Origin: an uncultured Desulfobacterales bacterium
GTDB lineage: Bacteria; Desulfobacterota; Desulfobacteria; Desulfobacterales; JAHEIW01
DNA length: 64,000 bases
Reading direction: 5' to 3'
Assembly (NCBI GenBank): GCA_947259495.1
Contig: CAMYLV010000005.1
Coordinates: forward strand, 55,401 to 119,400
In this document: positions 1 to 64,000 of the stretch, piece by piece
How the letters are laid out: each line of letters starts with the position of its first letter
Numbering within the stretch: position 1 is the first letter of the stretch
Program-made: the position numbers and the translations under genes
Notes under the pieces: generated by a model
Databases searched by the model: none
What the model saw: the letters and a program-made list of their open reading frames with translations, nothing else
What the model was told of the DNA's origin: nothing

Positions 1-677
1 AACCCGGAGTCTTCGGGTTTGTAAGTTTGGACCTCGATGGTCGTAAATGTCCCGTCTCCATTGCCGAGATTAACATAAAAATATCTAAGATTTGCATTAG
101 ACATGTAAGGGGCCACAATAAAATCAGCATGTCCGTCATTGTTAAAATCAGCGGCATCGGCGCCCACGGATAATCTAGGGGTAGAGTCGGGTATCACCGA
201 GGATGTAAATCCGAGTTTGCCATCGCCGATATACAGCTCGCAGTCCGTGGTTTTGTATTGCGGCAGGATAAAGTCAAGGTTGCCGTCTGCATCGAAATCG
301 GCAACGGCGATATCCAATGGAAGATTGCCTTCACCCCACACGGCCACTTCCCTCGGGGCAACAAAATTATTGCCGGGACCGAGCTTTTCGAAAAGATGTA
401 TTGAACCTGAATCAGTGCCACTGCCCATGATGAGATCCAGGTCACCGTCGTTATCGAAATCCCCGATTCCGTTACCGTAACTGTAGCCGCCCACGCTGCC
501 AATGAGTTCCTGCAGAGTAAACTGCCCGTCACCAGCGCTTTCCATATAATAGCTATTGCTGTAACTGTCCAAGGCAACTACAAATACCTCGGTATTATCA
601 GATGCTGCGACGATTGGCGGAACCGCGATCAGAAAACAGGTTAAGAAACTCAATACTGCAAAAGTATTCAATTTCAT
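1..677 (-). CDS. Secreted FG-GAP/VCBS-repeat (beta-propeller) protein, partial; its 3' end runs off the window
   Basis: Translated by hand from ATG 677: signal peptide MKLNTFAVLSFLTCFLIAVPPIVAA, then repeats GDFDNDGDLDL, ADFDADGNLDF, ADFNNDGHADF and NLGNGDGTF. No stop to base 1; purine-rich SD-like run upstream. Absent from the ORF track. Confidence 0.85.
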   Translation of the reverse strand, partial: MKLNTFAVLSFLTCFLIAVPPIVAASDNTEVFVVALDSYSNSYYMESAGDGQFTLQELIGSVGGYSYGNGIGDFDNDGDLDLIMGSGTDSGSIHLFEKLGPGNNFVAPREVAVWGEGNLPLDIAVADFDADGNLDFILPQYKTTDCELYIGDGKLGFTSSVIPDSTPRLSVGADAADFNNDGHADFIVAPYMSNANLRYFYVNLGNGDGTFTTIEVQTYKPEDSG

Positions 678-1327
678 AATTTACCCCCTCTCTGTTTTCA
701 GGAGCCTCCTGCCCTTGGTAATTTTGAACTAAACGGTTAAAAAGTATGGAAAAGTTTTAAAGAAATGTTTTTATATTGTCACCTCCGCGTTTCGGTCTCA
801 ACAGATTGGATACAATAATGATGCCAGGTGCAGCATTCGATGCTGCTATTTTTATTTACAAATAATATCGGTATGTTATTCAATTTACCATCGAAGCAAT
901 TACCGGCAAAATACAAAGATTCCGCCTGTTTTTGTCAAATGACATTACATTTTTTGGCAAAAATAAAAGGTGGGCTAATTCTGCTTTAAAGCGGTCAAGT
1001 TTTCTTTTGACTTTTGCAAAGGGAAGGCACCAGGGCGCCATGGGCGTCGTTCCACCCCGGTTAGATTTGCTTCGCTCATGTTTTCGTTGAAAGCAATTTA
1101 ACAGGGCACAGCAGGGCAGACGGGGCAATTCTAAGGACCCGGCTTTTCATTCTTGACACCGCATCGCATTTTACTTAACCTCCGGAATGAATGACAATAT
1201 TGCCGTAAAAGACCTCGTCACCGGTCACAACCCGCTGGCAGCGATCCACCTGTCGGATTCGTATTATCGTAAAATCAAGTTGGTATAATCAATTAAGTTG
1301 ATAGCTCTTAGCTCAAAGGGCTAATTA

Positions 1328-1466
1328 GGACTGAGTGCTGAGGGCTGAGTTCAAAATCAGGAATGAGGGCGTGGGGCTACGCGTTTCGAGTTGCGGGTCT
1401 GGTGCTGCGAGTTGCAAGTAGTCGGGCGTTAGGCAGAGATTTTTGCTCAGTCCTCATCGCTCAGTA
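1328..1466. repeat. Intergenic 7-nt periodic repeat block with an inverted partner
   Basis: TGAGTGC TGAGGGC TGAGTTC (1332-1352) and the inverse-type CTCAGTC CTCATCG CTCAGTA (1446-1466). Confidence 0.6.
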
Positions 1467-1520
1467 CTTTTTTTACCCTGAGGAAAAGTTGCCGGGAGGC
1501 GATTTAGCGGAGATATCAGC

Positions 1521-1742
1521 ATGTGGCGTTTGCTTGACAGCGTATCCTATCCGGTTCTGATTTTTATCGCGGTCTTTATGCTGCTGGCGCCCTTCAGTCC
1601 GATGCCGCATGTGGTCGAAAAATTAATCTTGCTCAAAAACGGCAACTTGACCCGGGCAGTCGATATATTCGATCTGTGCTTTCATCTGGCACCCACCGTT
1701 TTGCTGACCTTTAAATACTTAAGAAAGCGTAATATAAAATAG
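1521..1742 (+). CDS. Small conserved-type membrane protein (73 aa)
   Basis: ATG with GGAG upstream; hydrophobic segments and a PFSPMPHVVEKL motif. Confidence 0.7.
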   Translation: MWRLLDSVSYPVLIFIAVFMLLAPFSPMPHVVEKLILLKNGNLTRAVDIFDLCFHLAPTVLLTFKYLRKRNIK

Positions 1743-1755
1743 ATTCAGGCAGGCA

Positions 1756-1806
1756 GGACTCAGGGCTGAGGGTTGAGTGCTGAGACAAAAATCAGGGCTG
1801 AGGACA
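1756..1806. repeat. Intergenic 7-nt periodic repeat block
   Basis: TCAGGGC TGAGGGT TGAGTGC TGAGAC ... TCAGGGC TGAGGAC; same family as 1332-1352. Confidence 0.55.
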
Positions 1807-1866
1807 GATTCAAGAGGTTTGTTTTCGGATTAAATTTAAAAGGCAATGATTTAAGGCTTGCTGTGC

Positions 1867-2832
1867 TCAAGGCGAGTCGGCGGTTATTTGTTCTAAAAGT
1901 TGCTCATCCAGGTTGCCGCCGGTCAAGACCACGCCCACTTTGCGGCCCGGGTCCGACCAGTGGTCGTGCAGCAGGGCGGCGACGCCCACCGCTCCGGATC
2001 CTTCCACTACAAGCTGGTGATGTGTCCGCAAGAAGCGGATGGCGGAACGAATTTCATCTTCTGAGACCAGCACCATGCGGTTTATCAGGCGGCGGCCGAG
2101 CTCAAAGGTGATTTCACTGATGCCGCCTTCCAGCCCTTCGGCAATGGTCCTTTCGGATGGGAAGGTTAAATGCGCCCGGTTTTCGGCGAGGGAACGCGCC
2201 ATGGCGCAGGAGGCAACCGATTGGCAGCCAATGACCTGGATGGCCGGATGAAAAGCTTTTACGGCGGTTGCTACTCCCGCGATCAACCCACCACCGCCCA
2301 CCGGCACGATCACCGCATCAAGGTCGGAAACCGCTTCCAGCATCTCCAGTCCCACGGTCCCGTGGCCGGCCATAATCAGCGGATCGTCAAAAGCCGGAAT
2401 AAACACCCGGCCGGACTCTTCGGCGTCCGCCAGGGCCGCCGCGTGGGCCTCATCGTAAAGGCGGCCTTCGATAACCACTTCAACCGGGTATTGTTGAATG
2501 GCTTCCAATTTGATGCGGGGGACGGTTTGGGGCACATAAATGCGGCAGGGGATCTTGAAGCGGCTGACGGCCAGACCCACACCCTGGGCGTGGTTTCCGG
2601 CGGAGCTGGTGACGATGCCGCCGGCCTTTTCGCGCGCGCCCAGGGACGCGATCTTGTGATAGGCGCCCCGCAATTTAAACGAGCCGGTGCGCTGCAAACA
2701 CTCCGCCTTGAGATAGACCGCCATGTTGGTGTGGTCGCTGAGGGCGCCTGAGCGCTCAAACGAGGTTTCCCGGATGATGCCCTGCAGGTTCCGGCGGGCG
2801 TTGCGGATTTCCTCAATGGTTAAGGCAGCCAT
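1867..2832 (-). CDS. PLP-dependent threonine/serine dehydratase (catalytic domain only)
   Basis: KAECLQRTGSFKLRGA (PLP lysine), SSAGNHAQG, PVGGGGLIAG, TGGN; ~320 aa with no ACT domain. Confidence 0.92.
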   Translation of the reverse strand: MAALTIEEIRNARRNLQGIIRETSFERSGALSDHTNMAVYLKAECLQRTGSFKLRGAYHKIASLGAREKAGGIVTSSAGNHAQGVGLAVSRFKIPCRIYVPQTVPRIKLEAIQQYPVEVVIEGRLYDEAHAAALADAEESGRVFIPAFDDPLIMAGHGTVGLEMLEAVSDLDAVIVPVGGGGLIAGVATAVKAFHPAIQVIGCQSVASCAMARSLAENRAHLTFPSERTIAEGLEGGISEITFELGRRLINRMVLVSEDEIRSAIRFLRTHHQLVVEGSGAVGVAALLHDHWSDPGRKVGVVLTGGNLDEQLLEQITADSP

Positions 2833-2910
2833 GAGCACAGTTGTCTTTTAAAATTAGTTGAAGGGTTAATTCCTTAAATCTTAATACGGAGCAGGGGTCA
2901 AGTCTTTGTG

Positions 2911-4449
2911 TTATTTGAAATTGTCACCCAGGGTGTTGATGAAGCAACCCCCGGCTCCGCCGCCGCCCGACGAGCCGGAGCCTGCGTGTGCAGCGCCCAG
3001 TCCGGAAGGATCGACGATGATGCCGTTTTGCTGACCGTCGTCGTCACCCGCGCCACCATCAACCAGTGTGATGCTCAGCTGGGTTCGATCGCCGTTGAGC
3101 GAAACATTTGCGCTGTAGTCATACCAGCCCTGGCTCTGGCCGTATTTATACCACTTGTAGCCCTGCGGCATGGGCTCGGGCAACAATACCGTGATAGTCG
3201 TGCTGCTGCCGGGGATGTCGACTTTGATTTTAAAATCCATCAGGCCGTAAATCATATTTTGCGGCATCCCGTTTCGGTTCGTTATCTCTTCACCTTCAGG
3301 ATCGACAGGCTGCAGGCTGACCAGATCCGAGTCGTCATCCGACTTTAATCCCAGCACCGAATTGGTTGTGGTCTGAAACGCGATGGCATCATCGGGCACC
3401 GTCTGGATGCCGTTTTCGGTGATGTCGATTTCAACTGTATCCGAATCGGAATCTCCGCCCGAGTCATATACGGTTAATTTAAAAACCACCGTAGCATCTG
3501 CGGTGATCGGGGCGGCCACAAAAGTGGGCCTGACGGCATTTGGGTCGGATAAGGTTATTGCCGGGCCGTCGGTCTGGGTCCATTCGTAAGTGACGATCGC
3601 ATCGTTGGGGTCCGTTGACTGCGATCCGTCCAGCGCGACCGTTGCGCTTTCGAGCACACTCTGGTCGGGGCCGGCATCGGCTGTCGGCGGCAACTGATTG
3701 ACGGCAAAGCTGACCGCAATGGTGTGGTTGCCGCTGACATTTTCAAACGTGTAGGTGGTGGCAATTTCGGCTATTGCGCCGTCCACCAGAACCTCGGCCA
3801 CGCTGTGCCCGGCGTCCGGCGTGATGGTGAAGGTGATATCGCCGCCCTGATCGATTGAAAAGTTGCCCTGCGGTGCGATGCTGCCGCCCGCGCCGGCTGT
3901 TGCCGTGAACATATAGCTGGCAATTTCCGGACAGGAACTGAGGCCGCTGCGGCGTCCAAAATTCTGGGTCCAGTAATGGCCATAGGTACTGTTGGCCACA
4001 TAAGCATATCCGACACCGATATCGCAAAAATTGGGGTTCAATATATTGGCGCGGTGCCCGGCGCTGGCCATCCAGGTGTCGATGACATCTTCAGGGGTCG
4101 GCTGGCCGGCAGCGATGTTTTCACCGCAGTAGTTCCAGGTGTAGCCGGCATCCGTGACGCGACCGCATGCGGTTCGCCCGTCAAGGCCCGTGTGGCTGAA
4201 ATAGTTCTGCAACCCCATGTCTTCGGAATGACCCCGGGCGGCAGCCCCCAGGCCGGCATCGTAACTCAATGGCGGCAGCCCCTCGGCGGCCCTTTCGACA
4301 TTGACCAGATCAATCACCTCGGACTCAAAGCCGGCGTAAACATTTCCGCAAAGCAAAAAAAAGCAACACGTGAATAAATTCAGTACCCGTTGCACCGGCG
4401 CCCCTTCATGTAGTTGTATCGATTTATTCTTAAATAGACCCGCATTCAA
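2911..4449 (-). CDS. Secreted CAP(SCP)-domain protein with B-repeat, PKD-like and choice-of-anchor-U-like domains and a GGCFI C-terminus
   Basis: CAP motifs HSEDM..YFSH, GENIAAG, WMASAGHRANIL; PTADAGPDQ..TLDGS (PKD-like); DGGAGDDDGQQNGIIVDPSG; ends GGGGAGGCFINTLGDNFK. Start uncertain. Confidence 0.85.
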   Translation of the reverse strand: MNAGLFKNKSIQLHEGAPVQRVLNLFTCCFFLLCGNVYAGFESEVIDLVNVERAAEGLPPLSYDAGLGAAARGHSEDMGLQNYFSHTGLDGRTACGRVTDAGYTWNYCGENIAAGQPTPEDVIDTWMASAGHRANILNPNFCDIGVGYAYVANSTYGHYWTQNFGRRSGLSSCPEIASYMFTATAGAGGSIAPQGNFSIDQGGDITFTITPDAGHSVAEVLVDGAIAEIATTYTFENVSGNHTIAVSFAVNQLPPTADAGPDQSVLESATVALDGSQSTDPNDAIVTYEWTQTDGPAITLSDPNAVRPTFVAAPITADATVVFKLTVYDSGGDSDSDTVEIDITENGIQTVPDDAIAFQTTTNSVLGLKSDDDSDLVSLQPVDPEGEEITNRNGMPQNMIYGLMDFKIKVDIPGSSTTITVLLPEPMPQGYKWYKYGQSQGWYDYSANVSLNGDRTQLSITLVDGGAGDDDGQQNGIIVDPSGLGAAHAGSGSSGGGGAGGCFINTLGDNFK

Positions 4450-4698
4450 ATAATCTGCTGTAATTTTGCAATAATCGCACCATCGAAAGGCTCTATTTTA
4501 AAAGTGAATAAATCCTTAGGGTTAACTACCTGATCGGCCATTTTTTTGTTCCAAACTGACAGATTTAATCAACAAGCCGTATAAAAAATGTCACATGCGC
4601 CGGCCTCAAATCGGTGTTTGTAAACCTTTCGAAAATCAATTGCGTCATAGGCTTCAAATTTTCCTGATCCATTTACTGATGAGAAAAGGAGAGAACAG

Positions 4699-5361
4699 AT
4701 GAAAAAGAAATTCGTAGCGCTGGTATTGGTATTATCGCTTATTGGATGTACGGGAATGTCTCAAAGACAGCAAACCGGTACCGCTGTCGGTACTGCCGGC
4801 GGCGCCGGGGTGGGGGCCGTTATCGGGGGTGCCTACGGTGGCAATACCGGGGCATGGATTGGCGGATTAATCGGTGCCGGACTCGGCGGTCTGGCTGGTT
4901 ATCAGGTGGCTTCCTACATGGACCGGCAGGAAGCCGAACTCAATGCTGCCCTTGCGGAATCAAGAGCCTACAATCGTGCCAGCATTGAACGGGATCGAGA
5001 AAACACCGATATCCTTTTAGCCACTTTCAAAGGAGATGTGTTCTTCGATTTTGATTCGGCTGCCCTTAAATCCGGCGGATTTGCCGAAATCGATCGCGTC
5101 ACGCCCGTGCTGCAGAAATACGATCATACCGCCATTCAGGTTGAAGGACACACAGACGCGATTGGCACCGAAACTTATAATCAGCAGTTGTCCGAACGCA
5201 GAGCAGCGGCCGTAAAAAATGTGTTGATTCAGCACGGCATCGATCCCAAACGGATCCGCTCCGTCGGTTTTGGTGAGTCTCAGCCTATCTCTTCGAGCAA
5301 CGCTACAAATAGAAGGGTAACTCTGCGGATCATACCGTTGGTAGACGGGAGTGTGACGTAA
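4699..5361 (+). CDS. OmpA-family lipoprotein with glycine zipper (YiaD-like)
   Basis: Lipobox LIGC; glycine zipper GTAVGTAGGAGVGAVIG; OmpA motifs FDFDSA, VEGHTD, NQQLSERRA, NRRV. Confidence 0.93.
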   Translation: MKKKFVALVLVLSLIGCTGMSQRQQTGTAVGTAGGAGVGAVIGGAYGGNTGAWIGGLIGAGLGGLAGYQVASYMDRQEAELNAALAESRAYNRASIERDRENTDILLATFKGDVFFDFDSAALKSGGFAEIDRVTPVLQKYDHTAIQVEGHTDAIGTETYNQQLSERRAAAVKNVLIQHGIDPKRIRSVGFGESQPISSSNATNRRVTLRIIPLVDGSVT

Positions 5362-5366
5362 CTGAT

Positions 5367-5415
5367 CAGAGGACAGAAGACAGAAGTCAGAGGACAGAGG
5401 GCTAAGGACTGAGGA
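5367..5415. repeat. Seven-unit 7-nt tandem repeat immediately after the ompA-family stop
   Basis: CAGAGGA CAGAAGA CAGAAGT CAGAGGA CAGAGGG CTAAGGA CTGAGGA. Confidence 0.8.
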
Positions 5416-5590
5416 GAAGTGTCAGAAGAGAGAAGGCAGAAGGTAGCGGCCGGAAAACGAATGCCGGGGATGGGCCGCTGCCATGAATTGAACGGGTCTT
5501 AGTCGGACTGCATATTGCGTTCTAATTTGTACGGTTTGACGGCCGGCTGATTGTCTTGAGCCGCAAAATGCAGATTGGCCGCCATAAATT

Positions 5591-6220
5591 TTATTGGCGC
5601 TGCGCCAGATGTTTATAAACGTCTCTGATGATGCGGGCTGAGGCTTCCGACATTGCCTGGCTCATGGCTTCGGCCAACGCCCTGGGGTTTTTCCGCCGGC
5701 AGGGCTTGCGAATATCGTAGGTTTTCTGAAACAGGATTTTTTTAGCAGTATCGGGTTCGTGTTCCGCAATTAAGATAATACTCAGCGATAAAACTGCCTG
5801 CCAGCCAGCGGGCATGTCGGCTTCCAGGAATTCATCCACGCTGCCCCCCAGCACGGTAGCTCCGGGGAATGGGCGATTGCGGGGCACAACAGCCTTGAAC
5901 AGATGGGATCGCTGCAGGTCGCGGGCCAGGAAGTGGCTGACAAATTCCCCGGGATTCGCATGCCATTTATGGTAGTCATAAGCGGCCCTTTTGAATGACT
6001 TGTCGCGATAGATGATTTTACGGGTATTGTAAATCGGCGAGACACCGAAAAGTTCCACCGCGATGACATTCGAAATGGGCTCAAGATCGCGCATGGGCGG
6101 CGGGTCATATTCGAGGCTGTAATACTCGATTTTATTGCTGGGCTGCTTAAAATCGAGGCAGGCGCTCAACCCCAGCGCCAGCCCGATCCATAAAATCACA
6201 ACTACCGTAGCACGTGTCAT
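5591..6220 (-). CDS. ABC-type transport auxiliary lipoprotein (PqiC-like)
   Basis: Lipobox LSAC; YYSL, IIYR...YDYHKW motifs; last gene of the MCE operon. Confidence 0.85.
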   Translation of the reverse strand: MTRATVVVILWIGLALGLSACLDFKQPSNKIEYYSLEYDPPPMRDLEPISNVIAVELFGVSPIYNTRKIIYRDKSFKRAAYDYHKWHANPGEFVSHFLARDLQRSHLFKAVVPRNRPFPGATVLGGSVDEFLEADMPAGWQAVLSLSIILIAEHEPDTAKKILFQKTYDIRKPCRRKNPRALAEAMSQAMSEASARIIRDVYKHLAQRQ

Positions 6221-6233
6221 CGATCATCTCCCC

Positions 6234-7187
6234 TTACGGATTGCCGGCCTCAGCTTCGACATTGCGGGGCCTGGGTGGCTGGCCGAACATCAATTGTGAT
6301 GGATGGTCGGCCAGAATTTCCATCAGTCGGTCCAGGTTGTCGCTGGCTGTTTCCAAATTCCGGGCGGCACTTAACAGATGGTGCATCAGCTCAGATACAG
6401 AGGCATCGGTTCCGCCGACCAGCGCGGAGCCCTCGTCTAAAAGGATATTGGCATTTTGCATTGCCCGGCTAAAATCATCAATAGCGCTTGCGATCGTCTG
6501 CTCTTTGCTGCTGACAAGGTCTTCCAGGCGATTCAGGGTGCTGTTGGCTGCGTCCAAAATTTTATCCCACCTTTTATCCGCCAGAATCCTTTCCATGCGC
6601 TCAAATGAGGTTTCAACCGTTTTGGATATGCGCTGAATGTTGGCATTATCAACAGTCTGGTTGATATTATCCAGGGTCGTTTTAATTTTGTGCGAAATTC
6701 CCTCCAGATCCAGTAATTTTATCTGATCCAGGACCTTATTGAGGCCACCGTATAATCCGCTGATTTCAGACGGTTTGGAGGCAATAATCGGATACTCCGA
6801 CGGGAAGCCCAGCGCAGGCGATTGATCCGGCTCGTCCGCTTTTTTTTGATCCAGCTCCACAAACATGGCTCCGGTAATCCCGACTGCTTTTAGCTGGGCC
6901 ACGATGTTCGGATCAAGTTTTTGGTCGGATTCGATGTTTAAAATTACTTTGATCAACTTTGAATCCGGCGCCACCCCGATGCTTTCGACGCGACCGATAA
7001 AAACCCCCCGGTATTTGACCGGTGAATCGATGCCGAGGCCTTGCACCGACTCATCAAAATAGGTAACGTAATAGCGGCCTTTTTCTAAATAGCGGGACAT
7101 GCCCAGCCATATGGTTATCCATATCGCAAACGCAAGTCCAATGAAGACAAACAGGCCGACTGCAAACTTGGTTTTGCGGGTGGCCAT
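6234..7187 (-). CDS. mlaD: MCE/MlaD-family protein
   Basis: N-terminal TM; FDESVQGLGIDSPVKYRGVFIGRV (MCE); helical C-terminus. Confidence 0.9.
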   Translation of the reverse strand: MATRKTKFAVGLFVFIGLAFAIWITIWLGMSRYLEKGRYYVTYFDESVQGLGIDSPVKYRGVFIGRVESIGVAPDSKLIKVILNIESDQKLDPNIVAQLKAVGITGAMFVELDQKKADEPDQSPALGFPSEYPIIASKPSEISGLYGGLNKVLDQIKLLDLEGISHKIKTTLDNINQTVDNANIQRISKTVETSFERMERILADKRWDKILDAANSTLNRLEDLVSSKEQTIASAIDDFSRAMQNANILLDEGSALVGGTDASVSELMHHLLSAARNLETASDNLDRLMEILADHPSQLMFGQPPRPRNVEAEAGNP

Positions 7188-7972
7188 TATAATTCATCCT
7201 TTCGATTGGCGGCGGTCATATCGCCGGGAAGACGATTGAAAAATTGCTTTACAAATGGATTGCGGCTCTGGTCCCGCAAATATTTCGGATCACCTTCTGC
7301 GATAATCCCCCGGGTGCTATTATGCAGCATGATCACGCGATCGGCCACGGCAAAGATGCTCTCAAGCTCGTGGGTGACAATGACCATGGTGGTTCCCAGA
7401 CTTTTGTTGAGATGAAGCATCAGGTTGTCCAGCTCGGCAGACGTGACCGGATCCAGGCCGGCAGAGGGCTCATCAAAAAACAGGATCTTGGGATTCAGGG
7501 CCATGGCCCTTGCCAGTCCGGCCCTTTTCTTCATTCCGCCGCTGATCTCGGACGGCAAATAATTTTCATAGCCCCCCAGATGAACCAGATTGAGCTTCAT
7601 GCGCACCAGGTGCGACACATATTCTTCGGGCAAATCCGTATAGGCTAAAATCGGCAGCGCCACATTTTCGGCCACTGTCATCGAGCCGAACAGGGCGGCG
7701 CTCTGGTAAAGGACACCGATCTTTCGGAGTATCTGCTGCAGCCTGTTTTCATCGCAATCGGAGATGCCATCGCCATCAATGATGATCTCTCCGGCGGCGG
7801 GTTGCAGCAGCCCCAAAAGGTGTTTGAGCAAGGTGCTTTTACCGCTGCCGCTGCCCCCTAAAACCGCGAATATTTCACCTTCATAAACATCAAATGAAAT
7901 CCGATCAAGAATAATATCGGCGCCGTATCGGGCGACCAGATCCCTAACCTGGATAATCGCTTTTGCGTTCAT
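7187..7972 (-). CDS. mlaF: MlaF-like ABC ATP-binding protein
   Basis: Walker A GGSGSGKS, signature ISGGMKKRAGLARA, FFDEPSAGLDP; start chosen at ATG 7972. Confidence 0.92.
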   Translation of the reverse strand: MNAKAIIQVRDLVARYGADIILDRISFDVYEGEIFAVLGGSGSGKSTLLKHLLGLLQPAAGEIIIDGDGISDCDENRLQQILRKIGVLYQSAALFGSMTVAENVALPILAYTDLPEEYVSHLVRMKLNLVHLGGYENYLPSEISGGMKKRAGLARAMALNPKILFFDEPSAGLDPVTSAELDNLMLHLNKSLGTTMVIVTHELESIFAVADRVIMLHNSTRGIIAEGDPKYLRDQSRNPFVKQFFNRLPGDMTAANRKDEL

Positions 7973-7982
7973 CGGTTGCGTT

Positions 7983-9128
7983 TCATTTCCAGTATCGCAG
8001 AATGACGGCAAAAAGTGCATCCGCCAGTATGATGAAAAAGATGCTGCTGACCACGGCCGATGTGGTCGCCCGGCCCACGTCGGCAGCGCCGCCCCGAACC
8101 TGAAATCCCCTCAGGCAGCCAATCCCGGTGATCAGCAGGGCAAACACAGCGGCCTTAAAAAATCCCCAGAACACATCAAACAGAGTCAGGGTTTGCAGCG
8201 TCTGAGCCATGTAGGCATTGGCCGTCAGATCCAGCATAAAGACCCCGACCACCAGACCGCCGAGTATGGCAAACAGGTTTGAAAAAAGTGTCAGCAGGGG
8301 GACCGTGATAACTGCGGCCACGATTTTGGGGATTACCAGAAAACGCGTGGGGTCAAAGCCCATGGTAAACAGGGCATCGACTTCATCTGAGATCTTCATG
8401 GTTCCGATCTCGGCGGCAAAGGCGGACCCCGACCTGCCGGCGACGATAATGGCCGTCATGATCGGCCCCAGTTCACGGACCATGGCCAGGCTGACCAGCG
8501 AGGCGACATAGATGTTGGCCCCGAACTGCTGCAGCTGGACCGAAGACATAAAGGCCATGATCAACCCCAGCAAAAAGCTGATCAGGGCCACTACGGGCAG
8601 CGCATCCACACCGACTTTTTCCATCGATGAGAAGGTATCATCTTTGCGAAGCGCGCCGGGGTGCAGGCAGACATGAATAAAGGCCAGGCAGACAGCCCCG
8701 ATAAACGAAAATATTAAACCAAGCCCCGCCGCCTGAGCCAGGACCTTTTCCCCCAGGCGAACAAACATGCCGGGGTGGCGCTGCCGGCTCAAAAGGGCCG
8801 GCGCTGTTAATGTGTCGAATTTAAGCATCGACAGGATTTCCCGGATGTGCTCATTAGCGTTGGTAATATAGAGACCGCCGTTTTGGGTGCGCATCAAATT
8901 TTTTAATTCCACCAGCACCAGGGCTCCGAAATCATCCAGGTAGCTGACCTTTGAAAGGTCAACGGTCAGCGCCGGTGGCAGGGGGGGGTGTAGGCAGGAT
9001 TTCAGGCCGGCGATGGTTTGGGCCGCGGTGGCGGCATCCAGGCGGCCATGGAGGTGAAGCGTCACCACCCCGTCGTTGTTTTGTAAAACCTCATAGCGGC
9101 AGGATTGCGAATTTTGTGAGTTGCGCAT
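7983..9128 (-). CDS. mlaE: MlaE-family permease with an N-terminal STAS domain
   Basis: STAS-like DLSKVSYLDDFGALVL; RELGPIMTAIIVAGRSGSAFAAEIGTMK; VGRATTSAVV. Confidence 0.92.
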   Translation of the reverse strand: MRNSQNSQSCRYEVLQNNDGVVTLHLHGRLDAATAAQTIAGLKSCLHPPLPPALTVDLSKVSYLDDFGALVLVELKNLMRTQNGGLYITNANEHIREILSMLKFDTLTAPALLSRQRHPGMFVRLGEKVLAQAAGLGLIFSFIGAVCLAFIHVCLHPGALRKDDTFSSMEKVGVDALPVVALISFLLGLIMAFMSSVQLQQFGANIYVASLVSLAMVRELGPIMTAIIVAGRSGSAFAAEIGTMKISDEVDALFTMGFDPTRFLVIPKIVAAVITVPLLTLFSNLFAILGGLVVGVFMLDLTANAYMAQTLQTLTLFDVFWGFFKAAVFALLITGIGCLRGFQVRGGAADVGRATTSAVVSSIFFIILADALFAVILRYWK

Positions 9129-9131
9129 AGG

Positions 9132-10454
9132 TCAGGGCTTTTCAAACTGCAGTTCGATTAGACGCCGGACATTGATGCCATCTGTTTTTGCCAGTGATTC
9201 CATGTTCAACTGAAATATGAGCCAGCCCACAAAGGTGTCGTCTTTGTTAAGCGCAAAGGCGACCTCGATGCCTTTTTTGCCCATGGGATGATCTTTTGCG
9301 GTCCGATAGACGGTCAGTACTCTGTGAGAAGAGCGCTCATCTCCCTGAAAATCAATGGCCGCGTAGCTGCTGCCGACCATTTGGCCTGCAGCGACATCCG
9401 GTTCTATGGAATAGGCGTTGAGCACCTTCTTGTCCGTGTCCAGTAAAACCAAACCGGTGTAAGGAATTGCGCTCGTTTGCTGAATATCGAGAAACTTTTG
9501 CATGATGCGGTTGATTTCCGGGTTGCGCTCTGTGGTGATGTGATCCGCCAGCCAAGCGCTGAGCAGAAAATAATCTTTGGCGAGATGATTTCTGAGTTCC
9601 TGTTGCCTGAACGTCACAGATTGGTGGCCTTTGGAAAAATAGGGGTAGCCGAAGAAAATTGCCGCTGTCAGAAGCCCGATTAAGATAACCGCAGAGATCA
9701 GGCCCAAAAATGTTCGTTTATATTTTTTTTCCAGGTTCTTTGCAGCGGTGACGTCGCGTCCCAGCGAAAGCACGCCCCTGAAATTGTGGTGGCCGTCGTA
9801 GAGAACGGTAAAGGTTGTGCAGACTGCGCGGATGCCTTTCTGGGGATGATTGATTTCAAAAACACTTTCTTTGATCGAATATTGGTCTTGAACCTTCCGC
9901 AGAAAATCTTTGTATTCCTGCGGCTGCGAATATAAGTCGGCGACATGAGTCGAGCGCATCTGGGACCAGTCCCGGCCATAGAGTCTTTCCACTGCTGCAT
10001 TCCACATCAGAATTTTGCCGGTCTTGTCGCTTAAGATAACGGCCTCCGGTAATTGATCGCATAATTCCTTCAATCCGTGAATTATTTGGCTGGTCTCACT
10101 GAGCCACTGCGCCAGGTGTCGGGTTATCTCCCGCGCCGCAGTCGGAAATTCATTCAGAAATAGGATGATCTCTTCTTTGGGGATGCAAATCACCTCAACG
10201 CTATTTATGGCTTTAACGGAGGCGGTTCGCTTATCGCCTAAAAAAAAGGACACTTCTCCAAAAACAGATCCGGCCGCAGTGATTTCCCGTATTTTCTTTT
10301 CGCCCTTGAAAATTTCAATCTGGCCGGCCACCAGAATGTAGAGATCCTGGGATTCATCCCCTTCAAGGAAGATGATTTGTCCGGCAGTAAAGATGGTGCG
10401 GTACCTGGTTAAATCGGGATTGGCCAGCATCTCATCTATTTTGACAGATTCCAT
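9132..10454 (-). CDS. cNMP-binding + PAS domain membrane protein without an obvious output domain
   Basis: cNMP domain (IIFLEGD..LYILVAGQIEI, VFGEVSFFLGDKRTASV); PAS (DQLPEAVILSDKTGKILMWN); one TM; C-terminal extracytoplasmic domain. Confidence 0.82.
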   Translation of the reverse strand: MESVKIDEMLANPDLTRYRTIFTAGQIIFLEGDESQDLYILVAGQIEIFKGEKKIREITAAGSVFGEVSFFLGDKRTASVKAINSVEVICIPKEEIILFLNEFPTAAREITRHLAQWLSETSQIIHGLKELCDQLPEAVILSDKTGKILMWNAAVERLYGRDWSQMRSTHVADLYSQPQEYKDFLRKVQDQYSIKESVFEINHPQKGIRAVCTTFTVLYDGHHNFRGVLSLGRDVTAAKNLEKKYKRTFLGLISAVILIGLLTAAIFFGYPYFSKGHQSVTFRQQELRNHLAKDYFLLSAWLADHITTERNPEINRIMQKFLDIQQTSAIPYTGLVLLDTDKKVLNAYSIEPDVAAGQMVGSSYAAIDFQGDERSSHRVLTVYRTAKDHPMGKKGIEVAFALNKDDTFVGWLIFQLNMESLAKTDGINVRRLIELQFEKP

Positions 10455-10541
10455 ATGGGCACACTGTAGTCCAATGTCTTTGAACCGTCAATTTAAAATC
10501 AGTAGCGAATAGCGCTGAGCGCGTCCGGAGGCAAAGGCGCC

Positions 10542-12218
10542 TTAGAACGGCTCTGCTCCGGCAAAGTACTCGTGGGGATCGAGTGCGTCGAAGGCAATCG
10601 TTCCCTGGCGCCGCGCTGTGTTATAGAACCTGGCGGTATAGGCCTTCCATTTAGCGCTCAAGTGCGGATCATCCTGCAAGCTACAATCGATGGCGTGATC
10701 GATTTCATGTTTTAAGATAGCCTCAAATTCAGGGTCTTTCAATACACAGGCCGAGATGAAAATCATGTGCTTGTCATGGTCGTAGGCGCCCGGCTGCCGG
10801 TCCCAGGCTTTGCCGTCATCGAACTGATCTTCCACCTCGAACCAATGCTGTTGGCCGTCCCGGTTGATGTCCACCCGGCGATGCGGTGTGATCCGGCCGT
10901 CTCGGTCCAGATCCGCCCCGAATCCAAGTTCGGTCGGCAAGGTTTCCGCGGCGCCCACAAAAATGTGGATACCGTTGCTTTTCAAAAAGGCGATCAGCTT
11001 TTCGGGAAAGGCGGCTAATTTTTCGGATATCCGCGCCTGCTCATCCGGGCCGGCAGTCCCCCCGATGAACGCATCGGAAAACGTGTGCGGGATCTGCGGT
11101 TCAGCGACCGGCTCAAGTGGTTTTAAATTTAAACCGGCAATGAATTTTTTAAAATAGCCCTCGGTGGCCAGCGCGGTTTCAAACATGGCCAAGGGATGAT
11201 ACTTTACCAGATCGGGAAACTCACCCAGAAAGGTGTGGGTGGAGGGGGTTAACTGGGCATGTGGAAAAATATCCTGTAGACTGTGCAGTCCGATGGCGAA
11301 TTCCTGCTCGGCGGCATCATAAAAGCCCTCGCCGGCGAGCTTGTGGGCGCGCGCAAGGTGAATTCTGGCAGCTGTAATACGGGTATCTTCCACACCGGCC
11401 GGGCTGCGGTTGTAATGCCGCTGAATGTCGCCGATTTCACCGACCGTGCCGGTTATGCGGGGTTTGGCGCAGTCCCGGGGATCGTGGTAATGGATTCGGC
11501 TGATGTCGACGTCATAGCATTTTGTTGCCATTCTGCGAGCCTGCTGCTTGCTGAAACCGAACGTGACGGCAATATCGTAAGTGCCGAAGTTCTCATCGGC
11601 GCGGCGCCCCGGATCGATGCTGCCCGAGTGGGGTCCTCTGTCCCATGCGAACTGGGACACCTGTTTGCGCAAGATACCCAGATAGCGATCCTCTTTGGGA
11701 AGGTCGGAATGCACTCCTTTGACAATTTCTTCGAAGCGGCCGTAAGGGTCTGTGTGGTACCGCTCCGTGTTGTGGCATTTTTCAGTCAATCTGACGGCCA
11801 GGGGGTCCAGCAGACGATCGATGGTTGTGACCGGACCTGTTGCGATGCGGCTGGTTGACAGAAAGATCTTCTGGATCAGGGCCCCGGCTTTTCTTGAAAA
11901 CGGAAAGTAGCGCGAGTCCGGGTGATAATCTTTAATCAGATGAAAAGCGTGCAGCAAATCAGAATTGGTCCGGCCTGCGGTCAAAGACGTCTGCAGCCCC
12001 AGCTCGGACAGATAGCCGGCCGGATCGAAACTGTCAACAGGTTTGCCCCCCAGCGTTTCTTTGACTCTTTCGTAAACCCGGGACGCATCGGCCAACCGCC
12101 ACCGGCCGGATGCATACGGATCATCGGCGACGGCCAGCTGGCGTTCGATTTCTTTTAAGAGCGCCCCCTCTTGCCAGATTCCGGGCTGGAAGAAATCTAT
12201 TTTTGAAATCGGCATCAT
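10542..12218 (-). CDS. Hypothetical protein with a PLC/Het-C-like Zn motif region and a C-terminal HExxH zincin (ATLF/PPEP-like) domain
   Basis: 558-aa ORF; GLHSLQDIFPH and QRHYN motifs; HEIDHAID followed by DPHEYFA. Confidence 0.65.
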   Translation of the reverse strand: MMPISKIDFFQPGIWQEGALLKEIERQLAVADDPYASGRWRLADASRVYERVKETLGGKPVDSFDPAGYLSELGLQTSLTAGRTNSDLLHAFHLIKDYHPDSRYFPFSRKAGALIQKIFLSTSRIATGPVTTIDRLLDPLAVRLTEKCHNTERYHTDPYGRFEEIVKGVHSDLPKEDRYLGILRKQVSQFAWDRGPHSGSIDPGRRADENFGTYDIAVTFGFSKQQARRMATKCYDVDISRIHYHDPRDCAKPRITGTVGEIGDIQRHYNRSPAGVEDTRITAARIHLARAHKLAGEGFYDAAEQEFAIGLHSLQDIFPHAQLTPSTHTFLGEFPDLVKYHPLAMFETALATEGYFKKFIAGLNLKPLEPVAEPQIPHTFSDAFIGGTAGPDEQARISEKLAAFPEKLIAFLKSNGIHIFVGAAETLPTELGFGADLDRDGRITPHRRVDINRDGQQHWFEVEDQFDDGKAWDRQPGAYDHDKHMIFISACVLKDPEFEAILKHEIDHAIDCSLQDDPHLSAKWKAYTARFYNTARRQGTIAFDALDPHEYFAGAEPF

Positions 12219-12258
12219 TCCCCAAGCAGCTTTCCTTTGCTTTTCTATGTATACAATA

Positions 12259-12385
12259 GGGTTTCAAGGTTCAAGTTCAAGGGTACAGGGTAGGACGCTT
12301 ATTGCGCCAGCCCATAGCTGATAGATCATAGTTCACAACAAGGAAGCTGGGAAGGTCAACATAGGGACACGGATACACACAGATT
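12259..12385. repeat. Composite block of short-period repeats
   Basis: GGTTTCAA GGTTCAA GTTCAA; CATAGCT GATAGAT CATAGTT (12313-12333); ACACGGATACACACAGAT. Confidence 0.55.
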
Positions 12386-12388
12386 TTT

Positions 12389-13561
12389 CTACTTTTTCTT
12401 TTTTGTAAAATCGGCGATTTCGCTGACAGCTTCGATGGTGGTCTTTATGTGGTCTTCGGTATTAAACGGGCCGATGCCGATGCGAACCGAACCGCCGATC
12501 TGATCGGTGCCCAGTTGCTCGTGTACCAGGGGGGCGCAGTGAAGTCCGGTGCGGCAGGCAATATCATATTCCCCATCCAAAAAGGTGCCTGTGTCGAGCG
12601 CCTCCATTCCGTCTATATTAAAACTGAGAACACTGATATGATCGGTCAGGTCGTCCTGACAATAAAGTGTCACCCCATCCAGCGCCTTGAGGCCATCCCG
12701 TAACATTCGCGCCAGCTTCATTTCATGGGCATGAATCTGATCGATTCCTTTTTGTGCGATCCACTTCAAGCCGGCATGCAACCCGGCGATGCCCATGACA
12801 TTGCCGGTACCGAATTCAAGCCGGTATGGATATTCGTCCAGGTGCATGCGATGAGCAGAGCGAACCCCCGTCCCGCCGGCCCGGGTGTGCCGAATGTCAA
12901 CTCCCTCTCTTACGTAAAGGCCGCCGATACCGGTGGGTCCCAACAGGGATTTGTGGCCGGTAAAAGCGACAATATCAATGTGCATTTTGTCGATGTCAAT
13001 CGGCACCTTGCCGGCGGACTGTGAGGCATCAATGGCAAACGGGACGCCGTGCTTGCGGCAGATGCGGCCGATGGCCTCTATGGGCTGCACCGTGCCGATC
13101 ACATTGGAGGTATGGTTGATGATGATCAGACGGGTGTTGGTTTTGATTTTTTGTTTGATATCGTCCGGGTCGACAAAGCCCTTCGTGTCAAAGGAAACAT
13201 AGTCGACCTCTACGCCGTGTAACTTGCTCTGATGATAGAGCGGCCGGAGCACGGAATTGTGTTCGAGCGTAGTTGAAATGGCATGATCGCCCGGTTTTAA
13301 AAGCCCGAAAATGATCAGATTAAGGGCATCGGTGGAGTTATACCCAAAGCACAGCCGGTTGGGGTCCTTGCCCCCGAAAAAATCGGCAAGCATCTTGCGG
13401 GTGTTGTCCACCAAAGCGCCGGTTTCCATGCACATGTCATATCCGGAGCGCCCCGGGTTGACCCCAAAGTCGCGAAAAAACGAGTCCATGAAGGAATACA
13501 CCGCTTCCGGTTTGGGGTAAGAAGTGGCTCCATTGTCAAGATAAATTAATTTTGTCATCAC
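12389..13561 (-). CDS. Class-V aminotransferase, cysteine desulfurase/selenocysteine lyase-like
   Basis: IYLDNGATSYPKP, LEHNSV, DASQSAG, TGHKSLLGPTGIG (PLP lysine), RTGLHCAP (catalytic Cys). Confidence 0.92.
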   Translation of the reverse strand: MMTKLIYLDNGATSYPKPEAVYSFMDSFFRDFGVNPGRSGYDMCMETGALVDNTRKMLADFFGGKDPNRLCFGYNSTDALNLIIFGLLKPGDHAISTTLEHNSVLRPLYHQSKLHGVEVDYVSFDTKGFVDPDDIKQKIKTNTRLIIINHTSNVIGTVQPIEAIGRICRKHGVPFAIDASQSAGKVPIDIDKMHIDIVAFTGHKSLLGPTGIGGLYVREGVDIRHTRAGGTGVRSAHRMHLDEYPYRLEFGTGNVMGIAGLHAGLKWIAQKGIDQIHAHEMKLARMLRDGLKALDGVTLYCQDDLTDHISVLSFNIDGMEALDTGTFLDGEYDIACRTGLHCAPLVHEQLGTDQIGGSVRIGIGPFNTEDHIKTTIEAVSEIADFTKKKK

Positions 13562-13579
13562 AGGGTATCCTTGCTCTGT

Positions 13580-13810
13580 TTATACCGCTTTTCATAATAA
13601 TGTTCCGAGTCACCGACCACCCGCAGAGCGGGTGGCTTGGATTTTTCCGCCACAGGCGGAAAAACAAACGGGCACGGCAGTGTCCTATTCGGTGCGGGTG
13701 AAACCGGGTGCAAAGAACCCGGTTAAAACACCCAATTACGGAATTGGGGCATACGTGGTTGTAGAAAAAAACGTTGGCATAACGGAACGCTTTTTTGACA
13801 ACCACTATAA
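13580..13810 (-). repeat. Dispersed ~104-bp hairpin repeat, copy A, interrupted by a 126-bp insertion
   Basis: Matches the other seven copies on both sides of 13609-13734; contains the exact 13-mer GGTTGTCAAAAAA on the minus strand. Confidence 0.9.
13609..13734 (+). mobile_element. Putative non-autonomous IS200/IS605-type (PATE-like) mini-element
   Basis: Absent from the sister copies of the host repeat, no target duplication. Hairpins CCACCCGC-AGA-GCGGGTGG, TTTTTCCGC-CACAG-GCGGAAAAA, GGGCAC-GGCA-GTGTCC and AACCGGGT-GCAAAGA-ACCCGGTT. Begins GTCA...GCTTG. Confidence 0.55.
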
Positions 13811-13959
13811 AACGGCCTGATTTATTCCGGCCCTCTGGCCGAAAGCTTTGCCCGCGACAGCCCGCCATCATCACTGTTGGGGCATACATAAGACAATTGA
13901 CCTATATTTACAATAGAAGCGAACTCAAAAATTGCGATATGGTGCTGGGCAGGATCGGG

Positions 13960-14454
13960 CTAAAGAGAAAAACTTCTTTTCCCTTTGTAGCCGGAATAGG
14001 GCAGCGTAACATATAAACCGTCTCCCATGTAGACCCCTAATCCCATGAAAATACCTTCCGGGTTGTAGATTTCGACTACATCTCCGTGAGTTCGGCCGGG
14101 ATTTACATATTCCGGATAGCAGGTTGACAACGGATTTAAATACATGCGGACTTTATGGCGCACCCGCCCGCGGGTCGAATCAGATTCGATCTCTTTGACC
14201 TCGTTTGCCCAATAATAAAATTTAGCATACAGAGCGCAGTGCGGCCATTTTTGGGCACAGGCATCGAAAAATTCCTGCAGCTTGACCGTCTGCCCGTCCA
14301 GAGTGGACAGATACGGTTTCTCGGGTAATTCTTTCAGACGCGCCACAATATCATCGATGCAGGCCTCCGGTGGACGTTCAGGTGCCGGTGCAAGCGTATG
14401 GCAGCCGGCAACCAGGACCCCCAGGAGAATACAAACGAGGCGCCGTGCTATCAT
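13960..14454 (-). CDS. Hypothetical lipoprotein
   Basis: MIARRLVCILLGVLVAGC lipobox at ATG 14454. Confidence 0.7.
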   Translation of the reverse strand: MIARRLVCILLGVLVAGCHTLAPAPERPPEACIDDIVARLKELPEKPYLSTLDGQTVKLQEFFDACAQKWPHCALYAKFYYWANEVKEIESDSTRGRVRHKVRMYLNPLSTCYPEYVNPGRTHGDVVEIYNPEGIFMGLGVYMGDGLYVTLPYSGYKGKRSFSL

Positions 14455-14695
14455 TCTATCCGTCCTTGCACAGGTTCTCGCTCGTGGTACAACAGGCGAC
14501 AAGATGATAAGATTTCACCTCCCTATCCGTTGACCTGGTTTTTTTGGGGCGGCCACCCGAGGTGACCGCCGACGGCTTTATCGATCGACATCTCGGCGGT
14601 GGCCGATCTTAACGACCCGGATGCTGCGTTCATCACCCTGGATGGAATAGACGATGCGATATCTACCCTGTGCCGGATGCGATATCGCGCTAACG

Positions 14696-15112
14696 TCAGG
14701 ATGATTGAGAACCAGGGGCCTGTTTCGGCTGACTTTTGATCAACCACTTGTCCGCCTGACTGATCATTTTGCCAAGCTGTCCTATTATTTGTTCATAAGC
14801 AGAGTTTAATTGCTCGCAGGTATCATCGTCAAGGTATTTACATTGTCGGGCAAATTCGATCCATACCTGCGTCTCGCAGGCCTGGCCTTCGGAATCGTTT
14901 AATTTGGCGATAAACGGGGTTTTAAAGCGTCTTTTGCGCCAGGCTCTACTGATATGCGAGCAAACCGACCGCGCCGCTTGCCGCATTTGATCGGTTAAAG
15001 CATAGTGCTCTTCAGGCGGAAATTTCGCGGTTAAATGAAAAATGTCCATGGCGGTATTCATGGCATTCTGAAAAACCCTTAAGTCTCTAAAACTTGTTAT
15101 TTTATCCTTCAT
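14696..15112 (-). CDS. Four-helix-bundle protein (IVS/S23-type, bAvd-like fold)
   Basis: SFRDLRVFQ, FPPEEHYALTDQMRQAARSV, ETQVWIEFARQCKYL; GGAGG SD. Confidence 0.9.
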   Translation of the reverse strand: MKDKITSFRDLRVFQNAMNTAMDIFHLTAKFPPEEHYALTDQMRQAARSVCSHISRAWRKRRFKTPFIAKLNDSEGQACETQVWIEFARQCKYLDDDTCEQLNSAYEQIIGQLGKMISQADKWLIKSQPKQAPGSQSS

Positions 15113-15159
15113 GTTTCAACCTCCCTTTCAAATGTGCGTGTGCCGATGTTGGGGGCAGG

Positions 15160-15188
15160 ATCAGCCGCCCGGTGCCCGGGCGGCTGAT
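15160..15188. other. GC-rich 12-bp stem-loop between comEA and the four-helix-bundle gene
   Basis: ATCAGCCGCCCG-GTGCC-CGGGCGGCTGAT; no U-tract. Confidence 0.55.
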
Positions 15189-15208
15189 GGCGCCCTGTCA
15201 ATGCACGC

Positions 15209-15517
15209 TTACTTTTTGGCCTGCCGCTTTTTGAGCTTTTGGACCGTAATCAACGCTTTGTTTTTTTCAAAGGTTTTCTGGCCGATACGCGGGACATTGA
15301 TTAAATCTTCCGGTTTTTGGAAGGGCCCGTTTTTTTCGCGATAGGCGATGATCCCGGCGGCATGACTTGAACCGATGCCCTTTAATTGCGTCAGCTGTTC
15401 AACTGTGGCCGTGTTGATGTCAATTTTTTCAACATCGCCGGCATAAGCGCCGGTCGCAACGATCAGGCTCATTAAAACAACAACCCATACGGCTACGATT
15501 CGTCTACGATTTTGCAT
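15209..15517 (-). CDS. comEA: ComEA-family helix-hairpin-helix DNA-binding protein
   Basis: Signal peptide; IDINTATVEQLTQLKGIG...IIAYREKNGPF...DLINVPRIGQKT. Confidence 0.92.
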   Translation of the reverse strand: MQNRRRIVAVWVVVLMSLIVATGAYAGDVEKIDINTATVEQLTQLKGIGSSHAAGIIAYREKNGPFQKPEDLINVPRIGQKTFEKNKALITVQKLKKRQAKK

Positions 15518-15807
15518 TTCTTCCTCCTTTCGATTGAGGGTTTATGAATCATTCCCATGCAACCCTGCATGGGATCGTTGAAAGCAAAGCGCAATATTTT
15601 TAAAAATATGTCAATAAGAACTTGCTATATCGCCAATAATCTGTTACCTAAATTTTGCATAAAAACTTATGAAAAGCATTTTACCTCTATTAATATGATA
15701 TAATCTATAATATAGTAAATTTTAATTGTCAACTTAAATTTGCATTAAAAGCAAAAATAATTTACCCATAGAACTTCGTTTGTTACCTGGACAGTCGGGA
15801 GTAAAAT

Positions 15808-16401
15808 ATGGCCAATGATGAAAAAACGAATAAAACAAATGATATGAAACTGTCATTGAGTGAAACAGAAGAGATCATCGGGCGGCTGAAAGAAGCGCTG
15901 GATGTCAAATCCGACGGACAACTGGCAAAATATTTAGGCATTACCCGGCAAAATATCGGTGCCGCCCGCAAACGGGACGACGTTCCCCCGGGATGGATCT
16001 ATAAGGTGGCGGAGCTCAGCGGATGTTCAATGGATTGGGTTCGTTTTGGACAGGGCCCGCAAAAACGTGTGACCTATGCTGCGGGAGAATCTCAAGATAT
16101 GGGTGAGATAGCCAGTCAGGAATCACCTTATCGGCTCCAGGTCAGCTGGAAGCCCCGGTTGGCGGATGAATTGCAATCCGACGCGGACACGGCCGGTTTC
16201 GGTGCGGCCGTTGAGATGCTGGCCAAAATCTACGGCTCCGGCGATCAGCTGCTGATCGGCGCTATCAATACCGATCTGCGCGCATTTTGCGAGGCCATTG
16301 ACCGCAAACAACGGGATCAGCACTCAACCAAAGAACTCATCAATCTGAAAAAGCGCCTGGCCACGATCGAAAAACAGCTGAAGCGGGACAAGCGCTCTTG
16401 A
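15808..16401 (+). CDS. Phage CI-like (XRE) HTH regulator lacking an S24 peptidase domain
   Basis: IIGRLKEALDVKSDGQLAKYLGITRQNI...SMDWVRFGQGP; helical C-terminus. Confidence 0.8.
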   Translation: MANDEKTNKTNDMKLSLSETEEIIGRLKEALDVKSDGQLAKYLGITRQNIGAARKRDDVPPGWIYKVAELSGCSMDWVRFGQGPQKRVTYAAGESQDMGEIASQESPYRLQVSWKPRLADELQSDADTAGFGAAVEMLAKIYGSGDQLLIGAINTDLRAFCEAIDRKQRDQHSTKELINLKKRLATIEKQLKRDKRS

Positions 16402-16442
16402 TTGCCGATTAATTAATGCGGAATGCTGCCCATTAGTTTTAT

Positions 16443-16546
16443 TTATAGGGGTTGTCAAAAAACGTTGCAGTATTCAAACGTTTTTTTCTACAACCCCTTA
16501 TGCCGCACTTCCGTATTCCGGAACATTATTATGGAAAGCAGTATAA
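16443..16546 (+). repeat. Dispersed ~104-bp hairpin repeat, copy B
   Basis: TTATAGGGGTTGTCAAAAAACGTT...AACGTTTTTTTCTACAACCCCTTATGCCGCACTTCCGTATTCCGGAACATTATTATGGAAAGCAGTATAA. Confidence 0.92.
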
Positions 16547-16675
16547 TCGAGGCACTGAAAAGGTTATCACCCTGCACAACAGGCACTGCGTAATCAAACG
16601 GATCAAGATTGCATGTTAGGGAAATCCGTAATAATCGGAGTGCCCTTTGTAACGGAAGCGTACTCAGATTTGCAT

Positions 16676-17356
16676 TTATTTTGTGGCTCGATATTCATAT
16701 TGCGACCGAAAGTCCATGGTATTGGCATAGACCAGTTTGGGAACCAGTTTCCCGTATTTTTCTTTGGGATCACTTACGCCGACACTAAACGGGCCGCCTT
16801 CCATCAGGCTGATTCTGGCCACCTGGGTTTTACCGGAAGTGGCACGGGTCCAGCAGGTGGCCCCGCTTTCAGTTTCCAAAATTCGGGTTTTGAGTGCTGC
16901 TTCAACATAGGCTCTGGCATTCAAAGACTTGGCAGCGGTATAAACATTAATTTTCGGCTTTATGTGAGAAACTTGCAGGTGCCCCAATATGATGGCATCC
17001 ACCTTATACTTTTGGCCGATTGACTGAATGGTTTCCGGATTGAGTTGGCTGTGTCCCAGGGAACGCAACAAGTGATCTGCATCCCCCAGTTCGAGGATCC
17101 GCGTACCCGGCTGCGCTGACTGGATGTTTTCAATGAAATTCTGGGTCACATAAGGCTTGAGCGTATCTTCAGCATTTGTCGAAAATTCAACCACGCCAAT
17201 CGAAGGAAAAGCTTTCAAATCAACCTTTGGGGGCACTATCACTTTTTCGGTATGCGCGCATGCCAGAAGCATTACCATTACGGCTGACAGTAAAAAGGTT
17301 AGACACAACAGCCCGGTTCTGATGTTTGCAGAACAGTCTGATAGGTTCGTTTTCAT
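16676..17356 (-). CDS. Hypothetical lipoprotein (possibly CsgG/HfaB-like fold)
   Basis: LLAC lipobox; IGVVEF and SIGQKYKVDAIILG pattern. Confidence 0.7.
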   Translation of the reverse strand: MKTNLSDCSANIRTGLLCLTFLLSAVMVMLLACAHTEKVIVPPKVDLKAFPSIGVVEFSTNAEDTLKPYVTQNFIENIQSAQPGTRILELGDADHLLRSLGHSQLNPETIQSIGQKYKVDAIILGHLQVSHIKPKINVYTAAKSLNARAYVEAALKTRILETESGATCWTRATSGKTQVARISLMEGGPFSVGVSDPKEKYGKLVPKLVYANTMDFRSQYEYRATK

Positions 17357-17515
17357 TGCACGCTCCTTATTCTTAATTATGGCATTATGCGATTGGAGAA
17401 ATCGGCCGCACTATAGCTTCTTGATTTAGCGGCTGTGATTTATATCGGTGCGGGATGGGAATTCTTGAGCAGAAGATTCAATGCATACTTCGTTGATTCG
17501 TCAAATGGTTAAAAG

Positions 17516-17588
17516 CAGGGCTGAGGACTCAGGACAGAGGAGCTTGGTGAGGACGCCAGGATTAAACTGCCACGGACACACACGGATT
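17516..17588. repeat. Short-period repeat block at the left edge of the AT-rich patch
   Basis: CAGGGCTGAGGACTCAGGACAGAGG and CCACGGACACACACGGAT. Confidence 0.5.
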
Positions 17589-17845
17589 TAAGCTTTTAAA
17601 TAAGATTTGCGCCTTACAGCTCTGCCCTGACCTATACTTGAATTGGCAGAATGGGTAGGTCAGTCAAAACTTTGAGTCACAATTGGATGTCACAATTTTT
17701 CAGAAGGTTCCCAAAGTTTGCAAATGTTGGAGACTGCGCATCAATTATGTCACAGGTGAAAGCCTGATGGCTTATTAAACAGGGGAGTTTCACCTATTAT
17801 TTTTAGGCAGTGGATGATTCGGGGAGAATTTAAGACTTGAAATCC

Positions 17846-17921
17846 CCTATAGATAAAGTTGGGGAGGCTCTGCGAGCTACACCCTAAGGGCTCGCTCGCC
17901 TCCCCAACATCTATCTATAGG
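17846..17921. repeat. 76-bp imperfect palindrome
   Basis: Arms CCTATAGATA/TATCTATAGG, GTTGGGGAGGC/GCCTCCCCAAC, GCGAGC/GCTCGC. Confidence 0.8.
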
Positions 17922-18173
17922 AAAGGTACCAGATATATTGAATCCGAGAACATAAGTTTTTTTAAGCTAAATAGCAGGTTTAGAAAAACAGCTTTGGTAA
18001 AAATAATACAAAAAATTAAATTTTGAGATCTAAAGTAATTTATAAATAATGCCGAGTTACGGTTTGTAGAATCAAATCACAAACTCGATTTGCGAAATGA
18101 TAAAAATTCTTTAGTAGTTTTCGTTGCAGCACCATAACTAATTGGATTTATTAGCTATAAAAAAATAGCGATC

Positions 18174-18716
18174 ATGTATAAAAGATCTAAATTTAAGCCA
18201 TGTGAAAATTGTCAAAAACCGGTCATTCCGGAAGATAAAAATTGTCCTTATTGTGGATTTAAGGTGAAAAAAGAGGTACTTCCAAAATTAATCATAGGTG
18301 TATTGATATTAGTTCTTTTCGGTAGTCTGGCCATTCCCTCGAAAAGCCATTTAGATAAGGAAATAAAAAAGATTGCGAATGCCCCGGTCGATACTGTTAA
18401 TATTCGAGAATTGGCAAAAATTTTAGGCAATAAACATGCAGATACTGAAATACTGAATAAGATTGGAAAAATAGAGGGTAAAATCGTCGAATTGCAGCTT
18501 CAGGTTTTTGTTTCTACCTATATGTCTGATTATCATAGAATCGTAACAATACCATCTGCCGGTATTCCTGGTACATTGCTGACACTCTATCCAAAAAATA
18601 AAAAAGAGTCCGAATACTTAAAAAATATAAAACCAGGGCAGACGTTAAAAGTAAAAGGAAAAATTGAAGGTATTTATAAAAAAAGACTTAAAATCAATCC
18701 TGCATTTATAATTTAA
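18174..18716 (+). CDS. Zinc-ribbon + TM + OB-fold-like protein
   Basis: CENC..CPYC, TM segment, C-terminal VKGKIEG pattern typical of tRNA_anti-like OB folds; AT-rich codons. Confidence 0.7.
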   Translation: MYKRSKFKPCENCQKPVIPEDKNCPYCGFKVKKEVLPKLIIGVLILVLFGSLAIPSKSHLDKEIKKIANAPVDTVNIRELAKILGNKHADTEILNKIGKIEGKIVELQLQVFVSTYMSDYHRIVTIPSAGIPGTLLTLYPKNKKESEYLKNIKPGQTLKVKGKIEGIYKKRLKINPAFII

Positions 18717-19246
18717 GTCCAACGCAAACTTCAAATTCTCACTTCATCTACATAATATTCTGCACCAATATCAGGGTTATCAATCATTCAAATACATTCC
18801 CTACGCTTCATAAAAAAAGATAATATGATGGCAATTTGGATATATTGAGATAATCGGTAAAGCCGCAAAATTACAGATATCGTAATCTGATATCACAGAT
18901 TTTTAGAGACGGCCAAATATACATAGATTTTGGAGATAACACAGGTTTTAGAAAAGCCAAAGGCTGCTCGGCTTGGGATTTGTTTACCGTAACTATAAAA
19001 ATTTGAATTTGAAAATGATGCATTTATAGTCCAGCAAACTCATTGGAGCCTGTACTACAATATCGTGCATACTCCTGTAAAACAAGTGGTGAGAAGGTAA
19101 GTGAATGTTATGTCTGCTTCGACGATAACGCTTTCAGGTTAGCGTACAGTTCTTGGTTTGTCTTAATGAAAGCGCGAATCGGAAATTAGATCATATAGCC
19201 ACCTGCACCAAGTCACTCTATCGGTAACAGCTTTTTTAGAGATTTG

Positions 19247-19807
19247 TTATTTTGATTTAAATAGCTTCGGATCCCGCATCGTCTTTAGGATTTCAATGCT
19301 ACTCTTATACCCCTTAGTAAGCCGACACAAATCTATCGCCATCCCGGCGATCTGGGCTACCGCGTGGACAAAATTCACATCTTCCAAGGTAAATTCCCAA
19401 GGTTGAGAGGTATAGACTCTGAGGGCTCCAATCACGTTATTGTGGACTGTAATCGGAACGGATAAAATAGAAGCAATGCCTTCCTTTTTGGCTTCATTGG
19501 GATACTGAAGCCTCGGATCATCCGAAACATCGTAAATCGCGACAGGACCTTCCTCAAGAGATTTGGTGATGGACTTTAGAGAACTGATTGGCCCTTTATT
19601 CAGATAATTCTGACTCAGTCCATACGAAGCAGCGATTTTCAGTTCATTTGTCTTACGGTTGATTAAAAACAGTGCACAGCCCTTTACATCCAGAGCGGTT
19701 TTGACGCTCTCTACCGTCAACAAAACAACCTCTTTCGGATCTCTTGTGGCAGAAATTGAGCCGGTAATTTTTATTAGCGTTTCATAATTAATGATTTGCT
19801 TTTTCAT
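19247..19807 (-). CDS. Stand-alone GAF-domain protein
   Basis: GCALFLI, ASYGLSQNYLNKGP, DPRLQYPNEAKKEGIASILSVPI, IGALRVY; AGGAG SD. Confidence 0.88.
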   Translation of the reverse strand: MKKQIINYETLIKITGSISATRDPKEVVLLTVESVKTALDVKGCALFLINRKTNELKIAASYGLSQNYLNKGPISSLKSITKSLEEGPVAIYDVSDDPRLQYPNEAKKEGIASILSVPITVHNNVIGALRVYTSQPWEFTLEDVNFVHAVAQIAGMAIDLCRLTKGYKSSIEILKTMRDPKLFKSK

Positions 19808-19943
19808 ATGTTTCTCCTTTCGTTTCAGAAACGGTGCCCTGTTTTTCCCGAATACTCAATGAAGGGGCGAACCCAGCCGTCATCCTATCAGTTCTATGGC
19901 GGCCAGGCAGAAAGCGAACACGAGCGGCCGGTGTTGCAAGAAT

Positions 19944-19983
19944 AAAAAAGCCCCTGAGGCGTAAGTGTTCTCTAAGGGACTTT
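19944..19983 (-). terminator. Intrinsic terminator upstream of the GAF gene
   Basis: Minus strand AAAGTCCCTTAGAG-loop-CTCAGGGGCTTTTTT. Confidence 0.65.
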
Positions 19984-20014
19984 AATTTGGTACCTTCTGG
20001 ATAGACTTCGTCAT
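19982..20014 (-). CDS. Putative 10-aa leader peptide MTKSIQKVPN
   Basis: GGAGA SD 5 nt before the ATG; stop overlaps the 5' arm of the terminator. Confidence 0.35.
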   Translation of the reverse strand: MTKSIQKVPN

Positions 20015-20379
20015 GGTGTTCTCCAGGAGGTTCACGAGTTGTAGGTTGAATGTGAAAGGTAGATCAGGGGCAGTTTACGGCCTCACGAGTTGGATTGTCA
20101 AGAGGAAACTGGTTGAAGGGTTAACCACAGCCACGACGGGGTATGCTGGAGCGGGAAGGGAAGTCAACAAGAATGCGATATCACAAGTTTTAACGGCTGT
20201 TCTAAAGTGCAGATTATTTGGAGTAATCGGCACAAAATAACAGCTTTAAATATTAAGTTTTTATAGCGGATGGCGCAGTTGCTTGGCGAAAAATTCGCAT
20301 TCAATATTTTCAGATTTCAAAAAGAAAAGATGAGGTTCTGATGGCTCCACCCTCACACTATTCGGCAATTTGAATCAGA

Positions 20380-20961
20380 TTACGGCATCTTCCCAAACTC
20401 AAACCACTGATGTGTATCAGCGATTAAGCTTTCATGATCGGCCCTCAGATGGTCATACATTCTTGCATTGTCAATAGCTATGCCTCCCATATCCGCCACT
20501 CCAGAAATCAGCTTGCATTCATCATCTGAAAAATTGCGCTGCTCTGAAGTGTATATTCTTAGCACGCCTACTATTTGGTCTTTTACTGTCATTGGAACAG
20601 ATAGCACTGAAGCAATGCCTTCCCTTTTGGCTTCATCTGGGTACTGGACCCTCGAATCATCTGACGTGTCACGGATTAGAACTATTTGTCCGTCTAATGT
20701 TTCTGCTATACTTTTATCGGCATCCAAAGGACCCTTTCTTAAATAGGCCTCGCTCAGGCCATAACTTGCACTGACATCTAATTTATTTCGGCTCTTATCC
20801 AAGAGAAAAATTGTGCAGGCTTTAACATTGATTAATTTTACAATATTTTCAGTAATCAATATTAAAACTTCTTTGAGATCCAAACTAGAATTAATTACTT
20901 TACAAACATCAATAAATAATTTGAAATATCGCAATTCTTTATTTTGCATACGATCCTCCAT
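20380..20961 (-). CDS. Stand-alone GAF-domain protein (paralog of 19247-19807)
   Basis: ASYGLSEAYLRKGP, DSRVQYPDEAKREGIASVLSVPM, VGVLRIY. Confidence 0.88.
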   Translation of the reverse strand: MEDRMQNKELRYFKLFIDVCKVINSSLDLKEVLILITENIVKLINVKACTIFLLDKSRNKLDVSASYGLSEAYLRKGPLDADKSIAETLDGQIVLIRDTSDDSRVQYPDEAKREGIASVLSVPMTVKDQIVGVLRIYTSEQRNFSDDECKLISGVADMGGIAIDNARMYDHLRADHESLIADTHQWFEFGKMP

Positions 20962-21106
20962 TCCCCCAATAAAAAAGCCAAATCACCCAAAAAAAGGCAA
21001 CTCGGCTATTTAAAGAAGACAAACCGCATCCTAACCCCCTCATTAGAGAGCTTTTGTCAAGTATTCCCATCTCCCCACAAGATGGGTTTAGCTTTGTGGC
21101 TTACTC

Positions 21107-21412
21107 TTATTTTTTAAATGGATACGTCCCCAAAATGTATTCATCATATTCGGTTGGAGATTCCAGGAAACTTTCCAACTTCGCCTCGTTCGCTATTCTT
21201 TCTTTATTTTCTTTCCAGGCTAGCCAATTTTCTATGCTCTGCCACGTGGAGATCACGAGTAGATGGTGGGGATCTTGATAGCTCAACAGAGTCTCGCCTG
21301 TGATATAGCCCTTCTGGTTCATAGCATTGGAACGATGCTTATTTAGCAAGGCAAAAACGTCTTTCGCCTTACCCTCTTTTATGTGTCTCTTAATCATAAC
21401 CTTTAACGCCAC
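21107..21412 (-). CDS. Antibiotic-biosynthesis-monooxygenase (ABM) family protein
   Basis: KGYITGETL, LVISTWQSIENWLAWKE; GGAGG SD. Confidence 0.85.
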   Translation of the reverse strand: MALKVMIKRHIKEGKAKDVFALLNKHRSNAMNQKGYITGETLLSYQDPHHLLVISTWQSIENWLAWKENKERIANEAKLESFLESPTEYDEYILGTYPFKK

Positions 21413-21549
21413 AGTGACCTCCTTTCTTTCCGATTTTTATTAGAGAGCGCTTCATATTTAGACGGTTGAAAAAGGCTGGTCCATTTCTGGCCCTGCCTTC
21501 AGTATCTACCATATAGGGGATAAATAAAATTCAAACTAGGGAATATTTA

Positions 21550-21864
21550 TTAAAAGCCCCGTGTGCTCGCCGTTTCTTCTGCAGCGAGGTGCTCTTCCCA
21601 TCTTTTGCCCCACAGATCTGGAACCGTTTCTTCAACTGCTACTATAGATTCATAAGAAATATGAAGATCCATAAAAATCGATTTTAATGTGCGCTCATCA
21701 GGAGACAACCATTCACAATAACGCAGCCCTTTTTCTTTATTAAAACAAGTCCGCACCCATGTACACTTTTCAACATTTGCGAGTTTTGCCCAGTTTTCTT
21801 CCACCTTTTCCCATGAAATATTAGGATCATTGTGGACAACCATGTACTTTAACAATTTGGCCAT
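21550..21864 (-). CDS. DUF4242-like small protein
   Basis: KYMVVH, CTWVRT, RYCEWLSPD pattern. Confidence 0.7.
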   Translation of the reverse strand: MAKLLKYMVVHNDPNISWEKVEENWAKLANVEKCTWVRTCFNKEKGLRYCEWLSPDERTLKSIFMDLHISYESIVAVEETVPDLWGKRWEEHLAAEETASTRGF

Positions 21865-22134
21865 GATAAACCCCCTTCAATTAAAATTTTAGTAGATTAT
21901 TTTAATATCTTATCGTGTCATAAACAATCATATTGCCAACTGGCAGGAAGAATACCGCGATAAGAAAGAACTGCGAATACAAAACAAGCATAGAGGCGTC
22001 CGACAAAACAGAAACATTCTGTCAGGAGCCAGGTAGGCACAATTTGAGAGGTTGCTCCATTTAATCTTTTCCCGAAGTTTAGGTTAAAGTTTAAGGAAAA
22101 CCAGAATCTGTTTCAGCGGGAGAATTGCTGGCAA

Positions 22135-22554
22135 TTAATAGGTTGAGGCACGCATATAGTTACAATAATCGGGTTCATTTTTATCAATTTCAGCGGGAAA
22201 TTTATCCGACTTGCAAACAAATTCAAGTTTATCTCCGCCTTTGTTTACCCTTGCAAGTTTGTACTTGGTTCCGGAGATAGGATTTTGCATCTTGATTTGA
22301 TACCAGATATTTTCTTCAGAATCTTTCCACTTCTTAATTACTTGAAACGTACCACGTTGGAGTGCTTCAGCTGATGTTTTCGTACCATAAGTCACAAATG
22401 TTCCATCAAATGCAAATATTAGTTTTTGTGGTGGATCACCTGATACATATTTTGTATTGACCCAAGTGCAGCAAATCTCATCAGATTCAGCAAAGGTCTT
22501 TCCTGCAGAAAATACTAAAGAAAGGCATAAGGCGATAATAAATAATGCTCTCAT
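22135..22554 (-). CDS. Hypothetical exported protein
   Basis: Signal peptide; 139-aa AT-rich ORF with SD. Confidence 0.75.
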   Translation of the reverse strand: MRALFIIALCLSLVFSAGKTFAESDEICCTWVNTKYVSGDPPQKLIFAFDGTFVTYGTKTSAEALQRGTFQVIKKWKDSEENIWYQIKMQNPISGTKYKLARVNKGGDKLEFVCKSDKFPAEIDKNEPDYCNYMRASTY

Positions 22555-23260
22555 AATTATTCCCCTTTCATTTAATTGATTAAAAATAGGGATATTTGAT
22601 GCAAATTTAAATCATCATATATGTCTAACAATACTCGGTCTTAGGAATCCATCTCATCTATTTTATGCCTCCAATGGGCATTGGCCCTTTGGAGGCTTTT
22701 AAATCGGCATCTTCTGCAAACCCTTCAGCATGGCTTTCTCTACGAAAGTTAAGGGTTAAAAGTGACTGTTTTTTATGGGCTAACAGTAGGAAATTTTGGA
22801 TCAAGATGTCGTTCAAATCAGGATGAGGTTCTGAATGAGACTTATAGTAGGAAAGAGGTGGAGCTTAGCATTTCGCTTCTGGATAGCAAGAAATGACCAG
22901 ATAAAAATATTTCTTACTCAAAATAAATCCATTTCAAAAATTGTCAATAAAATGAATAGATTATTGCTACATTGTGGTAATTGTAAAAACGGGTGTATGA
23001 GGATGCCTAAGTGTTTTTTTCTTGCATATAACACAACTCTATCTAAAGTGCATGTATGAGAATACATGCATTTTGCCATTTTTACAGATATAAAACGAAT
23101 ATCACAGATTTTTCAAGATTAAAAAAGTGCTAATTTGTTGGAGTTATGTGAAATTGGAAAGAGGTATATTTAGAGGTATATTTAAGGTCAATTGCATCCC
23201 CAATAATCTCCCTAAGTATACCCCTTCTCATCGGTTATCAAATTTTTTTCTACTTTCTTT

Positions 23261-23431
23261 TTAATAATAAAGTCCGGTATCATAAACAGCTTCCCACTCA
23301 CCAGTTAGGTCATAGATCACTTCACCACTCGGTAATTTTACAGTATTTGGCATCCCGTCCCTCAGTGGATTATCCATTTGTGCCTGCACGTTAGAAAAAA
23401 CAAAACCGATAATTAAAATTACGATGATCCT
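23261..23431 (-). pseudogene. Fragment of an exported-protein gene
   Basis: Reads *RIIVILIIGFVFSNVQAQMDNPLRDGMPNTVKLPSGEVIYDLTGEWEAVYDTGLYY*: a signal-peptide-like segment with no start codon and an early stop. Confidence 0.4.
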
Positions 23432-23531
23432 TCAACGACAAAATAACCAAAAAGACTTGACCTCTCTGTGAACTCTAAGGGCTCTGTTAGATAGAAAATC
23501 TAACGCTCGCTGCACTCGTTCTTGGTGGTTA

Positions 23532-24029
23532 TCATTTGCTTTTCGGTTGCGGCGCCTTGATCCGGTTATGGTATAGACCGGAGGCGGAATCGGGAATTTC
23601 AATTGCGTCAACGGCTTTTTTATAAAAATCCGTGTCCTTTACGGCACCGACAACCGCGTAGCCGTATCCCTTGTGTTTCATATCCAGCAAACAGGCGTTT
23701 ATCAATGCCTTGCCGGTCCCTTTGTTGCGATGTGATTTGGCAATACCGATGGGGCCGAAAAATCCCAATGCCGTGGCATCGTAGCAGGCAAAACCGATTA
23801 CCTTTGCGTCTTTGACGGCCACAAAGCAAGTGCGGGGTTGATTGGACAGGGCCACATCGACTTCGGCGGCCCAGCCGGCACCAAAATGATCGGCCACCCA
23901 GGCGATGATTGCGTGTTTCTCGGGCCCGATCGGTTTGCGAAGCGTGATGCCGAGCGCTTTTTGTTCCGCCAAAAAGGACACCTGTGTCTCGAGCTCATAT
24001 AATTTGATCAGCATATCCGCCATCGTCAT
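23532..24029 (-). CDS. GNAT acetyltransferase
   Basis: FGPIGIAKSHRNKGTGKALI (AcCoA motif A), YGYAVVG, FYKK. Confidence 0.88.
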   Translation of the reverse strand: MTMADMLIKLYELETQVSFLAEQKALGITLRKPIGPEKHAIIAWVADHFGAGWAAEVDVALSNQPRTCFVAVKDAKVIGFACYDATALGFFGPIGIAKSHRNKGTGKALINACLLDMKHKGYGYAVVGAVKDTDFYKKAVDAIEIPDSASGLYHNRIKAPQPKSK

Positions 24030-24287
24030 CCCTCCATCTTCAACCCGTCATATTACCAGAAGCGTTAAAAGTATTTTTCACTATTTTATCCGGTTTGTCA
24101 AAATCAGGCCGGCAAATCCAGGTTCGAAAATACCATTTTAATAATGATTGAGTATACTTAAGCCAATAATCGGAAAAAAATGGGAGCCGCGCGAAACTTT
24201 TTCATTACCGCAGTGTTTAACCCAGGTAAAGTCGAGGCCCGCCATATGAAAAATACACTAGCAAATATAAAAACGGAGGCTAAAAGC

Positions 24288-25169
24288 ATGAGAAAAAAAC
24301 TGTTAACGGCATTAACCGGGGTGACACTGTGTCTGGCTTTTGCATCAAACCCCAACCTTATTCTGGCTGAAGACGACGGCGCAGATTTACAGCCGGGAGT
24401 CTCTTTGCGGCAACGGGTCGACACCAATGGTGATGGCACCATCGATGCGGATGAAAAAGCGGCTTTCCGGAAACACTATTTAAAACGCTTTGATCGCAAT
24501 AATGACGGCAAACTTGATCGAAATGAAAGACGGCATGCACGCCGGCGGTTCGATCGCGCCGAAGATCGCTGGGACCGCCGGGAAGATAAATTCGACCGCC
24601 GCGAAGATCGCTGGGATCGTCGGGAAGACCGCTGGGACCGGCGCGAGGACGTGTGGGACCATCGTGAAGATCATCGGGATCGCCGGGAAGACGTGCGTGA
24701 CCGCCGGGAAGATGTCTGGGATCGCCGCGAAGACATTCGGGACCGCAAAGATGATCAATTAAAGGCCAATCGGCTCGGTAATTTAGAAGAGCGTCTGGCC
24801 AACACTGATGACCCGAAAGAAAAGGCAAGGCTTGAAAGACGCATCAACCATTTAAACAAGAATATTCGCAGAGATAAAGCCGAGGATCGCTGGGATCGTC
24901 GGGAGGATAAATACGATCGTCGCGAAGACCGCTGGGATAGCCGTGAAGATCGCTGGGATCGGCGCGAGGACGTGCGGGACCACCGTGAAGATCGACGGGA
25001 TCGCCGGGAAGATGTACGCGACCGCCGGGAAGATCGTCGGGACCGCAGAGAGGATTTCCGTGATCGCAGAGAAAATCGCCGGGACCGTAAAGAGGATGTC
25101 CGCGAATATCATAAAGATCGGCGGCAACACAGAAGGCATGCAACCCGCTCCGGGGGAGCAGGGAGCTAG
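24288..25169 (+). CDS. Secreted EF-hand protein with two blocks of D-R-R-E-D-x-x heptad repeats
   Basis: GGAGG SD before ATG 24288; signal peptide; DTNGDGTIDADE and DRNNDGKLDRNE; 10 + 11 heptads. Confidence 0.85.
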   Translation: MRKKLLTALTGVTLCLAFASNPNLILAEDDGADLQPGVSLRQRVDTNGDGTIDADEKAAFRKHYLKRFDRNNDGKLDRNERRHARRRFDRAEDRWDRREDKFDRREDRWDRREDRWDRREDVWDHREDHRDRREDVRDRREDVWDRREDIRDRKDDQLKANRLGNLEERLANTDDPKEKARLERRINHLNKNIRRDKAEDRWDRREDKYDRREDRWDSREDRWDRREDVRDHREDRRDRREDVRDRREDRRDRREDFRDRRENRRDRKEDVREYHKDRRQHRRHATRSGGAGS

Positions 25170-25236
25170 CTCTATCGTTTTTAAAGCGATGACGTGCCAA
25201 GTCCGTCGTTGCTACGACCATCAGTTCAACTCAAAA

Positions 25237-25268
25237 AAACGGCGGCCCGTGAGTCCGGGCCGCCGTTT
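25237..25268. terminator. Terminator hairpin between convergent genes
   Basis: AAACGGCGGCCCG-TGAGTC-CGGGCCGCCGTTT with an A7 run on the 5' side (U-tract for the minus strand). Confidence 0.8.
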
Positions 25269-25407
25269 CGATTTGGTCGTTCACCTGCCCCGCTTTGATA
25301 TGAAACCTGCAATGGTGCGGCGTGACATTTACCGTGTTGGTGATCTGTACGAATTTTTACTATGTATTCAGTTTAAACATGCTTCAGGGAATTTGGACGG
25401 GAAAAAA

Positions 25408-26793
25408 TTAAGCGGCTTCGGTCCGGCCTAAATCGATCTCCAAATTGACGCCGTATTTTTTTATCCGCTTCCAAACAGTCACCCGGCTGACACCTAATAT
25501 TCGCGCTGCTTCGGATTGATTACCGCCGACCTGACGCAGCGTATCAATCAGCTTTGTTCGTTCTTTTTCCCATGCCGCAGAGCTTTGCTGCCGTCGCATT
25601 TGAGGTCTTTTGCTGCCGGCTGTAATTTTGGGTGGCAGATGCTTCACGCCAATCCAATGCCCCGAACACAAAACAAACGCATATTCGATGGCGTTGCGCA
25701 ACTCGCGAACATTACCCGGCCAGGAATAGGTGAAAAGGGCCTCCATGGCTTCAGGCGTCAGACCGACGATTTTTTTACTGGATTTTGCGGCGTTTTGCTC
25801 AATAAAATTTTGGACGATAAGGTGGATATCATCGAGCCGCTCCGAAAGGGGCGGACATTTGAGGGGAAACACGTTGATGCGAAAAAACAGGTCTTCGCGA
25901 AATAATTCCTGGGCGATAAGGTCTTCGAGATCTTTGTTGGTGGCGGAGATAATCCGCACATCCACCGGGATCGGTTTGTGATCGCCGACTCTTTCGATTT
26001 CCTTTTCTTCCAGGACCCGCAAGAGCTTCACCTGGATACCCGGCGGTATATCGCCGATTTCATCTAAAAAGATGGTGCCTTCATGGGCGGCTTCGAAACG
26101 ACCGATGCGTGTCCGGTCAGCGCCCGTATAAGAGCCCTTTTCATGGCCGAAAAGTTCACTTTCCAGCAGGTTTTCATTCAGGGCAGCGCAATTTACTTTA
26201 ATAAACGGTTTGTCTTTACGGGGGCTGTCTTCATGAACGGCCCGGGCAACCAGCTCTTTACCGGTGCCGCTCTGGCCATGGATTAAAACCGGGGCATCTG
26301 TCTGGGCCACATTCTCGATGAGCTCAAAAAGGCGCTGCATCGTTAGTGATTCGCCCAGCAGTCCGTGGTGCTTGTCTTCAAGCCGACAGCTTTTGCGCAG
26401 GGTTAAAATTTCCTGCTCCTGACGCACGATTTCAGAGATGTCGGTTAGGGTTTCCACCGCACCGATCATCTGCCCGTCAGCATCTCTGAGCACGGTCGCA
26501 TTTTTGACAACATGCAAAGCGCGCCGGTCTTTTCTGGAGATCAAGCATTTCTTGGCGGTGACGATGCCTTTTTCATACAGGCTGCACCACTCCACACCGT
26601 AACCACGCCCGTACAGTTCGCAGCCGGTGCAATTCAAGATGGTGCAATTTTGACCGACCAATTCATCGGCTGAATAGCCCGTAAGCCTTTCAGCCGCAGG
26701 ATTCATTGCCAGAATATTACCCTCCGGATCAATTACCATGAGGCCGTCTTGTAATGTATCAACAATGGTTTTCCAGTGTTTACCTATTTCCAT
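25408..26793 (-). CDS. PAS-containing sigma54-dependent enhancer-binding protein (Fis HTH)
   Basis: Walker [24 protein letters not shown] (GAFTGA variant), [25 protein letters not shown]. Confidence 0.95.
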
Positions 26794-26981
26794 CAGCATG
26801 GGCTCCTCTGATGCAAAATTCGTGCGCTGATTAAATCAGGCGAAGCATTTATTTGTTAGAAAGCCGATAAAATCAAAAAAAATTGAATCCTGTTTGCATT
26901 CCGACTTACAGATTCAAACATTTAGCCGATTGCATCAATAATGTTGTTATATTCAAAAAGTATTAACCGCAATGCGTAAAT

Positions 26982-27030
26982 TGTTAACTCTGTTAACCTT
27001 TGATGTGTTAACTTAACAATCAATGTTAAC
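26982..27030. promoter_or_regulatory. Array of four TGTTAAC sites (candidate activator UAS, distal)
   Basis: Exact TGTTAAC at 26982, 26991, 27006 and 27024. Confidence 0.65.
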
Positions 27031-27366
27031 AATTGCAATGGCAAAAATGCTGCGAGTCGAATTATTCAGGTGTCTTTTTTGACAACACCCGTGTACGCCG
27101 TTTTTTATTTTAAGTATTTTATATTATTACTAATTTATTTATTGCGAAGGTTTTCGGGCGATACCCTTTGAGTTTTACAGCACCCACAGCCTTGAACAAG
27201 GAATATACTTCCACAACGGATAGCCACAAGCAATGGTATGAAAAGGTTGGAATTAAGAAATATCCTGTCGCCTCAGCGAGGCATAACCCAACGTTTTCGT
27301 GTGCTTTTGACCGTTCTGTTGCCTGTAAGACTGATGTTGGATAAGGCGCAAACGCCGTGTTTAAAG

Positions 27367-27396
27367 TGTTAACCTGTTAACTTGACACATGTTAAC
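27367..27396. promoter_or_regulatory. Array of three TGTTAAC sites (candidate UAS, proximal)
   Basis: Exact TGTTAAC at 27367, 27375 and 27390, about 95-120 bp upstream of the -24 box. Confidence 0.7.
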
Positions 27397-27488
27397 ACCA
27401 TCTTTCCCAAATTGCATTTCAAAAATGCTTAACAGAAAAATATATAAATATTTCAGTATATTAATATTTTACTGCAGCTGTGGCTAAT

Positions 27489-27504
27489 TGGCATGGGGTT
27501 TGCT
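27489..27504 (+). promoter_or_regulatory. sigma54 -24/-12 promoter
   Basis: TGGCAT-GGGGT-TTGCT with GG/GC at the canonical 12-bp offset, upstream of the operon and divergent from an EBP gene. Confidence 0.85.
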
Positions 27505-27621
27505 AATTTAACATAACCTGAATAATCGACATTCGAAAAGGTGTCCGCAGTAATTTGAAATTGGAATAAACCGTTTAACCCTATAAACCAAATTGATTGT
27601 ATCAAGCAGAAAGGAGAAATC

Positions 27622-27966
27622 ATGATTCGTAAAATAATTGTAACCACGATGGCCCTGTTTTTTGTGTTTTCAACATTGGGTATCAGTTTTGCTCTGGATA
27701 AAGGCAACAAGCGCAAAGGCAAATACACGTATCGCAAAGTCTACAAAGCGTGCTTTGAGCGCGGTGCCGTTGATTCTCAAACGCCGCCGATCAGCCCGGC
27801 CGATAAGTCCCAGGCCGAGTGGGAGGCTATTTTTACCAGCAAAGATTATACTCAGTTCGGATGTGAGGAAGAGTGGGGTAATCTGGATGGTACCCAGGTC
27901 ACGGATATCTACACCTATTTATACGAGCATGCGTCGGATTCACCCACGCCCGCCAAATGCAAGTAG
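27622..27966 (+). CDS. Small exported cytochrome-c-like protein lacking CXXCH
   Basis: Signal peptide; GNKRKGKY, ISPADKSQAEW and HASDSPTPAKCK pattern; YKACF where CXXCH is expected; AGGAG SD. Confidence 0.75.
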   Translation: MIRKIIVTTMALFFVFSTLGISFALDKGNKRKGKYTYRKVYKACFERGAVDSQTPPISPADKSQAEWEAIFTSKDYTQFGCEEEWGNLDGTQVTDIYTYLYEHASDSPTPAKCK

Positions 27967-28042
27967 AACCATACCAGATTCGATCAGAAAGCTGCAGAGG
28001 CACGTGTCTGGCAGCTAAATATAAACCCAAAAGGAGGAAATT

Positions 28043-29203
28043 ATGCGGATTAAAAGATTAACAGCCATATCCATGATGCTGTGCCTGATAATGGTGCTCG
28101 CGCTTGGATGTGCAACCACGAATTCGACTCCCGATACCGCCAAGACAGACAAAGCGGCGGACTGGAAGTTTCACAGCATCGTCGATGTCGACTTTGTCAT
28201 GAAACAGGTGAAGGTGCCGATGCCGGAAGATGTGATGATCATCGATGCCCGGCCCAAACGGGCCAAGTATGACAAAGGGCACATCCCCATGGCCGCCAGC
28301 ATTCCGGACAGCCAGTTTGATAAGATGACCGCCAAGCTGCCGGCGGATAAAGATGCGCTGCTCATTTTTTATTGCGGGGGGCCTACCTGAAAGCTGAGTC
28401 ACAAATCCGCCTGGAAGGCGGAAAAACTCGGTTATACCAACGTTAAAGTTTTTGCCAACGGATTCCCCGCATACATGAAAGTAGCCGGAAACTATCCGGC
28501 TGTGTCAGCAGATTGGGTCAAAAAACAGATCGATCAGAAAACCAATTTGGTGATGATCGATTCGCGTCCCAAGCGTAAAAAGTACGACAAAGGTCATATC
28601 CCAACGGCCCTGAGCATTCCGGACAGCCAGTTTGCTAAAATGCAGGACCAGCTGCCAGCGGATAAAAGCACCCCGCTGGTATTTTACTGCGGCGGGCTGA
28701 AGTGCCGCTTGAGTCACAAGTCCGCCAAAAAGGCCATCGATCTGGGTTACACCAAGGTCAAAGTATTTGCCGAAGGGTATCCGGCCTGGGTTGCAGCTTA
28801 TGGTAAAGGTGAGACAGCAACCGTGGCATCCGCCAATGCGGCTTCTTCAAATCAGCTCAAAGCTGGCAAGGAAGAAGGCAGTGTCGATACCGAAACGTTT
28901 AAAAAGATCGTCAAGGATAATCCTGATAGCATTATGCTGATCGATGTGCGCGATGCGGATGAATACACAGAAGGTTCCTTTAAAAGCGCTGTCAATATCC
29001 CGGTGGATCAACTCGAAGCTAAAATTAAAACGCTGCCGATCGATAAACCAATTGTGTTTGTCTGCGGCACCGGTGCGCGCAGCGGCGAATCTTATTATAT
29101 GGTACAGGATTTGAGACCCGAAATGAAAAATGTCTATTACCTGGAAGGGGAATTGACATTCAAACAAGATGGCTCTTTCGAGATCAAAGAGCCGGCATCC
29201 TGA
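28043..29203 (+). CDS. Triple rhodanese-domain lipoprotein, probable selenoprotein (Sec116)
   Basis: ORFs 28043-28390 and 28475-29203 are in the same frame. The TGA at 28388 aligns with the Cys of domain 2 (FYCGGPT*KLSHKSA vs FYCGGLKCRLSHKSA). Downstream hairpin; lipobox LGC. Confidence 0.88.
28396..28429 (+). promoter_or_regulatory. Bacterial SECIS-like hairpin
   Basis: GAGT..TCCGCC-TGGAA-GGCGGA..ACTC; upper stem starts 15 nt after the TGA; G in the apical loop. Confidence 0.7.
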
Positions 29204-29310
29204 TAGATGCGATTTCTATTTATTAGGTGCTGCAGCCGTTCCGGCAGGAACGGCTGCAGCCGAATCACCTGCTACTTTCTGATAGTGTCTACCGAGAGTT
29301 GGAGCGAAAA

Positions 29311-30954
29311 ATGGAAATAACGGAAAAGAAACATCCGCTTTTAATATACATCGTTTTATTCGCCTTTGGCCTGATGCTGATGCCAGCTATTGCTGCTGCG
29401 GCAGGGTCCAAAGATGAGCAGGCGCCGGGACGATCGATGGCCCAGCAGGCCACTAAATCCAAAAAGTTATGGCGGACCTCCGATCACGCCAAGCATAAAG
29501 TTCTGCAAAAAGATTTTGCATCCGGTGCCGAATTGACCCAGGCGTGCATCTCCTGCCATTCTGAGGCCGAAACCCAATTTCACAAGACCATTCACTGGAC
29601 GTGGCTGGCGGACCCGGCTGAAGAAAATAGACAATACGGGAAGGCCGGTAACTCACTCAACAATTTCTGTATCTCAACCAATAAAACGGTTGATGCAGGC
29701 TGCTTATCCTGCCATCCGGGCTGGGGCAACACCAAAGAAAGCGCGGTCAACTGCCTGGTCTGCCACAGCCAAACGAAAATGAACTTTGATGAAGCCATAA
29801 CCGACATCAAGGGATTTCTTGAAGAAGGCGATGATGAGTCCAAGGAGATAGCGCGCGAAATTCAGGCTGAGCTGCGTGACGCCGCCCAGAACCTCGGCCT
29901 GCCGGCGCGCCAAAATTGCGGTTCATGCCATTTTTTCGGCGGCGGCGGCGACGGTGTCAAGCACGGTGATCTGGATACATCTCTGGTCAAGCCCAGTAAA
30001 ACCCTGGATGTTCACATGGGGGTGGACGGCCAGAACTTCACCTGCACCCGCTGCCACACCACAACGCTGCACAATATTTCCGGACGTGTCTACACGCAAC
30101 CGGCGGCCACCGATCGCAAAAGTCTGGTGGAGGATGATCTGACCAACAAGATTACCTGTGAATCCTGCCATACGGACCAGCCCCACAAAAGCGGCCAGAA
30201 GATGAATGAGCACACCGACAAAGTGGCCTGCCAGAGTTGTCACATACCCGATTTTGCCAGGGTGAATCCCACCAAAATGTCCTGGGACTGGGCAAAGTCA
30301 GGCAAGTTAAAGGACGGCAAAAAATTTAAGACCAAAGACGAATTTGGTAAATTTGACTATATGTCCATCAAAGGCCAGATGAAGTGGGCCAAAAATGTTA
30401 AGCCTGAATATCACTGGTATAACGGTGTGATTAAATCCGTTACCGCCAGCGATAAGATCGATCCGGCCGGAACCGTAAAAGTTTCCTGGCCGGTGGGTGA
30501 TCGGCAAGATGCCAATTCGCGCATTTATCCGTTTAAGGTGCACATAGGAAATCAGCCGTATGATAAAATGCATCAGACCTTACTGATGCCGCTGCTTTCC
30601 GGCAAGCAGGGCTACTGGAACCACCTCGACTGGGACACAGCGCTGTCAGTCGGCCAGGCTTCCATGGATTTGCCGTTTTCGGGCGAATTTGATTTTGTCG
30701 AAACCGCCTACGTTTTTCCGATCACGCACATGGTAGCCCCCAAAGCTAAATCCCTGTCCTGCACGGAATGTCATTCCAAAACCGACAGCCGCCTGGCACA
30801 TCTGAAGGGCTTTTACATGCCCGGCCGTGATGTTTCCAAAATTCTCAACTTTGCCGGCTGGGGTGCGGTTCTGGCCAGTTTGATCGGAGTCCTCATTCAT
30901 GCGCTGGGGCGGTTCTTGAGCAGAGGTAATGGCAAGAACAGAAAGGAAGATTAG
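29311..30954 (+). CDS. Octaheme c-type cytochrome (octaheme tetrathionate reductase family)
   Basis: Eight CXXCH motifs: CISCH, CLSCH, CLVCH, CGSCH, CTRCH, CESCH, CQSCH, CTECH; signal peptide and C-terminal TM. Confidence 0.9.
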   Translation: MEITEKKHPLLIYIVLFAFGLMLMPAIAAAAGSKDEQAPGRSMAQQATKSKKLWRTSDHAKHKVLQKDFASGAELTQACISCHSEAETQFHKTIHWTWLADPAEENRQYGKAGNSLNNFCISTNKTVDAGCLSCHPGWGNTKESAVNCLVCHSQTKMNFDEAITDIKGFLEEGDDESKEIAREIQAELRDAAQNLGLPARQNCGSCHFFGGGGDGVKHGDLDTSLVKPSKTLDVHMGVDGQNFTCTRCHTTTLHNISGRVYTQPAATDRKSLVEDDLTNKITCESCHTDQPHKSGQKMNEHTDKVACQSCHIPDFARVNPTKMSWDWAKSGKLKDGKKFKTKDEFGKFDYMSIKGQMKWAKNVKPEYHWYNGVIKSVTASDKIDPAGTVKVSWPVGDRQDANSRIYPFKVHIGNQPYDKMHQTLLMPLLSGKQGYWNHLDWDTALSVGQASMDLPFSGEFDFVETAYVFPITHMVAPKAKSLSCTECHSKTDSRLAHLKGFYMPGRDVSKILNFAGWGAVLASLIGVLIHALGRFLSRGNGKNRKED

Positions 30955-30957
30955 AGC

Positions 30958-31623
30958 ATGACTATCAACAACGGAAAAATGAAAAATATATATCTCTATG
31001 CGCGCTTTGAACGGCTGTGGCATTGGTTGCAGACGTTGCTGATCATCATCCTTTTGCTGACGGGTTTTGAGGTCAATGGTGCCTTTACGCTTTTCGGTTT
31101 CAGGACGGCGGTGGAGGTACATAATTTTGTCGGACTGACCTGGCTGATAGCGTTCGCCTTTTTTGTTTTCTGGATTTTCACCACCGGTGAGTGGCGACAA
31201 TACATCCCGACCACCAAAAAGATGATCTCGGTTGTACGCTATTACATGTACGGCATTTTTCGGGGTGAGCTCCATCCGGTGCCCAAGCGCAAAGAGGCCA
31301 AGCACAACCCGCTGCAGCGTATCGTTTACCTGATTCTGGCGGCCATATTGCTGCCGGTGCAAATGGTCACCGGATTTTTGTACTGGGGCTATAATTCCTG
31401 GGGCGATTGGGGGCTGTCCTGGCTGTCTTTGCAGGTCGTGGCGCTGATTCACATCGCCGGTGCTTTTGCCATCCTGTCTTTTGTGGTTGTGCATGTGTAC
31501 ATGATCACAACCGGGCACACCATATTTGCCCACACCCGGGCAATGATCACGGGCTGGGAAGAAGTAGCGGATGAAGCATCCGTGGGCGACTGGGAATATA
31601 AAACCAAAGCCAAAACGGCATAG
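30958..31623 (+). CDS. Cytochrome b/b6-domain membrane subunit (PhsC-like)
   Basis: FERLWHW, VEVHNF, KHNPLQRIVY, LIH, HVYM (heme-b His pairs). Confidence 0.9.
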   Translation: MTINNGKMKNIYLYARFERLWHWLQTLLIIILLLTGFEVNGAFTLFGFRTAVEVHNFVGLTWLIAFAFFVFWIFTTGEWRQYIPTTKKMISVVRYYMYGIFRGELHPVPKRKEAKHNPLQRIVYLILAAILLPVQMVTGFLYWGYNSWGDWGLSWLSLQVVALIHIAGAFAILSFVVVHVYMITTGHTIFAHTRAMITGWEEVADEASVGDWEYKTKAKTA

Positions 31624-31698
31624 GCCTTTGATTTTTCGGCATTGATGGCTTAAAATCACCCCTGTCCGTGAATGCCAGTGCCCTGTTGAACTAACACC

Positions 31699-31728
31699 AA
31701 AGGGGGCCTGAATACAGGCCCCTTTTTT
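31699..31728 (+). terminator. Intrinsic terminator of the sulfur-redox operon
   Basis: AAAGGGGGCCTG-AATA-CAGGCCCCTTTTTT. Confidence 0.8.
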
Positions 31729-31889
31729 ACCTCTTTTAAAGGATCTCGCCGATCAGAACCGCTCGGCCGGCGCTGATATGACGATTAAACAAATTGCCCG
31801 GCAAAACGAGATGGCACCGGCGGATGTGTATGCCCTGGTGCGCAGGATAGCGACAGGTCCCGCACATAAACAGTGACCGGCCTTTAGAT

Positions 31890-33350
31890 CTACAAAAGCT
31901 TCACCACCACAAGGGTAATATCATCTTCCTGGGGGGCCTCTCCCTGAAAAACCGTGAGATCCGCGATAATACGACTCTTTATCTCCTCGGCAGATCTGGC
32001 GGCATGCCTGCGGATCGCTTCGCGGAACCGATTTAAGCCGAACATCTCGCCGCTTTCATTTTGAGTTTCACGGATGCCGTCCGTACCCACGACCACAACG
32101 CTGCCCGGCGTCCAACCCTTGTGGTTATATTTTTGATATTTCAGGTCTTCAACCACCCCCATGGCCATGCCTTCTCCGGCAAGCTCCAAGAAGATATCAT
32201 CTTCAGCATTGTAGAGGATTGCCGGCTCGTGACCGGCCCGGACCCAGCTCAATATGTTCGTTTTAGATTCGATTTTCAGAAAGAACATCGTCATGAATCG
32301 ACCGCTGCTCGCAACATCTCTGGCCAGCTCCGCGTTGACCTCTGAGACAATGCGGGCGATGTCGGTTTCCATCGTCACCCTTTGTCTGAGTAGTGCCCGC
32401 ACCGTGGTCATAAGCAGGGCTGCGCTCACACCATGTTCGGAAGCGTCTGCCACCACCACCCCTAAGTCGCCGTTTGTCAGTCTAAAGTAATCGTAATAGT
32501 CTCCGCCGGTTTCATCGCAGTAGTTACTGATACCGGCGATATCGAGTCCGGGCAACAAGGGCGGCTTAGCGGGCAAGAGATTTTGTTGCACCTCTTCGGC
32601 TAACTTTAAGGCGGTTATGAGCTGAAGGCGATGTCTGAGTCCGTTTATCATTGTATTAGTGTGACCGGCGATAACCCCGAACTCATCATTGGTGGCGACC
32701 GGGACCAATCTGGAAAGATCCCCCTGGGTGACCTTCTCAAGCACGCCGGTTTCATTCTGGAACAGTAATTTCAAATTTTTGGAATATGAAACGATCAAAT
32801 TTACAATTGCTGCTAACAGCACAACCATCACAAAAAAGACTTCACGCATAACGGACAATTGTGCTTGGGTAAGAGATATATCGCTCTCTTGAATCTTTGA
32901 GAGCCAGACCACATCTCTGGCAATTACAAGTCCGAGGACCATAGAAACGAACAGGATGGTGATCAGCGCCACCAGGGAAAATTTTCGCGTTATTGAATAT
33001 AGACGCTTGGGCGGTGGGAGCGCCCTGTTTTCCGACAGGGTGTCCTGGATGACGGTGCGCTCACGGGCCAGGGCCATATCTAAACCCAGGAAGAAGCCGA
33101 CAACGGCGCAACCCAATAGTAAGCTCAATCCACTGGTGGCCGGAAAGCCGTAGGCCAGGGTGTTGTATATAACCACGACTGAGCCGGCTGCCATGCACAA
33201 GGCTAATTCAAGAAAAAACTGTTTTCGGGGCTGGACAATCAACGGTCGGGAGACGACCAGGCGGCTCTCAAGGAACCGGTGCAGCGCCAGCGCCACCATG
33301 AAAGGAATCAGAAGGCTTACCCCCAGGAGCACGGGGGGCATTGTTTCCAT
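31890..33350 (-). CDS. Membrane HAMP + PP2C/SpoIIE-type protein phosphatase
   Basis: Several TMs, HAMP (NDEFGVIA), GGDYYD, VADASEHGVSAAL, GTDGI, DDITLVV. Confidence 0.92.
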   Translation of the reverse strand: METMPPVLLGVSLLIPFMVALALHRFLESRLVVSRPLIVQPRKQFFLELALCMAAGSVVVIYNTLAYGFPATSGLSLLLGCAVVGFFLGLDMALARERTVIQDTLSENRALPPPKRLYSITRKFSLVALITILFVSMVLGLVIARDVVWLSKIQESDISLTQAQLSVMREVFFVMVVLLAAIVNLIVSYSKNLKLLFQNETGVLEKVTQGDLSRLVPVATNDEFGVIAGHTNTMINGLRHRLQLITALKLAEEVQQNLLPAKPPLLPGLDIAGISNYCDETGGDYYDYFRLTNGDLGVVVADASEHGVSAALLMTTVRALLRQRVTMETDIARIVSEVNAELARDVASSGRFMTMFFLKIESKTNILSWVRAGHEPAILYNAEDDIFLELAGEGMAMGVVEDLKYQKYNHKGWTPGSVVVVGTDGIRETQNESGEMFGLNRFREAIRRHAARSAEEIKSRIIADLTVFQGEAPQEDDITLVVVKLL

Positions 33351-33514
33351 AAATGGTCAGACCTGCCCGCCATAGATTGTCAGAGCGATCACAGCAATGA
33401 AATAGTGAATGCTGATTCTGAGCATAGTTTGTCCTCAAACGTTCACTATTGATTATGTAAAAAAGGTGAAAAGGTCAACAACTTGTGTTCGCGTGTATGG
33501 CACCAGCGAATGGA

Positions 33515-33619
33515 TTATAGGGGTTGTCAAAAAATCGTTCCGGCATTCAAACATTTTTATTTACAATCCCTTGTGCCGCACTTCCGTCTTCCGGAACATT
33601 ATTATGGAAAACGGTATAA
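33515..33619 (+). repeat. Dispersed ~104-bp hairpin repeat, copy C
   Basis: TTATAGGGGTTGTCAAAAAATCGTTCCGG...GCCGCACTTCCGTCTTCCGGAACATTATTATGGAAAACGGTATAA. Confidence 0.9.
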
Positions 33620-33860
33620 ATTGCGGATCAAGGAACAGTTTATCCTGTGTGCCGTAAGCGAATCTTTGGCGGGTTGCGAGAAGTTTGGGTATGGTGTGTG
33701 AAAGCCGGATTTTTTAGAAGCGAAGTGCCTTGCTTGACAGGTATCAGGCAGCTCACTACCTTTATTTTTATACATAAAGATTAATGAGAAGGTATAAATA
33801 TTCTTAATCGCAGTAAGTTTAAACTATTGCAAAAACAGCAGAACAAACCAATCAGGTATC

Positions 33861-34412
33861 ATGGATAAAAATCATATTCGAAACACAGCCAATTTGCGCG
33901 TGGCCGAGATCATTGAAAGCCGTTCTCCGGCTGGTCGGCACGATTCTGTGCAGGGCTGGCACAACCTGTTAAAAACACTTCTTTCTCAAATGGCGCCGTA
34001 TATGTTGGAAGGTCACCTGGTGACCTTTCGGCAGCTCAAAGAGCAGGAGCGCTTTTTTTTTGAAAATCGCCTTCAAAACATAAGGGTGCCGGTTTCCGTC
34101 GGCGCCCTTTACCTGCCGCCAAGCGTGCGTTACCAGGCGTTATACCAGCGGCCCAAGGGTGAACCTCAGTCTGTTCCCGAACACTCGCCGGATCATCCGC
34201 CGGATGAAGGTATTGTTCTGGCCTGCCGCAAGTCCGACTTCAACGTCGTAATCAATGCCCTGCTGGCCAAACCGCCCTTCGCACCGGCGATCGATGTTTA
34301 TGACGACGGACAGCTTCTGGCCGGATATGTTTACCATACCATAGACGAATGTATCGCCAATCTTTCTAAAGTTCTGCAGGTCCATTTACAACGGAGGGGC
34401 AGTCAAGGCTGA
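33861..34412 (+). CDS. Hypothetical protein (183 aa)
   Basis: Long ORF with normal codon style; TTGACA-N17-TACCTT at 33734-33762 upstream. Confidence 0.7.
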   Translation: MDKNHIRNTANLRVAEIIESRSPAGRHDSVQGWHNLLKTLLSQMAPYMLEGHLVTFRQLKEQERFFFENRLQNIRVPVSVGALYLPPSVRYQALYQRPKGEPQSVPEHSPDHPPDEGIVLACRKSDFNVVINALLAKPPFAPAIDVYDDGQLLAGYVYHTIDECIANLSKVLQVHLQRRGSQG

Positions 34413-34650
34413 CAATGGAATCCGTCAAAGATATTCTGCACGTGCGCTGCTGAAAGATCTTTACACCCGGGCCCGCAAAAAGTGCTTGCGGCATTTTTTT
34501 ACAAATGCGCTGTCCCCGGCTCTCCCTTAAACGGACCGACGATTTCATCTGTGATCCAACCGCCATAAAATTGGCCGGGCTGAGCACGCACTTGCTCACC
34601 CGCAACAAAACAGCTGCAAAAGCCCCTGCGTGGAAGTGAAGCCAAAGAAG

Positions 34651-35361
34651 CTATATTTTGCCACCCGATAGATCGTCGGGCAGCGGTCCCTGCCAGATGT
34701 GGAAGGTTTCGGTCTTCCAGACCATGTCCGTGATCGAAGGGGCACCGGAATTGCGCAAAAACATTGCGTGCTGGGTTTTGTGGCAGAGGGCGGCGGCTAC
34801 CTTTATATCGTGCCAGGGGCTGATATCGGTGATAATATCGGCCTCATCGTTTTCGTTTAAAACACGCTCGCGTTTGGAAGGCGCATGCCAGGCCGACCAA
34901 CTCATCAGTGCGGTGCGCGTATGGCCGTTGCTTAACGCTAAACGGGTGGCACGGTGGGTGTAGATGTGCTGGGGGTGGCCGTATTCACCATTTGAGCCAT
35001 GGGTGATAATTAGGTCCGGCTCGATTTTGCGCACGTATTTATCGATGGCAGCGGCAAAATCCGCCAGCGGGACGTCGATGCGGCGCGCAATGCCGTTGAT
35101 TTCCATGTAAGGGTCAATGTAGGGCAGGAAAAAGATATCGCGGGCACCCAAAATGCGAACCGCCTCGCGCACTTCCTGTTCCCGGAAGGCGGCCAGATTC
35201 TCACGCGTCGTCAACGGCGGCTCACCGACCTCGCCGCCCTCACCGCGGGTGGTTTCCAGGATGAAAACAGCATGTCCCTGTTGAGCGTACCGGGTCAGCG
35301 TCCCGCCGCTGAAAAGGGTTTCATCATCCGGATGTGCTGAAATTACTAAGATCGTACTCAT
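34651..35361 (-). CDS. PIG-L/LmbE-family deacetylase
   Basis: SAHPDDET, TTRGEGGE, GEYGHPQH, CHKTQ. Confidence 0.92.
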   Translation of the reverse strand: MSTILVISAHPDDETLFSGGTLTRYAQQGHAVFILETTRGEGGEVGEPPLTTRENLAAFREQEVREAVRILGARDIFFLPYIDPYMEINGIARRIDVPLADFAAAIDKYVRKIEPDLIITHGSNGEYGHPQHIYTHRATRLALSNGHTRTALMSWSAWHAPSKRERVLNENDEADIITDISPWHDIKVAAALCHKTQHAMFLRNSGAPSITDMVWKTETFHIWQGPLPDDLSGGKI

Positions 35362-35497
35362 TTAGTTAATATCCGTCGGTTGAATTAAATAAACACTAGC
35401 CAAGCTCATAAACTAATCCATGATAAATTCAAATCAACCGGGAAAGGGTCAAATGCTCAAAGGAAATTTGTTAGGGTTCGGGTATATTTGACCAGAT

Positions 35498-35569
35498 ATG
35501 GAATTGCGGCACAAGTGGTTGTAGGAAAAAACGCTCGAATAACGGATCGTTTTTTGACAACCACTATAA
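35498..35569 (-). repeat. Dispersed repeat copy D (partial; 3' third missing)
   Basis: ATGGAATTGCGGCACAAGTGGTTGTAGGAAAAAACG...CGTTTTTTGACAACCACTATAA. Confidence 0.85.
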
Positions 35570-35630
35570 AAGAGGCTCAAGTTGATTCTTAAAATCGGAA
35601 TAACGAGGTTATGCTGGTAGGATAGGCGAG

Positions 35631-36515
35631 TTAGCGGATCATGACCGTGCTTTGAATACCCTTGGCCTGCAATTCTGCCTGTTGGTTTTCGGCACCTTTT
35701 TTGGTGACAAAAGCGCCGACCACCAATTTCAACTCACCGTCCTTTGTTTTGAGAAAATAGGGCGAATACCCTAATTTTTTGATTTGTTGCAGATCGGCTT
35801 GCATGTCATCCGGGGATGTGTAGGTGCCGATGAGGTTGGTATAAGGTGTTCTTTTGACAATGGCGCCTGAGAGCCGGTGCTCAGTCTTGGCCTGAATTGC
35901 CTCCCGGCGGGTCTGGTAATGGCCTGCCAATACCCTCAGCCATTCGTCGCCGCTTTCGAATTTGACTTTAACGACATACGGCTTTAACCCTACCTTTTGA
36001 TAATCCGATACGATTTTGCGGGCACTTTGCGGCAGACGGCAGCTGGATAGCATGATGGAATAGGGATGTATAGTATCTTGCTCTAAAGACACGGTCTGTT
36101 TTTGTGGCGGCTGCGGCTTCACAGGCTTGACCGCCTGAACGGCCTGTGCCTGAATGATTTTAGTCGACGATGATTCTTCAGGCGCTACCGGTGGGGTCTT
36201 TTTCTCTGCAGTGGTCGTTTCTGCGATTTCTGCCTGAGGTTTAACCGGCTCAGGTGTTTCCTCGGATTTAATTTGTTTCAGCACGACCAGGGGCCGGGGC
36301 AGGTCGACTGTCTGCTGTGTATTTTCTGGTTCCAGCAGGATTTTTTTGGTGACGATCACCGGCCGGCCTCGACTTTTAACAGCTGCGGTCCGGTTTTGAT
36401 CGGGCCCGGGTTTGGATTGGGTAAGATAGCGCAGCGGGCTGAAGTGCCAGATGCCGTAAACTGCCAACAGGACCAGAACAACTGCAATCGATAAGAAAAC
36501 GCTTTTTTTTTTCAT
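35631..36515 (-). CDS. SPOR-domain protein (two SPOR domains)
   Basis: N-terminal TM, P/Q/E-rich linker, WLRVLAGHY and KLVVGAF repeats. Confidence 0.85.
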   Translation of the reverse strand: MKKKSVFLSIAVVLVLLAVYGIWHFSPLRYLTQSKPGPDQNRTAAVKSRGRPVIVTKKILLEPENTQQTVDLPRPLVVLKQIKSEETPEPVKPQAEIAETTTAEKKTPPVAPEESSSTKIIQAQAVQAVKPVKPQPPQKQTVSLEQDTIHPYSIMLSSCRLPQSARKIVSDYQKVGLKPYVVKVKFESGDEWLRVLAGHYQTRREAIQAKTEHRLSGAIVKRTPYTNLIGTYTSPDDMQADLQQIKKLGYSPYFLKTKDGELKLVVGAFVTKKGAENQQAELQAKGIQSTVMIR

Positions 36516-36649
36516 TTGCTCACTTCTAATTTTAGCTGTTCAACAAATGCGGCGCTGGTGACATACGCCCGAACCATTGGTCTTATATCCTATTGGGGCA
36601 CCTTTGGTCAAATTGTATTTGCACCCTATCTTCCGCCAAAAGCGGAAGA

Positions 36650-36724
36650 GGGTTCTAAGGTTCAAAGCTTCTGGGTTCACAGGTTTTAAGCTAAGAAGGT
36701 TACGGGTTACGAGTTTCGGGTTGC
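36650..36724. repeat. 7-nt periodic repeat block
   Basis: AGGTTAC GGGTTAC GAGTTTC GGGTTGC (36697-36724), preceded by GGTTCTAAGGTTCAAAG. Confidence 0.65.
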
Positions 36725-36936
36725 AAGATAAAGAAGGGCGCCTGAATGAGTGTTACGTTTTGGAAGTAGATATTTTGGGTGCTGATAAAAGGGTGATAAT
36801 GACGTTCAAGGTACCCGGCAAGTTGACCGGCCAGATACGCGCCAGGCAAAACGCCGGCGTAAGTATCTCTCCAGCTCTCGGTCTGAACAGCTGTAATGAG
36901 AGGCAAATCTGAGTGTCGTGCGCGTCGAATAACCAT
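36700..36936 (-). pseudogene. Truncated GNAT acetyltransferase (N-terminal fragment)
   Basis: MVIRRARHSDLPLITAVQTESWRDTYAGVLP is a typical GNAT start; no AcCoA motif, and the ORF ends inside the repeat block. Confidence 0.6.
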
Positions 36937-36965
36937 ATTTAAATTTAAATTAATTTAAAAAGTCT

Positions 36966-36993
36966 TCTGCTATCTGACCTCTGGCATCTGACC
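36966..36993. repeat. Four-unit 7-nt repeat right after the RND permease stop
   Basis: TCTGCTA TCTGACC TCTGGCA TCTGACC. Confidence 0.6.
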
Positions 36994-36994
36994 G

Positions 36995-39900
36995 CTATTT
37001 GCTGCCTTTTGCCGGCCGCTGTTTGCGAAGGCTGTGCGCCAGCGAGCACAGCACCGGCACCAGGATTAAAGTCAGCAAAGTGGCGAATCCCAGCCCGAAG
37101 ATCACCGCCACCGCCATGGGCCCCCACCACTGGGAGGACTCACCGCCGATGTCTAAGGCCATTTTGCTGAAATCAAAACTGATGCCGGTGGCCATCGGCA
37201 GCAGGCCCAGGATGGTGGTGATGGCGGTAAGCATCACCGGGCGAAAGCGAACCGCGCCGGCTCGCAACAGGGCTTCGGTTGAAGAAAGGCCTTTGGCGAT
37301 TAGCTGGTTGATGTAGTCGATGAGTACGATGGCATTGTTGACCACCACGCCGGCCAGGCTGATGACGCCAATGCCGGTCATAATAATGCCAAAAGCCGTG
37401 CCGGTGATCAGCAGGCCCAAAAATACACCGATCAAAGAAAACACCACCGACGCCAGAATGATGAGCGGGGTGATCAAAGAGTTAAACTGGGTCAGCAGAA
37501 TCAGCAAAATCAGGGCAATGCAGGCAAAAAAAGCCTTGCTTAAAAAGGCCTGGGCCTTGGCCTGTTCTTCCTGTTCGCCGGTAAACTGGTAACGGTATCC
37601 CCTGGGCCAGCCGATCTGCTGCGACAGGCGTGCATCGATGTCTCTGATCACGTCATTGGCCAGGCGCCCCGACACATCGCCGGATATGGTGACTACCCGT
37701 TTCTGGTCCAACCGCATGATAGCGCCAATACCGCTGCCCAGCTTCACCTGGGCCAGACTGGTTAAGGGGACCGGCTCGCCCTGCGGCCCGGAAACCGTAA
37801 TGCGCTTCAGACTCTTGATGGACTGGCGATCGTGTTTGGGCAGGCGCGCGATAATGTCATATTCATCTTTGCCCTCGCGATAGACCCCGGCTTTAACCCC
37901 GTTGATGGCCGATTTGACCGTATAAGCGATGGTATAGGTGTCCAGCCCCATGAGGGCTGCTTTTTCCTTGTCTACCTGCACACGAATTTCCGGTTTGCCT
38001 TTGACAAAATTATCTTTTAAATCCACCAGCCCGGAAATGTCTTTGATGACTTTGCGGGCGCGGGCCGCAAGCTCTCCGAGCATGAGGATATCCTCACCGA
38101 AAATTTCAATATTGATCGGCGGTCCGGTGGGCGGGCCTTCTTCTTCTTTTTCTACCTGCACCTCCGCCCCATGAATGGTGTTTAAAATCCGCTGCCGGAC
38201 TTCTTTGACAATTTCCGATGAAGGCCGAGAGCGATCGTGAAAATCTTTAAAATCCAGCACCACCCGGCTGATGTGGGTGCCGGTGCCGCCCTGGGAAAAG
38301 GGATCTCCGCCGATTGCCCCGATATTGGAAATGACGTAGCGGATGTCCGCATAACCAGCCACAATTTTTTCGATCTTGGCTACCAGTTGATCGGATGTAT
38401 CCAGATTGGTGCCTTCCGGCATTTTGATATTGACGTAGGCGCGGCGCGGTTCGGTGTCCGGAAAAAACTCCGTGCCCTTGCCGAAAAAGACAAAGGCCAG
38501 GGTGGCGCCAACCAGCAAGGCAACGGCTGAAATGATGACCACCCAGCGATGTTGCAGAGACCATTTCAGCAGAAACAAATAAAACTGTTTGATCCAGGGC
38601 TCGCGGGATACGCGGGCTCTGGCAGGGGTGTCGACCTTGATCCTCTGATAGCGGGCGGAAAGCACCGGATTAATCACCAGGGCCACAAACAGCGAAGCAC
38701 TCAGGGCCATAATCAGGGTCATGGGTAAATATCCCATGAACTCACCCATAATCCCCGGCCAAAAAAGCATGGGCGAAAAGGCTCCCAGGGTGGTCAGGGT
38801 AGAGGTAATCACCGGCCAGGCGACCTGGTCGGTTCCCACGGCAGCCGCCTCCAGGCGGGATTTGCCCTGCTGCATGTGGCGGTAAATATTTTCGACGATT
38901 ACAATCCCGTTGTCTACCAGCATGCCCAGTGCCAGAATCAAAGAAAACAGCACCACCATATTCAAGGTGACATCGAATCCGGTCAACAGTGCAAAGGTGA
39001 TAAACATGGAATAGGGGATGGCCAGGGCCACAAACACGGCGGACTGGCCGCCGATGAATAAGAAAATGACCGCCAGCACCAGGATCAGTCCCGAAATAAT
39101 GTTGTTTTCCAGGTCCGCTACCAGCAGCCGCACGTCATTGGACTGGTCGGCGGTCAGGTCAATTTTTAAGGTCTGCGGCAGCTCGGGCCGCATATCGCTA
39201 ACCACCTGCTTGACTTCTTCGGTGACGCGCACGATGTTTTCACCGCTGCGCTTGAGGACCCCGATGGCGACGCTATTTTCGCCGTTGATGCGGGAGCGGG
39301 TGAGCGGATCTTTGTAGGCATCCTTGATGGTGGCGACATCCCGCAGGTAAACCGGTTTACCGTCCCGCACGAAGGCCACGATCGAAAAAATTTCAGACGG
39401 ATGCTCAAAGTCCTCTGGCACCCGCACCAGGTATTTGCCCTCGCCGATATCCATGCTGCCGCCGGGCATGTTCACATTGCTGTTGTTCACCGAGCCGACG
39501 ATGCTGGAAAAGGGAACATTATAGGCGCGCACCCGATCCAGATCGAATTCCACATGAATTTCGCGCTCCAGCCCTCCCGTCAGGCGGGCTTCCAGAACCC
39601 CGGGGATGGACTCGAGCCGGTCCTGCATATCCTCGGCTAAACTCTGCAATCGCCGCAGGCTGAACGGCCCCGATAGCACCACCCGGATGACCGGCATGTC
39701 TGAAAAATTGACTTCCTTTATGACCGGGTCATCCTGCAGATCGGCCGGCAAATCGCCTTCGGCCTGATCGACCTTATCGCGGACTTTCTGCAGGGCATCA
39801 TCCAGGTCGACTTTGGGCAAAAATTTGATGGCCACCGTGGAAATACCCTCGGCAGAGGTCGAGCGGATTTCTTCGACATCATCAATGCCTTTGAGCTTGC

Positions 39901-40105
39901 GCTCGATGGGAATTGTGATCAATTCCTCCATGTCTGCAGGTGCCACCCCCTCATATGTAGTGGTCACAAACACATAAGGGATGGTGATATCCGGGAAGGA
40001 TTCCCGCGGCAACGTGACATAGCAGTACAGTCCGGCAATCACAATGACCACCAGCAGCGCCAGCACGGTTACCTGCCGTTTGAGCGCAAATTGATTGAGA
40101 ATCAT
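36995..40105 (-). CDS. RND efflux permease (AcrB/MdtC-like)
   Basis: 1036 aa; GMLVDNGIVIVENI, GVVVNNAIVLID, RFRPVMLTAITTILGLLP. Confidence 0.96.
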   Translation of the reverse strand: MILNQFALKRQVTVLALLVVIVIAGLYCYVTLPRESFPDITIPYVFVTTTYEGVAPADMEELITIPIERKLKGIDDVEEIRSTSAEGISTVAIKFLPKVDLDDALQKVRDKVDQAEGDLPADLQDDPVIKEVNFSDMPVIRVVLSGPFSLRRLQSLAEDMQDRLESIPGVLEARLTGGLEREIHVEFDLDRVRAYNVPFSSIVGSVNNSNVNMPGGSMDIGEGKYLVRVPEDFEHPSEIFSIVAFVRDGKPVYLRDVATIKDAYKDPLTRSRINGENSVAIGVLKRSGENIVRVTEEVKQVVSDMRPELPQTLKIDLTADQSNDVRLLVADLENNIISGLILVLAVIFLFIGGQSAVFVALAIPYSMFITFALLTGFDVTLNMVVLFSLILALGMLVDNGIVIVENIYRHMQQGKSRLEAAAVGTDQVAWPVITSTLTTLGAFSPMLFWPGIMGEFMGYLPMTLIMALSASLFVALVINPVLSARYQRIKVDTPARARVSREPWIKQFYLFLLKWSLQHRWVVIISAVALLVGATLAFVFFGKGTEFFPDTEPRRAYVNIKMPEGTNLDTSDQLVAKIEKIVAGYADIRYVISNIGAIGGDPFSQGGTGTHISRVVLDFKDFHDRSRPSSEIVKEVRQRILNTIHGAEVQVEKEEEGPPTGPPINIEIFGEDILMLGELAARARKVIKDISGLVDLKDNFVKGKPEIRVQVDKEKAALMGLDTYTIAYTVKSAINGVKAGVYREGKDEYDIIARLPKHDRQSIKSLKRITVSGPQGEPVPLTSLAQVKLGSGIGAIMRLDQKRVVTISGDVSGRLANDVIRDIDARLSQQIGWPRGYRYQFTGEQEEQAKAQAFLSKAFFACIALILLILLTQFNSLITPLIILASVVFSLIGVFLGLLITGTAFGIIMTGIGVISLAGVVVNNAIVLIDYINQLIAKGLSSTEALLRAGAVRFRPVMLTAITTILGLLPMATGISFDFSKMALDIGGESSQWWGPMAVAVIFGLGFATLLTLILVPVLCSLAHSLRKQRPAKGSK

Positions 40106-41154
40106 TGTACGCGCACCCTCATGCCGTCTTCGACTTCGGTCTGTCCCTTGACGATCAGATGATCGCCGGGCTTCAAGCCGCTGGTAATCTGTACGCGATC
40201 GCCTTCAATCACTCCGATGGCAACGGTTCGCGATTGCGCCACACCATCGTTTTCGATAAACAGCAGACGTTCGCCACCTTTGTCCACCAGTGCAAAAAGC
40301 GGCGCCAGCAATGCATCGGGAATCACGCGGCGAACAAAGGCTACCCGGGCGATCATTCCCGGGCGGATATCGCCAAATGGATTTTCGATCACGGTGCGCA
40401 CCAGAAAGGTTTTGGTGGCCGGATCGGCTTTAAAGGACACAAAATCAACCGTTCCGCTTAGCGTTCTATCCGGGAAGGCATCGATTTTGACCGGTGTCTT
40501 TTGGCCCTGCAGCACAAAGCGGATGTCAAGCTCCGGTACCCGCACATTGATTTTAATGCGCTCGATATTGATAATGTCGGTGATCGGCTTGCCGGTGTCG
40601 ATGAACTCACCGGCATCCACATACAGGTGATTAATGATGCCGTTAATCGGTGAGTGCGGAAAACCATGATTATATTTGACCTTGATCTGTTCTAAATCGG
40701 TGGCCGCTAACGTGCGCTGGGTTGAGCTTTGATCCAGCTCCTCCTGGGCAATGATTTTACGCTCGAAAAGTCGTCGTCGCCGCTGATAAAGATCGTCGGC
40801 CAGTTGATACTGAGCCTTGGCGTGATCCAGAGCGGCCCTGAGGGCGGATACGTCGATCTTGATCAGCAGGTCGCCTTCTTTGACGATGTCACCCTCACTC
40901 GGGCCAATCCACTCGATGCGGCCGGCGGTGTCGGCGGCCACCTGCACATCCTGCCAGGCCTCGGTCGTGCCCGGCAAAAAGATGACATCCCGTATCGGTT
41001 CTGCTTTGATTTCAATAATGGATACCGGAACTGCAGGGGGCTGATTTGATTGGTTAGCGGTGGTAGCCAGCCCCGCTTTATCATCACAGCCGGATGCAAA
41101 AAAGCCGGCCCACAGCAACACTGCCAGAAATAAAAATGAACGTTTGGTTTGCAT
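40102..41154 (-). CDS. RND periplasmic adaptor (MFP) lipoprotein
   Basis: Lipobox ASGC; VKEGDLLIKID, SPINGII, IRPGMIARV; 4-bp overlap with the permease. Confidence 0.93.
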   Translation of the reverse strand: MQTKRSFLFLAVLLWAGFFASGCDDKAGLATTANQSNQPPAVPVSIIEIKAEPIRDVIFLPGTTEAWQDVQVAADTAGRIEWIGPSEGDIVKEGDLLIKIDVSALRAALDHAKAQYQLADDLYQRRRRLFERKIIAQEELDQSSTQRTLAATDLEQIKVKYNHGFPHSPINGIINHLYVDAGEFIDTGKPITDIINIERIKINVRVPELDIRFVLQGQKTPVKIDAFPDRTLSGTVDFVSFKADPATKTFLVRTVIENPFGDIRPGMIARVAFVRRVIPDALLAPLFALVDKGGERLLFIENDGVAQSRTVAIGVIEGDRVQITSGLKPGDHLIVKGQTEVEDGMRVRVQ

Positions 41155-41766
41155 TTAATTTACCATCCCTTTTTCGATTCCCTGAAACGCCAGCCGCAGC
41201 AACCGTTCGGCGCGCTGCGCATCTGAAGACTGCGGTTGAAACTGATCCATGTGCAGACAAAAATCGAGCAGACTCAAAACCAGATAGGCGACTTCGTCGG
41301 CAGCGGTTTTTTTAACCTCGCCGCCGGATATTCCTGTATCATAAATTTTACGAATGGCGTCGATCATGTGGCGATGATAGCGCGTGAAGTCATAATCCGG
41401 TGTTCCTTGAGGTGGTCCAAATATGAGGCCATGGATCATTTTATAGAGGCTGCGGTGCGCCTCGACCTCTGCATACACCCGGCGATAAAGCATCAGGAGT
41501 CGATCCAATACATTGCCCTGCGACTCTAAAACCTCGGTCAGCAATTGTTTCTGTAGATTTTCAGCCATTTCAAGAATAGCCAGAAAAAGGCCTTCTTTGC
41601 TCTTAAAGTAGTAATAGAGCACCGGTTTGCTCACGCCGGCCTGCTCCGCAATTTCGCGCACGGATGTTCCGGCATACCCTTTTTGGGCGAACATGCCGAT
41701 GGCTGTTTCCAGTAATCGCTCTCGGGCATTGGGCGCCGCCGCCTTCAGCCTTTTTTTGTTTTTCAT
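41155..41766 (-). CDS. TetR/AcrR-family regulator
   Basis: GYAGTSVREIAEQAGVSKPVLYYYFKSKEGLF. Confidence 0.95.
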   Translation of the reverse strand: MKNKKRLKAAAPNARERLLETAIGMFAQKGYAGTSVREIAEQAGVSKPVLYYYFKSKEGLFLAILEMAENLQKQLLTEVLESQGNVLDRLLMLYRRVYAEVEAHRSLYKMIHGLIFGPPQGTPDYDFTRYHRHMIDAIRKIYDTGISGGEVKKTAADEVAYLVLSLLDFCLHMDQFQPQSSDAQRAERLLRLAFQGIEKGMVN

Positions 41767-41883
41767 GTGCTTTCCAGATTTAAGCAAATTGTATTGTGGC
41801 CCATTTTTGTGTGAAACTGCTGTAACTTAAAAAAATATTCTCATCTATTTTCATGCAAATTTCAGGTATTAAAATGTGGTACT

Positions 41884-41938
41884 TGTTTATGCTAAATATG
41901 CGGCTCTGTCAAGAAAATTACCTACCGGTAGGTAATTT
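41884..41938 (-). promoter_or_regulatory. sigma70-like promoter with an adjacent perfect 24-bp palindrome (candidate TetR operator)
   Basis: AAATTACCTACC|GGTAGGTAATTT at 41915-41938; TTGACA (41912-41907)-N17-TAAACA on the minus strand. Confidence 0.75.
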
Positions 41939-41966
41939 ATGCCATTTTGATACTCAAAATGCCGGC

Positions 41967-42037
41967 GGACAGAGGACAGAAGAATAAACGTCAGATTTTG
42001 AAAAGGGTGAGTGGCAAGCGTCAGCTAGTGGTTTGTG
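41967..42037. repeat. Short-period repeat block
   Basis: CAGAGGA CAGAAGA (same units as 5367-5415), then GTGAGTG GCAAGCG TCAGCTA GTGGTTT. Confidence 0.5.
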
Positions 42038-42255
42038 GTCTTATGCGGGCTTGTTGTTCGATCAGGTAAGGATGGTCCACAACACATAAATCACAAGCAT
42101 TCCCATTCCGTGGGCTTACCTGGCGGGCATGGAACTGGACCGCAAATGGCATGCGGATTTACAGTGAATGGCAAGCAGAAACATGAAAGCCGGCAACGGG
42201 ATCTACCCCCCTGCCCGTTACGGCGTTGTGTTTTAAATGAGTGATGATGTCAGTA

Positions 42256-42322
42256 TGGAGCGGGTGCAGGAATCGAACCTGTCTGTGACCTTGTTAGGCC
42301 TCGCTCCCCCAAGAGCCCCCGC
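42256..42322 (-). ncRNA. tRNA-Gly-like element (degenerate or minimised tRNA, 67 nt)
   Basis: GCGGGGGCTCTTGGGGGAGCGAGGCCTAACAAGGTCACAGACAGGTTCGATTCCTGCACCCGCTCCA: GCGGG/CCCGC acceptor, T-CCA end, GCTC/GAGC D-stem, CAGG-TTCGATT-CCTG T-arm, damaged anticodon arm. Confidence 0.6.
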
Positions 42323-42419
42323 TCAATGATGGTAAGGGAAGAAGGGGGTTGGGGTTCCCAAAGGCACATCAATTTTAAAGATAAAAGGGGTAAAATGAGA
42401 ACCCGCCCCCCAGCCGATA

Positions 42420-42480
42420 GAAGTGTCTGCTGCGAGCCGAACCTAAGCGTTGAAGGTCGAGGTCTCCGCAGACACTCTTC
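42420..42480. other. ~60-nt hairpin, probably part of a non-coding RNA
   Basis: AGTGTCTGC (42422-42430) / GCAGACACT (42468-42476) with an inner ACCT/AGGT stem. Confidence 0.55.
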
Positions 42481-42742
42481 GCAAATTGCAAAAAATATGC
42501 CATCAGCATGTATTTATATTTATGTATATATATCGATAGGTTAAAAAAATATAAAATTTTTAAAATTTTATAATTGGGTAATCAATGCCACAGTTTTATC
42601 ACTTAAATTACATAACATTAGGACTTAGATGCCAGGACATTTGATATTTAGCAACTATGGCGTTGTCAATCTTTACGCCATTTTGTTAAATTATTGTCTA
42701 ATTATTTTTGACAACCTATCCACCCTATGTTATGTTCCTGCC

Positions 42743-43669
42743 ATGGTCGATGATCGCAAAATACATCCTATCGGTTATGTCGCCCGCCAGACAGGCTTGA
42801 GCGCGCATGTGATCCGCGCCTGGGAAAAACGCTACGGTGCGGTGCATCCCGGTCGTACGCCCACCGGTCGCAGGCTGTATTCTGAAAGCGATATTCAGCA
42901 CCTGCAGCTGTTACAGCAAGCCTGCAAAAGGAGTCATCGCATTGCGCAGTTGTCTGATTTGGACAACACCACGCTTCGCGGAATTATCGCCAGCAAATTG
43001 GCAGATGCGGGTCCGATGGTAGCGCATCCGGTGGAGCTCTTCACACCGGTAGAATTACTTGAAGCCTGCCGTGCAGCCGTTCTCGCTATGGATGAGCAGG
43101 CGTTTGAGGCCACCTTAAACCGGGCGGCCGTCATGCTGACGCGGCCGACGCTGTTTGAAGGCGTGATCATGCCACTGGTGGTGGAAATTGGCGAGCGCTG
43201 GGTCAACGGGGAACTTAAAATTATCAACGAGCACATGGCTTCCACAATTCTCGTCTCATTCTTACGGGATATGCTTTCCGCTTTTCGACCGCTGCCGCCA
43301 ATGCCTAAAATGGTCGTTGCGACCCCTGTGAACCAATGGCATGAGCTGGGTGCTTTGATTGCTGCCATCGTGGCAGCAGAGGCCGGGTGGGGGGTATATT
43401 ATTTTGGTCCCAATTTGCCGGCTGAAGAAATTGCCGCTGCTGCCGTATACAAAAATGCCGTGGCAGTTGCACTCAGTATCGTTTACCGCGTCTCTGAAAG
43501 GCAGACCTTGCGCGAAATAAGTCGTTTACGCCATTACGTGTCCGAAGACGTGGCCATTATTGTCGGCGGGCGTGGTGTGCAGTCCTGCCAGGCGGACCTT
43601 AAGCAATTGAACGTGATGTATCCGCAGAACATCTCCGAATTTCGTGACATGATCGACGAACTTGGATAA
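42743..43669 (+). CDS. MerR-family regulator with a cobalamin-binding domain (CarH/LitR-like)
   Basis: MerR HTH (IRAWEKRYG, RTPTGRRLYS); W-x9-EH motif; HELG B12 His motif; start chosen at ATG 42743. Confidence 0.88.
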   Translation: MVDDRKIHPIGYVARQTGLSAHVIRAWEKRYGAVHPGRTPTGRRLYSESDIQHLQLLQQACKRSHRIAQLSDLDNTTLRGIIASKLADAGPMVAHPVELFTPVELLEACRAAVLAMDEQAFEATLNRAAVMLTRPTLFEGVIMPLVVEIGERWVNGELKIINEHMASTILVSFLRDMLSAFRPLPPMPKMVVATPVNQWHELGALIAAIVAAEAGWGVYYFGPNLPAEEIAAAAVYKNAVAVALSIVYRVSERQTLREISRLRHYVSEDVAIIVGGRGVQSCQADLKQLNVMYPQNISEFRDMIDELG

Positions 43670-43875
43670 ATACCGCTATTTTCATGATGGCCTCCGAGCG
43701 CCTGCCTTTTGTGTTTAACCGCATTTCTGACTAAAACGACCTCCCAAGCATTCGCTCACCTCTCATGCGGATGTCGACCCGTGCGATAAAGCAGCTTGAC
43801 TTTCATTCAAAACGGCTTAGTGTTAGACAGCTTTTAGACAAAATATGTGATTTAAACTATCTCAGGAGGTGCGAC

Positions 43876-44388
43876 ATGAGTACCAATCAAGAGGCAAATA
43901 ACAACTACATCAACGGAATGTTTGCGTTCCTAAAAAACAACGACGAAGAAAGCATTGAGCACCTGTCCCGGGCCATTGATCTTGACCCGGACCATACACT
44001 GGCGTTCATGAGCCGGGGTTCGGCCTTTTTCAGGTCAGACCAACTGGATGAAGCCATCGCCGACTTTGATCGCGCGATAGAGCTAAAACCCGGTCTGGCA
44101 CGGTCCTACCATCTGCGCGGACTTGCTAAAGAAAGGCAGGGAAACGATGCGGAAGCAATCGATGATTTTGAAAAAGCAATCGAACTGGATCCTGAATACG
44201 GTGCAGCCTACTACAGTCGTGCAACCCTGCACACCAAAATGGGAAATGAAGACCTGGCTGTGGATGACATAAAAATGGTCGAGTATTTGACGAACAAAAG
44301 CATCGAAACCTTTGCCAACGAAAACAATGTCTGGCGGTCCCAGCACATGCGCCTTGAATCGATGACGGCCGGTGAAATTGGGCGCTAA
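43876..44388 (+). CDS. TPR-repeat protein
   Basis: Three TPRs (AIDLDPD, AIELKPG, AIELDPE); AGGAGG SD before ATG 43876. Confidence 0.88.
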   Translation: MSTNQEANNNYINGMFAFLKNNDEESIEHLSRAIDLDPDHTLAFMSRGSAFFRSDQLDEAIADFDRAIELKPGLARSYHLRGLAKERQGNDAEAIDDFEKAIELDPEYGAAYYSRATLHTKMGNEDLAVDDIKMVEYLTNKSIETFANENNVWRSQHMRLESMTAGEIGR

Positions 44389-44585
44389 GTGGTAGACCGC
44401 GTAAAGCCGCAACGCATTTGAATGATGCGGATGTGGAAGAACTTTTCCTAAAAACTGAGAAACCTTTTTCATGTAGATGTGTGGCTGGATTTTCCGAATC
44501 TATACTAACTATTTGAAACTGATAGTTAAATTTTTTGCCCGGATTGGAGAGCAAGCGTGCACGATTTTTGCTTCCCTTACATGTC

Positions 44586-44765
44586 ATGGGGGGCAGATCT
44601 CAGCAAACAAACTCAGGAATCGAATTGGTTCTGGAAAAGTATCGCCGTCAATTTCGGATTGCGGAGAATCTGAACTATTATTCCGAGGCGCATTACAAGA
44701 TCGCCGAACGAAAATTTATTAAGTTTGCCCTGTCGTTTGGTGAATCGAAAAATTCGGAGGAATAG
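44586..44765 (+). CDS. Small hypothetical protein (59 aa)
   Basis: MGGRSQQTNSGIELVLEKYRRQFRIAENLNYYSEAHYKIAERKFIKFAL; protein-like composition. Confidence 0.55.
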   Translation: MGGRSQQTNSGIELVLEKYRRQFRIAENLNYYSEAHYKIAERKFIKFALSFGESKNSEE

Positions 44766-44794
44766 TTGCCATGCGAGTTCGTTTTTAGGGGGGG

Positions 44795-45016
44795 TTGATC
44801 TTTTTGATAGGAAAGATATGGTTGCGCGATAAGCGCCATACGCTTAAAAGCTGCGCCGGCGTTATTCTCATCGGGGCGACGGTGGCAGGGGCCATGTTGA
44901 TTATCCGCCTGGTCGGCGAGCAAAGGCTCCAGCACGTTTTAAGCTTTTTGTTCAAGCGCAGGTCAAAAGTTGAGAAATTAAACAGCGAAGCATTTGTGCC
45001 TGACAACCGAACTTGA
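44795..45016 (+). CDS. Possible small single-TM protein
   Basis: TTG start uncertain; TM AGVILIGATVAGAMLIIRLV; terminator follows. Confidence 0.4.
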   Translation: MIFLIGKIWLRDKRHTLKSCAGVILIGATVAGAMLIIRLVGEQRLQHVLSFLFKRRSKVEKLNSEAFVPDNRT

Positions 45017-45074
45017 TTCTGGCGCTATAGGATCTGGGGGAGCATACTCACGGGCGTTGATTTCGCCCCCCCTG

Positions 45075-45102
45075 AAGGGCAGTGATTGCACTGCCCTTTT
45101 TT
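45075..45102 (+). terminator. Intrinsic terminator
   Basis: AAGGGCAGTG-ATTG-CACTGCCCTT-TTTT. Confidence 0.8.
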
Positions 45103-45195
45103 ATTGACGCCGTTTCTAAAAATAAGGTCAAACAGATTTGTGCCCCTGGGCCTGGATACCCTGCGGTCACGCTTGCAGCGGGCCGAAAGGGATCT

Positions 45196-45372
45196 TCATT
45201 TTACAGGCCATGATTTCTTGATGATGTCTAACCAGGAAAGCTTCTCGGGCTGCGAATCTGTTCTGTGATTATCGGCTTTGCGGGAATATTCATTATCCAA
45301 ATATTCATTAACGGGGGCTTCATTCTCATACCACACCGTTTCTTTTTCGCGTTTGTTGAGCGGACTTTTCAT
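45196..45372 (-). CDS. Possible small protein (58 aa, below the ORF-track cut-off)
   Basis: GGGGGA SD; MKSPLNKREKETVWYENEAPVNEYLDNEYSRKADNHRTDSQPEKLSWLDIIKKSWPVK. Confidence 0.45.
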   Translation of the reverse strand: MKSPLNKREKETVWYENEAPVNEYLDNEYSRKADNHRTDSQPEKLSWLDIIKKSWPVK

Positions 45373-45542
45373 TTCCCCCCTGACCTTTCTGTGAATTCCT
45401 TTTTACAACTACACGCTTGCAGGAAGATGGGTTCTTACCAAAAAGAATCTCAATTGTACAGGTTTAATTCCACCCCCCTGTTCTTTAGTTTGCCGGGACG
45501 TCAGAAACGATCCTATATAGCATATATTGTATATAATAATTA

Positions 45543-45572
45543 TTGACATACCATATATAGTATATATACTAT
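45543..45572 (+). promoter_or_regulatory. sigma70-like promoter overlapped by a perfect 16-bp palindrome
   Basis: TTGACA-N18-TACTAT; ATAGTATA|TATACTAT at 45557-45572. Confidence 0.55.
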
Positions 45573-45777
45573 TGGGCCTAAATTCGATGCTTTTGCGGCT
45601 TCTTTCTTTTATTTAGCAGAAACGCAAAAACAGATTCTCACATCGAAACCGGCATACTAAAGATCCAGATCTCCTGAAAGCAGCATCTCAAGCCTGACAC
45701 CATCCCCGCAAAATGCCGAAGAACCTGAATCGTCGCTACCAAAGCTTGCTTGAATAAGCCACCGAAGGAGGATAAAA

Positions 45778-45966
45778 ATGCAGCATTTTTTAGCGCTGTC
45801 GGATAAGATTCCGTGGATAATGGCACCGGCAATCGTAATCGCCGCATCGGTGATTATTACAGTACTGGTGGTTGTGAATCGGCTGCTGGCGCCGGCGTCC
45901 AAGGCCATGTTAGTTGCGGTTATGCTGGCGCTGAGCGCATGGGCGATGGTGATGCGGGCGTTTTAG
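45778..45966 (+). CDS. Small two-TM membrane protein (62 aa)
   Basis: AAGGAGG SD; two hydrophobic helices. Confidence 0.6.
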   Translation: MQHFLALSDKIPWIMAPAIVIAASVIITVLVVVNRLLAPASKAMLVAVMLALSAWAMVMRAF

Positions 45967-46634
45967 TCTATGGGATCTAGAAAGGAAGAATCATTATTTC
46001 GCGTGGAATTAACCTCTTTCGATACCGGGTAGCTGATCAATTGGGTCAGGCGTTTCTCCTCCAGAATTTTTTTTAACTCCGTGGTATCCTGATTTTTCGT
46101 ATTCAGCCAGTGCGTATATACTTCGGGTTTGAGAATCACCGGCATACGATGGTGAATTTCGCGGATCGACTCACTGGCTTCGGCCGTAATGATGGTACAT
46201 GATCTGTAAGGCACTTCCGGGTCGTTTTTGTGCCAGGTTTCCCAGAGCCCGGCAAATGCAAAAGGTTTTTTATCGGGCAGTGTAATCAACATGGGTTGCT
46301 TTTGGCCCTTGGGGCCTTTCCATTCGTAAAAGCCATCGGCAATGATCAAGCACCTGCGCATTTTAAAGGCATTTTTAAAGGAGGGCTTTTCGGCAACGGT
46401 TTCAGCGCGAGCATTGATCATGCGGTTTCCGATGGACGGGTCTTTGGCCCAGAACGGTACCAGCCCCCAATGGAATTTATCCAGCCAGTTTTCTCCCTGA
46501 TTATTGAAAATTGCCAAAATCTCCTGCGATGGTGCGACATTGAAATTGGCCGTCACCTCGCAATTGGCGCGGTCAATCGGGAAAAATTCCTGTAGCTCAT
46601 CGAGTTTGCGGTATCCCACAAATCGGCCACACAT
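45963..46634 (-). CDS. SOS response-associated peptidase (SRAP/HMCES, YedK-like)
   Basis: Starts MCGRF (catalytic Cys2); INARAET, GFYEW, IHHRMPVIL. Confidence 0.95.
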   Translation of the reverse strand: MCGRFVGYRKLDELQEFFPIDRANCEVTANFNVAPSQEILAIFNNQGENWLDKFHWGLVPFWAKDPSIGNRMINARAETVAEKPSFKNAFKMRRCLIIADGFYEWKGPKGQKQPMLITLPDKKPFAFAGLWETWHKNDPEVPYRSCTIITAEASESIREIHHRMPVILKPEVYTHWLNTKNQDTTELKKILEEKRLTQLISYPVSKEVNSTRNNDSSFLDPID

Positions 46635-46733
46635 AAGCAATTCCCTCCCGGGTCGAAGCTATTTCAAAAGCGCATTTAAGAAAGCGAACTGCGTTTCTTG
46701 AGATCAGCTTTTAGTAAATACGACTTTAAGGGC

Positions 46734-47048
46734 CTATGCCGGCTCCATTACCTGCACGCTGACCTTCTTGACATAATTCGTAACCGCATCGCGGTAAGAA
46801 AGCATGTGAGCTGTTTTGAGATGGGCAACAAGGTGCTCAAGAGTTTCCCAGGCTTCGACGATGGTCACGACGTTCTTTCTCACCGTTTCCTGGAATGCTA
46901 AACCGGAATCAAGGTCAACGGCCGGCTCATAACCCAAACACCCCTTTTCAGCCTTCACGTATGGCACGTTGTTTTGTAAGATCTTCAGATATTTTTCTCT
47001 CGAACTTGGTCGAAGTTCTATTGTGGCAATGACATGAATCATTCGCAT
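46734..47048 (-). CDS. Putative quinol monooxygenase (ABM family)
   Basis: VKAEKGCLGYE, VEAWETLEHLVAHLKTAHM. Confidence 0.88.
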   Translation of the reverse strand: MRMIHVIATIELRPSSREKYLKILQNNVPYVKAEKGCLGYEPAVDLDSGLAFQETVRKNVVTIVEAWETLEHLVAHLKTAHMLSYRDAVTNYVKKVSVQVMEPA

Positions 47049-47252
47049 GCTCCTCTATGCATTTCAAAACCTAACCTGCTGCAAAATCACATTTATTTCC
47101 AAAAAGGTCTATCAAAAAGATGCCCGGCACCCGGTGCCGGAAAGGGTGATTCCAAATCCATCTCGTCGACGCCAAATAGTATTCCCGAAATCAAGAGACC
47201 CATTGCCCCAAGAACTGGCAAAATTAGCTCCAAAGAGGTTTTGAAATGGCTT

Positions 47253-48065
47253 TTAGTGGTTTTGGATGAACCATTCGATAAGCTGTCTCGCAATACTAAT
47301 CCTGGGAGGAATTTGTGGGAGGTTGTCTTTTCCAAACCAGGCGGCATCGATGATTTCAGATCCATCAATACGAATGTTGCCGCCGCCATAATCGGCTGTA
47401 AAAGCAATCATCAATGAATTCGGAAACGGCCATGGCTGGCTGCCGAAATAGTGGATATTTTTGACCGTTATACCGACTTCTTCGCGGATTTCCCTTTCGA
47501 CACATCCTTCCAGGGTTTCTCCCGGTTCCACAAAACCGGCCAAAACGCTGTAAAACGGCAATTTAAACCGTTTATTGCGCCCGAGCAAAATATGATCATT
47601 TTTTAAGACTGCCACGATAACAGCCGGAGATAAACGGGGGTAATTTGTCAGGTCGCATTGCGGGCAAATTTTGGCCCGCTCGTCTGTCTTAAATTCGGTC
47701 AGTTGTCCGCAGCCGCCACAAAACTGGTGCGTTTGATTCCAATTCACCAGCTGGTTGGCCCGCCCGGCGATCCAGATCAGATTTTCGTCCAATTTGCCAA
47801 ACAGCGCCCGTAAATCTATGGATTCCAGATTCGCTCCCTTTAGTTTATCGTCGGCTATTTCAGCCGCGTAACAGGGGTGGCTGTCCAGGGTGCCAAGATA
47901 CTGTTTGTGAAAAAGAGCGGATTGATATTCCTTTAGATCCCTTGTTTCAGGGATGGTGCAGGTCTCATTTCGGATTTTTACCAGCAGCTGGCCCCCGTCA
48001 TATATAAACCACAGGGCAGTCGCCGGCTCTATCGGTGGGGGTTTAAAATCCGGTATAAATGACAT
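47253..48065 (-). CDS. nudC: NAD(+) diphosphatase NudC
   Basis: Zn finger CGGC/CPQC, YPRLSPAVI, Nudix box GETLEGCVEREIREEVG, SQPWPFPNSLM. Confidence 0.95.
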   Translation of the reverse strand: MSFIPDFKPPPIEPATALWFIYDGGQLLVKIRNETCTIPETRDLKEYQSALFHKQYLGTLDSHPCYAAEIADDKLKGANLESIDLRALFGKLDENLIWIAGRANQLVNWNQTHQFCGGCGQLTEFKTDERAKICPQCDLTNYPRLSPAVIVAVLKNDHILLGRNKRFKLPFYSVLAGFVEPGETLEGCVEREIREEVGITVKNIHYFGSQPWPFPNSLMIAFTADYGGGNIRIDGSEIIDAAWFGKDNLPQIPPRISIARQLIEWFIQNH

Positions 48066-48082
48066 TTTATTGAATTATCTTA

Positions 48083-49351
48083 TTATTTATTCGCTATTTT
48101 TTCAGATATTGCCCGAAACCGACCGGCTTCCTTTGAATTCCCCTCGGCGGCATAAATACGGCTGACCTTTTCATAATAATCAGCGGCCTTGTCGGGAACC
48201 TCCTGGGCCAGGGCAAGATAAAGCTCAAGGATATCGGTGCTGAGCATCCCGGAATCAAAACAAAGGTCCGCGTATCGTTCCTTAATAAACGGGTCGATGC
48301 GTGCGTGACAACTGCGGCACTGTGCCATCATCTCCCGGTATAAATTGCGGGCGTTGGCCAGCTCGTTAAGGGCTTCATGGGTTGTGGCCAGCGCCCGGGC
48401 AATGCGTTCATTCCAACCATAGTCTTTTAGAAATTTTTGATAAATTGTTTTGGCTGCAGTGGGGTCTCCCGCACGGAAAAGCGTCTCTCCTTTTAAAACA
48501 TACACCGCTACGGATTCGGTCAGCTCTTCGGGCACCGAACCCAGCAGGGCTTCCGCGCGGTCAAATGCATTTTTTTCCCAGAAGATTTCACATAAAAGCT
48601 GGTATGCGGGCAGTGCCTGGGGTTGATCTTTCAACAGCGCTTCAAGCAACTGCCGCGCTTCTGTATATCTGTCCAGGTTCAGATAGGCTGTGGCCAGCTC
48701 CAGCGGGATAAAGCTGTCGGCTGACGGATTTTCAGCCATGGCGCTGCTCAAGTAATCAGTCGCAGCGGAAAATTCACCCCGGTTCAATGCCAGATAACCT
48801 TTCTTAAAATTAGCACCATAGCTCAGGTAAGCATTTTGAACATCTTCGGGCAGTGCACCGCACAGAGCTCTGAAGGTTTCGTCTTCCCCTTCGCCCTGTT
48901 GCGGATATTCCGATCTTCCGATTTCAAAAGGGAGGTCATCATCTTCAAAAGGCGGATCATCATCGTCCGGCAGCGATTCTGCAATGGATTTATTCATCTG
49001 AAAATCAAGCAGTTTATGTTTTTCTTCCAGCTCCGATTGAAGCGCTGGATCTTCGGTAAGCTCCAGGGCTAGAATATATAGCTCCCGCGCATCGTCATGA
49101 AAGCCGGCATCGAGCATATCGTCGGCACTGCGTTTATGGCTGCGTGCCAGGGCCTCTTTTACCTTGATTATTTTTTCCTGCAGTCGGGCTTTAAGCTCAG
49201 GGTCCGGCGCTGCTGTGCGTTCCAGTTTCTCCAGGGCGCGTTCATATTCGATCTTGGCTTTGCCCCAAAAATTCGCTGTAAACAGTTCATCGCCGCGATG
49301 CTCGTGCGCAAGGGGCGTTTTGCCTGAAAATTTTTTAAAAAAAGACATCAT
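48083..49351 (-). CDS. TPR-repeat protein
   Basis: Helical repeats with the A/L/Y pattern; CRSC motif; operonic with its neighbours. Confidence 0.8.
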   Translation of the reverse strand: MMSFFKKFSGKTPLAHEHRGDELFTANFWGKAKIEYERALEKLERTAAPDPELKARLQEKIIKVKEALARSHKRSADDMLDAGFHDDARELYILALELTEDPALQSELEEKHKLLDFQMNKSIAESLPDDDDPPFEDDDLPFEIGRSEYPQQGEGEDETFRALCGALPEDVQNAYLSYGANFKKGYLALNRGEFSAATDYLSSAMAENPSADSFIPLELATAYLNLDRYTEARQLLEALLKDQPQALPAYQLLCEIFWEKNAFDRAEALLGSVPEELTESVAVYVLKGETLFRAGDPTAAKTIYQKFLKDYGWNERIARALATTHEALNELANARNLYREMMAQCRSCHARIDPFIKERYADLCFDSGMLSTDILELYLALAQEVPDKAADYYEKVSRIYAAEGNSKEAGRFRAISEKIANK

Positions 49352-49394
49352 TCTTTTTTTGTGGCACATCGCTGCTTATCAAACACTTTAATTT

Positions 49395-49760
49395 TTACCT
49401 GCCGGGCACGATGATTCGGGAATCCGGTTTTTCAATGCGATCCCCTTGTTGCTCCTGATATTTTTTCGCCTCCTCAGCCAGTCGATCCATAGCGACTTTC
49501 ATGGCATCCGGAAATTTCTTGATCGCCTGTTGCAGATCTTTGGCCTGAATGACAGCCTGCAGCGGCAATGGCCCGCCGGGGGTCATCAAAGACGTGTGGG
49601 CGACGAAAACGGCTTTGCGGGTTTTGTCCACAGTGCCATCAGACTTAACGGGTGTCATGCGCTTGATCATACCAACTTTAAGATCTGTAAAGGTTTCTTC
49701 TTTATAAAAATTGCTGCGATCCAGCTTTAATTCGGTCGGTTGCTGTTGTTCTTCTGTCAT
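49395..49760 (-). CDS. Conserved-type hypothetical cytoplasmic protein
   Basis: FYKEETFTDLKVG..PVKSDG..D; C-terminal SRIIVPG; AGGAG SD. Confidence 0.8.
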   Translation of the reverse strand: MTEEQQQPTELKLDRSNFYKEETFTDLKVGMIKRMTPVKSDGTVDKTRKAVFVAHTSLMTPGGPLPLQAVIQAKDLQQAIKKFPDAMKVAMDRLAEEAKKYQEQQGDRIEKPDSRIIVPGR

Positions 49761-50024
49761 TATCTTCTCTCCTTATATCGGATTCGTGTTTCTCAAACTG
49801 CTATTCTGGATAAATTAAAAGCGCAAGGTAACAGATCAAAACACATAACGCAATGTTTTTGGACCGCGATCCAGCGATCCATTGCCGCCACCCGGCAGAA
49901 ACCCTGGCATAAATTTTACAATTTCGTACAAAAGCAGAAGCAGTTGCCAGACGGGAATTTCAGCCTTAGCTTTAACATTATATAGTCTTCTACAAAGACA
50001 TCATGGTCAATCACAGACAGATAA

Positions 50025-50723
50025 ATGCAGAACGAACGAAGAAAAATAACCCGACGGGATTTTATGGCGATGACCGGCGGCAGCCTGGTATCCATCGGGC
50101 TGCCGGGTTTATTTGTTAAACTCACGGATTCTGAAAACCGGGCATGGGCCGCCGACCTCAGGCCTGACGGGCGACCCCGTATTCCGCCGGGTCAGCATGC
50201 GGTTAAAGCGCTGGTTCCTATGGGGGGTGCTGCCGGACCCGGCAAAATTGACGACTGGCATCTGAAGATCAGCGGCCTGGTCGAGCAACCGCAAACGATC
50301 AGCTTTCGGAATTTGATGGGTTTAAACCAAGTGAATCTGACCTGCGATGTGCATTGTGTTACCGGCTGGACCCTGCTGGATTCTAAATGGGCCGGCATTC
50401 GAATCACAGAAATCATTAAACGGGTCGGCGTCAAAAACAGCGCCCGGTTCGTCATTTTCGAGGGGCATGCCGGTTACTCCAGTAACATACCCCTCGATGA
50501 AGCCGTCAAGGAAAATGCCATTCTAGCGCATCAATTTTTTGGGAAACGGCTGCCCAAAGCACACGGTGCACCACTACGTGCATTGATACCGGACCGTTAT
50601 TTTTACAAAAGTGTGAAATGGCTTGAAGAGGTTCGATTTTCCGATATTGATGAGCCGGGATACTATGAAAGCAGCGGATATTCGAACACGGCGGATCCCT
50701 GGAAAGAGGAACGCTTCGATTAA
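50025..50723 (+). CDS. Molybdopterin-dependent oxidoreductase (sulfite-oxidase family, YuiH/MsrP-like) with a Tat-like signal
   Basis: TRRDFM; RIPPGQH, DVHCVTGWT, HGAPLR, YFYKSVKWL, DPWKEER. Confidence 0.9.
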   Translation: MQNERRKITRRDFMAMTGGSLVSIGLPGLFVKLTDSENRAWAADLRPDGRPRIPPGQHAVKALVPMGGAAGPGKIDDWHLKISGLVEQPQTISFRNLMGLNQVNLTCDVHCVTGWTLLDSKWAGIRITEIIKRVGVKNSARFVIFEGHAGYSSNIPLDEAVKENAILAHQFFGKRLPKAHGAPLRALIPDRYFYKSVKWLEEVRFSDIDEPGYYESSGYSNTADPWKEERFD

Positions 50724-50727
50724 AACT

Positions 50728-51978
50728 TCATATTTTGTCTGAACGCAGTCCTTTACCCCCCTTCACCAATTTGCCGATGGTCAACCCCTGAACGATAATG
50801 GAAAAAACCACGATGATGTAGGTAACCGCCAGGATCGCTTCGCGGTTTGGACCGGCCGGTAAAGACAGGGCCAGGGCGACCGATATGCCGCCCCGCAGAC
50901 CGCCCCAGGTCAGGATTTTGATAACATGGGGACTGAAGGTTCGAAAGGGTTTGAGAAGCACCACCGGAATACCGACGCATATAAAACGAGCGGCCAGCAG
51001 AAGGGGAATCAGAATGATTCCCGCTAACAGATAGGACCGATTGAAGGTCAGAATCAAAACCTCAAGGCCGATCATTACGAACAGGACGGCATTTAGTATT
51101 TCATCAACCAGTTCCCAGAATTTGTCGAGATGATCGCGGACTTCATCTGACATGGCCAGCATGCGACCATGATTGCCGATCAGCAGCCCGGCCACCACGA
51201 TGGCAATCGGCCCGGAAAGGTGCAGAGTGTCGGCAAGCGCAAAGCCGCCGGTTACCAGGGCCAGGGTAATCAGAATTTCGACCTGGTAGTTTTCCACACT
51301 TTTCAGCATCCAATAGGCAATTGCCCCGATGAGCAGCCCGAAAACCATACCGCCAAGCGCTTCTTTTATGAACAATCCTGCCACCGAAGCGACTGTGACG
51401 CCCTGGGTCCCGGTGGCGATTTCCAATATGACCAGAAACACCACCACCGCAACACCATCGTTAAACAGGGATTCACCGGTAATTTTGGTTTCGAGGCTTG
51501 CGGGCACTCTGGCTTTTTTTAAAATACCCATGACCGCGATGGGATCTGTCGGCGAGATCAGGGCGCCGAACAATAGGCAATAGATAAAAGGCAAATTGAT
51601 ACCCAGCCAGCCCAGCACCCACCAGCTGGCAAAGCCGATGATAAAGGTGGACCCGATAACCCCCAGCGTGGCCAGCGTGCTGATAATGTATTTTTGTCTG
51701 GACAGATCCACCAGGTTAACATGCAGGGCCCCGGCAAACAGCAGGAAACTGAGCATTCCGTGCAGTAAGGTTTCATCAAAATCGATGCTGTTCAGCAAGA
51801 TACGAGCATTTTCTTCGAGCCCAAACCCGAGCGAACCCAGGGCGATCAGTCCCAGCGAAGCTAGCAGGGAAATCGCCATTACACCGATGGTGGTCGGCAA
51901 CCGGATAAAGCGATGGTTGATATAGCTGAAAACCGCTGAAAGGGTGATCAGGATTGCCAATATATTGAAAAGTTTCAT
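50728..51978 (-). CDS. CPA1-family Na+/H+ antiporter
   Basis: ALISPTDPIAV, GESLFNDGVAVV, WGGLRGGISVALAL. Confidence 0.94.
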   Translation of the reverse strand: MKLFNILAILITLSAVFSYINHRFIRLPTTIGVMAISLLASLGLIALGSLGFGLEENARILLNSIDFDETLLHGMLSFLLFAGALHVNLVDLSRQKYIISTLATLGVIGSTFIIGFASWWVLGWLGINLPFIYCLLFGALISPTDPIAVMGILKKARVPASLETKITGESLFNDGVAVVVFLVILEIATGTQGVTVASVAGLFIKEALGGMVFGLLIGAIAYWMLKSVENYQVEILITLALVTGGFALADTLHLSGPIAIVVAGLLIGNHGRMLAMSDEVRDHLDKFWELVDEILNAVLFVMIGLEVLILTFNRSYLLAGIILIPLLLAARFICVGIPVVLLKPFRTFSPHVIKILTWGGLRGGISVALALSLPAGPNREAILAVTYIIVVFSIIVQGLTIGKLVKGGKGLRSDKI

Positions 51979-52008
51979 TATCTATTATTTTTTGAGATAG
52001 CTTCTAAG

Positions 52009-53181
52009 TCATAGATTTCTTTTGGGCAGCATCAGAATAAACGGAATCGCGGTCAGCCCCATTATGGCGCTCACAAAATAGGTGGCGCGCAGGCCGATCA
52101 AGTCCCCGATTAAACCTACCAATACGACGATTGCCGAACGCGCCATGAACGATGCCATCATGAAAAATCCATTGGCGGCAGACGGGCTGCTTTTGGCGTG
52201 TTCCTGCACAAGTGCCAGCATAACCGGGGTTGTCGACAGCAAGGTAAATCCGATAACCAGTAAGGTCAAGAAACGAACCCACCCGCCAACCCAGGCGAAT
52301 ATGAGTAAACTTAAAGGAGCGCCCAGCAAAGAAATCAGCAAAATTCGGCGGCGGCCAAAACGATCGCTGAGGAACCCGGCCGCAAACACACCGCCGACAC
52401 CGCTGATTTCAAAAAGCGTGAGGGCGGCGCCGGCCAGCCAAAGATCACCAGTTTCCAATTTAATGAAGGTTGGCAAAAAAGCCGTTATGGACGCATGCAT
52501 AAATCCCCGCGCCAGAAGTATTGCCGTCAAAGGCATGAGAATGAATCGCAATTCGCGCCAGGTTTGCAGAACGGATAATTTGCGGTTGTGATTTACGGTT
52601 ATCGGTACCTCCCGAAAGTTGAAATACAACCAGGCCGAAGCCGCCAGACCGAAGATCATAATGGGATAGAAGCCTTCGAGCCCATAAAGAGAAACCATCC
52701 CCACCGCAACCAGGGGTCCGACCGCTCTGGCAAGCTCACCTCCGGTCATGTAGAAACTCATTCCACGGCCTTTTTTTGAGCCGGCCAAACGCGATATCAT
52801 CACCGGGGAAGGGACGTGAAAAAGCGAAACGCTGATGCCCGTTATAAATAATAATATTAATAAAATACCATAGCTGGGGGCCGTCCCGATCAGGCTCATC
52901 GGAACAGCAGTCAGGGCAGGCGCAAGAATGATAAAGTAGCGAACGCTGATTCTGTCAGCCAAAATGCCGATATATGGATTCATGAGTGCGGGAATCTGCA
53001 TGACCGAAGAAAGAAACCCGGCCTGTGTCAAAGACATGGACAGTTTTTCGATCAGAAGGGGTAGAAGCGGCGACAGAAAACTGGAATAGATATCGTGAAT
53101 AAAATGGCAAAGCGAAAGCACAACGATACGGCCGGTTTTAAAGTCGACCGATTCGCGATCATGTGATGGCTTGCGGGTCAT
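52009..53181 (-). CDS. MFS transporter (Fsr-like)
   Basis: HFIHDIYSSFLSPLLP, GILADR, GFLSDRFGRR. Start at ATG 53181; the longer ORF start lies inside a repeat. Confidence 0.92.
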   Translation of the reverse strand: MTRKPSHDRESVDFKTGRIVVLSLCHFIHDIYSSFLSPLLPLLIEKLSMSLTQAGFLSSVMQIPALMNPYIGILADRISVRYFIILAPALTAVPMSLIGTAPSYGILLILLFITGISVSLFHVPSPVMISRLAGSKKGRGMSFYMTGGELARAVGPLVAVGMVSLYGLEGFYPIMIFGLAASAWLYFNFREVPITVNHNRKLSVLQTWRELRFILMPLTAILLARGFMHASITAFLPTFIKLETGDLWLAGAALTLFEISGVGGVFAAGFLSDRFGRRRILLISLLGAPLSLLIFAWVGGWVRFLTLLVIGFTLLSTTPVMLALVQEHAKSSPSAANGFFMMASFMARSAIVVLVGLIGDLIGLRATYFVSAIMGLTAIPFILMLPKRNL

Positions 53182-53185
53182 GAAG

Positions 53186-53288
53186 TTACACCGCTTGTCA
53201 TAATAATGTTCCAAAAAAAGGATGGCGGCATAAGTGTTGTAGCAAAAAAACGTCCCGCAACCGGAACGTTTTTTTGACAACCACTATA
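53186..53288 (-). repeat. Dispersed ~104-bp hairpin repeat, copy E
   Basis: TTACACCGCTTGTCATAATAATGTTCC...GCGGCATAAGTGTTGTAGCAAAAAAACG...CGTTTTTTTGACAACCACTATA; ends 4 bp before the MFS ATG. Confidence 0.88.
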
Positions 53289-53469
53289 TGTGTCGCTGAC
53301 GGCTGATGATGATTTTTGGACGCATGGCCTTTTCCCCCGAAAACGCTAATGAATCTTAATTTAACCGGAATGTCAATCCCCTTGCTTTTAGTTTCCCAGA
53401 TCTTATCTTAGGATTCGTTCATACGGGCTGCACGGCCCTTCGATATATTTTACAAAAGGAGATTTAACC

Positions 53470-53670
53470 ATGGCCAGAAGAGTTGTCATTGATGCCGACG
53501 AATGTATCGGCTGTGAGAGCTGCGTTGAGCTTTGCGCAGAAGTTTTTGCCTTTAATGAAGACGAGGAAAAAGCGGAAGTCATCATGCCTGAAGGCGGTCC
53601 GGAAGACTGTATTGAAGAAGCGATTGAGACGTGTCCGGTTGATTGTATTGCCTGGGAGGACGCCGACTAA
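53470..53670 (+). CDS. Single-cluster [4Fe-4S] ferredoxin
   Basis: CIGCESC...CPVDCI; AGGAG SD. Confidence 0.95.
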   Translation: MARRVVIDADECIGCESCVELCAEVFAFNEDEEKAEVIMPEGGPEDCIEEAIETCPVDCIAWEDAD

Positions 53671-53814
53671 AACTGATTGCAGAACTCTCATCTCTTGCCC
53701 GAGGGCTTTGTTAAAATTCGGTTCAAAATACTCGCGTACTATCGTGTACGCTCCGTTTTTGAATCGAATTTCGTCTTGCCCTCGAACAAGGTTTAAAAGC
53801 TCTGCAATCAGTTT
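53670..53814. repeat. 145-bp long palindromic element (RPE/MITE-like)
   Basis: Terminal IR AAACTGATTGCAGA/TCTGCAATCAGTTT; inner arms GAGGGC/GCCCTC and AAATTCGGTTCAAAA/TTTTGAATCGAATTT; apical CGTAC/GTACG. Confidence 0.85.
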
Positions 53815-53961
53815 AATTGGCCATAAAATAAGCACCTTTTCAGCCTCGCGCCGGTTGAGCACCCTAATTTATGTCTAAATAGATGTGAAATCCCGCCAGC
53901 AGGCGGGATCCCTGAACCAAAACCTCAGTATTTAGAAACGCGTTTAGCTTTTTAAATAAGA

Positions 53962-54024
53962 CCGTTTTTGAATCGAATTTCGCCTTGCCCTCGAACAAGA
54001 TCTAAAAGCTCTGCAATCAGTTTA
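53962..54024. repeat. Right-half copy of the 53670-53814 element
   Basis: CCGTTTTTGAATCGAATTTCGCCTTGCCCTCGAACAAGATCTAAAAGCTCTGCAATCAGTTTA, near-identical to 53753-53815. Confidence 0.9.
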
Positions 54025-54058
54025 GCGGTAGCAGCCCTTAAAACTGTTTTTAAATTTT

Positions 54059-54085
54059 CTTTGTGTTCTTTGTGCTCTTCGTGGT
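54059..54085. repeat. Three-unit 9-nt repeat
   Basis: CTTTGTGTT CTTTGTGCT CTTCGTGGT. Confidence 0.55.
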
Positions 54086-54119
54086 CGTATTTCTGCGCTG
54101 ATAATCCTGAGGCTATTTT

Positions 54120-55052
54120 CTAATCGTCAAACTCACCGATCAGCTTAACTTCTCTTTCCAGCTTCACCCCGAACCGCTGCCAGACCCTGTCTTCAATCTT
54201 GCGGATCAGGCGGAATACATCGGCAGCCTTAGCATTGTCTGTGTTTAGAATAAATCCGGCATGTCTGGGACTGATCATGGCACCCCCGGCGCGCTCGCCC
54301 TTTAAACCGGCTTCTTCGATCAATGCGCCCGCGTAATAGCCCGGAGGGCGTTTGAAAACGCTGCCGCATGAAGGATAATCCAGGGGTTGTTTTTTCGCAC
54401 GCAGCGCCAGAATATCATTCATGCGCTGTTTTAACATCTTAGCATCTGCTGGCTTAAAATGGAATTGTGCGCTGGTGAGGACGATGCGCTCCAGATCCGG
54501 AGCCTGGCGGTAACCGAAACCAATCTCCTTGCGCTCAGCTGCAAATGATTTGCCGTCCAGGTGGAAGCCCTGGACTTTTACGATTGTCTGCGCGATTTCC
54601 TGTCCGAAAGCCCCGGCATTCATGCGCAGCGCGCCGCCAATGCTGCCGGGGATTCCCGCCATCAACTCCATACCGCCGTGGCCGTGGTCGACTGCATACC
54701 GGATCAGGTCCAGCAAACGGGTGCCCGCCAGAACGGTTGCTGCTGAGCCACCAAAGCGCCAGCCGCTGAGATTGACGCCCAGATAGAGCGTCACCCCCGG
54801 CCAACCTTTATCCGAAACCAGTAAATTCGAACCGAGTCCCATGATAAACAGCGGGATGTTGCCTGAATGCACAATTGCAAGCACTTCTCTGATGCTCGTC
54901 TCGGTTTGGGGAGCAACCCACACCGCGGTGGGGCCGCCGATTTTGTAGCTGGTGTAGGGCGCGATTATTTCATTGGTTTTTACCTCAACGGCCGCCATCC
55001 GGGCCAATCGCTCGGCTATCTGTGCCGTATCCAAATTTTTGCTCACACCCAC
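54120..55052 (-). CDS. murB: UDP-N-acetylenolpyruvoylglucosamine reductase
   Basis: YKIGGP, GLGSNLL, GIPGSIGGALRMNAGAFG, QPLDYPSCGSVFKRP, HAGFILN, LEREV; GTG start at 55052 or 55046. Confidence 0.95.
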   Translation of the reverse strand: MGVSKNLDTAQIAERLARMAAVEVKTNEIIAPYTSYKIGGPTAVWVAPQTETSIREVLAIVHSGNIPLFIMGLGSNLLVSDKGWPGVTLYLGVNLSGWRFGGSAATVLAGTRLLDLIRYAVDHGHGGMELMAGIPGSIGGALRMNAGAFGQEIAQTIVKVQGFHLDGKSFAAERKEIGFGYRQAPDLERIVLTSAQFHFKPADAKMLKQRMNDILALRAKKQPLDYPSCGSVFKRPPGYYAGALIEEAGLKGERAGGAMISPRHAGFILNTDNAKAADVFRLIRKIEDRVWQRFGVKLEREVKLIGEFDD

Positions 55053-55053
55053 C

Positions 55054-55626
55054 TCATTCTCCTTGCACCCAAGAAAGCACCAGATCGATTTGCGGGTTGG
55101 ATTCAGGCGATAATCGGTCCTGCGTCGTTGTATTTTGCCTGAGTTGCTGCAGCAGCTGAATAGCTTTTCGACCGGTGGCATATCCATGTCGGGACAGATA
55201 ACAACCGACAACCGTACCGGTGCGGCCGACCCCTCCCAGACAATGGACATAAACGGGTTTACGGGCTTCAATTTTTTGATCTACCCGGTCTAAAATTCGC
55301 GCCATATCGATGCGGGTGGGAATCCCCATATCTTTTATGGGGATACGATCGAAGGTAACCTCACACCCCAGTTCTCGGGCAATCGCTCGCGTCTGGTCTT
55401 CGTAGGGAACGATAGGTTTGTCGTACCAGCGCATCTCGTCGGTCTGCATCAGGCTGATAAAATGGCGGATACCGCACTTCAGCAGCGCACTTAATTTTAG
55501 GTGGCCATCCCGGCCGAGCGCCGCTCCCGGATAATAACCGGCCATGAGCCGATCCGGTACGACCCAGTAAGCCTGATCAAACGGCACCTTTTTTTTTAAA
55601 TCGACCTTCAAATATTGGGGGGTCAT
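55054..55626 (-). CDS. Dual-specificity/protein-tyrosine phosphatase family protein
   Basis: HCLGGVGRTG (CX5R), PIKDMGIP. Start set at ATG 55626; the longer ORF extends into a repeat. Confidence 0.88.
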   Translation of the reverse strand: MTPQYLKVDLKKKVPFDQAYWVVPDRLMAGYYPGAALGRDGHLKLSALLKCGIRHFISLMQTDEMRWYDKPIVPYEDQTRAIARELGCEVTFDRIPIKDMGIPTRIDMARILDRVDQKIEARKPVYVHCLGGVGRTGTVVGCYLSRHGYATGRKAIQLLQQLRQNTTTQDRLSPESNPQIDLVLSWVQGE

Positions 55627-55688
55627 GTATGTCTCCGGCACCGCCAACGTATTCGTTTCATTGACGAAAATATTCAGCCGTGTTCCTG

Positions 55689-55795
55689 TTATACCGTTTT
55701 CCATAATAATGTTCCGGAATAAGAAAGTGTGGCCTAAGCGGTTGTAGAAAAAAGCGTTTGAATACCGGAACGTTTTTTTTTGACAACCCCTATAA
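55689..55795 (-). repeat. Dispersed ~104-bp hairpin repeat, copy F
   Basis: TTATACCGTTTTCCATAATAATGTTCCGGAATA...GGTTGTAGAAAAAAGCGTTTGAATACCGGAACGTTTTTTTTTGACAACCCCTATAA. Confidence 0.92.
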
Positions 55796-55909
55796 AGCAC
55801 AAAGTCTTCTGAAAAGCAATTTCGGGTGCTGCGGTTGACAAGACTTGATTTATTTTATCAGGGTCTTAATTTCTGAGCAGTCCGGGTGTTCATCGCCAAC
55901 AAAATAAAA

Positions 55910-56013
55910 TTATACCGCTTTTCATATTAATACTCAAAATGGTGGAATTGCGGCATAAGGGGTTGTAGAAAAAACGTTTTGATATCGTAGCGTTTTTTTG
56001 ACAACCACTACAA
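55910..56013 (-). repeat. Dispersed ~104-bp hairpin repeat, copy G
   Basis: TTATACCGCTTTTCATATTAAT...GCGGCATAAGGGGTTGTAGAAAAAACGTT...CGTTTTTTTGACAACCACTACAA. Confidence 0.88.
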
Positions 56014-56031
56014 ACCGGTCGCGAGGATGAG

Positions 56032-56376
56032 ATGATCGACCAATATATCACAGGCAGCCACATGACGGTAAAGGGGACAACATACCGCAAGGATTTAAAA
56101 ATTATTCGCGGCGAAGTTATCGGAAACTGGTGGCGGCAGCAGGGACATCGCCTGGCTGCCGATGACATTGACGATATTTTGATCGCCAGACCGAATATTC
56201 TGGTTATCGGCACCGGTTATGCCGGAAATATGCGGGTACCGGACGCCGTTCGGCAAACCCTGGAAAACCACCAAATTAAAGTCATCGCCCAGACCACGGC
56301 CGATGGCGCCATTACGTTTAATCGCCTGGCGGCGGAGGATCAAGATGTGGCGGGGGCCTTCCATCTCACATGTTAG
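56032..56376 (+). CDS. Mth938-like domain protein
   Basis: IDQYITGSHMTV, DLKII, WWRQQGHRL, ILVIGTG, GAFHLTC. Confidence 0.88.
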   Translation: MIDQYITGSHMTVKGTTYRKDLKIIRGEVIGNWWRQQGHRLAADDIDDILIARPNILVIGTGYAGNMRVPDAVRQTLENHQIKVIAQTTADGAITFNRLAAEDQDVAGAFHLTC

Positions 56377-56546
56377 AAACTATCTCAAAAACGCGTCTAA
56401 GTGCCCATGGCTGTGCTGCGGACCGCCTCAAAATGCCCACATACTAATGTGTATGCTCCGCTTTCTCGCCGAACCGCGCTTTTTGAACTCATTAATATCT
56501 AAAAATCAAGAAGTGAAATCCCGCTTCCTGCGGGGACCATGAACCC
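56374..56546. repeat. Second RPE-like element beginning at a stop codon
   Basis: 32-nt core 56429-56460 is 25/32 identical to 53724-53755. The tail GTGAAATCCCGC..GCGGG..TGAACC resembles 53885-53917. Confidence 0.65.
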
Positions 56547-56742
56547 TTATTCACAATCCGAAATCCGTGGCCGGTTGAGCGGGTATTGAAATCCAAATCA
56601 TACCACATAGCGAATTTTTAATCCGGTGGCACACCCGGTGAAGTTTTTCCCACATTCACAGTAAGAATCTGGACATTTGGTCGACAAATGCTCAGTGAAG
56701 ATCAAAGCGAATTAAAATCCTATTATTTCCTGGAGGACCAAT

Positions 56743-57381
56743 ATGTTCAGAATAATTATAGTATCAAAGATAATTTTATTGGGGCTGATTCTGGGGATTA
56801 CACTGAGTCAGGCATTTTCACGGGTCGTGGAGGAAAAAGGCAAAACCTATATTATCGATCGGCATGGTGAACGCTGGGATGTTACCCAGGCCGTATCGAT
56901 TGGGTTTAAGCCCCACCGATTTCAACACGGAATCGGGCGCAATGCATTTACGCCGCTCGACGATTCGCAGTTTAGCGCAGAAAACAACAGAGTGCGGCGG
57001 GACGAACGCGTTATCGGTATTGCTGAAGGTGAACGTGCCAACGCCTATGCGGTATCAAAGCTCTGGCGGCACGAGGTGGCCAACAGCCATATCGGAGAAA
57101 AGCCCGTTGCCGCGGCCTACTGACCACTGGTAAATTTAGCGGCTGTGTACAGTCGCAGGATCGACGGACGCGACATTACGCTGGTGCCTTCGGGCTGGAC
57201 CTACGACAGCACCTTTGTTTTGTACGATAAGGAAACCGGATCGTTGTGGTATCCAGATAAAAACGGCCTGAGGGGCATCCAGGGGGCCTATTTTGAGAGG
57301 CAGTTGCCGATGTTGGATTTTGAAGACACCCGCTGGGGAAAATGGCAGAAGAAGCATCCCCAATCCAGGATTATGAAATAG
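56743..57381 (+). CDS. DUF3179-family protein, probable selenoprotein (Sec127)
   Basis: ORFs 56743-57123 and 57145-57381 are in the same frame. Context is VAAAY*PL where the family has YCPL; LVLYDKETGSLW downstream; hairpin after the TGA. Confidence 0.85.
57139..57156 (+). promoter_or_regulatory. Bacterial SECIS-like hairpin
   Basis: GCGGCTG-TGTA-CAGTCGC starting 15 nt after the TGA at 57121. Confidence 0.65.
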
Positions 57382-57561
57382 GAAAGCATCACATCTCCCG
57401 CCAAATCTGTTTCAATGCGTCCATTCCATATGCACGACCGGCAAACGCTCCTGAATTCCATGAACAATCGGCGCGCAGGCCCCTCGCAAAAATAGCTCAA
57501 GTTTTTGCCGCGGCGGCCGATAATTTTTGTGGAGCGGGGGACCCAAAAAAAGGAGGATGTT

Positions 57562-57792
57562 ATGGAGGCTCAGGACTTTTTGCGAGTCATCAACGAACTG
57601 GAATTCATCCTGGATGACATTGACGAAATTAGCGGACAGCTGGATTTGACCAAGGCCGAAAACAATAAGATGTTTCGGGCGATCAGCAGCATCGAAAAGT
57701 CAAAAGAAATTCTGGTTGAACTTTTTCCCAACATAAAATCACTGGAATATGATGTCCGTGAAGACCTGACAGCGGAACTCATGGAAACTTAA
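57562..57792 (+). CDS. Small acidic helical hypothetical protein (76 aa)
   Basis: AGGAGG SD before ATG 57562. Confidence 0.7.
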   Translation: MEAQDFLRVINELEFILDDIDEISGQLDLTKAENNKMFRAISSIEKSKEILVELFPNIKSLEYDVREDLTAELMET

Positions 57793-57939
57793 ATTGAGCG
57801 TTACAAATTTTGAAAAGGCAATTTTTTTTATCAAAGGAGTTCTATCATTTTTAGATTTATAAAAAGGGAAAAATGGTTTCGGCCACAAAGTATCCTAAGG
57901 GGGATAAGAGGCGCTGGCTAAAATGGCCTGCCGGTAGCG

Positions 57940-58845
57940 ATGATGAAAACACGGGTCATGCGTTTATATATTCCAGGGTATCATCTTTTTGTAGCCTCGC
58001 TAAACAAATTTGTTAAGGATGACTGTGTTACGCTGTCTTTATCGATATCCTTTGTTTTTCTGCTTTCAATCATTCCGTTCACCACCCTCAGCATTCTGAT
58101 TTTTGATTTCGTTAAAGGATTTTTCATAACCAATGCGGCCTGGGCCAACAATATTTCGGAGGTTCTGGCAGATGAAATCAACCATATCATACCCTTCGTA
58201 TCGAAAAATTGGCTTAAGTCCCATGTTATTAATCCGGATGCCTACAGGTCCTTCAAGGCTATCAATTTTTTAATGCTGCCGATCATCAGCGGTCTTTTTT
58301 TCAAATCGCTTGAAACGTCCTACCGCAAAATATTCCAGCTGCCGGCGCGTCATTTGCTTTTTGGCCAGGCATTTTATGTTATTATCAGCGTTTTCGCCGG
58401 CCTGCTTTTTTTTATGTCCAACTTCATCTGGATTATACTGTCAACGGTGGGGTCGCACATTTTAATCACGATAAACAATACACCCTATGTCAATCAGGTC
58501 TATAATCTGGCCATGCCCGTTTTGACTTCCCACCGGCTCAGTCTGCTATCCGCAGTGGTTCTGATTGTCTTTTATCTGGTTACCATCAAACTGTTTTTGA
58601 ATACGAAAATACGGTTTCGGCACCGTCTGGTGTCCGCAATTGTTTTCTGCTTGCTGTGGCTCATTGCCCGTCAACTTTTTAGCCTGTACATCAGCCATAT
58701 CACCGAATTCAGCGTTTTATATGGATCCTTGAGTTCCGTTATCCTTATTTTAATGTGGATTTTTTATTCATCACTGGCATTGCTATTTTCTGTCGAAATT
58801 CTTCACAGCATGCATTCCGGGCATTATCAATACCGGCAGTGGTAG
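57940..58845 (+). CDS. YihY/BrkB-family membrane protein
   Basis: KDDCVTLSLSISFVFLLSIIPF, YGSLSSVILILMWIFYS. Confidence 0.88.
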   Translation: MMKTRVMRLYIPGYHLFVASLNKFVKDDCVTLSLSISFVFLLSIIPFTTLSILIFDFVKGFFITNAAWANNISEVLADEINHIIPFVSKNWLKSHVINPDAYRSFKAINFLMLPIISGLFFKSLETSYRKIFQLPARHLLFGQAFYVIISVFAGLLFFMSNFIWIILSTVGSHILITINNTPYVNQVYNLAMPVLTSHRLSLLSAVVLIVFYLVTIKLFLNTKIRFRHRLVSAIVFCLLWLIARQLFSLYISHITEFSVLYGSLSSVILILMWIFYSSLALLFSVEILHSMHSGHYQYRQW

Positions 58846-58856
58846 CTGTGAAATCC

Positions 58857-58921
58857 CACGCAAAGACAAAAAAGAAAACCCTATGTATAAATCCTCACGC
58901 AAGGACGCAAAGACGCTAAGA
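58857..58921. repeat. 8-nt periodic repeat block after the yihY-family stop
   Basis: CACGCAAAGA ... CGCAAGGA CGCAAAGA CGCTAAGA. Confidence 0.6.
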
Positions 58922-59082
58922 GCCTGCTTCATTTCAATTTAAACCACATGGTTGCTTCTTGGATAATTCTGACTTTCTTATCCTTAATCACTCGAATTTA
59001 GGGAAAATATTGACATACAGGTCCGCGCAGTTTACAAGATAGACAACCGCTGTGGAACAAATCTCTGAGAGAGGACTTTTGC

Positions 59083-60450
59083 ATGACGCTACTGTTGCGT
59101 AACGCTTTTTGGGCGCTGTGCCTGTTCATTCTGGTTGGCTGTGCCTCCCACGGTATGCCGCGTTGGAGACATTTTCAAGGCGATTTACCCGGCCAGGGAT
59201 ACCTGTCGGTGGAAAGCGGGTTTGCTTTATCTTCAGCCTGGACATCCGGCCCCTATAGCATTACGAGCTCCTCTCCGGTCATTGGCATTGATGCCGAAGG
59301 CCGGGAGGTGATCTATTTCGGCACGGTGAACGGTGAACTGGTGGCCATCAATTCAGAGGATGGCAATGAACGCTGGCGTCGATCTTTTGCTGCCGAATCT
59401 AAATCGGCTGCTATTATATCAGCACCTGCGGTTTCCAGAAATGGCGACATTTACATTATTACCAATCACCGGCATGCAGACGGTCGAATCAGAAGCATTC
59501 TCCACAAGGTTGATGAATTCAGCAGGATCCGCTGGTCATATGCCATTGCGGATGACGGTTTTACTTCCGGCGCTCCTAAAATCTTGAAATGGGGCGACGA
59601 CACGCTTGTATTTGTTTATGTGACGGTCTTTGTTGACGGAGATCCCCAGGGAGCACTTCTGGCTTTGCGCGACAACGGCAAAACAGTTAAGCTGCTCGAT
59701 CGCAAAGCTCTGGGGCGCTGTCAATGGGACAGTGCCGAGTTGCAAGCTCGCAAGGAGGATGTGTTTAATTCAATTTCAGCGTTATGGGATTTGACTTCCG
59801 TATTTTCTTCTGAAATCACAGAGGGCGGAAATCAACTTCCGGATGTATTTGTCGATCCCACAGTGGCCGTATTTGCCGGCCGAAAATTACCGCTGATTGC
59901 GATCGCAGACAATCTTTGCAGCATTGGTGCCTTTGAATGGGATGAAGACTTATCTGTTGTCTGGCAGATATTTCACCCTTTCGAAAAACATTCCTCCACA
60001 GCCCTGTTGCCCAACGGCTTGATGGTTTTTGGACGGCAGAACGGCACCGTGCTGGCCCATGACGTGGAAACCGGCAAAAAATTATGGTCGCATGATGCCG
60101 GCCAACCGGTTTTTGCGACTCCGGCGGCAGCCCCCGGATCGTATCTTTTCCTTGTCGCAAAGGATCATATTGAAGTGCTGGATCAACGGGATGGTGCCCT
60201 CGTTTATGATGGGGAGTCGCCGCGACAGTCTAAATTGCCGGGCCAAACCCACGCTTCACCGGCTGTTACCGAAAATTGTGTGTATGTATCGACTATCGCC
60301 ATGCTGACCTTCAGCTACGATCTAGCGACCCGCAGCCAGGATACGAATTTTCGTGGAAACGGTCTGGCATCCACTGCCCTAAGCAATAACGGCGCGATTT
60401 ATGCCGTTGCCGCTGACGGAACCATCCACAAATACCCGGGTCCCAAATAG
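59083..60450 (+). CDS. PQQ-binding-like beta-propeller lipoprotein
   Basis: Lipobox LVGC; GELVAINSEDGNERW, GTVLAHDVETGKKLWSH, SSPVI/ASPAV repeats. Confidence 0.85.
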   Translation: MTLLLRNAFWALCLFILVGCASHGMPRWRHFQGDLPGQGYLSVESGFALSSAWTSGPYSITSSSPVIGIDAEGREVIYFGTVNGELVAINSEDGNERWRRSFAAESKSAAIISAPAVSRNGDIYIITNHRHADGRIRSILHKVDEFSRIRWSYAIADDGFTSGAPKILKWGDDTLVFVYVTVFVDGDPQGALLALRDNGKTVKLLDRKALGRCQWDSAELQARKEDVFNSISALWDLTSVFSSEITEGGNQLPDVFVDPTVAVFAGRKLPLIAIADNLCSIGAFEWDEDLSVVWQIFHPFEKHSSTALLPNGLMVFGRQNGTVLAHDVETGKKLWSHDAGQPVFATPAAAPGSYLFLVAKDHIEVLDQRDGALVYDGESPRQSKLPGQTHASPAVTENCVYVSTIAMLTFSYDLATRSQDTNFRGNGLASTALSNNGAIYAVAADGTIHKYPGPK

Positions 60451-60454
60451 GGCC

Positions 60455-60557
60455 TGTAGTGGTTGTCAAAAAAACGTTGCGGTATTCAAACGGTTTTTTC
60501 TACAACCACGTATGCCGCACTTCCGTATTTTGGAACGTTATTATGGAAAGCGGTGAA
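60455..60557 (+). repeat. Dispersed ~104-bp hairpin repeat, copy H
   Basis: TGTAGTGGTTGTCAAAAAAACGTTGCGGTATTCAAACGGTTTTTTCTACAACCACGTATGCCGCACTTCCGTATTTTGGAACGTTATTATGGAAAGCGGTGAAA; 4 bp after the stop. Confidence 0.92.
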
Positions 60558-60685
60558 AAAGGCAATCGCCTTACGCCGACAGTCTTCAACGCCTCTAAAT
60601 TTTACAAATCCATTGGTTCTGCAAATGCTTGAATGGGGATGCAGGCGGGTCGAATGCAACCCATGCCATGAATGGGGTTGCCGGT

Positions 60686-61447
60686 TCACTTTTTTTTGTT
60701 ATTTTTGGAATCCGCAGGGGCACTTTTCGGTAACTCTGTCATCAGTTCGTGCCAGTCATTTACGGTCTGCCCGTTTTTAGTTTCGTCAAAGGTATACCGT
60801 TTTTCAACATGATCGGCGGCTGCGGCAATTACCCCGGCCGCTCCGATGATCGCATAAAGTTGGATGCCCTTTTCTTTCAAGGCGCTAAGTGTTTGTGCGC
60901 CCCGCCAGCGCAATACCGGTGCATCCGGAAACGTCATCTCATCCAGCCAGTTTCGCGCCATTTTAACGCCGGTATTGCGGCTCAAATAAATAACTCGATA
61001 TTTTTTAAGTAGCTGTTTAACGGCCTGGCGGCTGGCGCCGGCTGCGATATCAGAGATATATGCATCTTTAAAGCCGCCCTCGATTTCGATCAGAACAGCT
61101 TTATCGCTCTTTTTCATCACCAGTACCAGCCCATTGCCGCTCTCGCCATCTGAGGTGGCTCGCACTTTGAAGGTGCCCGCGCGCCGGGGGACGTATTTTC
61201 GATACCCGTAACCATCTCCGCCGGTTAAATTTTTACCCAGGCTTTTATCATCCAGGTAAAATTCGACCAGGCGTCCGCCATCGGCGAAAATTTTTCCCTT
61301 GGTCAGCACTTTCAGGTAAACGGGTGTTTTGACGGTTGTCACTCGGTCATAAACGATTACGGCGCCAAGGCTGCGAGTGGTCGGCAATACTAAAAATACG
61401 CATGCCAGAAAAATAGATGGGTATTTGTTTTTTAAATAAACCTTCAT
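60686..61447 (-). CDS. Exported hypothetical protein; Ig-like domain plus a possible degenerate HAD/LNS2-like domain
   Basis: Signal peptide; TGGDGYG; VLIEIEGG at the DxDGT-like position; VIYLS; FPDAPVL. Confidence 0.65.
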   Translation of the reverse strand: MKVYLKNKYPSIFLACVFLVLPTTRSLGAVIVYDRVTTVKTPVYLKVLTKGKIFADGGRLVEFYLDDKSLGKNLTGGDGYGYRKYVPRRAGTFKVRATSDGESGNGLVLVMKKSDKAVLIEIEGGFKDAYISDIAAGASRQAVKQLLKKYRVIYLSRNTGVKMARNWLDEMTFPDAPVLRWRGAQTLSALKEKGIQLYAIIGAAGVIAAAADHVEKRYTFDETKNGQTVNDWHELMTELPKSAPADSKNNKKK

Positions 61448-61664
61448 TTTCGTTATCTTGACACTATCAACTCGTTTTCTTAGAATACATCTAAGATCTT
61501 TCGGTTGCGCCGGTCGCCGTTATCGCCTTGTCCGGTTGCCCATAAAAAATATAATGCAACATTTTTCCGATTTCAACGGGCGCAATCCGCCCGTGGCGGA
61601 CAAACCCAAAGCCGTGATCACTTGAATTTAATGTGGCTTCGAATACATCAACTTTGCTTTTATC

Positions 61665-62588
61665 ATGACCGACTGGGCCGAGCCAAGCGATTTTAAAGAA
61701 TGGGGCAAAAGAATGTTTGCCCTGCGCCCCCTTTTGATCTTCATCCTGATCAGCGCCATTTTTATATTGGAGCTTCGATTTGACTGGATGGAACGGTTTT
61801 TAGGGTCGTATCTGGTGACCACCAATTCAGCGCGTCCCGAATCCGGCTCCATCTGGGAAAAAAGCCATCAAACCCGAACCGCCCAGCAAACCTTAGAGAA
61901 AATTCTCACCGACCGCCAGGCATTACAGCGTGAAGCCCGCAGTGCAGCTACTTTTACACAAATTGCCGCCAAGGTTAGTTCCGAAAATGGAGTCATGCTG
62001 TCAGCCGATCATTTCCGCCAACTCTATATGAGCCTGGCGCCCACGATTGCCCGGGATATTATATCGCCACTTGATCTGCTGGAACTAGTCAGTACGGGGC
62101 GCTGGCATCGGACGTACTTTGAGAAATCCGGTAGCGGTTTAATCCTCTATTTGCTGGATGCCGACAATCGCGTACTGCGGCAGCTTGAACTGAGATCGAG
62201 CCTGTTGTCCCAGTTAGAAAGCGGCGAAGTGACTCTGGCGGGATCTCTGGATGAGTTGCCAAATTTTAAAAACCGTATTTATACGGCCGATCAATTTTTT
62301 CAATCTCTAAAATCCTTTCATGAAGAAGCGCGTCGCAGCATGGTTCCGCATCCGGATTTGCTGCTGGCGGCACCCGGTCAAATCGTGCGCGTCGGTATCT
62401 CGGATGAAACTCAGTCCGGTTTCATCGAACTGGGTTTTGAATTTATTGTGGGCAACCAGCGCCGCGTTTTGGTCGTACAGGGCCAGGAGTGGGCAGTCTG
62501 GCGCCTGCGCGCGCATCTGGAGGGCCTGGAGAGGGAAAATGCCGCTGGCTCAACCGAAAATCGCAAAGAGGATTGGACACGTCAATGA
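61665..62588 (+). CDS. Single-pass membrane hypothetical protein
   Basis: TM LLIFILISAIFIL; 307 aa; ATGA overlap with the PBP gene. Confidence 0.78.
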   Translation: MTDWAEPSDFKEWGKRMFALRPLLIFILISAIFILELRFDWMERFLGSYLVTTNSARPESGSIWEKSHQTRTAQQTLEKILTDRQALQREARSAATFTQIAAKVSSENGVMLSADHFRQLYMSLAPTIARDIISPLDLLELVSTGRWHRTYFEKSGSGLILYLLDADNRVLRQLELRSSLLSQLESGEVTLAGSLDELPNFKNRIYTADQFFQSLKSFHEEARRSMVPHPDLLLAAPGQIVRVGISDETQSGFIELGFEFIVGNQRRVLVVQGQEWAVWRLRAHLEGLERENAAGSTENRKEDWTRQ

Positions 62589-64000
62589 GCCTGTTTGCCG
62601 TATTTGTGCGCCGATTCAACATTTTTTTTTATCTGGCGATAACCCTGGCGGGCCTGGGAGCCTTACTGACGGCCGGGCTGTTTTTCATTGCGCTGCGCGA
62701 CTTGCCCCAGGTGCCGGATCCCCTGGGACGCATCATCGAAACACCGCCGACTGAAATATTTGCGGCCACCGGCGAAAGACTGATGCTCATCGGCGGCCGG
62801 GAAGTGGTTCCCCTTAATCGCATTTCTCCTGATTTTATCGAGGCGGTGCTTGCCACCGAAGACCATCGTTTCTGGGAGCATCATGGCCTTGATAAACTGC
62901 GCACCCTGAAAGCGATGTGGATAACCCTTTTTGAGCGCGGAAAAATCCAGGGGGCGTCAACCATTACCCAGCAGCTTGCTAAAAACCTGTTTTTCAGTTA
63001 CCGGCGCGCCTATATGCGCAAGTTCCGTGAACTGCTGGTGGCCCTGCAAATCGAAACGCAATACAGCAAGCGAGAAATTTTAGAAGCCTATTTGAATCAA
63101 ATTCCCTTTGGAATCGGGGCTTATGGAATTGAACAGGCCGCGCGGTCCTTTTTCGGTAAACCGGCCCTGGAACTCAATCTGGCCGAATCGGCTTTGCTGG
63201 CCGGCCTGCCCAAGTCGCCGACCCGCTATAACCCTTACCGCCATTTTGCGCGAGCCCAAAAAAGACAGCAGCTGGTGCTGGCACGCATGCTGGCTGTCGG
63301 TTATATCAACGCCGAGCAAGCAGAAGCGGCTTCGCAGGCCAACCTGCAGTTTGCACCGCTTGCGGCCGGCACACCCAGGGGCAGCTATTTTCTCGATCTG
63401 GTCTTAAACGATCTTGAGGAACGGTATGGCCCTGAAGTGGTTTATCACGGCGGGCTAAAAGTCAGCACGACCCTGGATCCCCAGCAGCAAGCCTGGGCAA
63501 TCCAATCGTTACAAAGCGGATTGCTAAAGCTCGATCACCTGTCGGGGATTAGCGACACAGACGAATTCGACGCGCCTAATTCTCAGTCGCACCCGCAGGG
63601 CGCACTGGTGGCGCTTGAATGTAACTCCGGTGCCGTCAAAGCCCTGGTAGGCGGACGGGATTATTCGGAAACAGAGTTCAACCGTGCTGTTGAAAACAAC
63701 CGTCTGCCCGGCTCCGGTTTTAAGCCTTTTCTGTATTATGCGGCCTTTGAAAAGCTGAAATTGTCGCCGACCAGCGTCTTTGTGGACAAGCCGATTACTA
63801 TCCCGGTCGCCGGTGCCGCTGACTGGAGACCGCAGAATTTCGGGCGTGAATATGAGGGCCCCATGATTTTGAAGCACGCCCTCATGAAGAGTGTCAATGC
63901 CATCGCGGCTCAGTTAGTTGAGCGCGTCGGGCCCGATGCGGTGATCGATGTGGCCCGCCGCTGCGGAATTACAAGTCCGCTGGCACCCGTCTATTCTCTG
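62585..64000 (+). CDS. mrcA: Class A penicillin-binding protein (PBP1A family), partial
   Basis: Translated by hand: TM anchor, EDHRF, GASTITQQLAKN, LEAYLNQI, SGFK (SxxK), KSVN (SxN); runs off the window. Confidence 0.92.
   Translation, partial: MSLFAVFVRRFNIFFYLAITLAGLGALLTAGLFFIALRDLPQVPDPLGRIIETPPTEIFAATGERLMLIGGREVVPLNRISPDFIEAVLATEDHRFWEHHGLDKLRTLKAMWITLFERGKIQGASTITQQLAKNLFFSYRRAYMRKFRELLVALQIETQYSKREILEAYLNQIPFGIGAYGIEQAARSFFGKPALELNLAESALLAGLPKSPTRYNPYRHFARAQKRQQLVLARMLAVGYINAEQAEAASQANLQFAPLAAGTPRGSYFLDLVLNDLEERYGPEVVYHGGLKVSTTLDPQQQAWAIQSLQSGLLKLDHLSGISDTDEFDAPNSQSHPQGALVALECNSGAVKALVGGRDYSETEFNRAVENNRLPGSGFKPFLYYAAFEKLKLSPTSVFVDKPITIPVAGAADWRPQNFGREYEGPMILKHALMKSVNAIAAQLVERVGPDAVIDVARRCGITSPLAPVYSL

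Follow-up and report, generated by a model that had tools for sequence, protein, structure and literature searches.

The RUP elements of Streptococcus pneumoniae, together with IS630-Spn1, are the nearest precedent for the repeats described here. RUP is 107 bp long and non-coding, inserts at TA targets and is found in more than 100 intergenic copies, and its TIRs resemble the ends of IS630-family insertion sequences (ISs) (PMC2229807). The Correia elements of Neisseria (CREE or NEMIS) comprise a class of ~105 bp and a longer form, with TIRs of ~26 bp, a TA target that is occasionally CA, and hundreds of intergenic copies. Documented features of Correia elements include an IHF site, promoters and cleavage by RNase III; no identification of their parent or transposase was found in the literature. 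REP/REPIN elements, which are associated with RAYT genes, are also extragenic, abundant and hairpin-forming, with a length of ~100 bp when doubled. The results presented here reveal a new family of a known type of element, a MITE of ~100 bp, in the genome of an uncultured marine sulfate-reducer of the Desulfobacterales. The repeats are non-coding and very probably derive from the IS630 family (probability roughly 0.85), with transposition read from the comparison of sequences. A literature search found no description of MITEs in Desulfobacterales.

The family was recognized in a window of 64 kb, the whole stretch of DNA analysed, from a 97%-complete MAG of 4.4 Mb (G000, hereafter the host genome). 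The first-pass annotation of the window had listed eight copies, and all eight were recovered at those places by a repeat finder and by direct reading (Table 1). A profile search gave the same eight and no ninth, and the 13-mer GGTTGTCAAAAAA, said to be shared by all copies, matches exactly only at these eight places, with 0.18 matches expected by chance. The limits of two copies were refined: copy A is a long form of 231 bp, and copy D is truncated, with model positions 2-79 falling at 35492-35568. The spacings of 4 nt reported between copy E and the transporter ATG, and between a stop codon and the start of copy H, are correct.

Table 1. Copies of the MITE family in the window (positions are those of the window).
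Copy	Position	Strand	Form and parts	Site
A	13580..13810	-	long form, 231 bp; 5' part model 2-85, 3' part model 69-105, between them a GC-rich ~125-bp insert with three hairpins	upstream of class-V aminotransferase gene
B	16443..16546	+	full length; core 16446-16543; left TIR 16446-16471, right TIR 16518-16543	flanking TA 16444-16445 and 16544-16545
C	33515..33619	+	full length	between divergent genes: SpoIIE/MASE10 phosphatase (minus strand), 183-aa ORF (plus strand)
D	35492..35569	-	3'-truncated, model positions 2-79	
E	53186..53288	-	sub-family with loop CCGGTTGCGGGACG	within conserved 15-codon upstream ORF, 4 nt before MFS transporter ATG
F	55689..55795	-	full length	upstream of phosphatase/murB genes
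G	55910..56013	-	full length	flanks TG / TA
H	60455..60557	+	full length; 3' end variant GCGGTG-AA	4 nt past stop of PQQ/BamB-like beta-propeller gene; between convergent genes

Across the host genome, the profile search identified ~360 non-overlapping loci, 216 of them full length, which together account for 30.3 kb, or 0.68% of the genome. All 219 full-length profile matches analysed are intergenic (five lie at contig edges and have no class). The repeat lacks coding capacity, as no ORF is conserved between copies and the ORFs that overlap it are all spurious. An additional internal segment of ~125 bp recurs in ~25-30 loci and defines the long form. The family is present in seven of 127 sampled genera and occurs in at least six further families of Desulfobacterales; sequences from different families are 81-92% identical. 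This patchy distribution, combined with that level of identity, points to horizontal spread. A plasmid collection searched with the repeat gave no match.

The MITE core is 98 bp (TAGKGG...GCGGTA), with the consensus 5'-TAGKGGTTGTC...GGAAAGCGGTA-3'. Read from this consensus, the TIRs are 26 bp and imperfect, TAGTGGTTGTCAAAAAAACGTTCCGG at the 5' end and TACCGCTTTCCATAATAATGTTCCGG at the reverse-complemented 3' end being identical at 18 of 26 positions. The 5' hairpin reported in the first-pass annotation is real; it spans 20 bp and is formed by the left TIR paired with an internal inverted copy of itself. Its folding energy is -36.9 kcal/mol for RNA (z = -6.75) and -26.3 kcal/mol for DNA (z = -7.55). 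Over the 216 copies, pairing in the arms is 92-98%. Hairpin 2 contains many broken pairs and no compensation. Two hairpins are atypical for IS630-derived MITEs, and this feature was counted against that origin. The proposed covarying pair, GTGG/CCAC versus GGGG/CCCC, is borne out across the genome at model pair 7:55, which is T-A in 114 copies, G-C in 72 and something else in 30, and which has the highest mutual information of all column pairs.

A stable hairpin could indicate that the family was exapted throughout as a structured regulatory module, in which an RNA hairpin and/or an outward promoter serves as a 5'-UTR or terminator-like element, a role compatible with a MITE origin. The high stability and well-kept pairing of hairpin 1 and the alternation of pair 7:55 are consistent with such a function, as is the TATAA(A/T) that arises where the 3' end meets the target. 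When copies E-H were scanned for sigma-70-like promoters, one of the four scored, at the 3' end of copy G (TTGAGT-17-TATAAT). Correia elements are also a known source of promoters and RNase III sites (PMC2649163, PMC10969869). However, covariation is confined to the single pair, which tracks sub-family markers, the pairs of hairpin 2 are often broken without compensation, and three of the four scanned copies have no promoter-like match. The 64-kb window has no Rfam match at the gathering score, and copies F and G have none even at E <= 1. The co-orientation with genes that had been observed is true of the window but not of the genome, where 69 copies are co-oriented and 59 anti-oriented relative to tandem genes (p = 0.43). 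Moreover, relatives lack all eight window copies at the orthologous sites. The suggestion of an exapted 5'-UTR or promoter module is not upheld, since random orientation, the lack of an Rfam match and the lack of a RAYT leave it without support at the level of the family. A regulatory role for the family is therefore quite unlikely; the MITE family is ordinary selfish DNA with no shared gene-control module, and any effects on neighboring genes are copy-by-copy accidents.

The sequence of the insertion sites is consistent with this reading as a MITE. TA flanks both sides of 155 of 211 copies, and is found on the left in 189 and on the right in 167. The reconstructed target is T64 T74 TA A88 A58 (%), compared to 32/37/37/32 at background intergenic TA sites. 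The preferred target is thus the palindrome TT-TA-AA, symmetric about TA, with exact TTTAAA at 33 of the 155 copies. Each of the eight window copies is absent from the orthologous site in at least one relative, so that these insertions appear to be lineage-specific and recent. A single TA was resolved at base level in two cases. For copy E, a clean empty site is present in eight relatives, and filled GCGACA-CA-TA-[element]-TA-A-CTTCATG aligns with empty GCGACG-TATCA-CTTCATG. For copy F, seven relatives have empty GTGCTT-TA-AC in place of filled GTGCTT-TA-[element]-TA-AC. The intergenic region of G016 that is orthologous to the site of copy B aligns through the junction without the element. Copy C is absent in G014 and copy G in seven relatives. 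Copies A (four relatives), D (G011, G016 and G014) and H (G006) are scored by absence only, because the intergenic DNA of the relatives is too diverged for a base-level junction. A further pair of empty and filled sites is located inside another repeat family.

The element also inserts into itself, with its own hairpin loop as the recurrent target. In approximately 14 nested composites the left flank is TA and the right flank CA, with no perfect duplication, and these were counted against an IS630-derived MITE. Because of these composites, serious consideration was given to an IS200/IS605-type, palindrome-associated element that moves as single-stranded DNA, carries a subterminal hairpin at each end, and inserts without duplication on the 3' side of a TTTA-like target. 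The composites fit the absence of duplication better than they fit duplication of TA, two subterminal hairpins are indeed present, and the left flanking TA is somewhat better kept than the right (189 vs 167 of 211). However, there is no replication-strand bias (64 vs 83, p = 0.14), even though GC skew is informative when applied to the genes (1321 vs 873). The target is symmetric about TA, and most departures from TA/TA, on our reading of the listed sequences, fit the loss of one TATA unit by slippage. Aligned in register, the homologous IS630 ends also leave TA outside the element at either end. Strand neutrality, the symmetric target and this register led to rejection of the IS200/IS605-type mechanism, which has very little probability.

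Mobilization as a REP/REPIN-like element was another possibility, in which a RAYT (Y1 HUH tyrosine transposase) copies the repeat and a hairpin with a GTAG arm is the recognition structure. GTAG occurs within the reverse strand of the hairpin, the repeat is extragenic and highly abundant, and Y1_Tnp genes (frames of ~320-350 aa) are common, with three in the host genome, 0-12 per relative and at least one in 21 of 22 genomes of the genus. Yet the repeat is not in the flanks of any of the three host genes, and the hairpin motif is absent from the 16 fetched Y1 loci of relatives. The TA flanks and palindromic target are typical of DDE transposases rather than a RAYT, and both ends are homologous to those of an IS630-family IS. 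The REP-like label of the first-pass annotation fails on the lack of both a repeat-flanked Y1 gene and a replication-strand bias. The RAYT hypothesis was rejected on the former, in the host and in relatives, and copying by a RAYT is scarcely credible for this family.

The likely parent of the MITE is instead an IS630-family insertion sequence, as judged from its ends. An intact transposase is encoded in genome G117 (NF033545, 216.6 bits; DDE_3 and HTH domains). The right end of this IS matches the MITE 5' end at 26 of 30 positions, with an alignment score of 40 against a maximum of 31 among shuffles (0/2000). The same IS provides eight right ends in the genus, which agree with the 5' end of the MITE at 24 of 30 positions and terminate in ...CGCTC|TA. 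Left IS ends in the genus, TA|TAGCGGTTGTCATAAGTATGTTCCG, match the MITE 5' TIR at 22 of 27 positions and the reverse-complemented 3' TIR at 21 of 27. The G117 IS, the sole intact copy, has a degenerate left end with no significant similarity to the MITE. The MITE ends are only ~80% identical to the known IS ends, indicating that the mobilizer may be a closer, unassembled variant. The IS630 genes of G016, G280, G316 and G034 were rejected as parents, as they belong to a different sub-type with unrelated ends.

Fragments of the transposase are found in 10 of 22 genomes of the genus, with 47-87% amino-acid identity (most 60-87%). Many lie where a contig ends or have internal deletions, as in one where aa 1-67 are joined to 257-340. 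The host genome contains neither the transposase nor a fragment of it by PF13358 search, protein search or tblastn (E <= 1). A search of the host genome for an autonomous element, with 5' and 3' ends 0.15-8 kb apart, found none; all that it returned were long forms, nested composites and palindrome shadows. The family is therefore orphaned in the host genome. Since MITEs often outlast their IS, the missing transposase makes current activity less likely and leaves the derivation unaffected. Together, the genomes of this one uncultured lineage present a series of decay from intact IS to internally deleted copies, to the 98-bp MITE, and to an orphaned MITE population.

The TIRs, the TA duplication, the empty sites in related species and an IS630-family parent with matching ends bear out the initial suggestion of a MITE. 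The 5' 45-50 nt of the MITE correspond to the right end of the IS in inverted orientation, comprising IRR and the last transposase codons, and the 3' ~27 nt to the left end (IRL), likewise inverted. An IS630-type DDE transposase acting in trans would bind both ends, excise the element and paste it into a TA, preferably within TT-TA-AA, with duplication of the TA. We infer this cut-and-paste chemistry from the established behavior of IS630/Tc1-mariner elements, and likewise which transposase moved these copies. With no transposase left in the assembly, the ~360 loci are now an orphaned population in slow decay.

RUP resembles the MITE in size, TA insertion, and the origin and inferred mechanism proposed here, although it belongs to another phylum. 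RUP coexists with its IS, whereas the host genome of the MITE lacks the transposase. In the MITE, the left end folds back internally over 20 bp, and copies are approximately three times as numerous. IS elements are the reported targets of RUP, whereas the recurrent self-target of the MITE is its own hairpin loop. The MITE differs from REP/REPIN elements in its TA duplication, in ends homologous to those of an IS with a DDE transposase, and in having no association with a RAYT.

The resemblance to Correia ends noted in the first-pass annotation is real and short, and does not extend to family membership. Like Correia elements, the MITE comes in a class of about 105 bp and a longer form, has TIRs of ~26 bp, uses TA and occasionally CA sites, and exists in hundreds of intergenic copies. 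The MITE terminus TATAGTGG-TT--CAAAAA is identical to a published Correia variant, tatagtggattaacaaaaaccggtacgg, at 16 of 19 terminal bases (PMC5039591, PMC2649163), a match equalled by ~0.5% of shuffles. Resemblance to the 26-bp Correia repeat is limited to the first 19 nt of one end; past these there is no significant similarity, and the other end does not resemble it. The near-perfect TIRs of Correia elements form an end-to-end fold, but each MITE end folds on an internal copy. Correia elements also have no known transposase, whereas an IS630-family parent was identified for the MITE. The resemblance is best treated as a lead. One tentative and rather unlikely extension is that the IS630 lineage identified here, with ends TA|TAG(Y)GGTTGTCA..GTTCCG, is of the kind that once mobilized the Neisseria Correia elements, which would fit the shared terminus (16/19), the TA or occasional CA targets and the 105-bp size class. 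Correia elements would then themselves be MITEs derived from a related IS630 lineage and left orphaned, as the MITE family is in the host genome. The evidence is thin, and the lead, which concerns TATAGTGGATTAA-type ends, bears on an old question and is cheaply testable.

For annotation, the ~360 intergenic loci per genome in this genus, and those in the other Desulfobacterales families, can be masked as a single MITE family, and masked loci need no reading as leaders, terminators or small RNAs. Individual insertions may still matter locally, as copy E splits the conserved leader ORF of the transporter.

The eight copies described in the first-pass annotation, colinear and about 104 bp long, were confirmed by repeat finding and direct reading, and the 13-mer GGTTGTCAAAAAA matches exactly at all eight places, against a chance expectation of 0.18. 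A profile search of the window revealed no ninth copy. Copy A, at 231 bp, is a long form that carries an additional internal segment of about 125 bp, and copy D is truncated, ending at model position 79. The host genome (4.44 Mb, 69 contigs, 97% complete) yielded 562 profile hits at 360 non-overlapping loci, comprising 216 full-length copies, about 25 long forms, about 14 nested composites and otherwise truncated copies; the family totals 30.3 kb, or 0.68% of the genome. Analysis of 219 full-length profile hits placed every one between genes; five at contig edges were not classable. Copies share a mean pairwise identity of 81%, and nearest neighbours are mostly 90-96% identical (>=98% for 17 copies), so the population is not very young.

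Repeat copies and other features (window positions unless a contig is named)
Feature	Position	Strand
Copy A	13580-13810	-
GC-rich segment inside copy A	13617-13725	
Phage CI-repressor-like gene	15808-16401	
Low-GC stretch	16000-24000	
Copy B	16443-16546	+
329-aa ORF	24180-25169	
21-bp tandem repeats, two blocks	24516-25140	
Copy C	33515-33619	+
Copy D	35492-35569	-
MFS transporter gene	ends at 52009	
Copy E	53186-53288	-
15-codon upstream ORF	53289-53345	-
63-nt direct repeats	53753-53815; 53962-54024	
Copy F	55689-55795	-
Copy G	55910-56013	-
Copy H	60455-60557	+
Second MITE-like family, examples	C46:8427-8554; C42:46342-46468; C5:126493-126619	
Y1_Tnp genes	C14:53258-54229; C26:7938-8726; C3:48861-49868	

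With its flanks the MITE reads t-T-TA-[TAGKGGTTGTCAAAAAAACGTTCCGG ... CCGGAACATTATTATGGAAAGCGGTA]-TA-A-a (flank logo and consensus). Its two terminal inverted repeats (TIRs), each 26 nt long, are identical at 18 positions when the 3' one is reverse-complemented. Hairpin 1 (nt 4-56; 20 pairs, one bulge) is formed by the left TIR and an internal inverted copy of it, and this inner arm is preserved as well as the TIR. A weaker hairpin 2 is possible at nt 57-103; it has many broken pairs, and no compensation was seen in it. Folding stability far exceeds that of shuffled sequences, as RNA and DNA alike. The covariation noticed earlier in a flanking pair holds for pair 7:55 (T-A in 114, G-C in 72, other in 30) and for no other base pair. 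Pair 7:55 tracks sub-family markers, yet more tightly than nearer markers do (mutual information 0.60 versus <=0.38).

TA lies on both sides of 155 of 211 copies, and most of the others look as if one unit of TATA had been lost. Rebuilt targets follow T64 T74 TA A88 A58 (%), compared with about 32-37% at the same positions of intergenic TA sites generally; 33/155 are exactly TTTAAA.

The parent element was found outside this genome. G117, another repeat-carrying genome, encodes an intact 341-aa transposase with DDE_3 and HTH domains that scores 216.6 bits against the NCBIfam model 'IS630 family transposase' (cut-off 100). The right end of its insertion sequence (IS), TATCGGAACGTTATTTTGACAAATACTATA, within which the transposase stop codon falls, is identical at 26/30 positions to the reverse complement of the MITE 5' end, TACCGGAACGTTTTTTTGACAACCACTATA. 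The alignment scores 40, whereas 2000 dinucleotide shuffles reached at most 31, and the similarity extends for about 45 nt (alignment A6). With the G117 protein as query, transposase fragments were detected in 10/22 genomes of the genus at 47-87% identity, most at 60-87%. Many are located at contig ends, as expected because a multi-copy IS breaks assemblies. Eight IS right ends from the genus read ...TATCGGAACGTTATTATGACAAACGCTC|TA and match the MITE at 24/30 positions (A8), and two left ends, TA|TAGCGGTTGTCATAAGTATGTTCCG (A7), match the 5' TIR at 22/27 and the reverse complement of the 3' TIR at 21/27. In the register of these alignments TA falls outside the element at each end, which establishes it as the target duplication. 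Since both ends match, the MITE is, on sequence grounds, best described as the right and left ends of this IS630-family IS with the middle lost. Intermediate deletion stages are present in relatives, and several transposases of the genus are internally deleted (aa 1-67 joined to 257-340; 1-143 joined to 306-341).

This genome contains no DDE_3/IS630 gene, tblastn at E <= 1 detects no trace of the transposase, and IS-specific end sequences are likewise absent; the family is orphaned here. Because the known IS ends and the MITE ends share only about 80% identity, the actual mobiliser may have been a closer variant. The GC-rich segment of copy A occurs at about 25-30 more genomic loci, is almost confined to long forms and is unlike IS630 ends. 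It carries three short hairpins (AACCGGGT/ACCCGGTT, TTTTTCCGCC/GGCGGAAAAA and CCACCCGC/GCGGGTGG).

The repeat had also been called REP-like. Genes that encode a Y1_Tnp (IS200/RAYT-type) domain at the N terminus are indeed frequent in the genus (21/22 genomes, 0-12 per relative, open frames of about 320-350 aa), but the repeat flanks neither the three in this genome nor the 16 loci inspected in relatives, and the genes are not associated with it, which speaks against REP/RAYT elements. Movement of the IS200/IS605 type would agree with the nested composites, which resemble insertions without duplication: in about 14, a full copy lies in the hairpin 1 loop of a host copy, at TT-CA-AA, with TA on its left and CA on its right. 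An independent case, inserted one base further on, has TA/AA, and some loci hold arrays of the first 33 nt. The symmetric target, the absent strand bias and the homology of the ends to IS630 speak against that mechanism. The composites may stem from a founder composite that afterwards spread as a unit, or from conversion toward the family consensus.

All eight window copies are lineage-specific insertions, because the corresponding sites in relatives are element-free. Other species of the genus have syntenic genes at 69-87% DNA identity. Copy E is absent from the eight relatives that align on both sides, which have GCGACG-TATCA-CTTCATG for GCGACA-CA-TA-[element]-TA-A-CTTCATG here (A1). At copy F, seven relatives have GTGCTT-TA-AC for GTGCTT-TA-[element]-TA-AC (A2), and the same seven lack copy G. 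For copies A, B, C, D and H, one to four relatives align across the insertion point when the flanks are joined without the element; their intergenic DNA has diverged too far to locate that point to the nearest base. One copy in this genome is inserted in a member of a different 140-bp repeat family; the remaining members lack an insertion at that position. A second MITE-like family (about 140 bp, roughly 20 copies, ends TGAAAATTAATGAGATAAAATGA...TCTCATTAATTTTCA) has two copies holding an insertion of the studied MITE.

The repeat is present in 20/21 other genomes of the genus and, across an evenly drawn sample of the class, in 9/301 genomes and 7/127 genera. In the public collection this genome has a single named relative, a 'Desulfobacterales bacterium' MAG (MurB 76% identical). 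Copies from other families are 81-92% identical to the consensus of this genome, compared with 69-87% for coding DNA within the genus; together with the sparse distribution, this suggests horizontal spread.

The proposed exaptation as a 5'-UTR or promoter module found no support for the family as a whole. Genome-wide, copies between tandem genes run with them in 69 cases and against them in 59 (p = 0.43), so co-orientation within the window is not a property of the family. Replication-strand bias is likewise absent (64 versus 83), even though the gene strands can be told apart by GC skew. A consensus promoter scan of copies E-H flagged copy G alone, covariation is limited to one pair, and hairpin 2 is uncompensated. 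These sequence-based results thus offer no evidence of a regulatory role for the family as a whole; single copies may still be of consequence. Beside copy E, an in-frame 15-codon ORF upstream of an MFS transporter gene, shared by eight relatives (M-x-Q/P-K-x-T-x-N-x-K/R-R-R/H-I/F-T-S/A-stop), looks like a leader peptide; in the relatives its TGA overlaps the transporter ATG (ATGA). Here copy E occupies codon 13, and the ORF now terminates at the TAG of the element. An ATG in the 3' end of copy E is in frame with the last leader codons (ATG ACA AGC GGT GTA ACT TCA TGA).

No Rfam family matches the window at gathering score, nor copies F and G at E <= 1. The closest precedent in kind is RUP of S. 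pneumoniae, which is 107 bp long, has TIRs resembling IS630-Spn1 and targets TA (PMC2229807). Correia elements (PMC2649163) fall in the same size class as the MITE, likewise have TIRs of about 26 bp, insert at TA and sometimes at CA, and have no established mobiliser either. The suspected likeness to Correia ends amounts to 16/19 positions between the MITE terminus and the published repeat tatagtggattaacaaaaaccggtacgg (PMC5039591); about 0.5% of shuffles match equally well, and the resemblance is a lead, not membership.

The window also holds a stretch with a GC content of 0.40-0.42, compared with about 0.50 elsewhere, which may be an island, since it starts beside a phage CI-repressor-like gene and copy B. 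The 21-bp tandem repeats give their ORF a 7-codon periodicity. The genus-conserved region between copy E and murB contains a 63-nt direct repeat whose two units are 95% identical and lie 209 nt apart.

Follow-up and report, generated by a model that had tools for sequence, protein, structure and literature searches.

Just upstream of a cysteine-desulfurase-like gene in the genome of an uncultured Desulfobacterales bacterium, one copy of a dispersed repeat is interrupted by 126 nt of hairpin-rich DNA, which raises the question of what this insert is and by what route it reached its position. The locus lies in the window, by which we mean the whole 64,000-nt stretch of DNA that was analyzed, and a sequence-only reading had taken the insert for a non-autonomous mini-element of the IS200/IS605 type with an IscB/TnpB flavor. 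When the copies of the insert, their flanks and their counterparts in related genomes are considered together, the insert very probably descends from an insertion sequence of the IS200 group as a non-autonomous derivative (PATE/MITE).

Boundaries and gene context of the insert

The insert occupies positions 13609..13734 of the window and reads GTCACCGA-CCACCCGC-AGA-GCGGGTGG-CTTG at its left end and AACCGGGT-GCAAAGA-ACCCGGTT-AAAACACCCA at its right, with two further hairpins between these blocks. When the 126 nt are excised, the register of a ~110-nt host repeat is regained and a target-site duplication is absent. This register was checked against a profile built from 220 uninterrupted copies of the host repeat, to which the joined flanks of 18 filled copies were aligned: each profile column was filled once, none was doubled, and the surplus was exactly 126 nt, so that the discrete, duplication-free hairpin insert described from the sequence is upheld. 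The boundary can slide by 1 base, an A standing before the right junction and another in the flank. The left arm of the interrupted host repeat spans 13578..13608 (nhmmer match to profile positions 5-36) and the right arm 13735..13815 (profile positions 26-116), the latter bearing a 20-nt inverted repeat (GTGGTTGTAGAAAAAAACGTT / AACG(C)TTTTTTGACAACCAC). GC-rich subterminal hairpins are found at both ends of the insert, H1 at 8-9 nt from one terminus and H4 at 10-13 nt from the other, and the two are alike only in their apical GC-TYT-GC part. The termini themselves, GTCACCGA and TGGGTGTT, do not form terminal inverted repeats, and the element has no coding capacity.

The neighboring gene (12389..13561, minus strand) encodes a class-V aminotransferase or cysteine-desulfurase-like protein (Pfam Aminotran_5, E = 1.4e-91), and the element lies 47 nt upstream of its start codon; an upstream ORF at 13960-14502 has the same orientation. 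Consensus scans of the locus detected no sigma-70-type promoter and only weak terminator-like hairpins, H1 with its T-rich tract scoring as terminator-like on the plus strand. In relatives, the same locus is a 161-nt spacer containing neither the host repeat nor the insert.

Copy number and distribution

The sequence-only reading had called for a genome-wide search for copies, and the insert proved not to be single-copy: the genome to which the window belongs (G000; 4.44 Mb, 69 contigs, 97% complete) holds 31 near-full and ~14 partial copies, ~45 in total, at 79-90% identity, the closest pairs showing 4-5 differences per 126 positions. Copies of subfamily A start with GTCACCGA, and ~22 of them in this genome interrupt the host repeat, all in one orientation and at a single position (TTCCGA^ATTACGG); those of subfamily B start with GTCAACGA and lie at unrelated sites. 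There are also two short forms, in which H2-H3 are gone and the terminal hairpins H1 and H4 are kept, and two longer forms whose H4 loop hosts a related element. Self-nesting is seen outside the window at the subfamily-B copies C12:43735-43836 and C13:21595-21696 (plus ~160 nt downstream), where the sequence interrupting the H4 loop is a more distant member with the same architecture (GTCAATCA-hairpin-CTTGAATTT...).

Each of the 21 other genomes of the genus carries the element, as do two of three from the sister genus. Across the order Desulfobacterales it was found in 45 of 401 sampled genomes, representing 21 of 174 genera, and an exact-pattern scan of public genomes returned matches only in Desulfobacterales, Desulfobacteraceae and 'delta proteobacterium' MAGs. 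Partial matches in genomes of other genera (G163, G313, G303, G387, G405, G218 and G292) were considered as possible transposase-bearing copies and ruled out, as they are diverged mini-elements.

Homology to an IS200 element and search for a transposase

The ancestry of the element is revealed by a genome from another family of the order (G036), which contains ~16 identical-scoring matches to element positions 1-36, mostly near contig ends. At these matches, GTCACCGACCACCGGCAAAGCCGGTGGCATGGAATT... forms the terminus of a multi-copy element of ~630 nt (locus L102:1501-2129) that encodes a 143-aa TnpA, an IS200/IS605-family transposase according to NCBIfam NF033573 (128 bits, cut-off 55). The tnpA-distal end of this IS can be aligned to element positions 1-75 at ~80% identity over 70-75 nt (nhmmer E = 1e-7), and the region of homology takes in the hairpins downstream of tnpA (H3 plus T-run, and H2) together with the terminal hairpin. 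The latter, H1, carries a compensatory change, being CCACCGGC/GCCGGTGG in the G036 IS versus CCACCCGC/GCGGGTGG in the element, and the matching end is found ~50 nt after the tnpA stop codon at at least nine G036 loci. The minus strand of the window is therefore equivalent to the strand that was tnpA-sense in the ancestor, and we assign the whole element (subfamily A, 13609..13734) to that strand. Its module homologous to the tnpA-3'-proximal end ('RE') of IS200 extends over 13609..13685 on the minus strand and consists of the terminal spacer GTCACCGA, H1 (13617-13635), H2 (13642-13664) and H3 (13670-13685). This module also fits the RE consensus of other IS200 copies in the order, whose end consensus is CAAGCC-hairpin-TxxxTGAC(T), and the spacing from hairpin to terminus is the same in these IS200s and in the mini-element (~10 nt at one end, 8-9 nt at the other). 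In G036 itself, 25 TnpA matches occur in a single 4.5-Mb genome, many at contig ends, and the autonomous relative looks to be undergoing active expansion there.

For the H4/P5 end, no homologue was detected in ~40 IS200 loci. No autonomous element with both exact hairpins was found, nor was any tnpA found within 517 kb around 80 element copies; the IS200 of G056, a genome that also contains the mini-element, was considered as a partner and rejected, its ends not being an exact match. IS200-type TnpA was detected neither in the window's own genome nor in 19 of the 21 congeneric genomes, and G010 contains only a fragment of one. As the cognate transposase gene is undetectable, the copies are probably fossil; those in the window's genome look orphaned and no longer very recent.

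In the suggested search for tnpA, tnpB or iscB loci sharing the ends of the insert, one end (~75 nt) proved to be shared with the tnpA-bearing IS200 of G036, but no locus with both ends and no TnpB was found. The IscB/TnpB/omega-RNA flavor of the sequence-only reading, and with it the idea of a guide-RNA remnant, is not sustained. The related autonomous element encodes tnpA only, the window's genome gives no match to the TnpB domain Cas12f1-like_TNB (PF07282), and an Rfam scan of positions 13300-14100 (E up to 10) returned chance matches only, with no transposon-linked RNA family among them. An IS91 model likewise had no match in this genome, but it had none in any control genome either, and the single reverse-transcriptase gene present is unrelated to the element.

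The same genome does encode other enzymes that might be suspected of mobilizing the insert, namely three Y1_Tnp matches in proteins of 279-338 aa and four IS110-family genes. IS110-family elements are known to target repeats and to produce no duplications. The one long Y1 protein tested (from contig C14) is RAYT-like, with a DnaA-C-like tail and 72.8 bits on the REP-associated tyrosine transposase model, but this falls below the model's cut-off of 80. We regard it as very unlikely that either a RAYT-like Y1 enzyme of ~320 aa acting in a REPIN-like manner, or an IS110-family recombinase with a bridge-RNA-like guide, has moved the element: neither the element nor its hairpins were found in the flanks of this genome's Y1 genes, and its IS110 loci have no end similarity to the element. 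Furthermore, the distribution of the long Y1 family (80 of 121 genomes in the order) does not track that of the element, and the family is missing from G036 and G056, both of which carry the element. Elsewhere in the genome, a 338-aa RAYT-like Y1 gene (C3:48852-49868, outside the window) lies between inverted copies of an unrelated 27-36-nt sequence (GGGACGTCCATGAAATTATAACTTTC), and the same pair brackets a 2-kb segment encoding a 302-aa membrane/NERD-like ORF (C5:36520-38628); these bracketed segments may constitute a separate Y1-associated repeat system.

Insertion polymorphism and target site

Evidence for mobility comes from the copies outside the host repeat, for which empty-site models were built and searched across the genus. 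Uninterrupted orthologous sites were recovered in relatives for four or five of these copies, among them CAGGA^ATTAAG for C2:41526 (in the loop of a terminator hairpin beside a tRNA gene), CTGA^ATCGC for C10:6597, CTGA^AT for C10:128292 (at a stop codon) and TTCGA^.. for C47:5161. When the filled and empty sites are compared at these four loci, no target duplication is apparent. The insertion at C6:67228 is common to one other species and missing from another.

Alignment of 45 insertions outside the host repeat, drawn from many species, reveals G at position -2 in 43 and A at position -1 in 36, while the three bases that follow ...CCC are A, A and T in 40-42 of the 45, then C or T. These counts define the target as GA^AT(Y), which reads TRAT^TC on the opposite strand. 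A target motif shared among the flanks of other copies had been anticipated from the sequence, and its bases recur in 36-43 of these insertions. At the window copy the left target half (GA) is at 13607..13608 and the right half (AT) at 13735..13736, as judged from the flank statistics and the empty sites in relatives. The conserved bases flank the insertion point on both sides; classical IS200/IS605 targets lie on one side of the insertion point only. Subterminal hairpins in place of terminal inverted repeats, the lack of a target-site duplication, a short target and one end homologous to a tnpA-bearing IS200 together support the assignment to the non-autonomous IS200/IS605 elements, or PATEs.

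The TGA stop codon of an upstream gene often supplies the left half of the target (...CTGA^AT), for example at C10:128292 and at several other insertions, so that insertions frequently begin exactly after a stop codon. Replication-strand bias, judged from local GC skew, was not significant (n = 33, with a weak skew signal). A preference for hairpin loops as targets was likewise not significant, 24 of 41 sites being in loops compared with 45% of control sites (p = 0.058), and folding energy did not differ.

Nested copies in the host repeat

A profile search located 220 uninterrupted and ~25 interrupted copies of the host repeat (~245) in the genome. Besides the interrupted copy at 13578-13815, the window contains copies at 16445-16547, 33518-33620, 35492-35569, 53175-53288, 55678-55792, 55899-56012 and 60457-60559. 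The repeat contains a 20-nt inverted repeat (GTGGTTGTAGAAAAAAACGTT / AACGTTTTTTTGACAACCAC) and a TTCCG..CGGAA mini-palindrome. A role as a fixed promoter was ruled out, since the repeat has no orientation bias relative to genes (111 vs 82). It is missing at the examined orthologous loci of other species, and is therefore itself mobile or fast-turning-over.

The ~22 nested copies could be the product of a single event, in which the element entered the host repeat once and the composite of host and insert was then multiplied as a unit, or was passed between host copies by gene conversion, so that the nested copies would not be independent. That they share one insertion point and one orientation is what such a history predicts, and the absence of a transposase gene is in keeping with it, as is the slightly greater similarity of filled flanks to one another than of random sets (0.149 vs 0.171, p = 0.057). 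Moreover, no host-empty versus host-filled orthologous pair was found at seven candidate loci, where relatives are without both repeats, so that no stepwise history is visible. When the host copies are compared by their flanks, however, the nearest neighbor of a filled copy is an empty one in 16 of 18 cases, and the distances between inserts are uncorrelated with those between flanks (Mantel r = 0.03, p = 0.38). Filled copies also belong to at least two host subfamilies, and the element inserts alone elsewhere at the same 4-nt motif. The inserts diverge less (0.08-0.105) than the flanks (0.15), a difference that may reflect structural constraint.

The junction sequence also bears on this point, as GAAT is found there in 12 of 18 filled copies versus 8 of 220 empty ones; most host copies that offer the motif at this position are therefore occupied, although a single founder could also yield an excess of GAAT. 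Occupancy of generic GAATYA sites is ~0.2% (n=4768), and the preference for the host repeat as a landing site is ~100-fold. Spread of a composite from one founder thus appears unlikely to us, and independent, site-specific insertion fits the ~22 nested copies best. The sequence-only reading had identified as a point against itself the possibility that other repeat copies contain the segment as a native part: the segment is indeed contained in ~22 host copies, but the flank analyses, and the subfamily-A copies found outside the host repeat in other species, argue against its being native to them.

At positions 13731-13748 of the window, the last bases of the element and the adjoining flank form a 7-bp palindrome across the junction (CCCAATT-ACGG-AATTGGG), as occurs in filled copies of the GGGG host variant. 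This variant makes up 12 of 18 filled copies versus 59 of 220 empty ones, and the junction palindrome may contribute to its enrichment.

A conserved fold that pairs both termini

Six helices are formed by the 126 nt, whichever strand is folded. In the predicted fold, a closing helix P1 (13611..13694, with 13611-13616 paired to 13689-13694) encloses H1-H3 as a four-way junction, and an outer helix P5 (13696..13733, with 13696-13700 paired to 13729-13733) encloses H4 (13703-13723), the other subterminal hairpin. P1 and P5 are one base apart on a continuous strand, TCGGTG-C-GGGTG, and this 12-mer pairs with the 5'-terminal CACCGA and the 3'-terminal CACCC, whereby the termini are brought together. 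The full-length IS of G036 has nothing equivalent to P1.

When 118 distinct copies are compared, standard pairing is kept at almost every pair of the six helices in 90-100% of them, with a few terminal or gap-affected pairs lower; P1 is paired in 86-98%. H1 is nearly invariant; in each of the other five helices, compensatory changes of both partners are seen. P1 has A-T at pair 5-84 in 72 copies and C-G there in 38; in H2, pair 40-50 is C-G in 88 and G-C in 23, and pair 38-52 is also doubly changed; in H3, pair 62-77 is A-T in 61 and G-C in 48, and pair 63-76 is G-C in 82 and A-T in 24; in P5, pair 90-123 is G-C in 84 and T-A in 23; and in H4, pair 99-111 is G-C in 98 and C-G in 5. Selection may have favored a compact fold of the single strand, one in which both ends are presented. 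Candidate pairings of internal DNA guides beside the hairpins with the cleavage sites were invariant or ambiguous.

Strong covariation in six helices might also be expected of a structured RNA gene or a family of cis-regulatory RNAs (sRNA, terminator or attenuator) that was repeated by chance and whose fold was conserved for its function as RNA. G-T wobbles exceed A-C mismatches on the plus strand (153 vs 103; sign test over pairs, 24 vs 8), H1 and the T-rich tract that follows it resemble a terminator on the same strand, and the window copy is situated just upstream of a gene. The element nevertheless matches no Rfam family, and its copies lie in both orientations to neighboring genes and in many contexts. 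Both strands also fold equally well as DNA (z = -6.0 for the plus and -6.2 for the minus strand relative to shuffles; as RNA, z = -7.0 and -5.3), and transposon signatures are seen in the element's presence/absence polymorphism, its constant target motif and its homology to an IS200 end. An RNA family thus seems quite unlikely as the primary identity of these sequences. The wobble excess may be a mild hint that the plus strand folds; the 4-5-nt target motif would fit the minus strand better.

For the preferred reading, a non-autonomous IS200 derivative, we suggest the following route. The element would move by the single-strand 'peel and paste' route with a Y1 (HUH) TnpA supplied in trans, the enzyme binding both subterminal hairpins on one DNA strand, cutting the termini and religating them into a single-stranded target motif. 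H2 and H3 would descend from the region downstream of tnpA, and the remaining helices may have been kept to fold the single strand so that the termini sit side by side, with P1 and P5 pairing the 12-mer with both ends. In the window's genome, subfamily A would have landed repeatedly in one site of the ~110-nt host repeat.

A more speculative extension, to which we attach only a small probability, is that the fold acts as a built-in single-strand DNA splint in which the 12-mer holds both cleavage sites side by side, making the element an unusually efficient substrate that remotely related Y1 enzymes could mobilize, for instance the ~320-aa RAYT-like proteins of genomes without IS200 TnpA; alternatively, the fold may be kept because copies act as RNA or terminator modules. 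A splint, if real, would explain the persistence of the element across 21 or more genera.

Comparison with known systems

The family described here is an abundant and long-lived set of mini-elements descended from IS200 and carried by uncultured sulfate reducers of marine and sediment settings; its ends are precise, its target motif is defined and its fold is supported by covariation. Its copies can be masked during annotation instead of being called riboswitch-like or small-RNA candidates. With two different terminal hairpins and helices that pair the termini, they also provide a natural set of substrates for end recognition by single-strand transposases, and those in the host repeat are an example of one repeat family serving as the preferred landing pad for another.

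Against the IS200 of G036, the element shares a homologous end that includes the hairpins downstream of tnpA, hairpin-to-terminus distances of 8-9 nt and ~10 nt and a terminal ...TGAC(T), whereas it differs in having no tnpA, in an H4/P5 end without a detectable homologue and in P1, which the full-length IS does not possess. REP/REPIN sequences and their RAYT (TnpA-REP) enzymes offer a second parallel, being likewise short, abundant, GC-rich hairpin repeats with a presumed Y1-type enzymology, and RAYT-like genes are present in the genome. However, the present element is a four-way junction with a nested hairpin and not an inverted REP pair forming one long hairpin; it is not clustered around a RAYT gene, and its phyletic pattern is uncoupled from that of RAYT-like genes.

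Insertion sequences that home into repeats are also known, for example IS110/IS1111-family or IS1397-type elements targeting REP sequences. Like these, the element has inserted recurrently at one position and in one orientation of another dispersed repeat, but the invader here is a gene-less IS200 derivative, and the common requirement is a 4-6-nt motif.

The closest parallel is with PATEs (palindrome-associated transposable elements), an established class of gene-less IS200/IS605 derivatives that have been described in haloarchaea, cyanobacteria and Geobacillus stearothermophilus (Meers et al., bioRxiv 10.1101/2023.03.14.532601). Shared with them are the lack of coding capacity, subterminal hairpins in place of terminal inverted repeats, the absence of target-site duplications, a short specific target, ends related to a tnpA-bearing element (here, one end) and copies that outnumber the autonomous elements. 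In contrast, the Desulfobacterales element derives from the tnpA-only IS200 group with no link to omega-RNA or TnpB, it is locked as a whole into six conserved helices through which an internal 12-mer pairs with both termini, and its cognate transposase is missing from the genus (not found in 19 of the 21 other genomes, with a fragment in G010). A terminus-pairing fold supported by covariation, a strong preference for one site in another repeat and persistence without a cognate transposase are unusual traits, though not categorically new ones. The Desulfobacterales family does not reveal a new mechanism; it adds to the known PATE class a well-resolved case derived from a tnpA-only IS200.

Follow-up and report, generated by a model that had tools for sequence, protein, structure and literature searches.

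A conserved sigma-54-controlled operon joining a selenocysteine-containing rhodanese to an OTR-family octaheme cytochrome in Desulfobacterales, with a probable role in sulfane-sulfur reduction

Introduction

What reaction would be served by an operon that sets a selenocysteine (Sec)-containing rhodanese beside an octaheme cytochrome c? The best-known relative of that cytochrome is OTR of Shewanella oneidensis (PDB 1SP3; TIGR04315), whose physiological role is still not settled (PMC12949373). The locus studied here lies in a 64-kb stretch of DNA (the window) from a dsrAB-carrying Desulfobacterales bacterium. A first-pass annotation had listed a divergent Cys-rich enhancer-binding protein (EBP), UAS-like arrays, a canonical -24/-12 promoter, four co-oriented genes (heme-motif-less cytochrome, seleno-rhodanese, octaheme cytochrome and cytochrome b) and a terminator; all of these parts were found in the sequence, at or near where it had placed them (Table 1). 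In the literature, we found no paper that describes an operon of small protein, rhodanese, OTR and cytochrome b.

Table 1. Features of the locus, in window positions
Feature	Position	Strand	Description
Sigma-54 EBP, 463 aa	25408-26799	-	PAS, AAA+, lid, Fis-type HTH
Distal TGTTAAC cluster	26982-27031		self-palindromic GTTAAC; 183-232 bp upstream of EBP start
Proximal TGTTAAC cluster, candidate UAS	27367-27397		GTGTTAAC ... GTTAACAC; ~100 bp upstream of -24/-12 promoter
Sigma-54 promoter	27489-27504	+	TGGCATGGGGTTTGCT; TGGCAT-N5-TTGCT, exact consensus match
Secreted ex-cytochrome c, 114 aa	27622-27966	+	putative class I cytochrome c-like fold; CXXCH degraded to Y41-K-A-C44-F45; C-terminal DSPTPAKCK
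Triple-rhodanese lipoprotein selenoprotein, 386 aa	28043-29203	+	PF00581 three times, 1.2e-46; lipobox LALGC, Cys23
In-frame UGA, Sec116	28388-28390	+	read-through translation; Cys codons in orthologues
SECIS-type hairpin	28392-28433	+	apical stem CCGCC-UGGAA-GGCGG, 18 nt after UGA; dG -19.2, z -3.25
OTR-family octaheme cytochrome c, 547 aa	29311-30954	+	8 CXXCH, N-terminal signal, C-terminal transmembrane helix
Di-haem-type membrane cytochrome b, PhsC-like, 221 aa	30958-31623	+	PF01292 at 3.8e-29
Intrinsic terminator	31703-31728	+	GGGGCCTG-AATA-CAGGCCCC then T6; 8-bp GC stem, AATA loop; between convergent genes

Results

About 60 of 80 Desulfobacterales loci preserve the order of a divergent EBP gene and a small protein-rhodanese-OTR-cytochrome b operon, the conservation of which had been proposed as a check, and cultured Desulfosarcina and Desulfocicer are among the roughly 60 genomes with this layout. 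The EBP gene is divergent to the operon, and the cytochrome b gene directly follows OTR, in most related loci. The operon genes also adjoin in other families of the phylum, with the order changed and the small protein haem-bearing, and relatives occur in the Delta1 and Delta4 symbionts of Olavius (sulfur-cycling gutless-worm symbioses). About nine related loci retain small protein, OTR and cytochrome b with the rhodanese absent, and one clade (L028-L034) has the operon with neither a cytochrome b nor an EBP gene adjoining it, so that neither the rhodanese nor this pair is strictly needed in cis.

The EBP matches PF00158 (4e-73), PF25601, PF00989 and PF02954 and has the AAA+ domain, Walker A (GQSGTGK), GAFTGA-type loop (GSYTGA) and HTH of a sigma-54 enhancer-binding protein; five cysteines of its PAS domain (C52, C57, C60, C72 and C85) are invariant in 46/46 orthologues. 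The promoter is one of only two exact TGGCAY-N5-TTGCW matches in the 64 kb, and exact matches recur in ~45/73 related loci, where they precede the small gene's start codon by 54-203 nt (mostly 90-150); rpoN and dsrA were both found in the genome. Nine of the eleven TGTTAAC copies in the window fall, in two clusters, within the 822-bp EBP-operon intergenic region. Most promoter-bearing loci have GTTAAC sites ~100 nt upstream of the promoter, and close relatives also have clusters at distances equivalent to the distal one. With its elements conserved across genomes, the regulatory reading of the first-pass annotation holds. The activator resembles OrpR of Desulfovibrio vulgaris, a sigma-54 bEBP with a [4Fe-4S] PAS domain (PMC8359166), in its PAS-AAA+-HTH architecture, its conserved PAS cysteines from C52 onwards, its divergence from the target operon and its palindromic UAS. 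However, OrpR has three conserved cysteines (52, 61 and 65) rather than five, and its DNA motif and regulon are unlike those of the EBP in the window.

The rhodanese carries three active-site loops: C111-GGPT-U116-KLSHKS in domain 1, C216-GGLK-C221-RLSHKS in domain 2 and C341-GTGARS in domain 3. The catalytic cysteines C111, C216 and C341 align with one another and are invariant in orthologues, as expected of rhodaneses, whose catalytic Cys stands where the central strand ends. The possibility that Sec replaces the canonical catalytic Cys was ruled out by the domain alignment, in which C111 holds that position and Sec116 comes five residues after it, within a lengthened loop (C-x4-U). Most orthologues are all-Cys: the domain-1 UGA position is TGC or TGT in ~49 of them and TGA in 16 relatives, the equivalent position in domain 2 is TGA in nine loci, and at least five Sec/Cys switches fall on the rhodanese tree. 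The same SECIS hairpin, which forces the protein sequence S-A-[R/W]-K-A-E, occurs at all 26 TGA sites (17 in domain 1, being the 16 relatives and the window, and nine in domain 2), and the hairpin is more stable there than at Cys sites (p 2.6e-4 and 1.2e-3). The genome encodes selA, selB, selD and tRNA-Sec (selC). Judged by these Sec/Cys pairs, the conserved SECIS and the Sec machinery, the rhodanese is predicted to be a genuine selenoprotein. It scores below the curated cut-offs for TsoB (NF045694, 115.1 vs 805) and the LYCAU seleno-rhodanese (NF041203, 87.3 vs 115), and its weak, N-terminal match to the ExtH model NF040901 scores 27.7 bits where 200 is the cut-off. A catalogue of the prokaryotic selenoproteome lists a Sec-containing rhodanese "form 1, UxxS" (PF00581), with no operon context or function (PMC13188914); U-K-L-S in the window fits UxxS within a rhodanese domain, a likeness of motif.

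The small protein fits a cytochrome relative and can be described more closely. It has no Pfam or NCBIfam match by profile search, and both CXXCH and the proximal His are absent, the His position being F, Y, M, H, S or A within the clade. It retains the second Cys of the lost motif, and C44, C81 and C113 are invariant in the orthologue alignment. Its AF2 model (pLDDT 84) matches 2fwt best (Z 5.5, rmsd 2.9, 63 aligned); the top structural matches are mostly c-type cytochromes, all at low Z values, and its Atlas neighbours carry PF13442 and PF00034. CXXCH (CR[ST]CH) survives in distant relatives and, in other families, in the orthologues that occupy this place in the operon; by that measure the protein is a true ex-cytochrome c.

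The octaheme protein exceeds the TIGR04315 cut-off (528.6 vs 375 bits) and matches 1SP3 at 1.7e-106. Its G-K111-A-G-N-S-L-N-N-F-C120 aligns, with a one-residue indel, to G-K56-K-N-S-I-N-N-F-C64 of 1SP3, making Lys111 and Cys120 the equivalents of Lys56 and Cys64 and predicting Lys ligation of the haem. OTR orthologues have the GK...NNFC motif and eight CXXCH in 79/79 cases and also conserve a hydrophobic tail at the C-terminus. An upstream GTG (29227) was set aside as the start in favour of the conserved ATG (29311), which has GGAG as its ribosome-binding site. Compared with Shewanella OTR, with which it shares the family, the eight CXXCH and the Lys/Cys pair, the protein in the window carries a membrane helix at its C-terminus, is encoded next to a cytochrome b, and belongs to a sigma-54-controlled operon in which a triple rhodanese and an ex-cytochrome are also encoded. 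The cytochrome b falls below the cut-off of the PhsC thiosulfate reductase model (NF011582, 107.7 vs 204 bits), while matching the broader PF01292, and is presumed to be a quinol oxidase or anchor.

OTR has been entered as a GenBank-annotated selenoprotein (PMC13188914). In a phylum-wide sample, the codon that aligns exactly with Cys64 of 1SP3 is TGA in 28/67 OTR genes, and the OTR tree shows at least five Sec/Cys switches. Neither the small protein nor a rhodanese is encoded near any of the 28 Sec-OTR genes, and the three OTR clades that carry these accessory genes are all Cys-type, a pattern counted across related genomes and uncorrected for kinship. Stand-alone Sec-OTR loci of Desulfobacterota share with the window the OTR family, a PhsC-like cytochrome b directly downstream and, in some, a related EBP, whereas the window type has Cys at the active site and both accessory genes. 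Judged from these sequences, Sec at the OTR active-site Cys speaks for chemistry on chalcogen bonds (S-S) and against nitrite reduction.

Discussion

Taken as a respiratory module under sigma-54 control, the operon most likely encodes a periplasmic, quinol-dependent enzyme that reduces sulfane sulfur and works with a Sud-like carrier, a reading of its genes that we favour with somewhat better than even confidence. The sulfur would come from polysulfide or S0, and tetrathionate or thiosulfate are further possible substrates. The activator would sense redox state, or sulfide or sulfane, through its Cys-ligated, probably Fe-S, PAS domain, and would bind the TGTTAACA palindromes to open the -24/-12 promoter. 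Besides OrpR, NreB offers a precedent, as sulfide sensing by an Fe-S PAS has been shown for it (PMC13478379). The steps beyond the activator are drawn from family knowledge and gene context. Sulfur would be captured by the membrane-tethered triple-rhodanese lipoprotein, in which the low-pKa selenolate of Sec116 would attack the S-S bond, with Cys111, five residues upstream, as resolving or relay thiol. The bound sulfur could then pass to Cys120 of OTR beside the Lys-ligated haem and would be reduced to sulfide at the OTR active site. Cys44, the one free cysteine of the ex-cytochrome, may serve as a stage in this transfer, though the role of the ex-cytochrome is a guess. Menaquinol would supply the electrons, which the PhsC-like cytochrome b would hand on to OTR; the C-terminal membrane helix of OTR would hold it against the cytochrome b.

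The Sud protein of Wolinella succinogenes is a periplasmic rhodanese-fold polysulfide-sulfur transferase that feeds the polysulfide reductase Psr. The proposed arrangement would likewise use a periplasmic rhodanese-type carrier to deliver sulfane sulfur to a quinol-linked reductase, although Psr is a molybdoenzyme and Sud is single-domain, Cys-only and soluble. A second precedent is MccSep of Geobacter sulfurreducens, a pentaheme polysulfide reductase with Sec and haem, from the ext cluster that also encodes the rhodanese-like lipoprotein ExtH (PMC13510729, PMC5877670). Both systems combine a multihaem cytochrome, Sec and a rhodanese lipoprotein, with a Cys beside the catalytic haem and periplasmic S-S reduction, a function that we infer for the window. 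MccSep, however, has a His/Cys haem and carries Sec in the cytochrome, whereas the window has a predicted Lys-ligated haem with Cys, and Sec on the rhodanese; with eight haems and no in-frame stop, its cytochrome does not belong to the MccSep-type family, and the resemblance is functional only.

The sulfur reading is strengthened by the obligatory-looking rhodanese link, by Sec/Cys switching in the rhodanese loops and by Sec at the active-site Cys of many paralogous OTRs. Counting against sulfane-sulfur reduction, menaquinol is poorly suited on thermodynamic grounds to reduce polysulfide or thiosulfate unless the reaction is coupled to proton-motive force; the absence of rhodanese, cytochrome b or EBP from some related loci also tells against it, as do the preference of purified Shewanella OTR for nitrite and hydroxylamine over tetrathionate and an otr deletion in Shewanella ANA-3 that had no tetrathionate phenotype, where sulfite was proposed as substrate instead (PMC12949373). 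Of the sulfur respiration proposed in the first-pass annotation, the parts and the regulation stand and the link to sulfur gains support; in choosing among thiosulfate, tetrathionate, polysulfide and disproportionation, and in assigning the direction of electron flow, we infer rather than observe.

An opposite, oxidative direction, in which sulfide, polysulfide or thiosulfate is oxidised in a TsdA- or Sox-like manner and electrons pass to the quinone pool, for example in disproportionation (among the options first offered) or in gutless-worm symbioses, has an outside chance. Multihaem cytochromes are often reversible, rhodaneses act in sulfur oxidation too, and the Olavius symbiont relatives would fit, but the operon contains no Sox, Fcc or SQR-type partner, PhsC-type cytochromes b are known from reductases (NF011582), and MccSep, the nearest precedent that pairs Se with haem, works reductively (PMC13510729).

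Detoxification of nitrite, hydroxylamine or NO stress, by an NrfA-like ammonifying OTR fed by cytochrome b under an activator that senses NO or redox state, with the rhodanese incidental, is also unlikely. Shewanella OTR is cited as reducing nitrite and hydroxylamine in vitro much faster than tetrathionate (PMC12949373, PMC5276818), and Fe-S PAS sensors answer to oxidants (PMC8359166), which suits this explanation. It would nonetheless leave unexplained both the conserved triple rhodanese with its Sec/Cys loops and the frequent Sec at the OTR active-site Cys, since haem nitrite reduction needs no chalcogen nucleophile.

Reduction of selenium or tellurium oxyanions, or selenium trafficking, with an ExtH-like rhodanese handling selenite-derived selenium that OTR reduces, is improbable: selenite reduction has been linked to ExtH, ExtI and MccSep (PMC5877670, PMC13510729) and the weak N-terminal ExtH match could be read this way, but its score is far under the cut-off, the orthologues are mostly all-Cys, and marine sulfate reducers, in whose habitat sulfur far exceeds selenium, carry the operon widely. 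That the UGA is a true stop, leaving the rhodanese as two genes, of 115 aa and 242 aa, or as one in decay, beside a module of small protein, OTR and cytochrome b, has next to no probability and on sequence grounds is already contradicted, for although table-11 ORF calling splits the gene at 28390 and some relatives lack it wholly, the frame is continuous, the UGA would cut a domain mid-loop, the domain boundary has no start codon or ribosome-binding site, and the aligned Cys codons, identical hairpins and full Sec machinery all speak for read-through.

As a separately switched four-gene operon in a sulfate-reducing sediment bacterium, the locus offers a testable set of partners for the OTR-type enzyme family.

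Results

Organization and conservation of an OTR operon

All parts named by the first-pass annotation in the region 25408-31728 are present: a sigma-54 enhancer-binding protein (EBP), UAS-like arrays, a promoter, four genes and a terminator (see the table). The spacer between the EBP gene and the operon is AT-rich and 822 bp long, and an Rfam search of 26700-31900 found no known RNA. The genome encodes both RpoN and DsrA, so the host is a sigma-54-using sulfate or sulfite reducer.

Features of the octaheme tetrathionate reductase (OTR) operon and its control region.
Feature	Position	Strand	Remarks
EBP, 463 aa	25408-26799	-	PAS, AAA+, lid and Fis-type HTH domains
TGTTAAC heptamers, two clusters	26982-27031 and 27367-27397		9 of the 11 copies in the window lie inside the spacer
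Putative sites TGTTAACA			Candidate EBP targets upstream of the operon
Sigma-54 promoter TGGCATGGGGTTTGCT	27489-27504		Exact TGGCAY-N5-TTGCW; one of only two in the window
Small secreted protein gene	27622-27966		First of four co-oriented genes
Triple rhodanese gene	28043-29203		One UGA read through
Octaheme cytochrome (OTR) gene	29311-30954		Starts at conserved ATG 29311 with GGAG site
Cytochrome b gene	30958-31623		Fourth co-oriented gene
Terminator	31703-31728		GC-rich hairpin plus T6 run; ends the unit

Besides the operon promoter, the window has just one further exact match to the sigma-54 consensus, TGGCATATTTTTTGCA at 42487-42502 (- strand). A 58-aa ORF between the two UAS clusters (27168-27344) was supported by no search and taken as non-coding, and GTG 29227 was rejected as the OTR start in favor of the conserved ATG. 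A perfect 13-bp inverted repeat without a T-run (CTGCAGCCGTTCC-GGCA-GGAACGGCTGCAG, 29229-29260) lies in the 107 nt that separate the rhodanese stop codon from the OTR start; it may serve in mRNA processing or stability, or in translational coupling.

Conservation, which had been proposed as a check, holds: the order of a divergent EBP gene followed by small protein, rhodanese, OTR and cytochrome b is retained in about 60 of 80 Desulfobacterales loci, among them those of Desulfosarcina widdelii PP31, D. variabilis and Desulfocicer vacuolatum. About 45 of 73 loci share the exact -24/-12 element, preceded at a distance of ~100 nt by GTTAAC sites. Departures from this layout include absence of the rhodanese (about nine of the 80 loci), a rhodanese placed first or last in the gene order (some Desulfobacteraceae), and one clade (loci L028-L034) that has no adjacent cytochrome b or EBP and retains the sigma-54 promoter. 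Three loci from another family of the phylum (L159, L160 and L162 of genomes G330, G059 and G354) have the OTR domain inside an open frame of ~1100 aa, a fusion; a small cytochrome with CXXCH and a triple rhodanese come after it, and the gene order differs. A convergent gene for a MASE10-HAMP-PP2C (SpoIIE-type) membrane phosphatase (31890-33350, - strand) stands next to the unit in no relatives but the two closest (L018, L019) and was therefore not counted as part of the operon. Just upstream of the EBP gene, a secreted EF-hand protein with long D-R-R-E-D-type heptad repeats (24180-25169) is not conserved with the operon.

The EBP scored below every cut-off for equivalogs of PrdR, NifA, NorR or similar regulators. 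Five cysteines of its PAS domain are invariant in 46 of 46 orthologues, for which there are two precedents: the sigma-54 activator OrpR, whose PAS domain carries a [4Fe-4S] cluster (PMC8359166), and NreB, an Fe-S PAS protein that senses sulfide (PMC13478379).

The octaheme cytochrome and its cytochrome b

By family-model score (TIGR04315 at 528.6 bits, cut-off 375) and match to the Shewanella structure 1SP3 (1.7e-106), the 547-aa octaheme cytochrome is a bona fide member of the OTR family. It has eight CXXCH motifs and the active-site G-K...N-N-F-C signature, whose Lys and Cys correspond to Lys56 and Cys64 of 1SP3; the eight motifs and the signature are invariant in 79 orthologues. Whereas the Shewanella enzyme is soluble, the OTR encoded here ends in a hydrophobic helix that is kept among orthologues. 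The cytochrome b that directly follows (PF01292) has PhsC as its best specific match, below the cut-off of that model.

A rhodanese that uses selenocysteine or cysteine

The UGA at 28388-28390 is in frame within the first rhodanese domain, and reading through it yields domains 1 and 2 that are 60% identical. Across 80 related loci taken from species genomes, the corresponding domain-1 codon is TGA in 16 and TGC or TGT in about 49; the equivalent domain-2 codon is TGA in nine loci, and the domain-3 catalytic cysteine codon is TGA in none. A hairpin of the form TCCGCC-NGGAA-GGCGGA lies 18 nt after each TGA, whether in domain 1 or domain 2, and leaves a protein footprint of S-A-[R/W]-K-A-E together with a threonine preceding Sec. 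The hairpin in the window folds at -19.2 kcal/mol (z -3.25), and folding at TGA sites is more stable than at Cys sites (p 2.6e-4 and 1.2e-3). The genome carries selA, selB, tRNA-Sec and selD; selD (G000:C2:224486-225409, where G000 is the window's genome) has an in-frame TGA of its own, so that SelD would itself be a selenoprotein. On a quick maximum-likelihood tree of the rhodanese, Sec and Cys switch at least five times, in some cases inside the window's own six-member clade. The seleno-rhodanese of the first-pass annotation is thus borne out by the alignment of its UGA with Cys codons, the conserved SECIS and the Sec genes, and the protein is predicted to be a genuine selenoprotein.

Sec116 is not the canonical rhodanese cysteine, which is C111 ('FYC'), the counterpart in the alignment of C341 in the classical domain 3. 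Sec116 follows five residues later, and the loop is longer by two residues, so that domain 1 reads C-x4-U and domain 2 C-x4-C. Its U-K-L-S motif matches the 'rhodanese form 1, UxxS' of a selenoproteome catalogue (PMC13188914), and the selenoprotein family itself is therefore already known. Family-model scores rejected assignment to the TsoB, ExtH or LYCAU types. A lipobox, LALGC in the window's protein, is present in most orthologues too; in several close relatives (L020, L024-L027 and similar) the lipobox cysteine is replaced by tyrosine (LVLGYATT), and their rhodanese would be soluble in the periplasm, without a lipid anchor.

A small secreted protein that lost its haem motif

The secreted 114-aa product of the first gene has no match in Pfam or NCBIfam. 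It is nevertheless strongly conserved, being invariant at G-N-x-R-K-G-K-Y-x-Y-R-K-V, C44, C81 and a C-terminal D-S-P-x-P-x-x-C-K. An AF2 model (pLDDT 84) weakly resembles class I c-type cytochromes: the top structural matches are nearly all cytochromes c, at uniformly low Z (the best being the dihaem cytochrome 2fwt, Z 5.5), and Foldseek against the PDB returned nothing at E<=0.001. An exhaustive profile search found CXXCH in most of the more distant relatives exactly where the window's clade has Y-K-A-C-[F/M/H/Y/S/A]. Elsewhere in the phylum, CXXCH-bearing forms from other families sit at the matching place in the operon, adjoining an EBP, rhodanese or OTR gene (L099, L101, L102, L103), which points to loss of the motif in the window's lineage and agrees with the earlier reading of a heme-motif-less cytochrome. 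We conclude that the small protein is in all likelihood an ex-cytochrome, in which the second haem-binding cysteine and two other cysteines stay invariant after the loss. Haem-motif-less proteins of L040, L059, L061, L092 and L110 have Y-K-x-C-H, with one Cys and the His, which may be an intermediate or a single-thioether haem site.

Selenium in the OTR or in the rhodanese

Of 401 genomes sampled evenly across the phylum, 61 encode an OTR above the family cut-off, from which 67 OTR loci were fetched (L112-L178). In 28 of these 67 genes there is one in-frame TGA, located exactly at the N-N-F-C cysteine (N-N-F-U), equivalent to Cys64 of 1SP3 (e.g., L112:4842-6497), and on a quick OTR tree Sec and Cys must have switched at this position five times or more. 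Within 4.5 kb, the 28 Sec-OTR loci contain neither the small protein nor a rhodanese domain; most consist of OTR(Sec) and cytochrome b alone, as verified with Pfam for L112. In the phylum sample, the 10 loci with the small protein and the 4 with the triple rhodanese all have a Cys-type OTR, as do about 60 loci with the triple rhodanese in the Desulfobacterales set. The accessory genes occur with no other OTR type, and the OTRs beside them fall in three separate clades; since the genomes are related, this is a pattern rather than statistical proof.

Discussion

Residues that switch between Cys and Sec are almost always redox-active or nucleophilic in catalysis. Such switching at the OTR active site argues for chalcogen-bond chemistry over nitrite reduction. 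Two points speak against a sulfur reading: Shewanella OTR acts on nitrite and hydroxylamine in vitro, and a 2026 genetic study still found no tetrathionate phenotype in vivo (PMC12949373). MccSep, a Sec-plus-haem cytochrome that clusters with a rhodanese lipoprotein, is the polysulfide reductase of Geobacter (PMC13510729). Taken with the dedicated periplasmic rhodanese lipoprotein and the PhsC-like quinol module, this precedent makes reduction of sulfane sulfur with electrons from quinol the best-supported function; the rhodanese would play the role of Sud in the Sud-polysulfide reductase system. The sulfur unit originally proposed is upheld to this extent; its substrate and direction of electron flow, like the roles of the ex-cytochrome and Sec116, are what we infer.

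A more specific form of sulfane-sulfur reduction, which we consider rather unlikely, is a 'split' selenium-haem S-S reductase. Stand-alone OTRs would have their catalytic chalcogen nucleophile, Sec at the Cys64 position, within the cytochrome. In the operon described here, the cytochrome keeps only Cys, and the nucleophilic step would have moved to the C-x4-U/C loops of the membrane-tethered triple rhodanese. The ex-cytochrome would act as a thiol relay through its orphaned haem-binding Cys44 and/or the C-terminal Cys113, so that sulfur, or a mixed Se-S/S-S bond, reaches the haem and is reduced there.

All parts of the operon come from known families, and both Sec-rhodanese and Sec-OTR have catalogue entries already. 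Literature on OTR with rhodanese, Desulfosarcina, Desulfobacterales or Olavius does not describe the operon, and the searchable literature holds no account of haem loss in the small subunit, the Sec position in OTR or the either/or placement of selenium. Two annotation errors recur: the rhodanese gene is cut in two at the UGA, and the small protein is labelled 'monoheme cytochrome c' despite the absent haem motif, so that names like 'periplasmic monoheme cytochrome c' in databases are misleading.

The natural substrate of OTR-type octaheme cytochromes has been in question since the 2004 structure. The operon gives OTR a fixed set of partners (a quinol-side cytochrome b, a Sec/Cys rhodanese carrier, a haem-less cytochrome relic and a dedicated, putatively redox- or sulfur-sensing activator), and this set occurs in the cultivable sulfate reducers Desulfosarcina widdelii, D. 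variabilis and Desulfocicer vacuolatum. Sec in place of the active-site Cys in many OTR paralogues, and selenium in either the enzyme or the carrier, are patterns that can be addressed experimentally. If the split-reductase reading holds, OTR-family enzymes would be physiological protein-persulfide/polysulfide reductases, not tetrathionate or nitrite reductases.

Follow-up and report, generated by a model that had tools for sequence, protein, structure and literature searches.

The window, a 64,000-nucleotide stretch of DNA from a bacterium of the order Desulfobacterales, contains a module of four co-oriented genes in which a triple-rhodanese gene takes second place. It is preceded by a gene for a small exported protein and followed by genes for an OTR-family octahaem c-type cytochrome and a membrane cytochrome b. 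The coordinates of these genes, of the putative regulatory elements upstream and of the features within the rhodanese gene are collected in Table 1.

Table 1 Features of the triple-rhodanese module in the window.
Feature	Position	Strand	Remarks
PAS-containing sigma-54 enhancer-binding protein, divergent	25408..26799	-	Probable module regulator
Putative sigma-54 -24/-12 promoter, TGGCATGGGGTTTGC	27489..27503	+	Consensus match only
Small exported 114-aa protein, cytochrome-c-like without CxxCH	27622..27966	+	First gene of the module
Triple-rhodanese gene, predicted selenoprotein	28043..29203	+	386 codons; TGA116 as predicted Sec; stop TGA 29201-29203, then TAG
Signal peptide with lipobox LALG-C	28043..28111	+	Cys23 codon 28109-28111; agrees with PROSITE-type lipobox pattern
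Rhodanese domain 1	28172..28480	+	PF00581; loop C111-G-G-P-T-U116-K; Cys111 codon 28373-28375
In-frame TGA, codon 116, predicted to be read as selenocysteine	28388..28390	+	Cys/Sec pairing in homologues; TGA in independent contigs
SECIS-like element	28392..28433	+	Lower stem 28392-28399/28426-28433; upper stem 28406-28412/28416-28422; loop GGA 28413-28415
Rhodanese domain 2	28496..28804	+	PF00581; loop C216-G-G-L-K-C221-R; Cys codons 28688-28690 and 28703-28705
Rhodanese domain 3	28862..29191	+	PF00581; classical loop C341-G-T-G-A-R-S (FVC341GTGARSGE); Cys codon 29063-29065
OTR-family octahaem c-type cytochrome	29311..30954	+	TIGR04315, 528.8 bits (cut-off 375); Pfam Cytochrome_cB
Membrane cytochrome b, PhsC/Ni-Fe hydrogenase b-type	30958..31623	+	PF01292, 102 bits; partial thiosulfate reductase cytochrome b match

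Codon 116 of the rhodanese frame is TGA, the only internal one, and the frame is otherwise open as far as the tandem stop TGA-TAG at 29201-29206. Its ATG is preceded, seven bases 5', by AAGGAGG, and no other damage to the frame was seen. An earlier reading made from the sequence only had reported a TGA at this codon with the frame open beyond it, which was borne out by reading 28043-29203. It had also anticipated that annotation would split the gene; translation table 11 indeed yields two ORFs, 28043-28390 (115 aa) and 28475-29203 (242 aa). Full-length homologues recovered by protein database search are one-piece proteins, 370-396 aa long, in which Cys aligns with codon 116.

Pfam PF00581 recognizes three rhodanese stretches in the translated protein (157.8 bits), and the N-terminal sequence predicts that it is exported and, in this organism, lipid-anchored. 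The export signal described in the sequence-only reading is thus present here, but the anchor is not a family trait: the lipobox Cys is kept in 59/113 full-length homologues and missing in 54/113, near relatives included. The active-site loops of the first two domains, FYCGGPT-U-KLSHKSA and FYCGGLK-C-RLSHKSA, align exactly as had been proposed. The C221 column of domain 2 is itself TGA in a clade of orthologues with Sec in both domains (U/U), and no SECIS hairpin was found at the domain 2 Cys site of the window gene. Domain 3 fits GlpE/PspE models and resembles the rhodanese domains of the CoA-disulfide/polysulfide reductases 3icr and 3nta; C341, G344, R346, S347, G348 and E349 are invariant in the orthologue alignment.

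In the AF2 model (mean pLDDT 80; 84-95 in the domains), residues 106-110 form a strand, 111-117 a loop and 118-128 a helix. Because of this strand-loop-helix placement, Cys111 is assigned as the canonical rhodanese cysteine and residue 116 as the last residue of the loop, and U116 is modelled where the loop of the active-site cradle passes into the helix. Loop sequence and model therefore agree with the claim that the Sec lies five residues past the canonical catalytic Cys. Assignment to PF00581 follows from the profile match and from the strand-loop-helix active site with Cys first in the loop. Foldseek returned generic multi-rhodanese matches only, with low TM values that are attributed to flexible linkage of the rhodanese domains. 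The sequence itself shows an exported protein that has three potentially active domains of two kinds, with a Cys/Sec (or Cys/Cys) pair within one active-site cradle, and that is linked to a haem chain predicted to oxidise quinol.

The source genome, a draft of 69 contigs that is 97% complete, encodes the machinery for selenocysteine insertion. Matches to selA (615 bits), selB (358 bits) and selD (359 bits) all exceeded their curated cut-offs, and a tRNA-SeC(tca) was located by aragorn on contig C10 at 107008-107105. The selD gene of the same genome has a TGA of its own in frame, at the usual C-G-U site. Searching 5.8 billion proteins yielded 2,927 relatives, and the best 120 listed have Cys (118) or apparent ‘W’ (2) at the codon-116 column, so that the Cys orthologues looked for are abundant; both ‘W’ homologues have TGA in their DNA, at domain 1 and at domain 2. 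Coding is conserved on both sides of codon 116, with invariant residues flanking the TGA in the alignment.

When stop codons were read through, the rhodanese gene was detected in 52 of the 201 genomes of the order, many copies containing one or two TGA codons. These always occupied the C+5 position, either in domain 1 alone or in both domains 1 and 2, and a TGA at the canonical Cys was found in none of the loci across the 201 genomes scanned. TGA occupies the codon-116 column in 38/107 orthologous loci, 22 of which also carry it at the equivalent column of domain 2; the canonical Cys is TGA in none of the 107. The best 80 named loci include 55 Cys/Cys, 10 Sec/Cys and 12 Sec/Sec forms; their sources are Desulfobacterales MAGs, Desulfosarcina, Desulfatitalea and the Olavius symbionts Delta 1, 3 and 4. 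A Cys/Cys gene is present in Desulfosarcina alkanivorans PL12. Sec machinery was present in every TGA-bearing genome in which it was tested.

A SECIS-like element of two stems lies just 3' of the TGA. Its upper stem (TCCGCCT/AGGCGGA) starts 15 nt past the TGA, and folding confirmed the hairpin with a G-containing loop that had been noticed at this distance. RNAfold gave a minimum free energy of -19.2 kcal/mol (z = -2.9), and one of 200 shuffles was as stable. Bacterial SECIS elements are expected to form a stem-loop just 3' of the UGA with an apical-loop G at roughly 16-37 nt; the loop GG is found here at 22-24 nt after the UGA.

The hairpin was compared across 170 distinct sites, of which 42 have TGA and 128 a Cys codon. 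Defined as at least five of six pairs in fixed register with a GG loop, it was present at 41/42 TGA sites and 4/128 Cys sites, with mean energies of -10.6 and -6.4 kcal/mol, respectively, although these statistics, including the Fisher and Mann-Whitney values, overstate independence because the sites share descent and encode conserved residues. An alignment of 41 distinct TGA sites showed 88.9% of cells paired, versus 26-45% when the partner was slid. In six pairs both partners change in a compensatory way; CG becomes UA or AU at pairs 21-33 and 24-30, for instance, and UA becomes CG at pairs 25-29 and 12-39. The covariation score was above all 500 shuffles. Conservation of the hairpin is in part protein-driven, because it codes for the conserved KLSHKSA-W/R-KAE. 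The loop codon encodes W or R (UGG/AGG/CGG) at TGA sites and mostly K or A at Cys sites, a contrast that a SECIS constraint would predict. Hairpins at similar offsets were also observed at the selD and DUF3179 UGA codons of the same genome.

The machinery, the Cys orthologues, the independent TGA orthologues and a hairpin that tracks the TGA together favour the reading of the gene as a selenoprotein gene, as originally suggested, and on this comparative sequence evidence UGA116 is very probably decoded as selenocysteine. It would be read by SelB and tRNA-Sec, guided by the two-stem SECIS starting 4 nt past the UGA. Were the TGA a genuine stop, the locus would specify a 115-residue fragment and a 242-residue two-domain rhodanese initiated at ATG 28475, through a split gene or programmed termination. 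Although table 11 gene calling produces precisely these two ORFs and an ATG is available at 28475, the 84 nt that separate this ATG from the TGA code for the family-invariant residues L118, S119, S122, A123, K125, A126, G130, Y131, V136, G140 and P142, inspection of the sequence revealed no Shine-Dalgarno motif ahead of ATG 28475, and the 242-residue product would have no signal peptide. A split gene was rejected on these three observations. Furthermore, the 115-residue product is predicted by the model to stop within the active-site loop, without the helix that follows, and the same TGA and hairpin occur in dozens of diverged genomes, with Sec machinery wherever this was tested. Genuine termination at codon 116 is consequently considered highly improbable.

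The history of the two sites was followed on a maximum-likelihood tree of the 107 orthologues constructed with the trait columns masked. The domain 1 site changed state at least eight times, or six times if only well-supported branches are trusted, and the domain 2 site changed once. Proteins with two Sec residues group in one clade, and Sec in domain 2 only was found in none of the 107 orthologues. The window gene belongs to a well-supported clade of ten members, 85-92% identical, of which five have Sec and five have Cys. At least six to eight Sec/Cys switches point to selection on the site whichever of the two residues it carries.

Neither a nonsense mutation of recent origin nor an error of assembly, with the gene a pseudogene, can account for such a pattern. 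The draft state of the 69-contig genome and the presence of TGC at this position in close relatives (85-87% identity) are compatible with that explanation, yet TGA recurs at the identical column in the 38 TGA-bearing loci, which derive from independent assemblies, and the nearest neighbours of the window gene (L114, L019, L018 and L047) carry it too. The frame is otherwise undamaged, and the co-varying hairpin is specific to TGA sites. A pseudogene or assembly error was rejected on the recurrence in independent assemblies, an explanation to which we assign an even smaller probability than to a genuine stop.

None of the NCBIfam models reached its own cut-off with the triple rhodanese in a profile search, and annotation pipelines will therefore keep missing the Sec. 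Three models were considered individually and rejected. TsoB (NF045694) was the best match, at 115 bits against a cut-off of 805, and covered only profile positions 40-166, its rhodanese domain; the window loop is CxxxxU. The LYCAU/CxU type (NF041203) scored 87.3 bits against a cut-off of 115, and the sequence has no CxU. ExtH (NF040901) scored 27.7 bits against a cut-off of 200 and matched the N-terminus only.

Rhodanese selenoproteins have been catalogued since 2005, and a 2026 review counts five forms (PMC13188914). As tabulated in that review, ‘form 1’ is a rhodanese-like selenoprotein with PF00581, a UxxS motif and one Sec, exemplified by WP_010941598.1 of Geobacter sulfurreducens (Zhang & Gladyshev 2005, tabulated in PMC13188914); this entry agrees with the earlier statement that such proteins are known in deltaproteobacteria. 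Compared by motif only, the window protein resembles form 1 in having one Sec with x-x-S after it in a rhodanese domain (here U-K-L-S) and in occurring in the same phylum. It departs from the entry, in the form in which it is catalogued, by its three domains, OTR neighbourhood and two-Sec relatives.

TsoB is described, in work cited by the review, as a rhodanese/DsbD fusion-like selenoprotein with UxxxxU (Haft & Tolstoy 2025, cited in PMC13188914). TsoB and the window protein share the x4 spacing and have Sec as the second member of the pair, which implies a redox-active pair in the rhodanese loop, an idea supported by fusion of the TsoB UxxxxU rhodanese to a DsbD-like thiol-relay membrane protein. 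The window protein, in contrast, has no DsbD-like membrane domain, carries Cys rather than Sec at the first position and is found in a different gene neighbourhood.

The FYCxGxxU loop was also found in several other rhodanese architectures when 401 genomes of the phylum were searched: one-domain proteins 135-160 aa long, proteins with two domains, three-domain proteins of other kinds and proteins of ~455 aa with an N-terminal CxxCH. The extended loop FYCxGxxU-xx-S is shared by many rhodaneses of the Desulfobacterota. The window gene is therefore not peculiar in having Sec at C+5, which is recurrent in this phylum. The off-canonical position of the Sec, singled out in the sequence-only reading, stands as C+5 but has precedent in these phylum-wide loops and in the UxxS and UxxxxU forms. 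Database entries for the related ~455-aa family are mostly fragments of 251-254 aa. A link between these CxxCH-plus-rhodanese proteins and ExtH was looked for and none was found, and a protein search with a ~455-aa relative returned no named Geobacter record.

Two-Sec members of the triple-rhodanese family are carried by Olavius symbiont genomes that were analysed in 2007, and the family was for this reason probably counted then under a general heading. Since rhodanese selenoproteins were already known, what is added here is a family-specific SECIS, repeated Sec/Cys switching, systematic mis-annotation of the genes and a double link to OTR and to PhsA/TtrB-like enzymes.

The only solved structure found with the C-x4-C loop type is BH2092 of Bacillus halodurans (PDB 3nhv, 3o3w), whose YCWGPAC loop is of the same kind and which aligns with the window protein over domain 1 (E 1.7e-8; Foldseek TMt 0.65). 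BH2092 differs in being a Cys form, cytoplasmic and single-domain; it was a structural-genomics target without assigned function. Sud of Wolinella succinogenes is a periplasmic polysulfide-sulfur transferase for polysulfide reductase, with one domain and one Cys. Compared by description, the window protein may be analogous to Sud as an exported rhodanese that would supply a periplasmic respiratory sulfur reductase encoded with it. To our knowledge, neither Sud nor ExtH carries Sec. ExtH is a rhodanese-like lipoprotein encoded in Geobacter beside the polysulfide-reducing selenocytochrome MccSep (PMC13510729, PMC5877670), and the window protein is likewise an exported rhodanese, encoded with a putative periplasmic respiratory sulfur reductase; with its lipobox it may be a lipoprotein as well.

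The gene neighbourhood gives an indication of function. The cytochrome gene downstream of the rhodanese clearly belongs to the family of the octahaem tetrathionate reductase OTR from Shewanella oneidensis (TIGR04315, 529 bits), and its product has an N-terminal signal peptide and a C-terminal membrane helix. Some OTR-family members are annotated as selenoproteins; the window OTR has no in-frame TGA. The cytochrome b encoded next is probably a quinol dehydrogenase. At the other end of the module, the CxxCH motif of the small cytochrome-c-like protein is lost in 99/103 orthologues and kept in four, and one of these (L031) matches Pfam Cytochrome_CBB3.

The putative promoter TGGCATGGGGTTTGC has one mismatch to TGGCAC-N5-TTGC and lies ~120 nt 5' of the first module gene. 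GTTAAC-rich repeats were seen upstream of this sigma-54-type promoter. A sigma-54 activator adjoins the module in several orthologous loci, and the divergent enhancer-binding protein of the window probably regulates the module.

The order small protein-rhodanese-OTR is kept in 25/30 loci of the order. In the OTR-less loci L024, L025, L038, L041 and L042, the rhodanese gene follows genes for PhsA-like molybdopterin and TtrB-like FeS subunits, with an additional TorD-like chaperone in L025; all five are U/U with the exception of L024, which is U/C. Pairing with OTR and pairing with PhsA/TtrB-like subunits therefore tie the family twice to respiratory reductases that act on sulfur compounds in the periplasm. 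In sulfur reducers, rhodanese genes have been reported next to those for Otr/MccA-like cytochromes (PMC10376724). The rhodanese family is itself common in sulfate-reducing Desulfobacterales of sulfidic sediments.

The sequence evidence suggests that the triple rhodanese is likely to serve the reductase as a periplasmic carrier of sulfane sulfur equipped with a Cys/Sec redox pair, a functional assignment built entirely on gene neighbourhood and loop chemistry. A rhodanese cysteine accepts sulfane sulfur as a persulfide, and a selenolate is favoured at a helix N-terminus, Sec being reactive in exchange of the thiol/disulfide type. In the proposed mechanism, Cys111 would be loaded as a persulfide with sulfane sulfur, the donor being thiosulfate, polysulfide or a related compound. 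The Sec116 selenolate would then attack the persulfide so that sulfide is released or the sulfur handed on, leaving a Cys-S-Se-Sec bond. This S-Se bond, or the bound sulfur, would be reduced by menaquinol electrons delivered through the cytochrome b and the OTR-family cytochrome, and domain 3, with its classical CxxGxR loop, would act as an ordinary persulfide relay. The activity would amount to an intramolecular version of thiosulfate:dithiol sulfurtransferase, with the triple rhodanese as substrate-presenting or redox partner of a periplasmic reductase of sulfur compounds.

Our confidence in the explanation as a whole, that a single Sec-decoded gene specifies a sulfur carrier, is good. The specific Cys111/Sec116 transfer mechanism with OTR and the cytochrome b is proposed tentatively, at slightly below even confidence. 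It is ranked above its main alternative, in which Sec is inserted and the substrates of the module are oxyanions of selenium or tellurium instead of sulfur compounds, through selenite/tellurite reduction, detoxification or selenium delivery, with a rhodanese perselenide as proposed for ExtH-type systems. A role of this kind is suggested by the weak N-terminal match to the ExtH model and by the Geobacter ExtH/ExtI/ExtKL cluster, which affects selenite and tellurite reduction (PMC5877670); rhodanese also carries selenium in vitro, according to a reference cited in the same paper. The ExtH match falls far under its cut-off, however, and later work showed the ExtKL cytochrome to be a polysulfide reductase that sulfur respiration requires (PMC13510729). 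The adjacency of paralogues to PhsA/TtrB-like enzymes and the wide distribution of the family in sulfate reducers of sulfidic sediments likewise count against an oxyanion role, which is judged improbable.

Independent of the mechanism, standard gene callers cut the triple-rhodanese gene and many of its relatives in two. The family also offers a natural Cys/Sec series, with at least six to eight switches, some at more than 85% identity, in which to examine what selenium adds at a resolving position beside a persulfide-carrying Cys.

OTR is known to reduce nitrite and hydroxylamine in vitro as well. Pairing of the rhodanese with OTR and cytochrome b, and of its paralogues with PhsA/TtrB-like enzymes, provides a testable lead on the physiological role of octahaem ‘tetrathionate reductases’. 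A bolder and rather doubtful possibility is that the Cx4(C/U) triple rhodanese is the true substrate carrier of OTR, that the module constitutes an undescribed quinol-linked pathway and that Sec was recruited to it repeatedly. If so, the cellular substrate of OTR would be a carrier-bound sulfane, thiosulfonate or S-Se bond and not free tetrathionate, Sec would have been recruited time and again to speed the resolving step, and the four-gene sigma-54 module would serve quinol-linked periplasmic sulfur reduction or disproportionation in Desulfobacterales.

The coordinates of the features discussed here are collected in the table below. The GTTAAC-containing repeats are likely to be bound by the divergently encoded, PAS-containing sigma-54 activator. 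In the small protein encoded next to the window's rhodanese, KACFERG occupies the position of CRACH in its relatives, and the CxxCH motif is missing from 99 of 103 orthologues, being kept in the four at rhodanese loci L031, L083, L109 and L123.

Features in the window
Feature	Position	Strand	Remark
Exported 114-aa protein, first module gene	27622-27966	+	Homologue of monohaem cytochrome c
GTTAAC-containing repeat arrays	26975-27040 and 27365-27400		Upstream of sigma-54 promoter
DUF3179-like ORF	56743-57381	+	In-frame TGA at codon 127 (…AAAY-U-PLV…)

At locus L045 (genome G194, same genus), the small protein and the octahaem cytochrome (OTR) on either side of the rhodanese are 82-86% identical to those of the window. 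Since the rhodanese between them shares only 62% identity with its counterpart and belongs to the two-Sec clade (TGA at C+5 of domains 1 and 2), the data suggest that this gene was swapped by recombination within a conserved operon. The triple rhodaneses of L024, L025, L038, L041 and L042 are encoded not beside OTR but directly 3' of genes for PhsA-like molybdopterin and TtrB-like 4Fe-4S subunits, with an additional TorD-like chaperone gene at L025. All are two-Sec except that of L024, which has TGA in domain 1 only.

A different three-domain type was observed at L144 and L146 (G519, G470), with Sec in domain 1 (FYCGG[PT/LA]-U-PFT; ~45% identity to domain 1 of the window's rhodanese). Its second domain is Cys/Cys (CGGHHC), and its third is classical.

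The DUF3179-like ORF is probably a second selenoprotein gene of the window; a 7-bp hairpin (-12.9 kcal/mol) lies ~15 nt 3' of its TGA.

A further distinct family of ~455 aa (L127, L131, L133, L145; phylum genomes G566, G450, G300, G526) has CxxCH and a signal peptide in addition to several rhodanese domains, of which the first carries an FYCxGxxU loop as in the window's rhodanese. Its protein database entries are mostly C-terminal fragments of 251-254 aa, and the family is therefore split systematically at the TGA.
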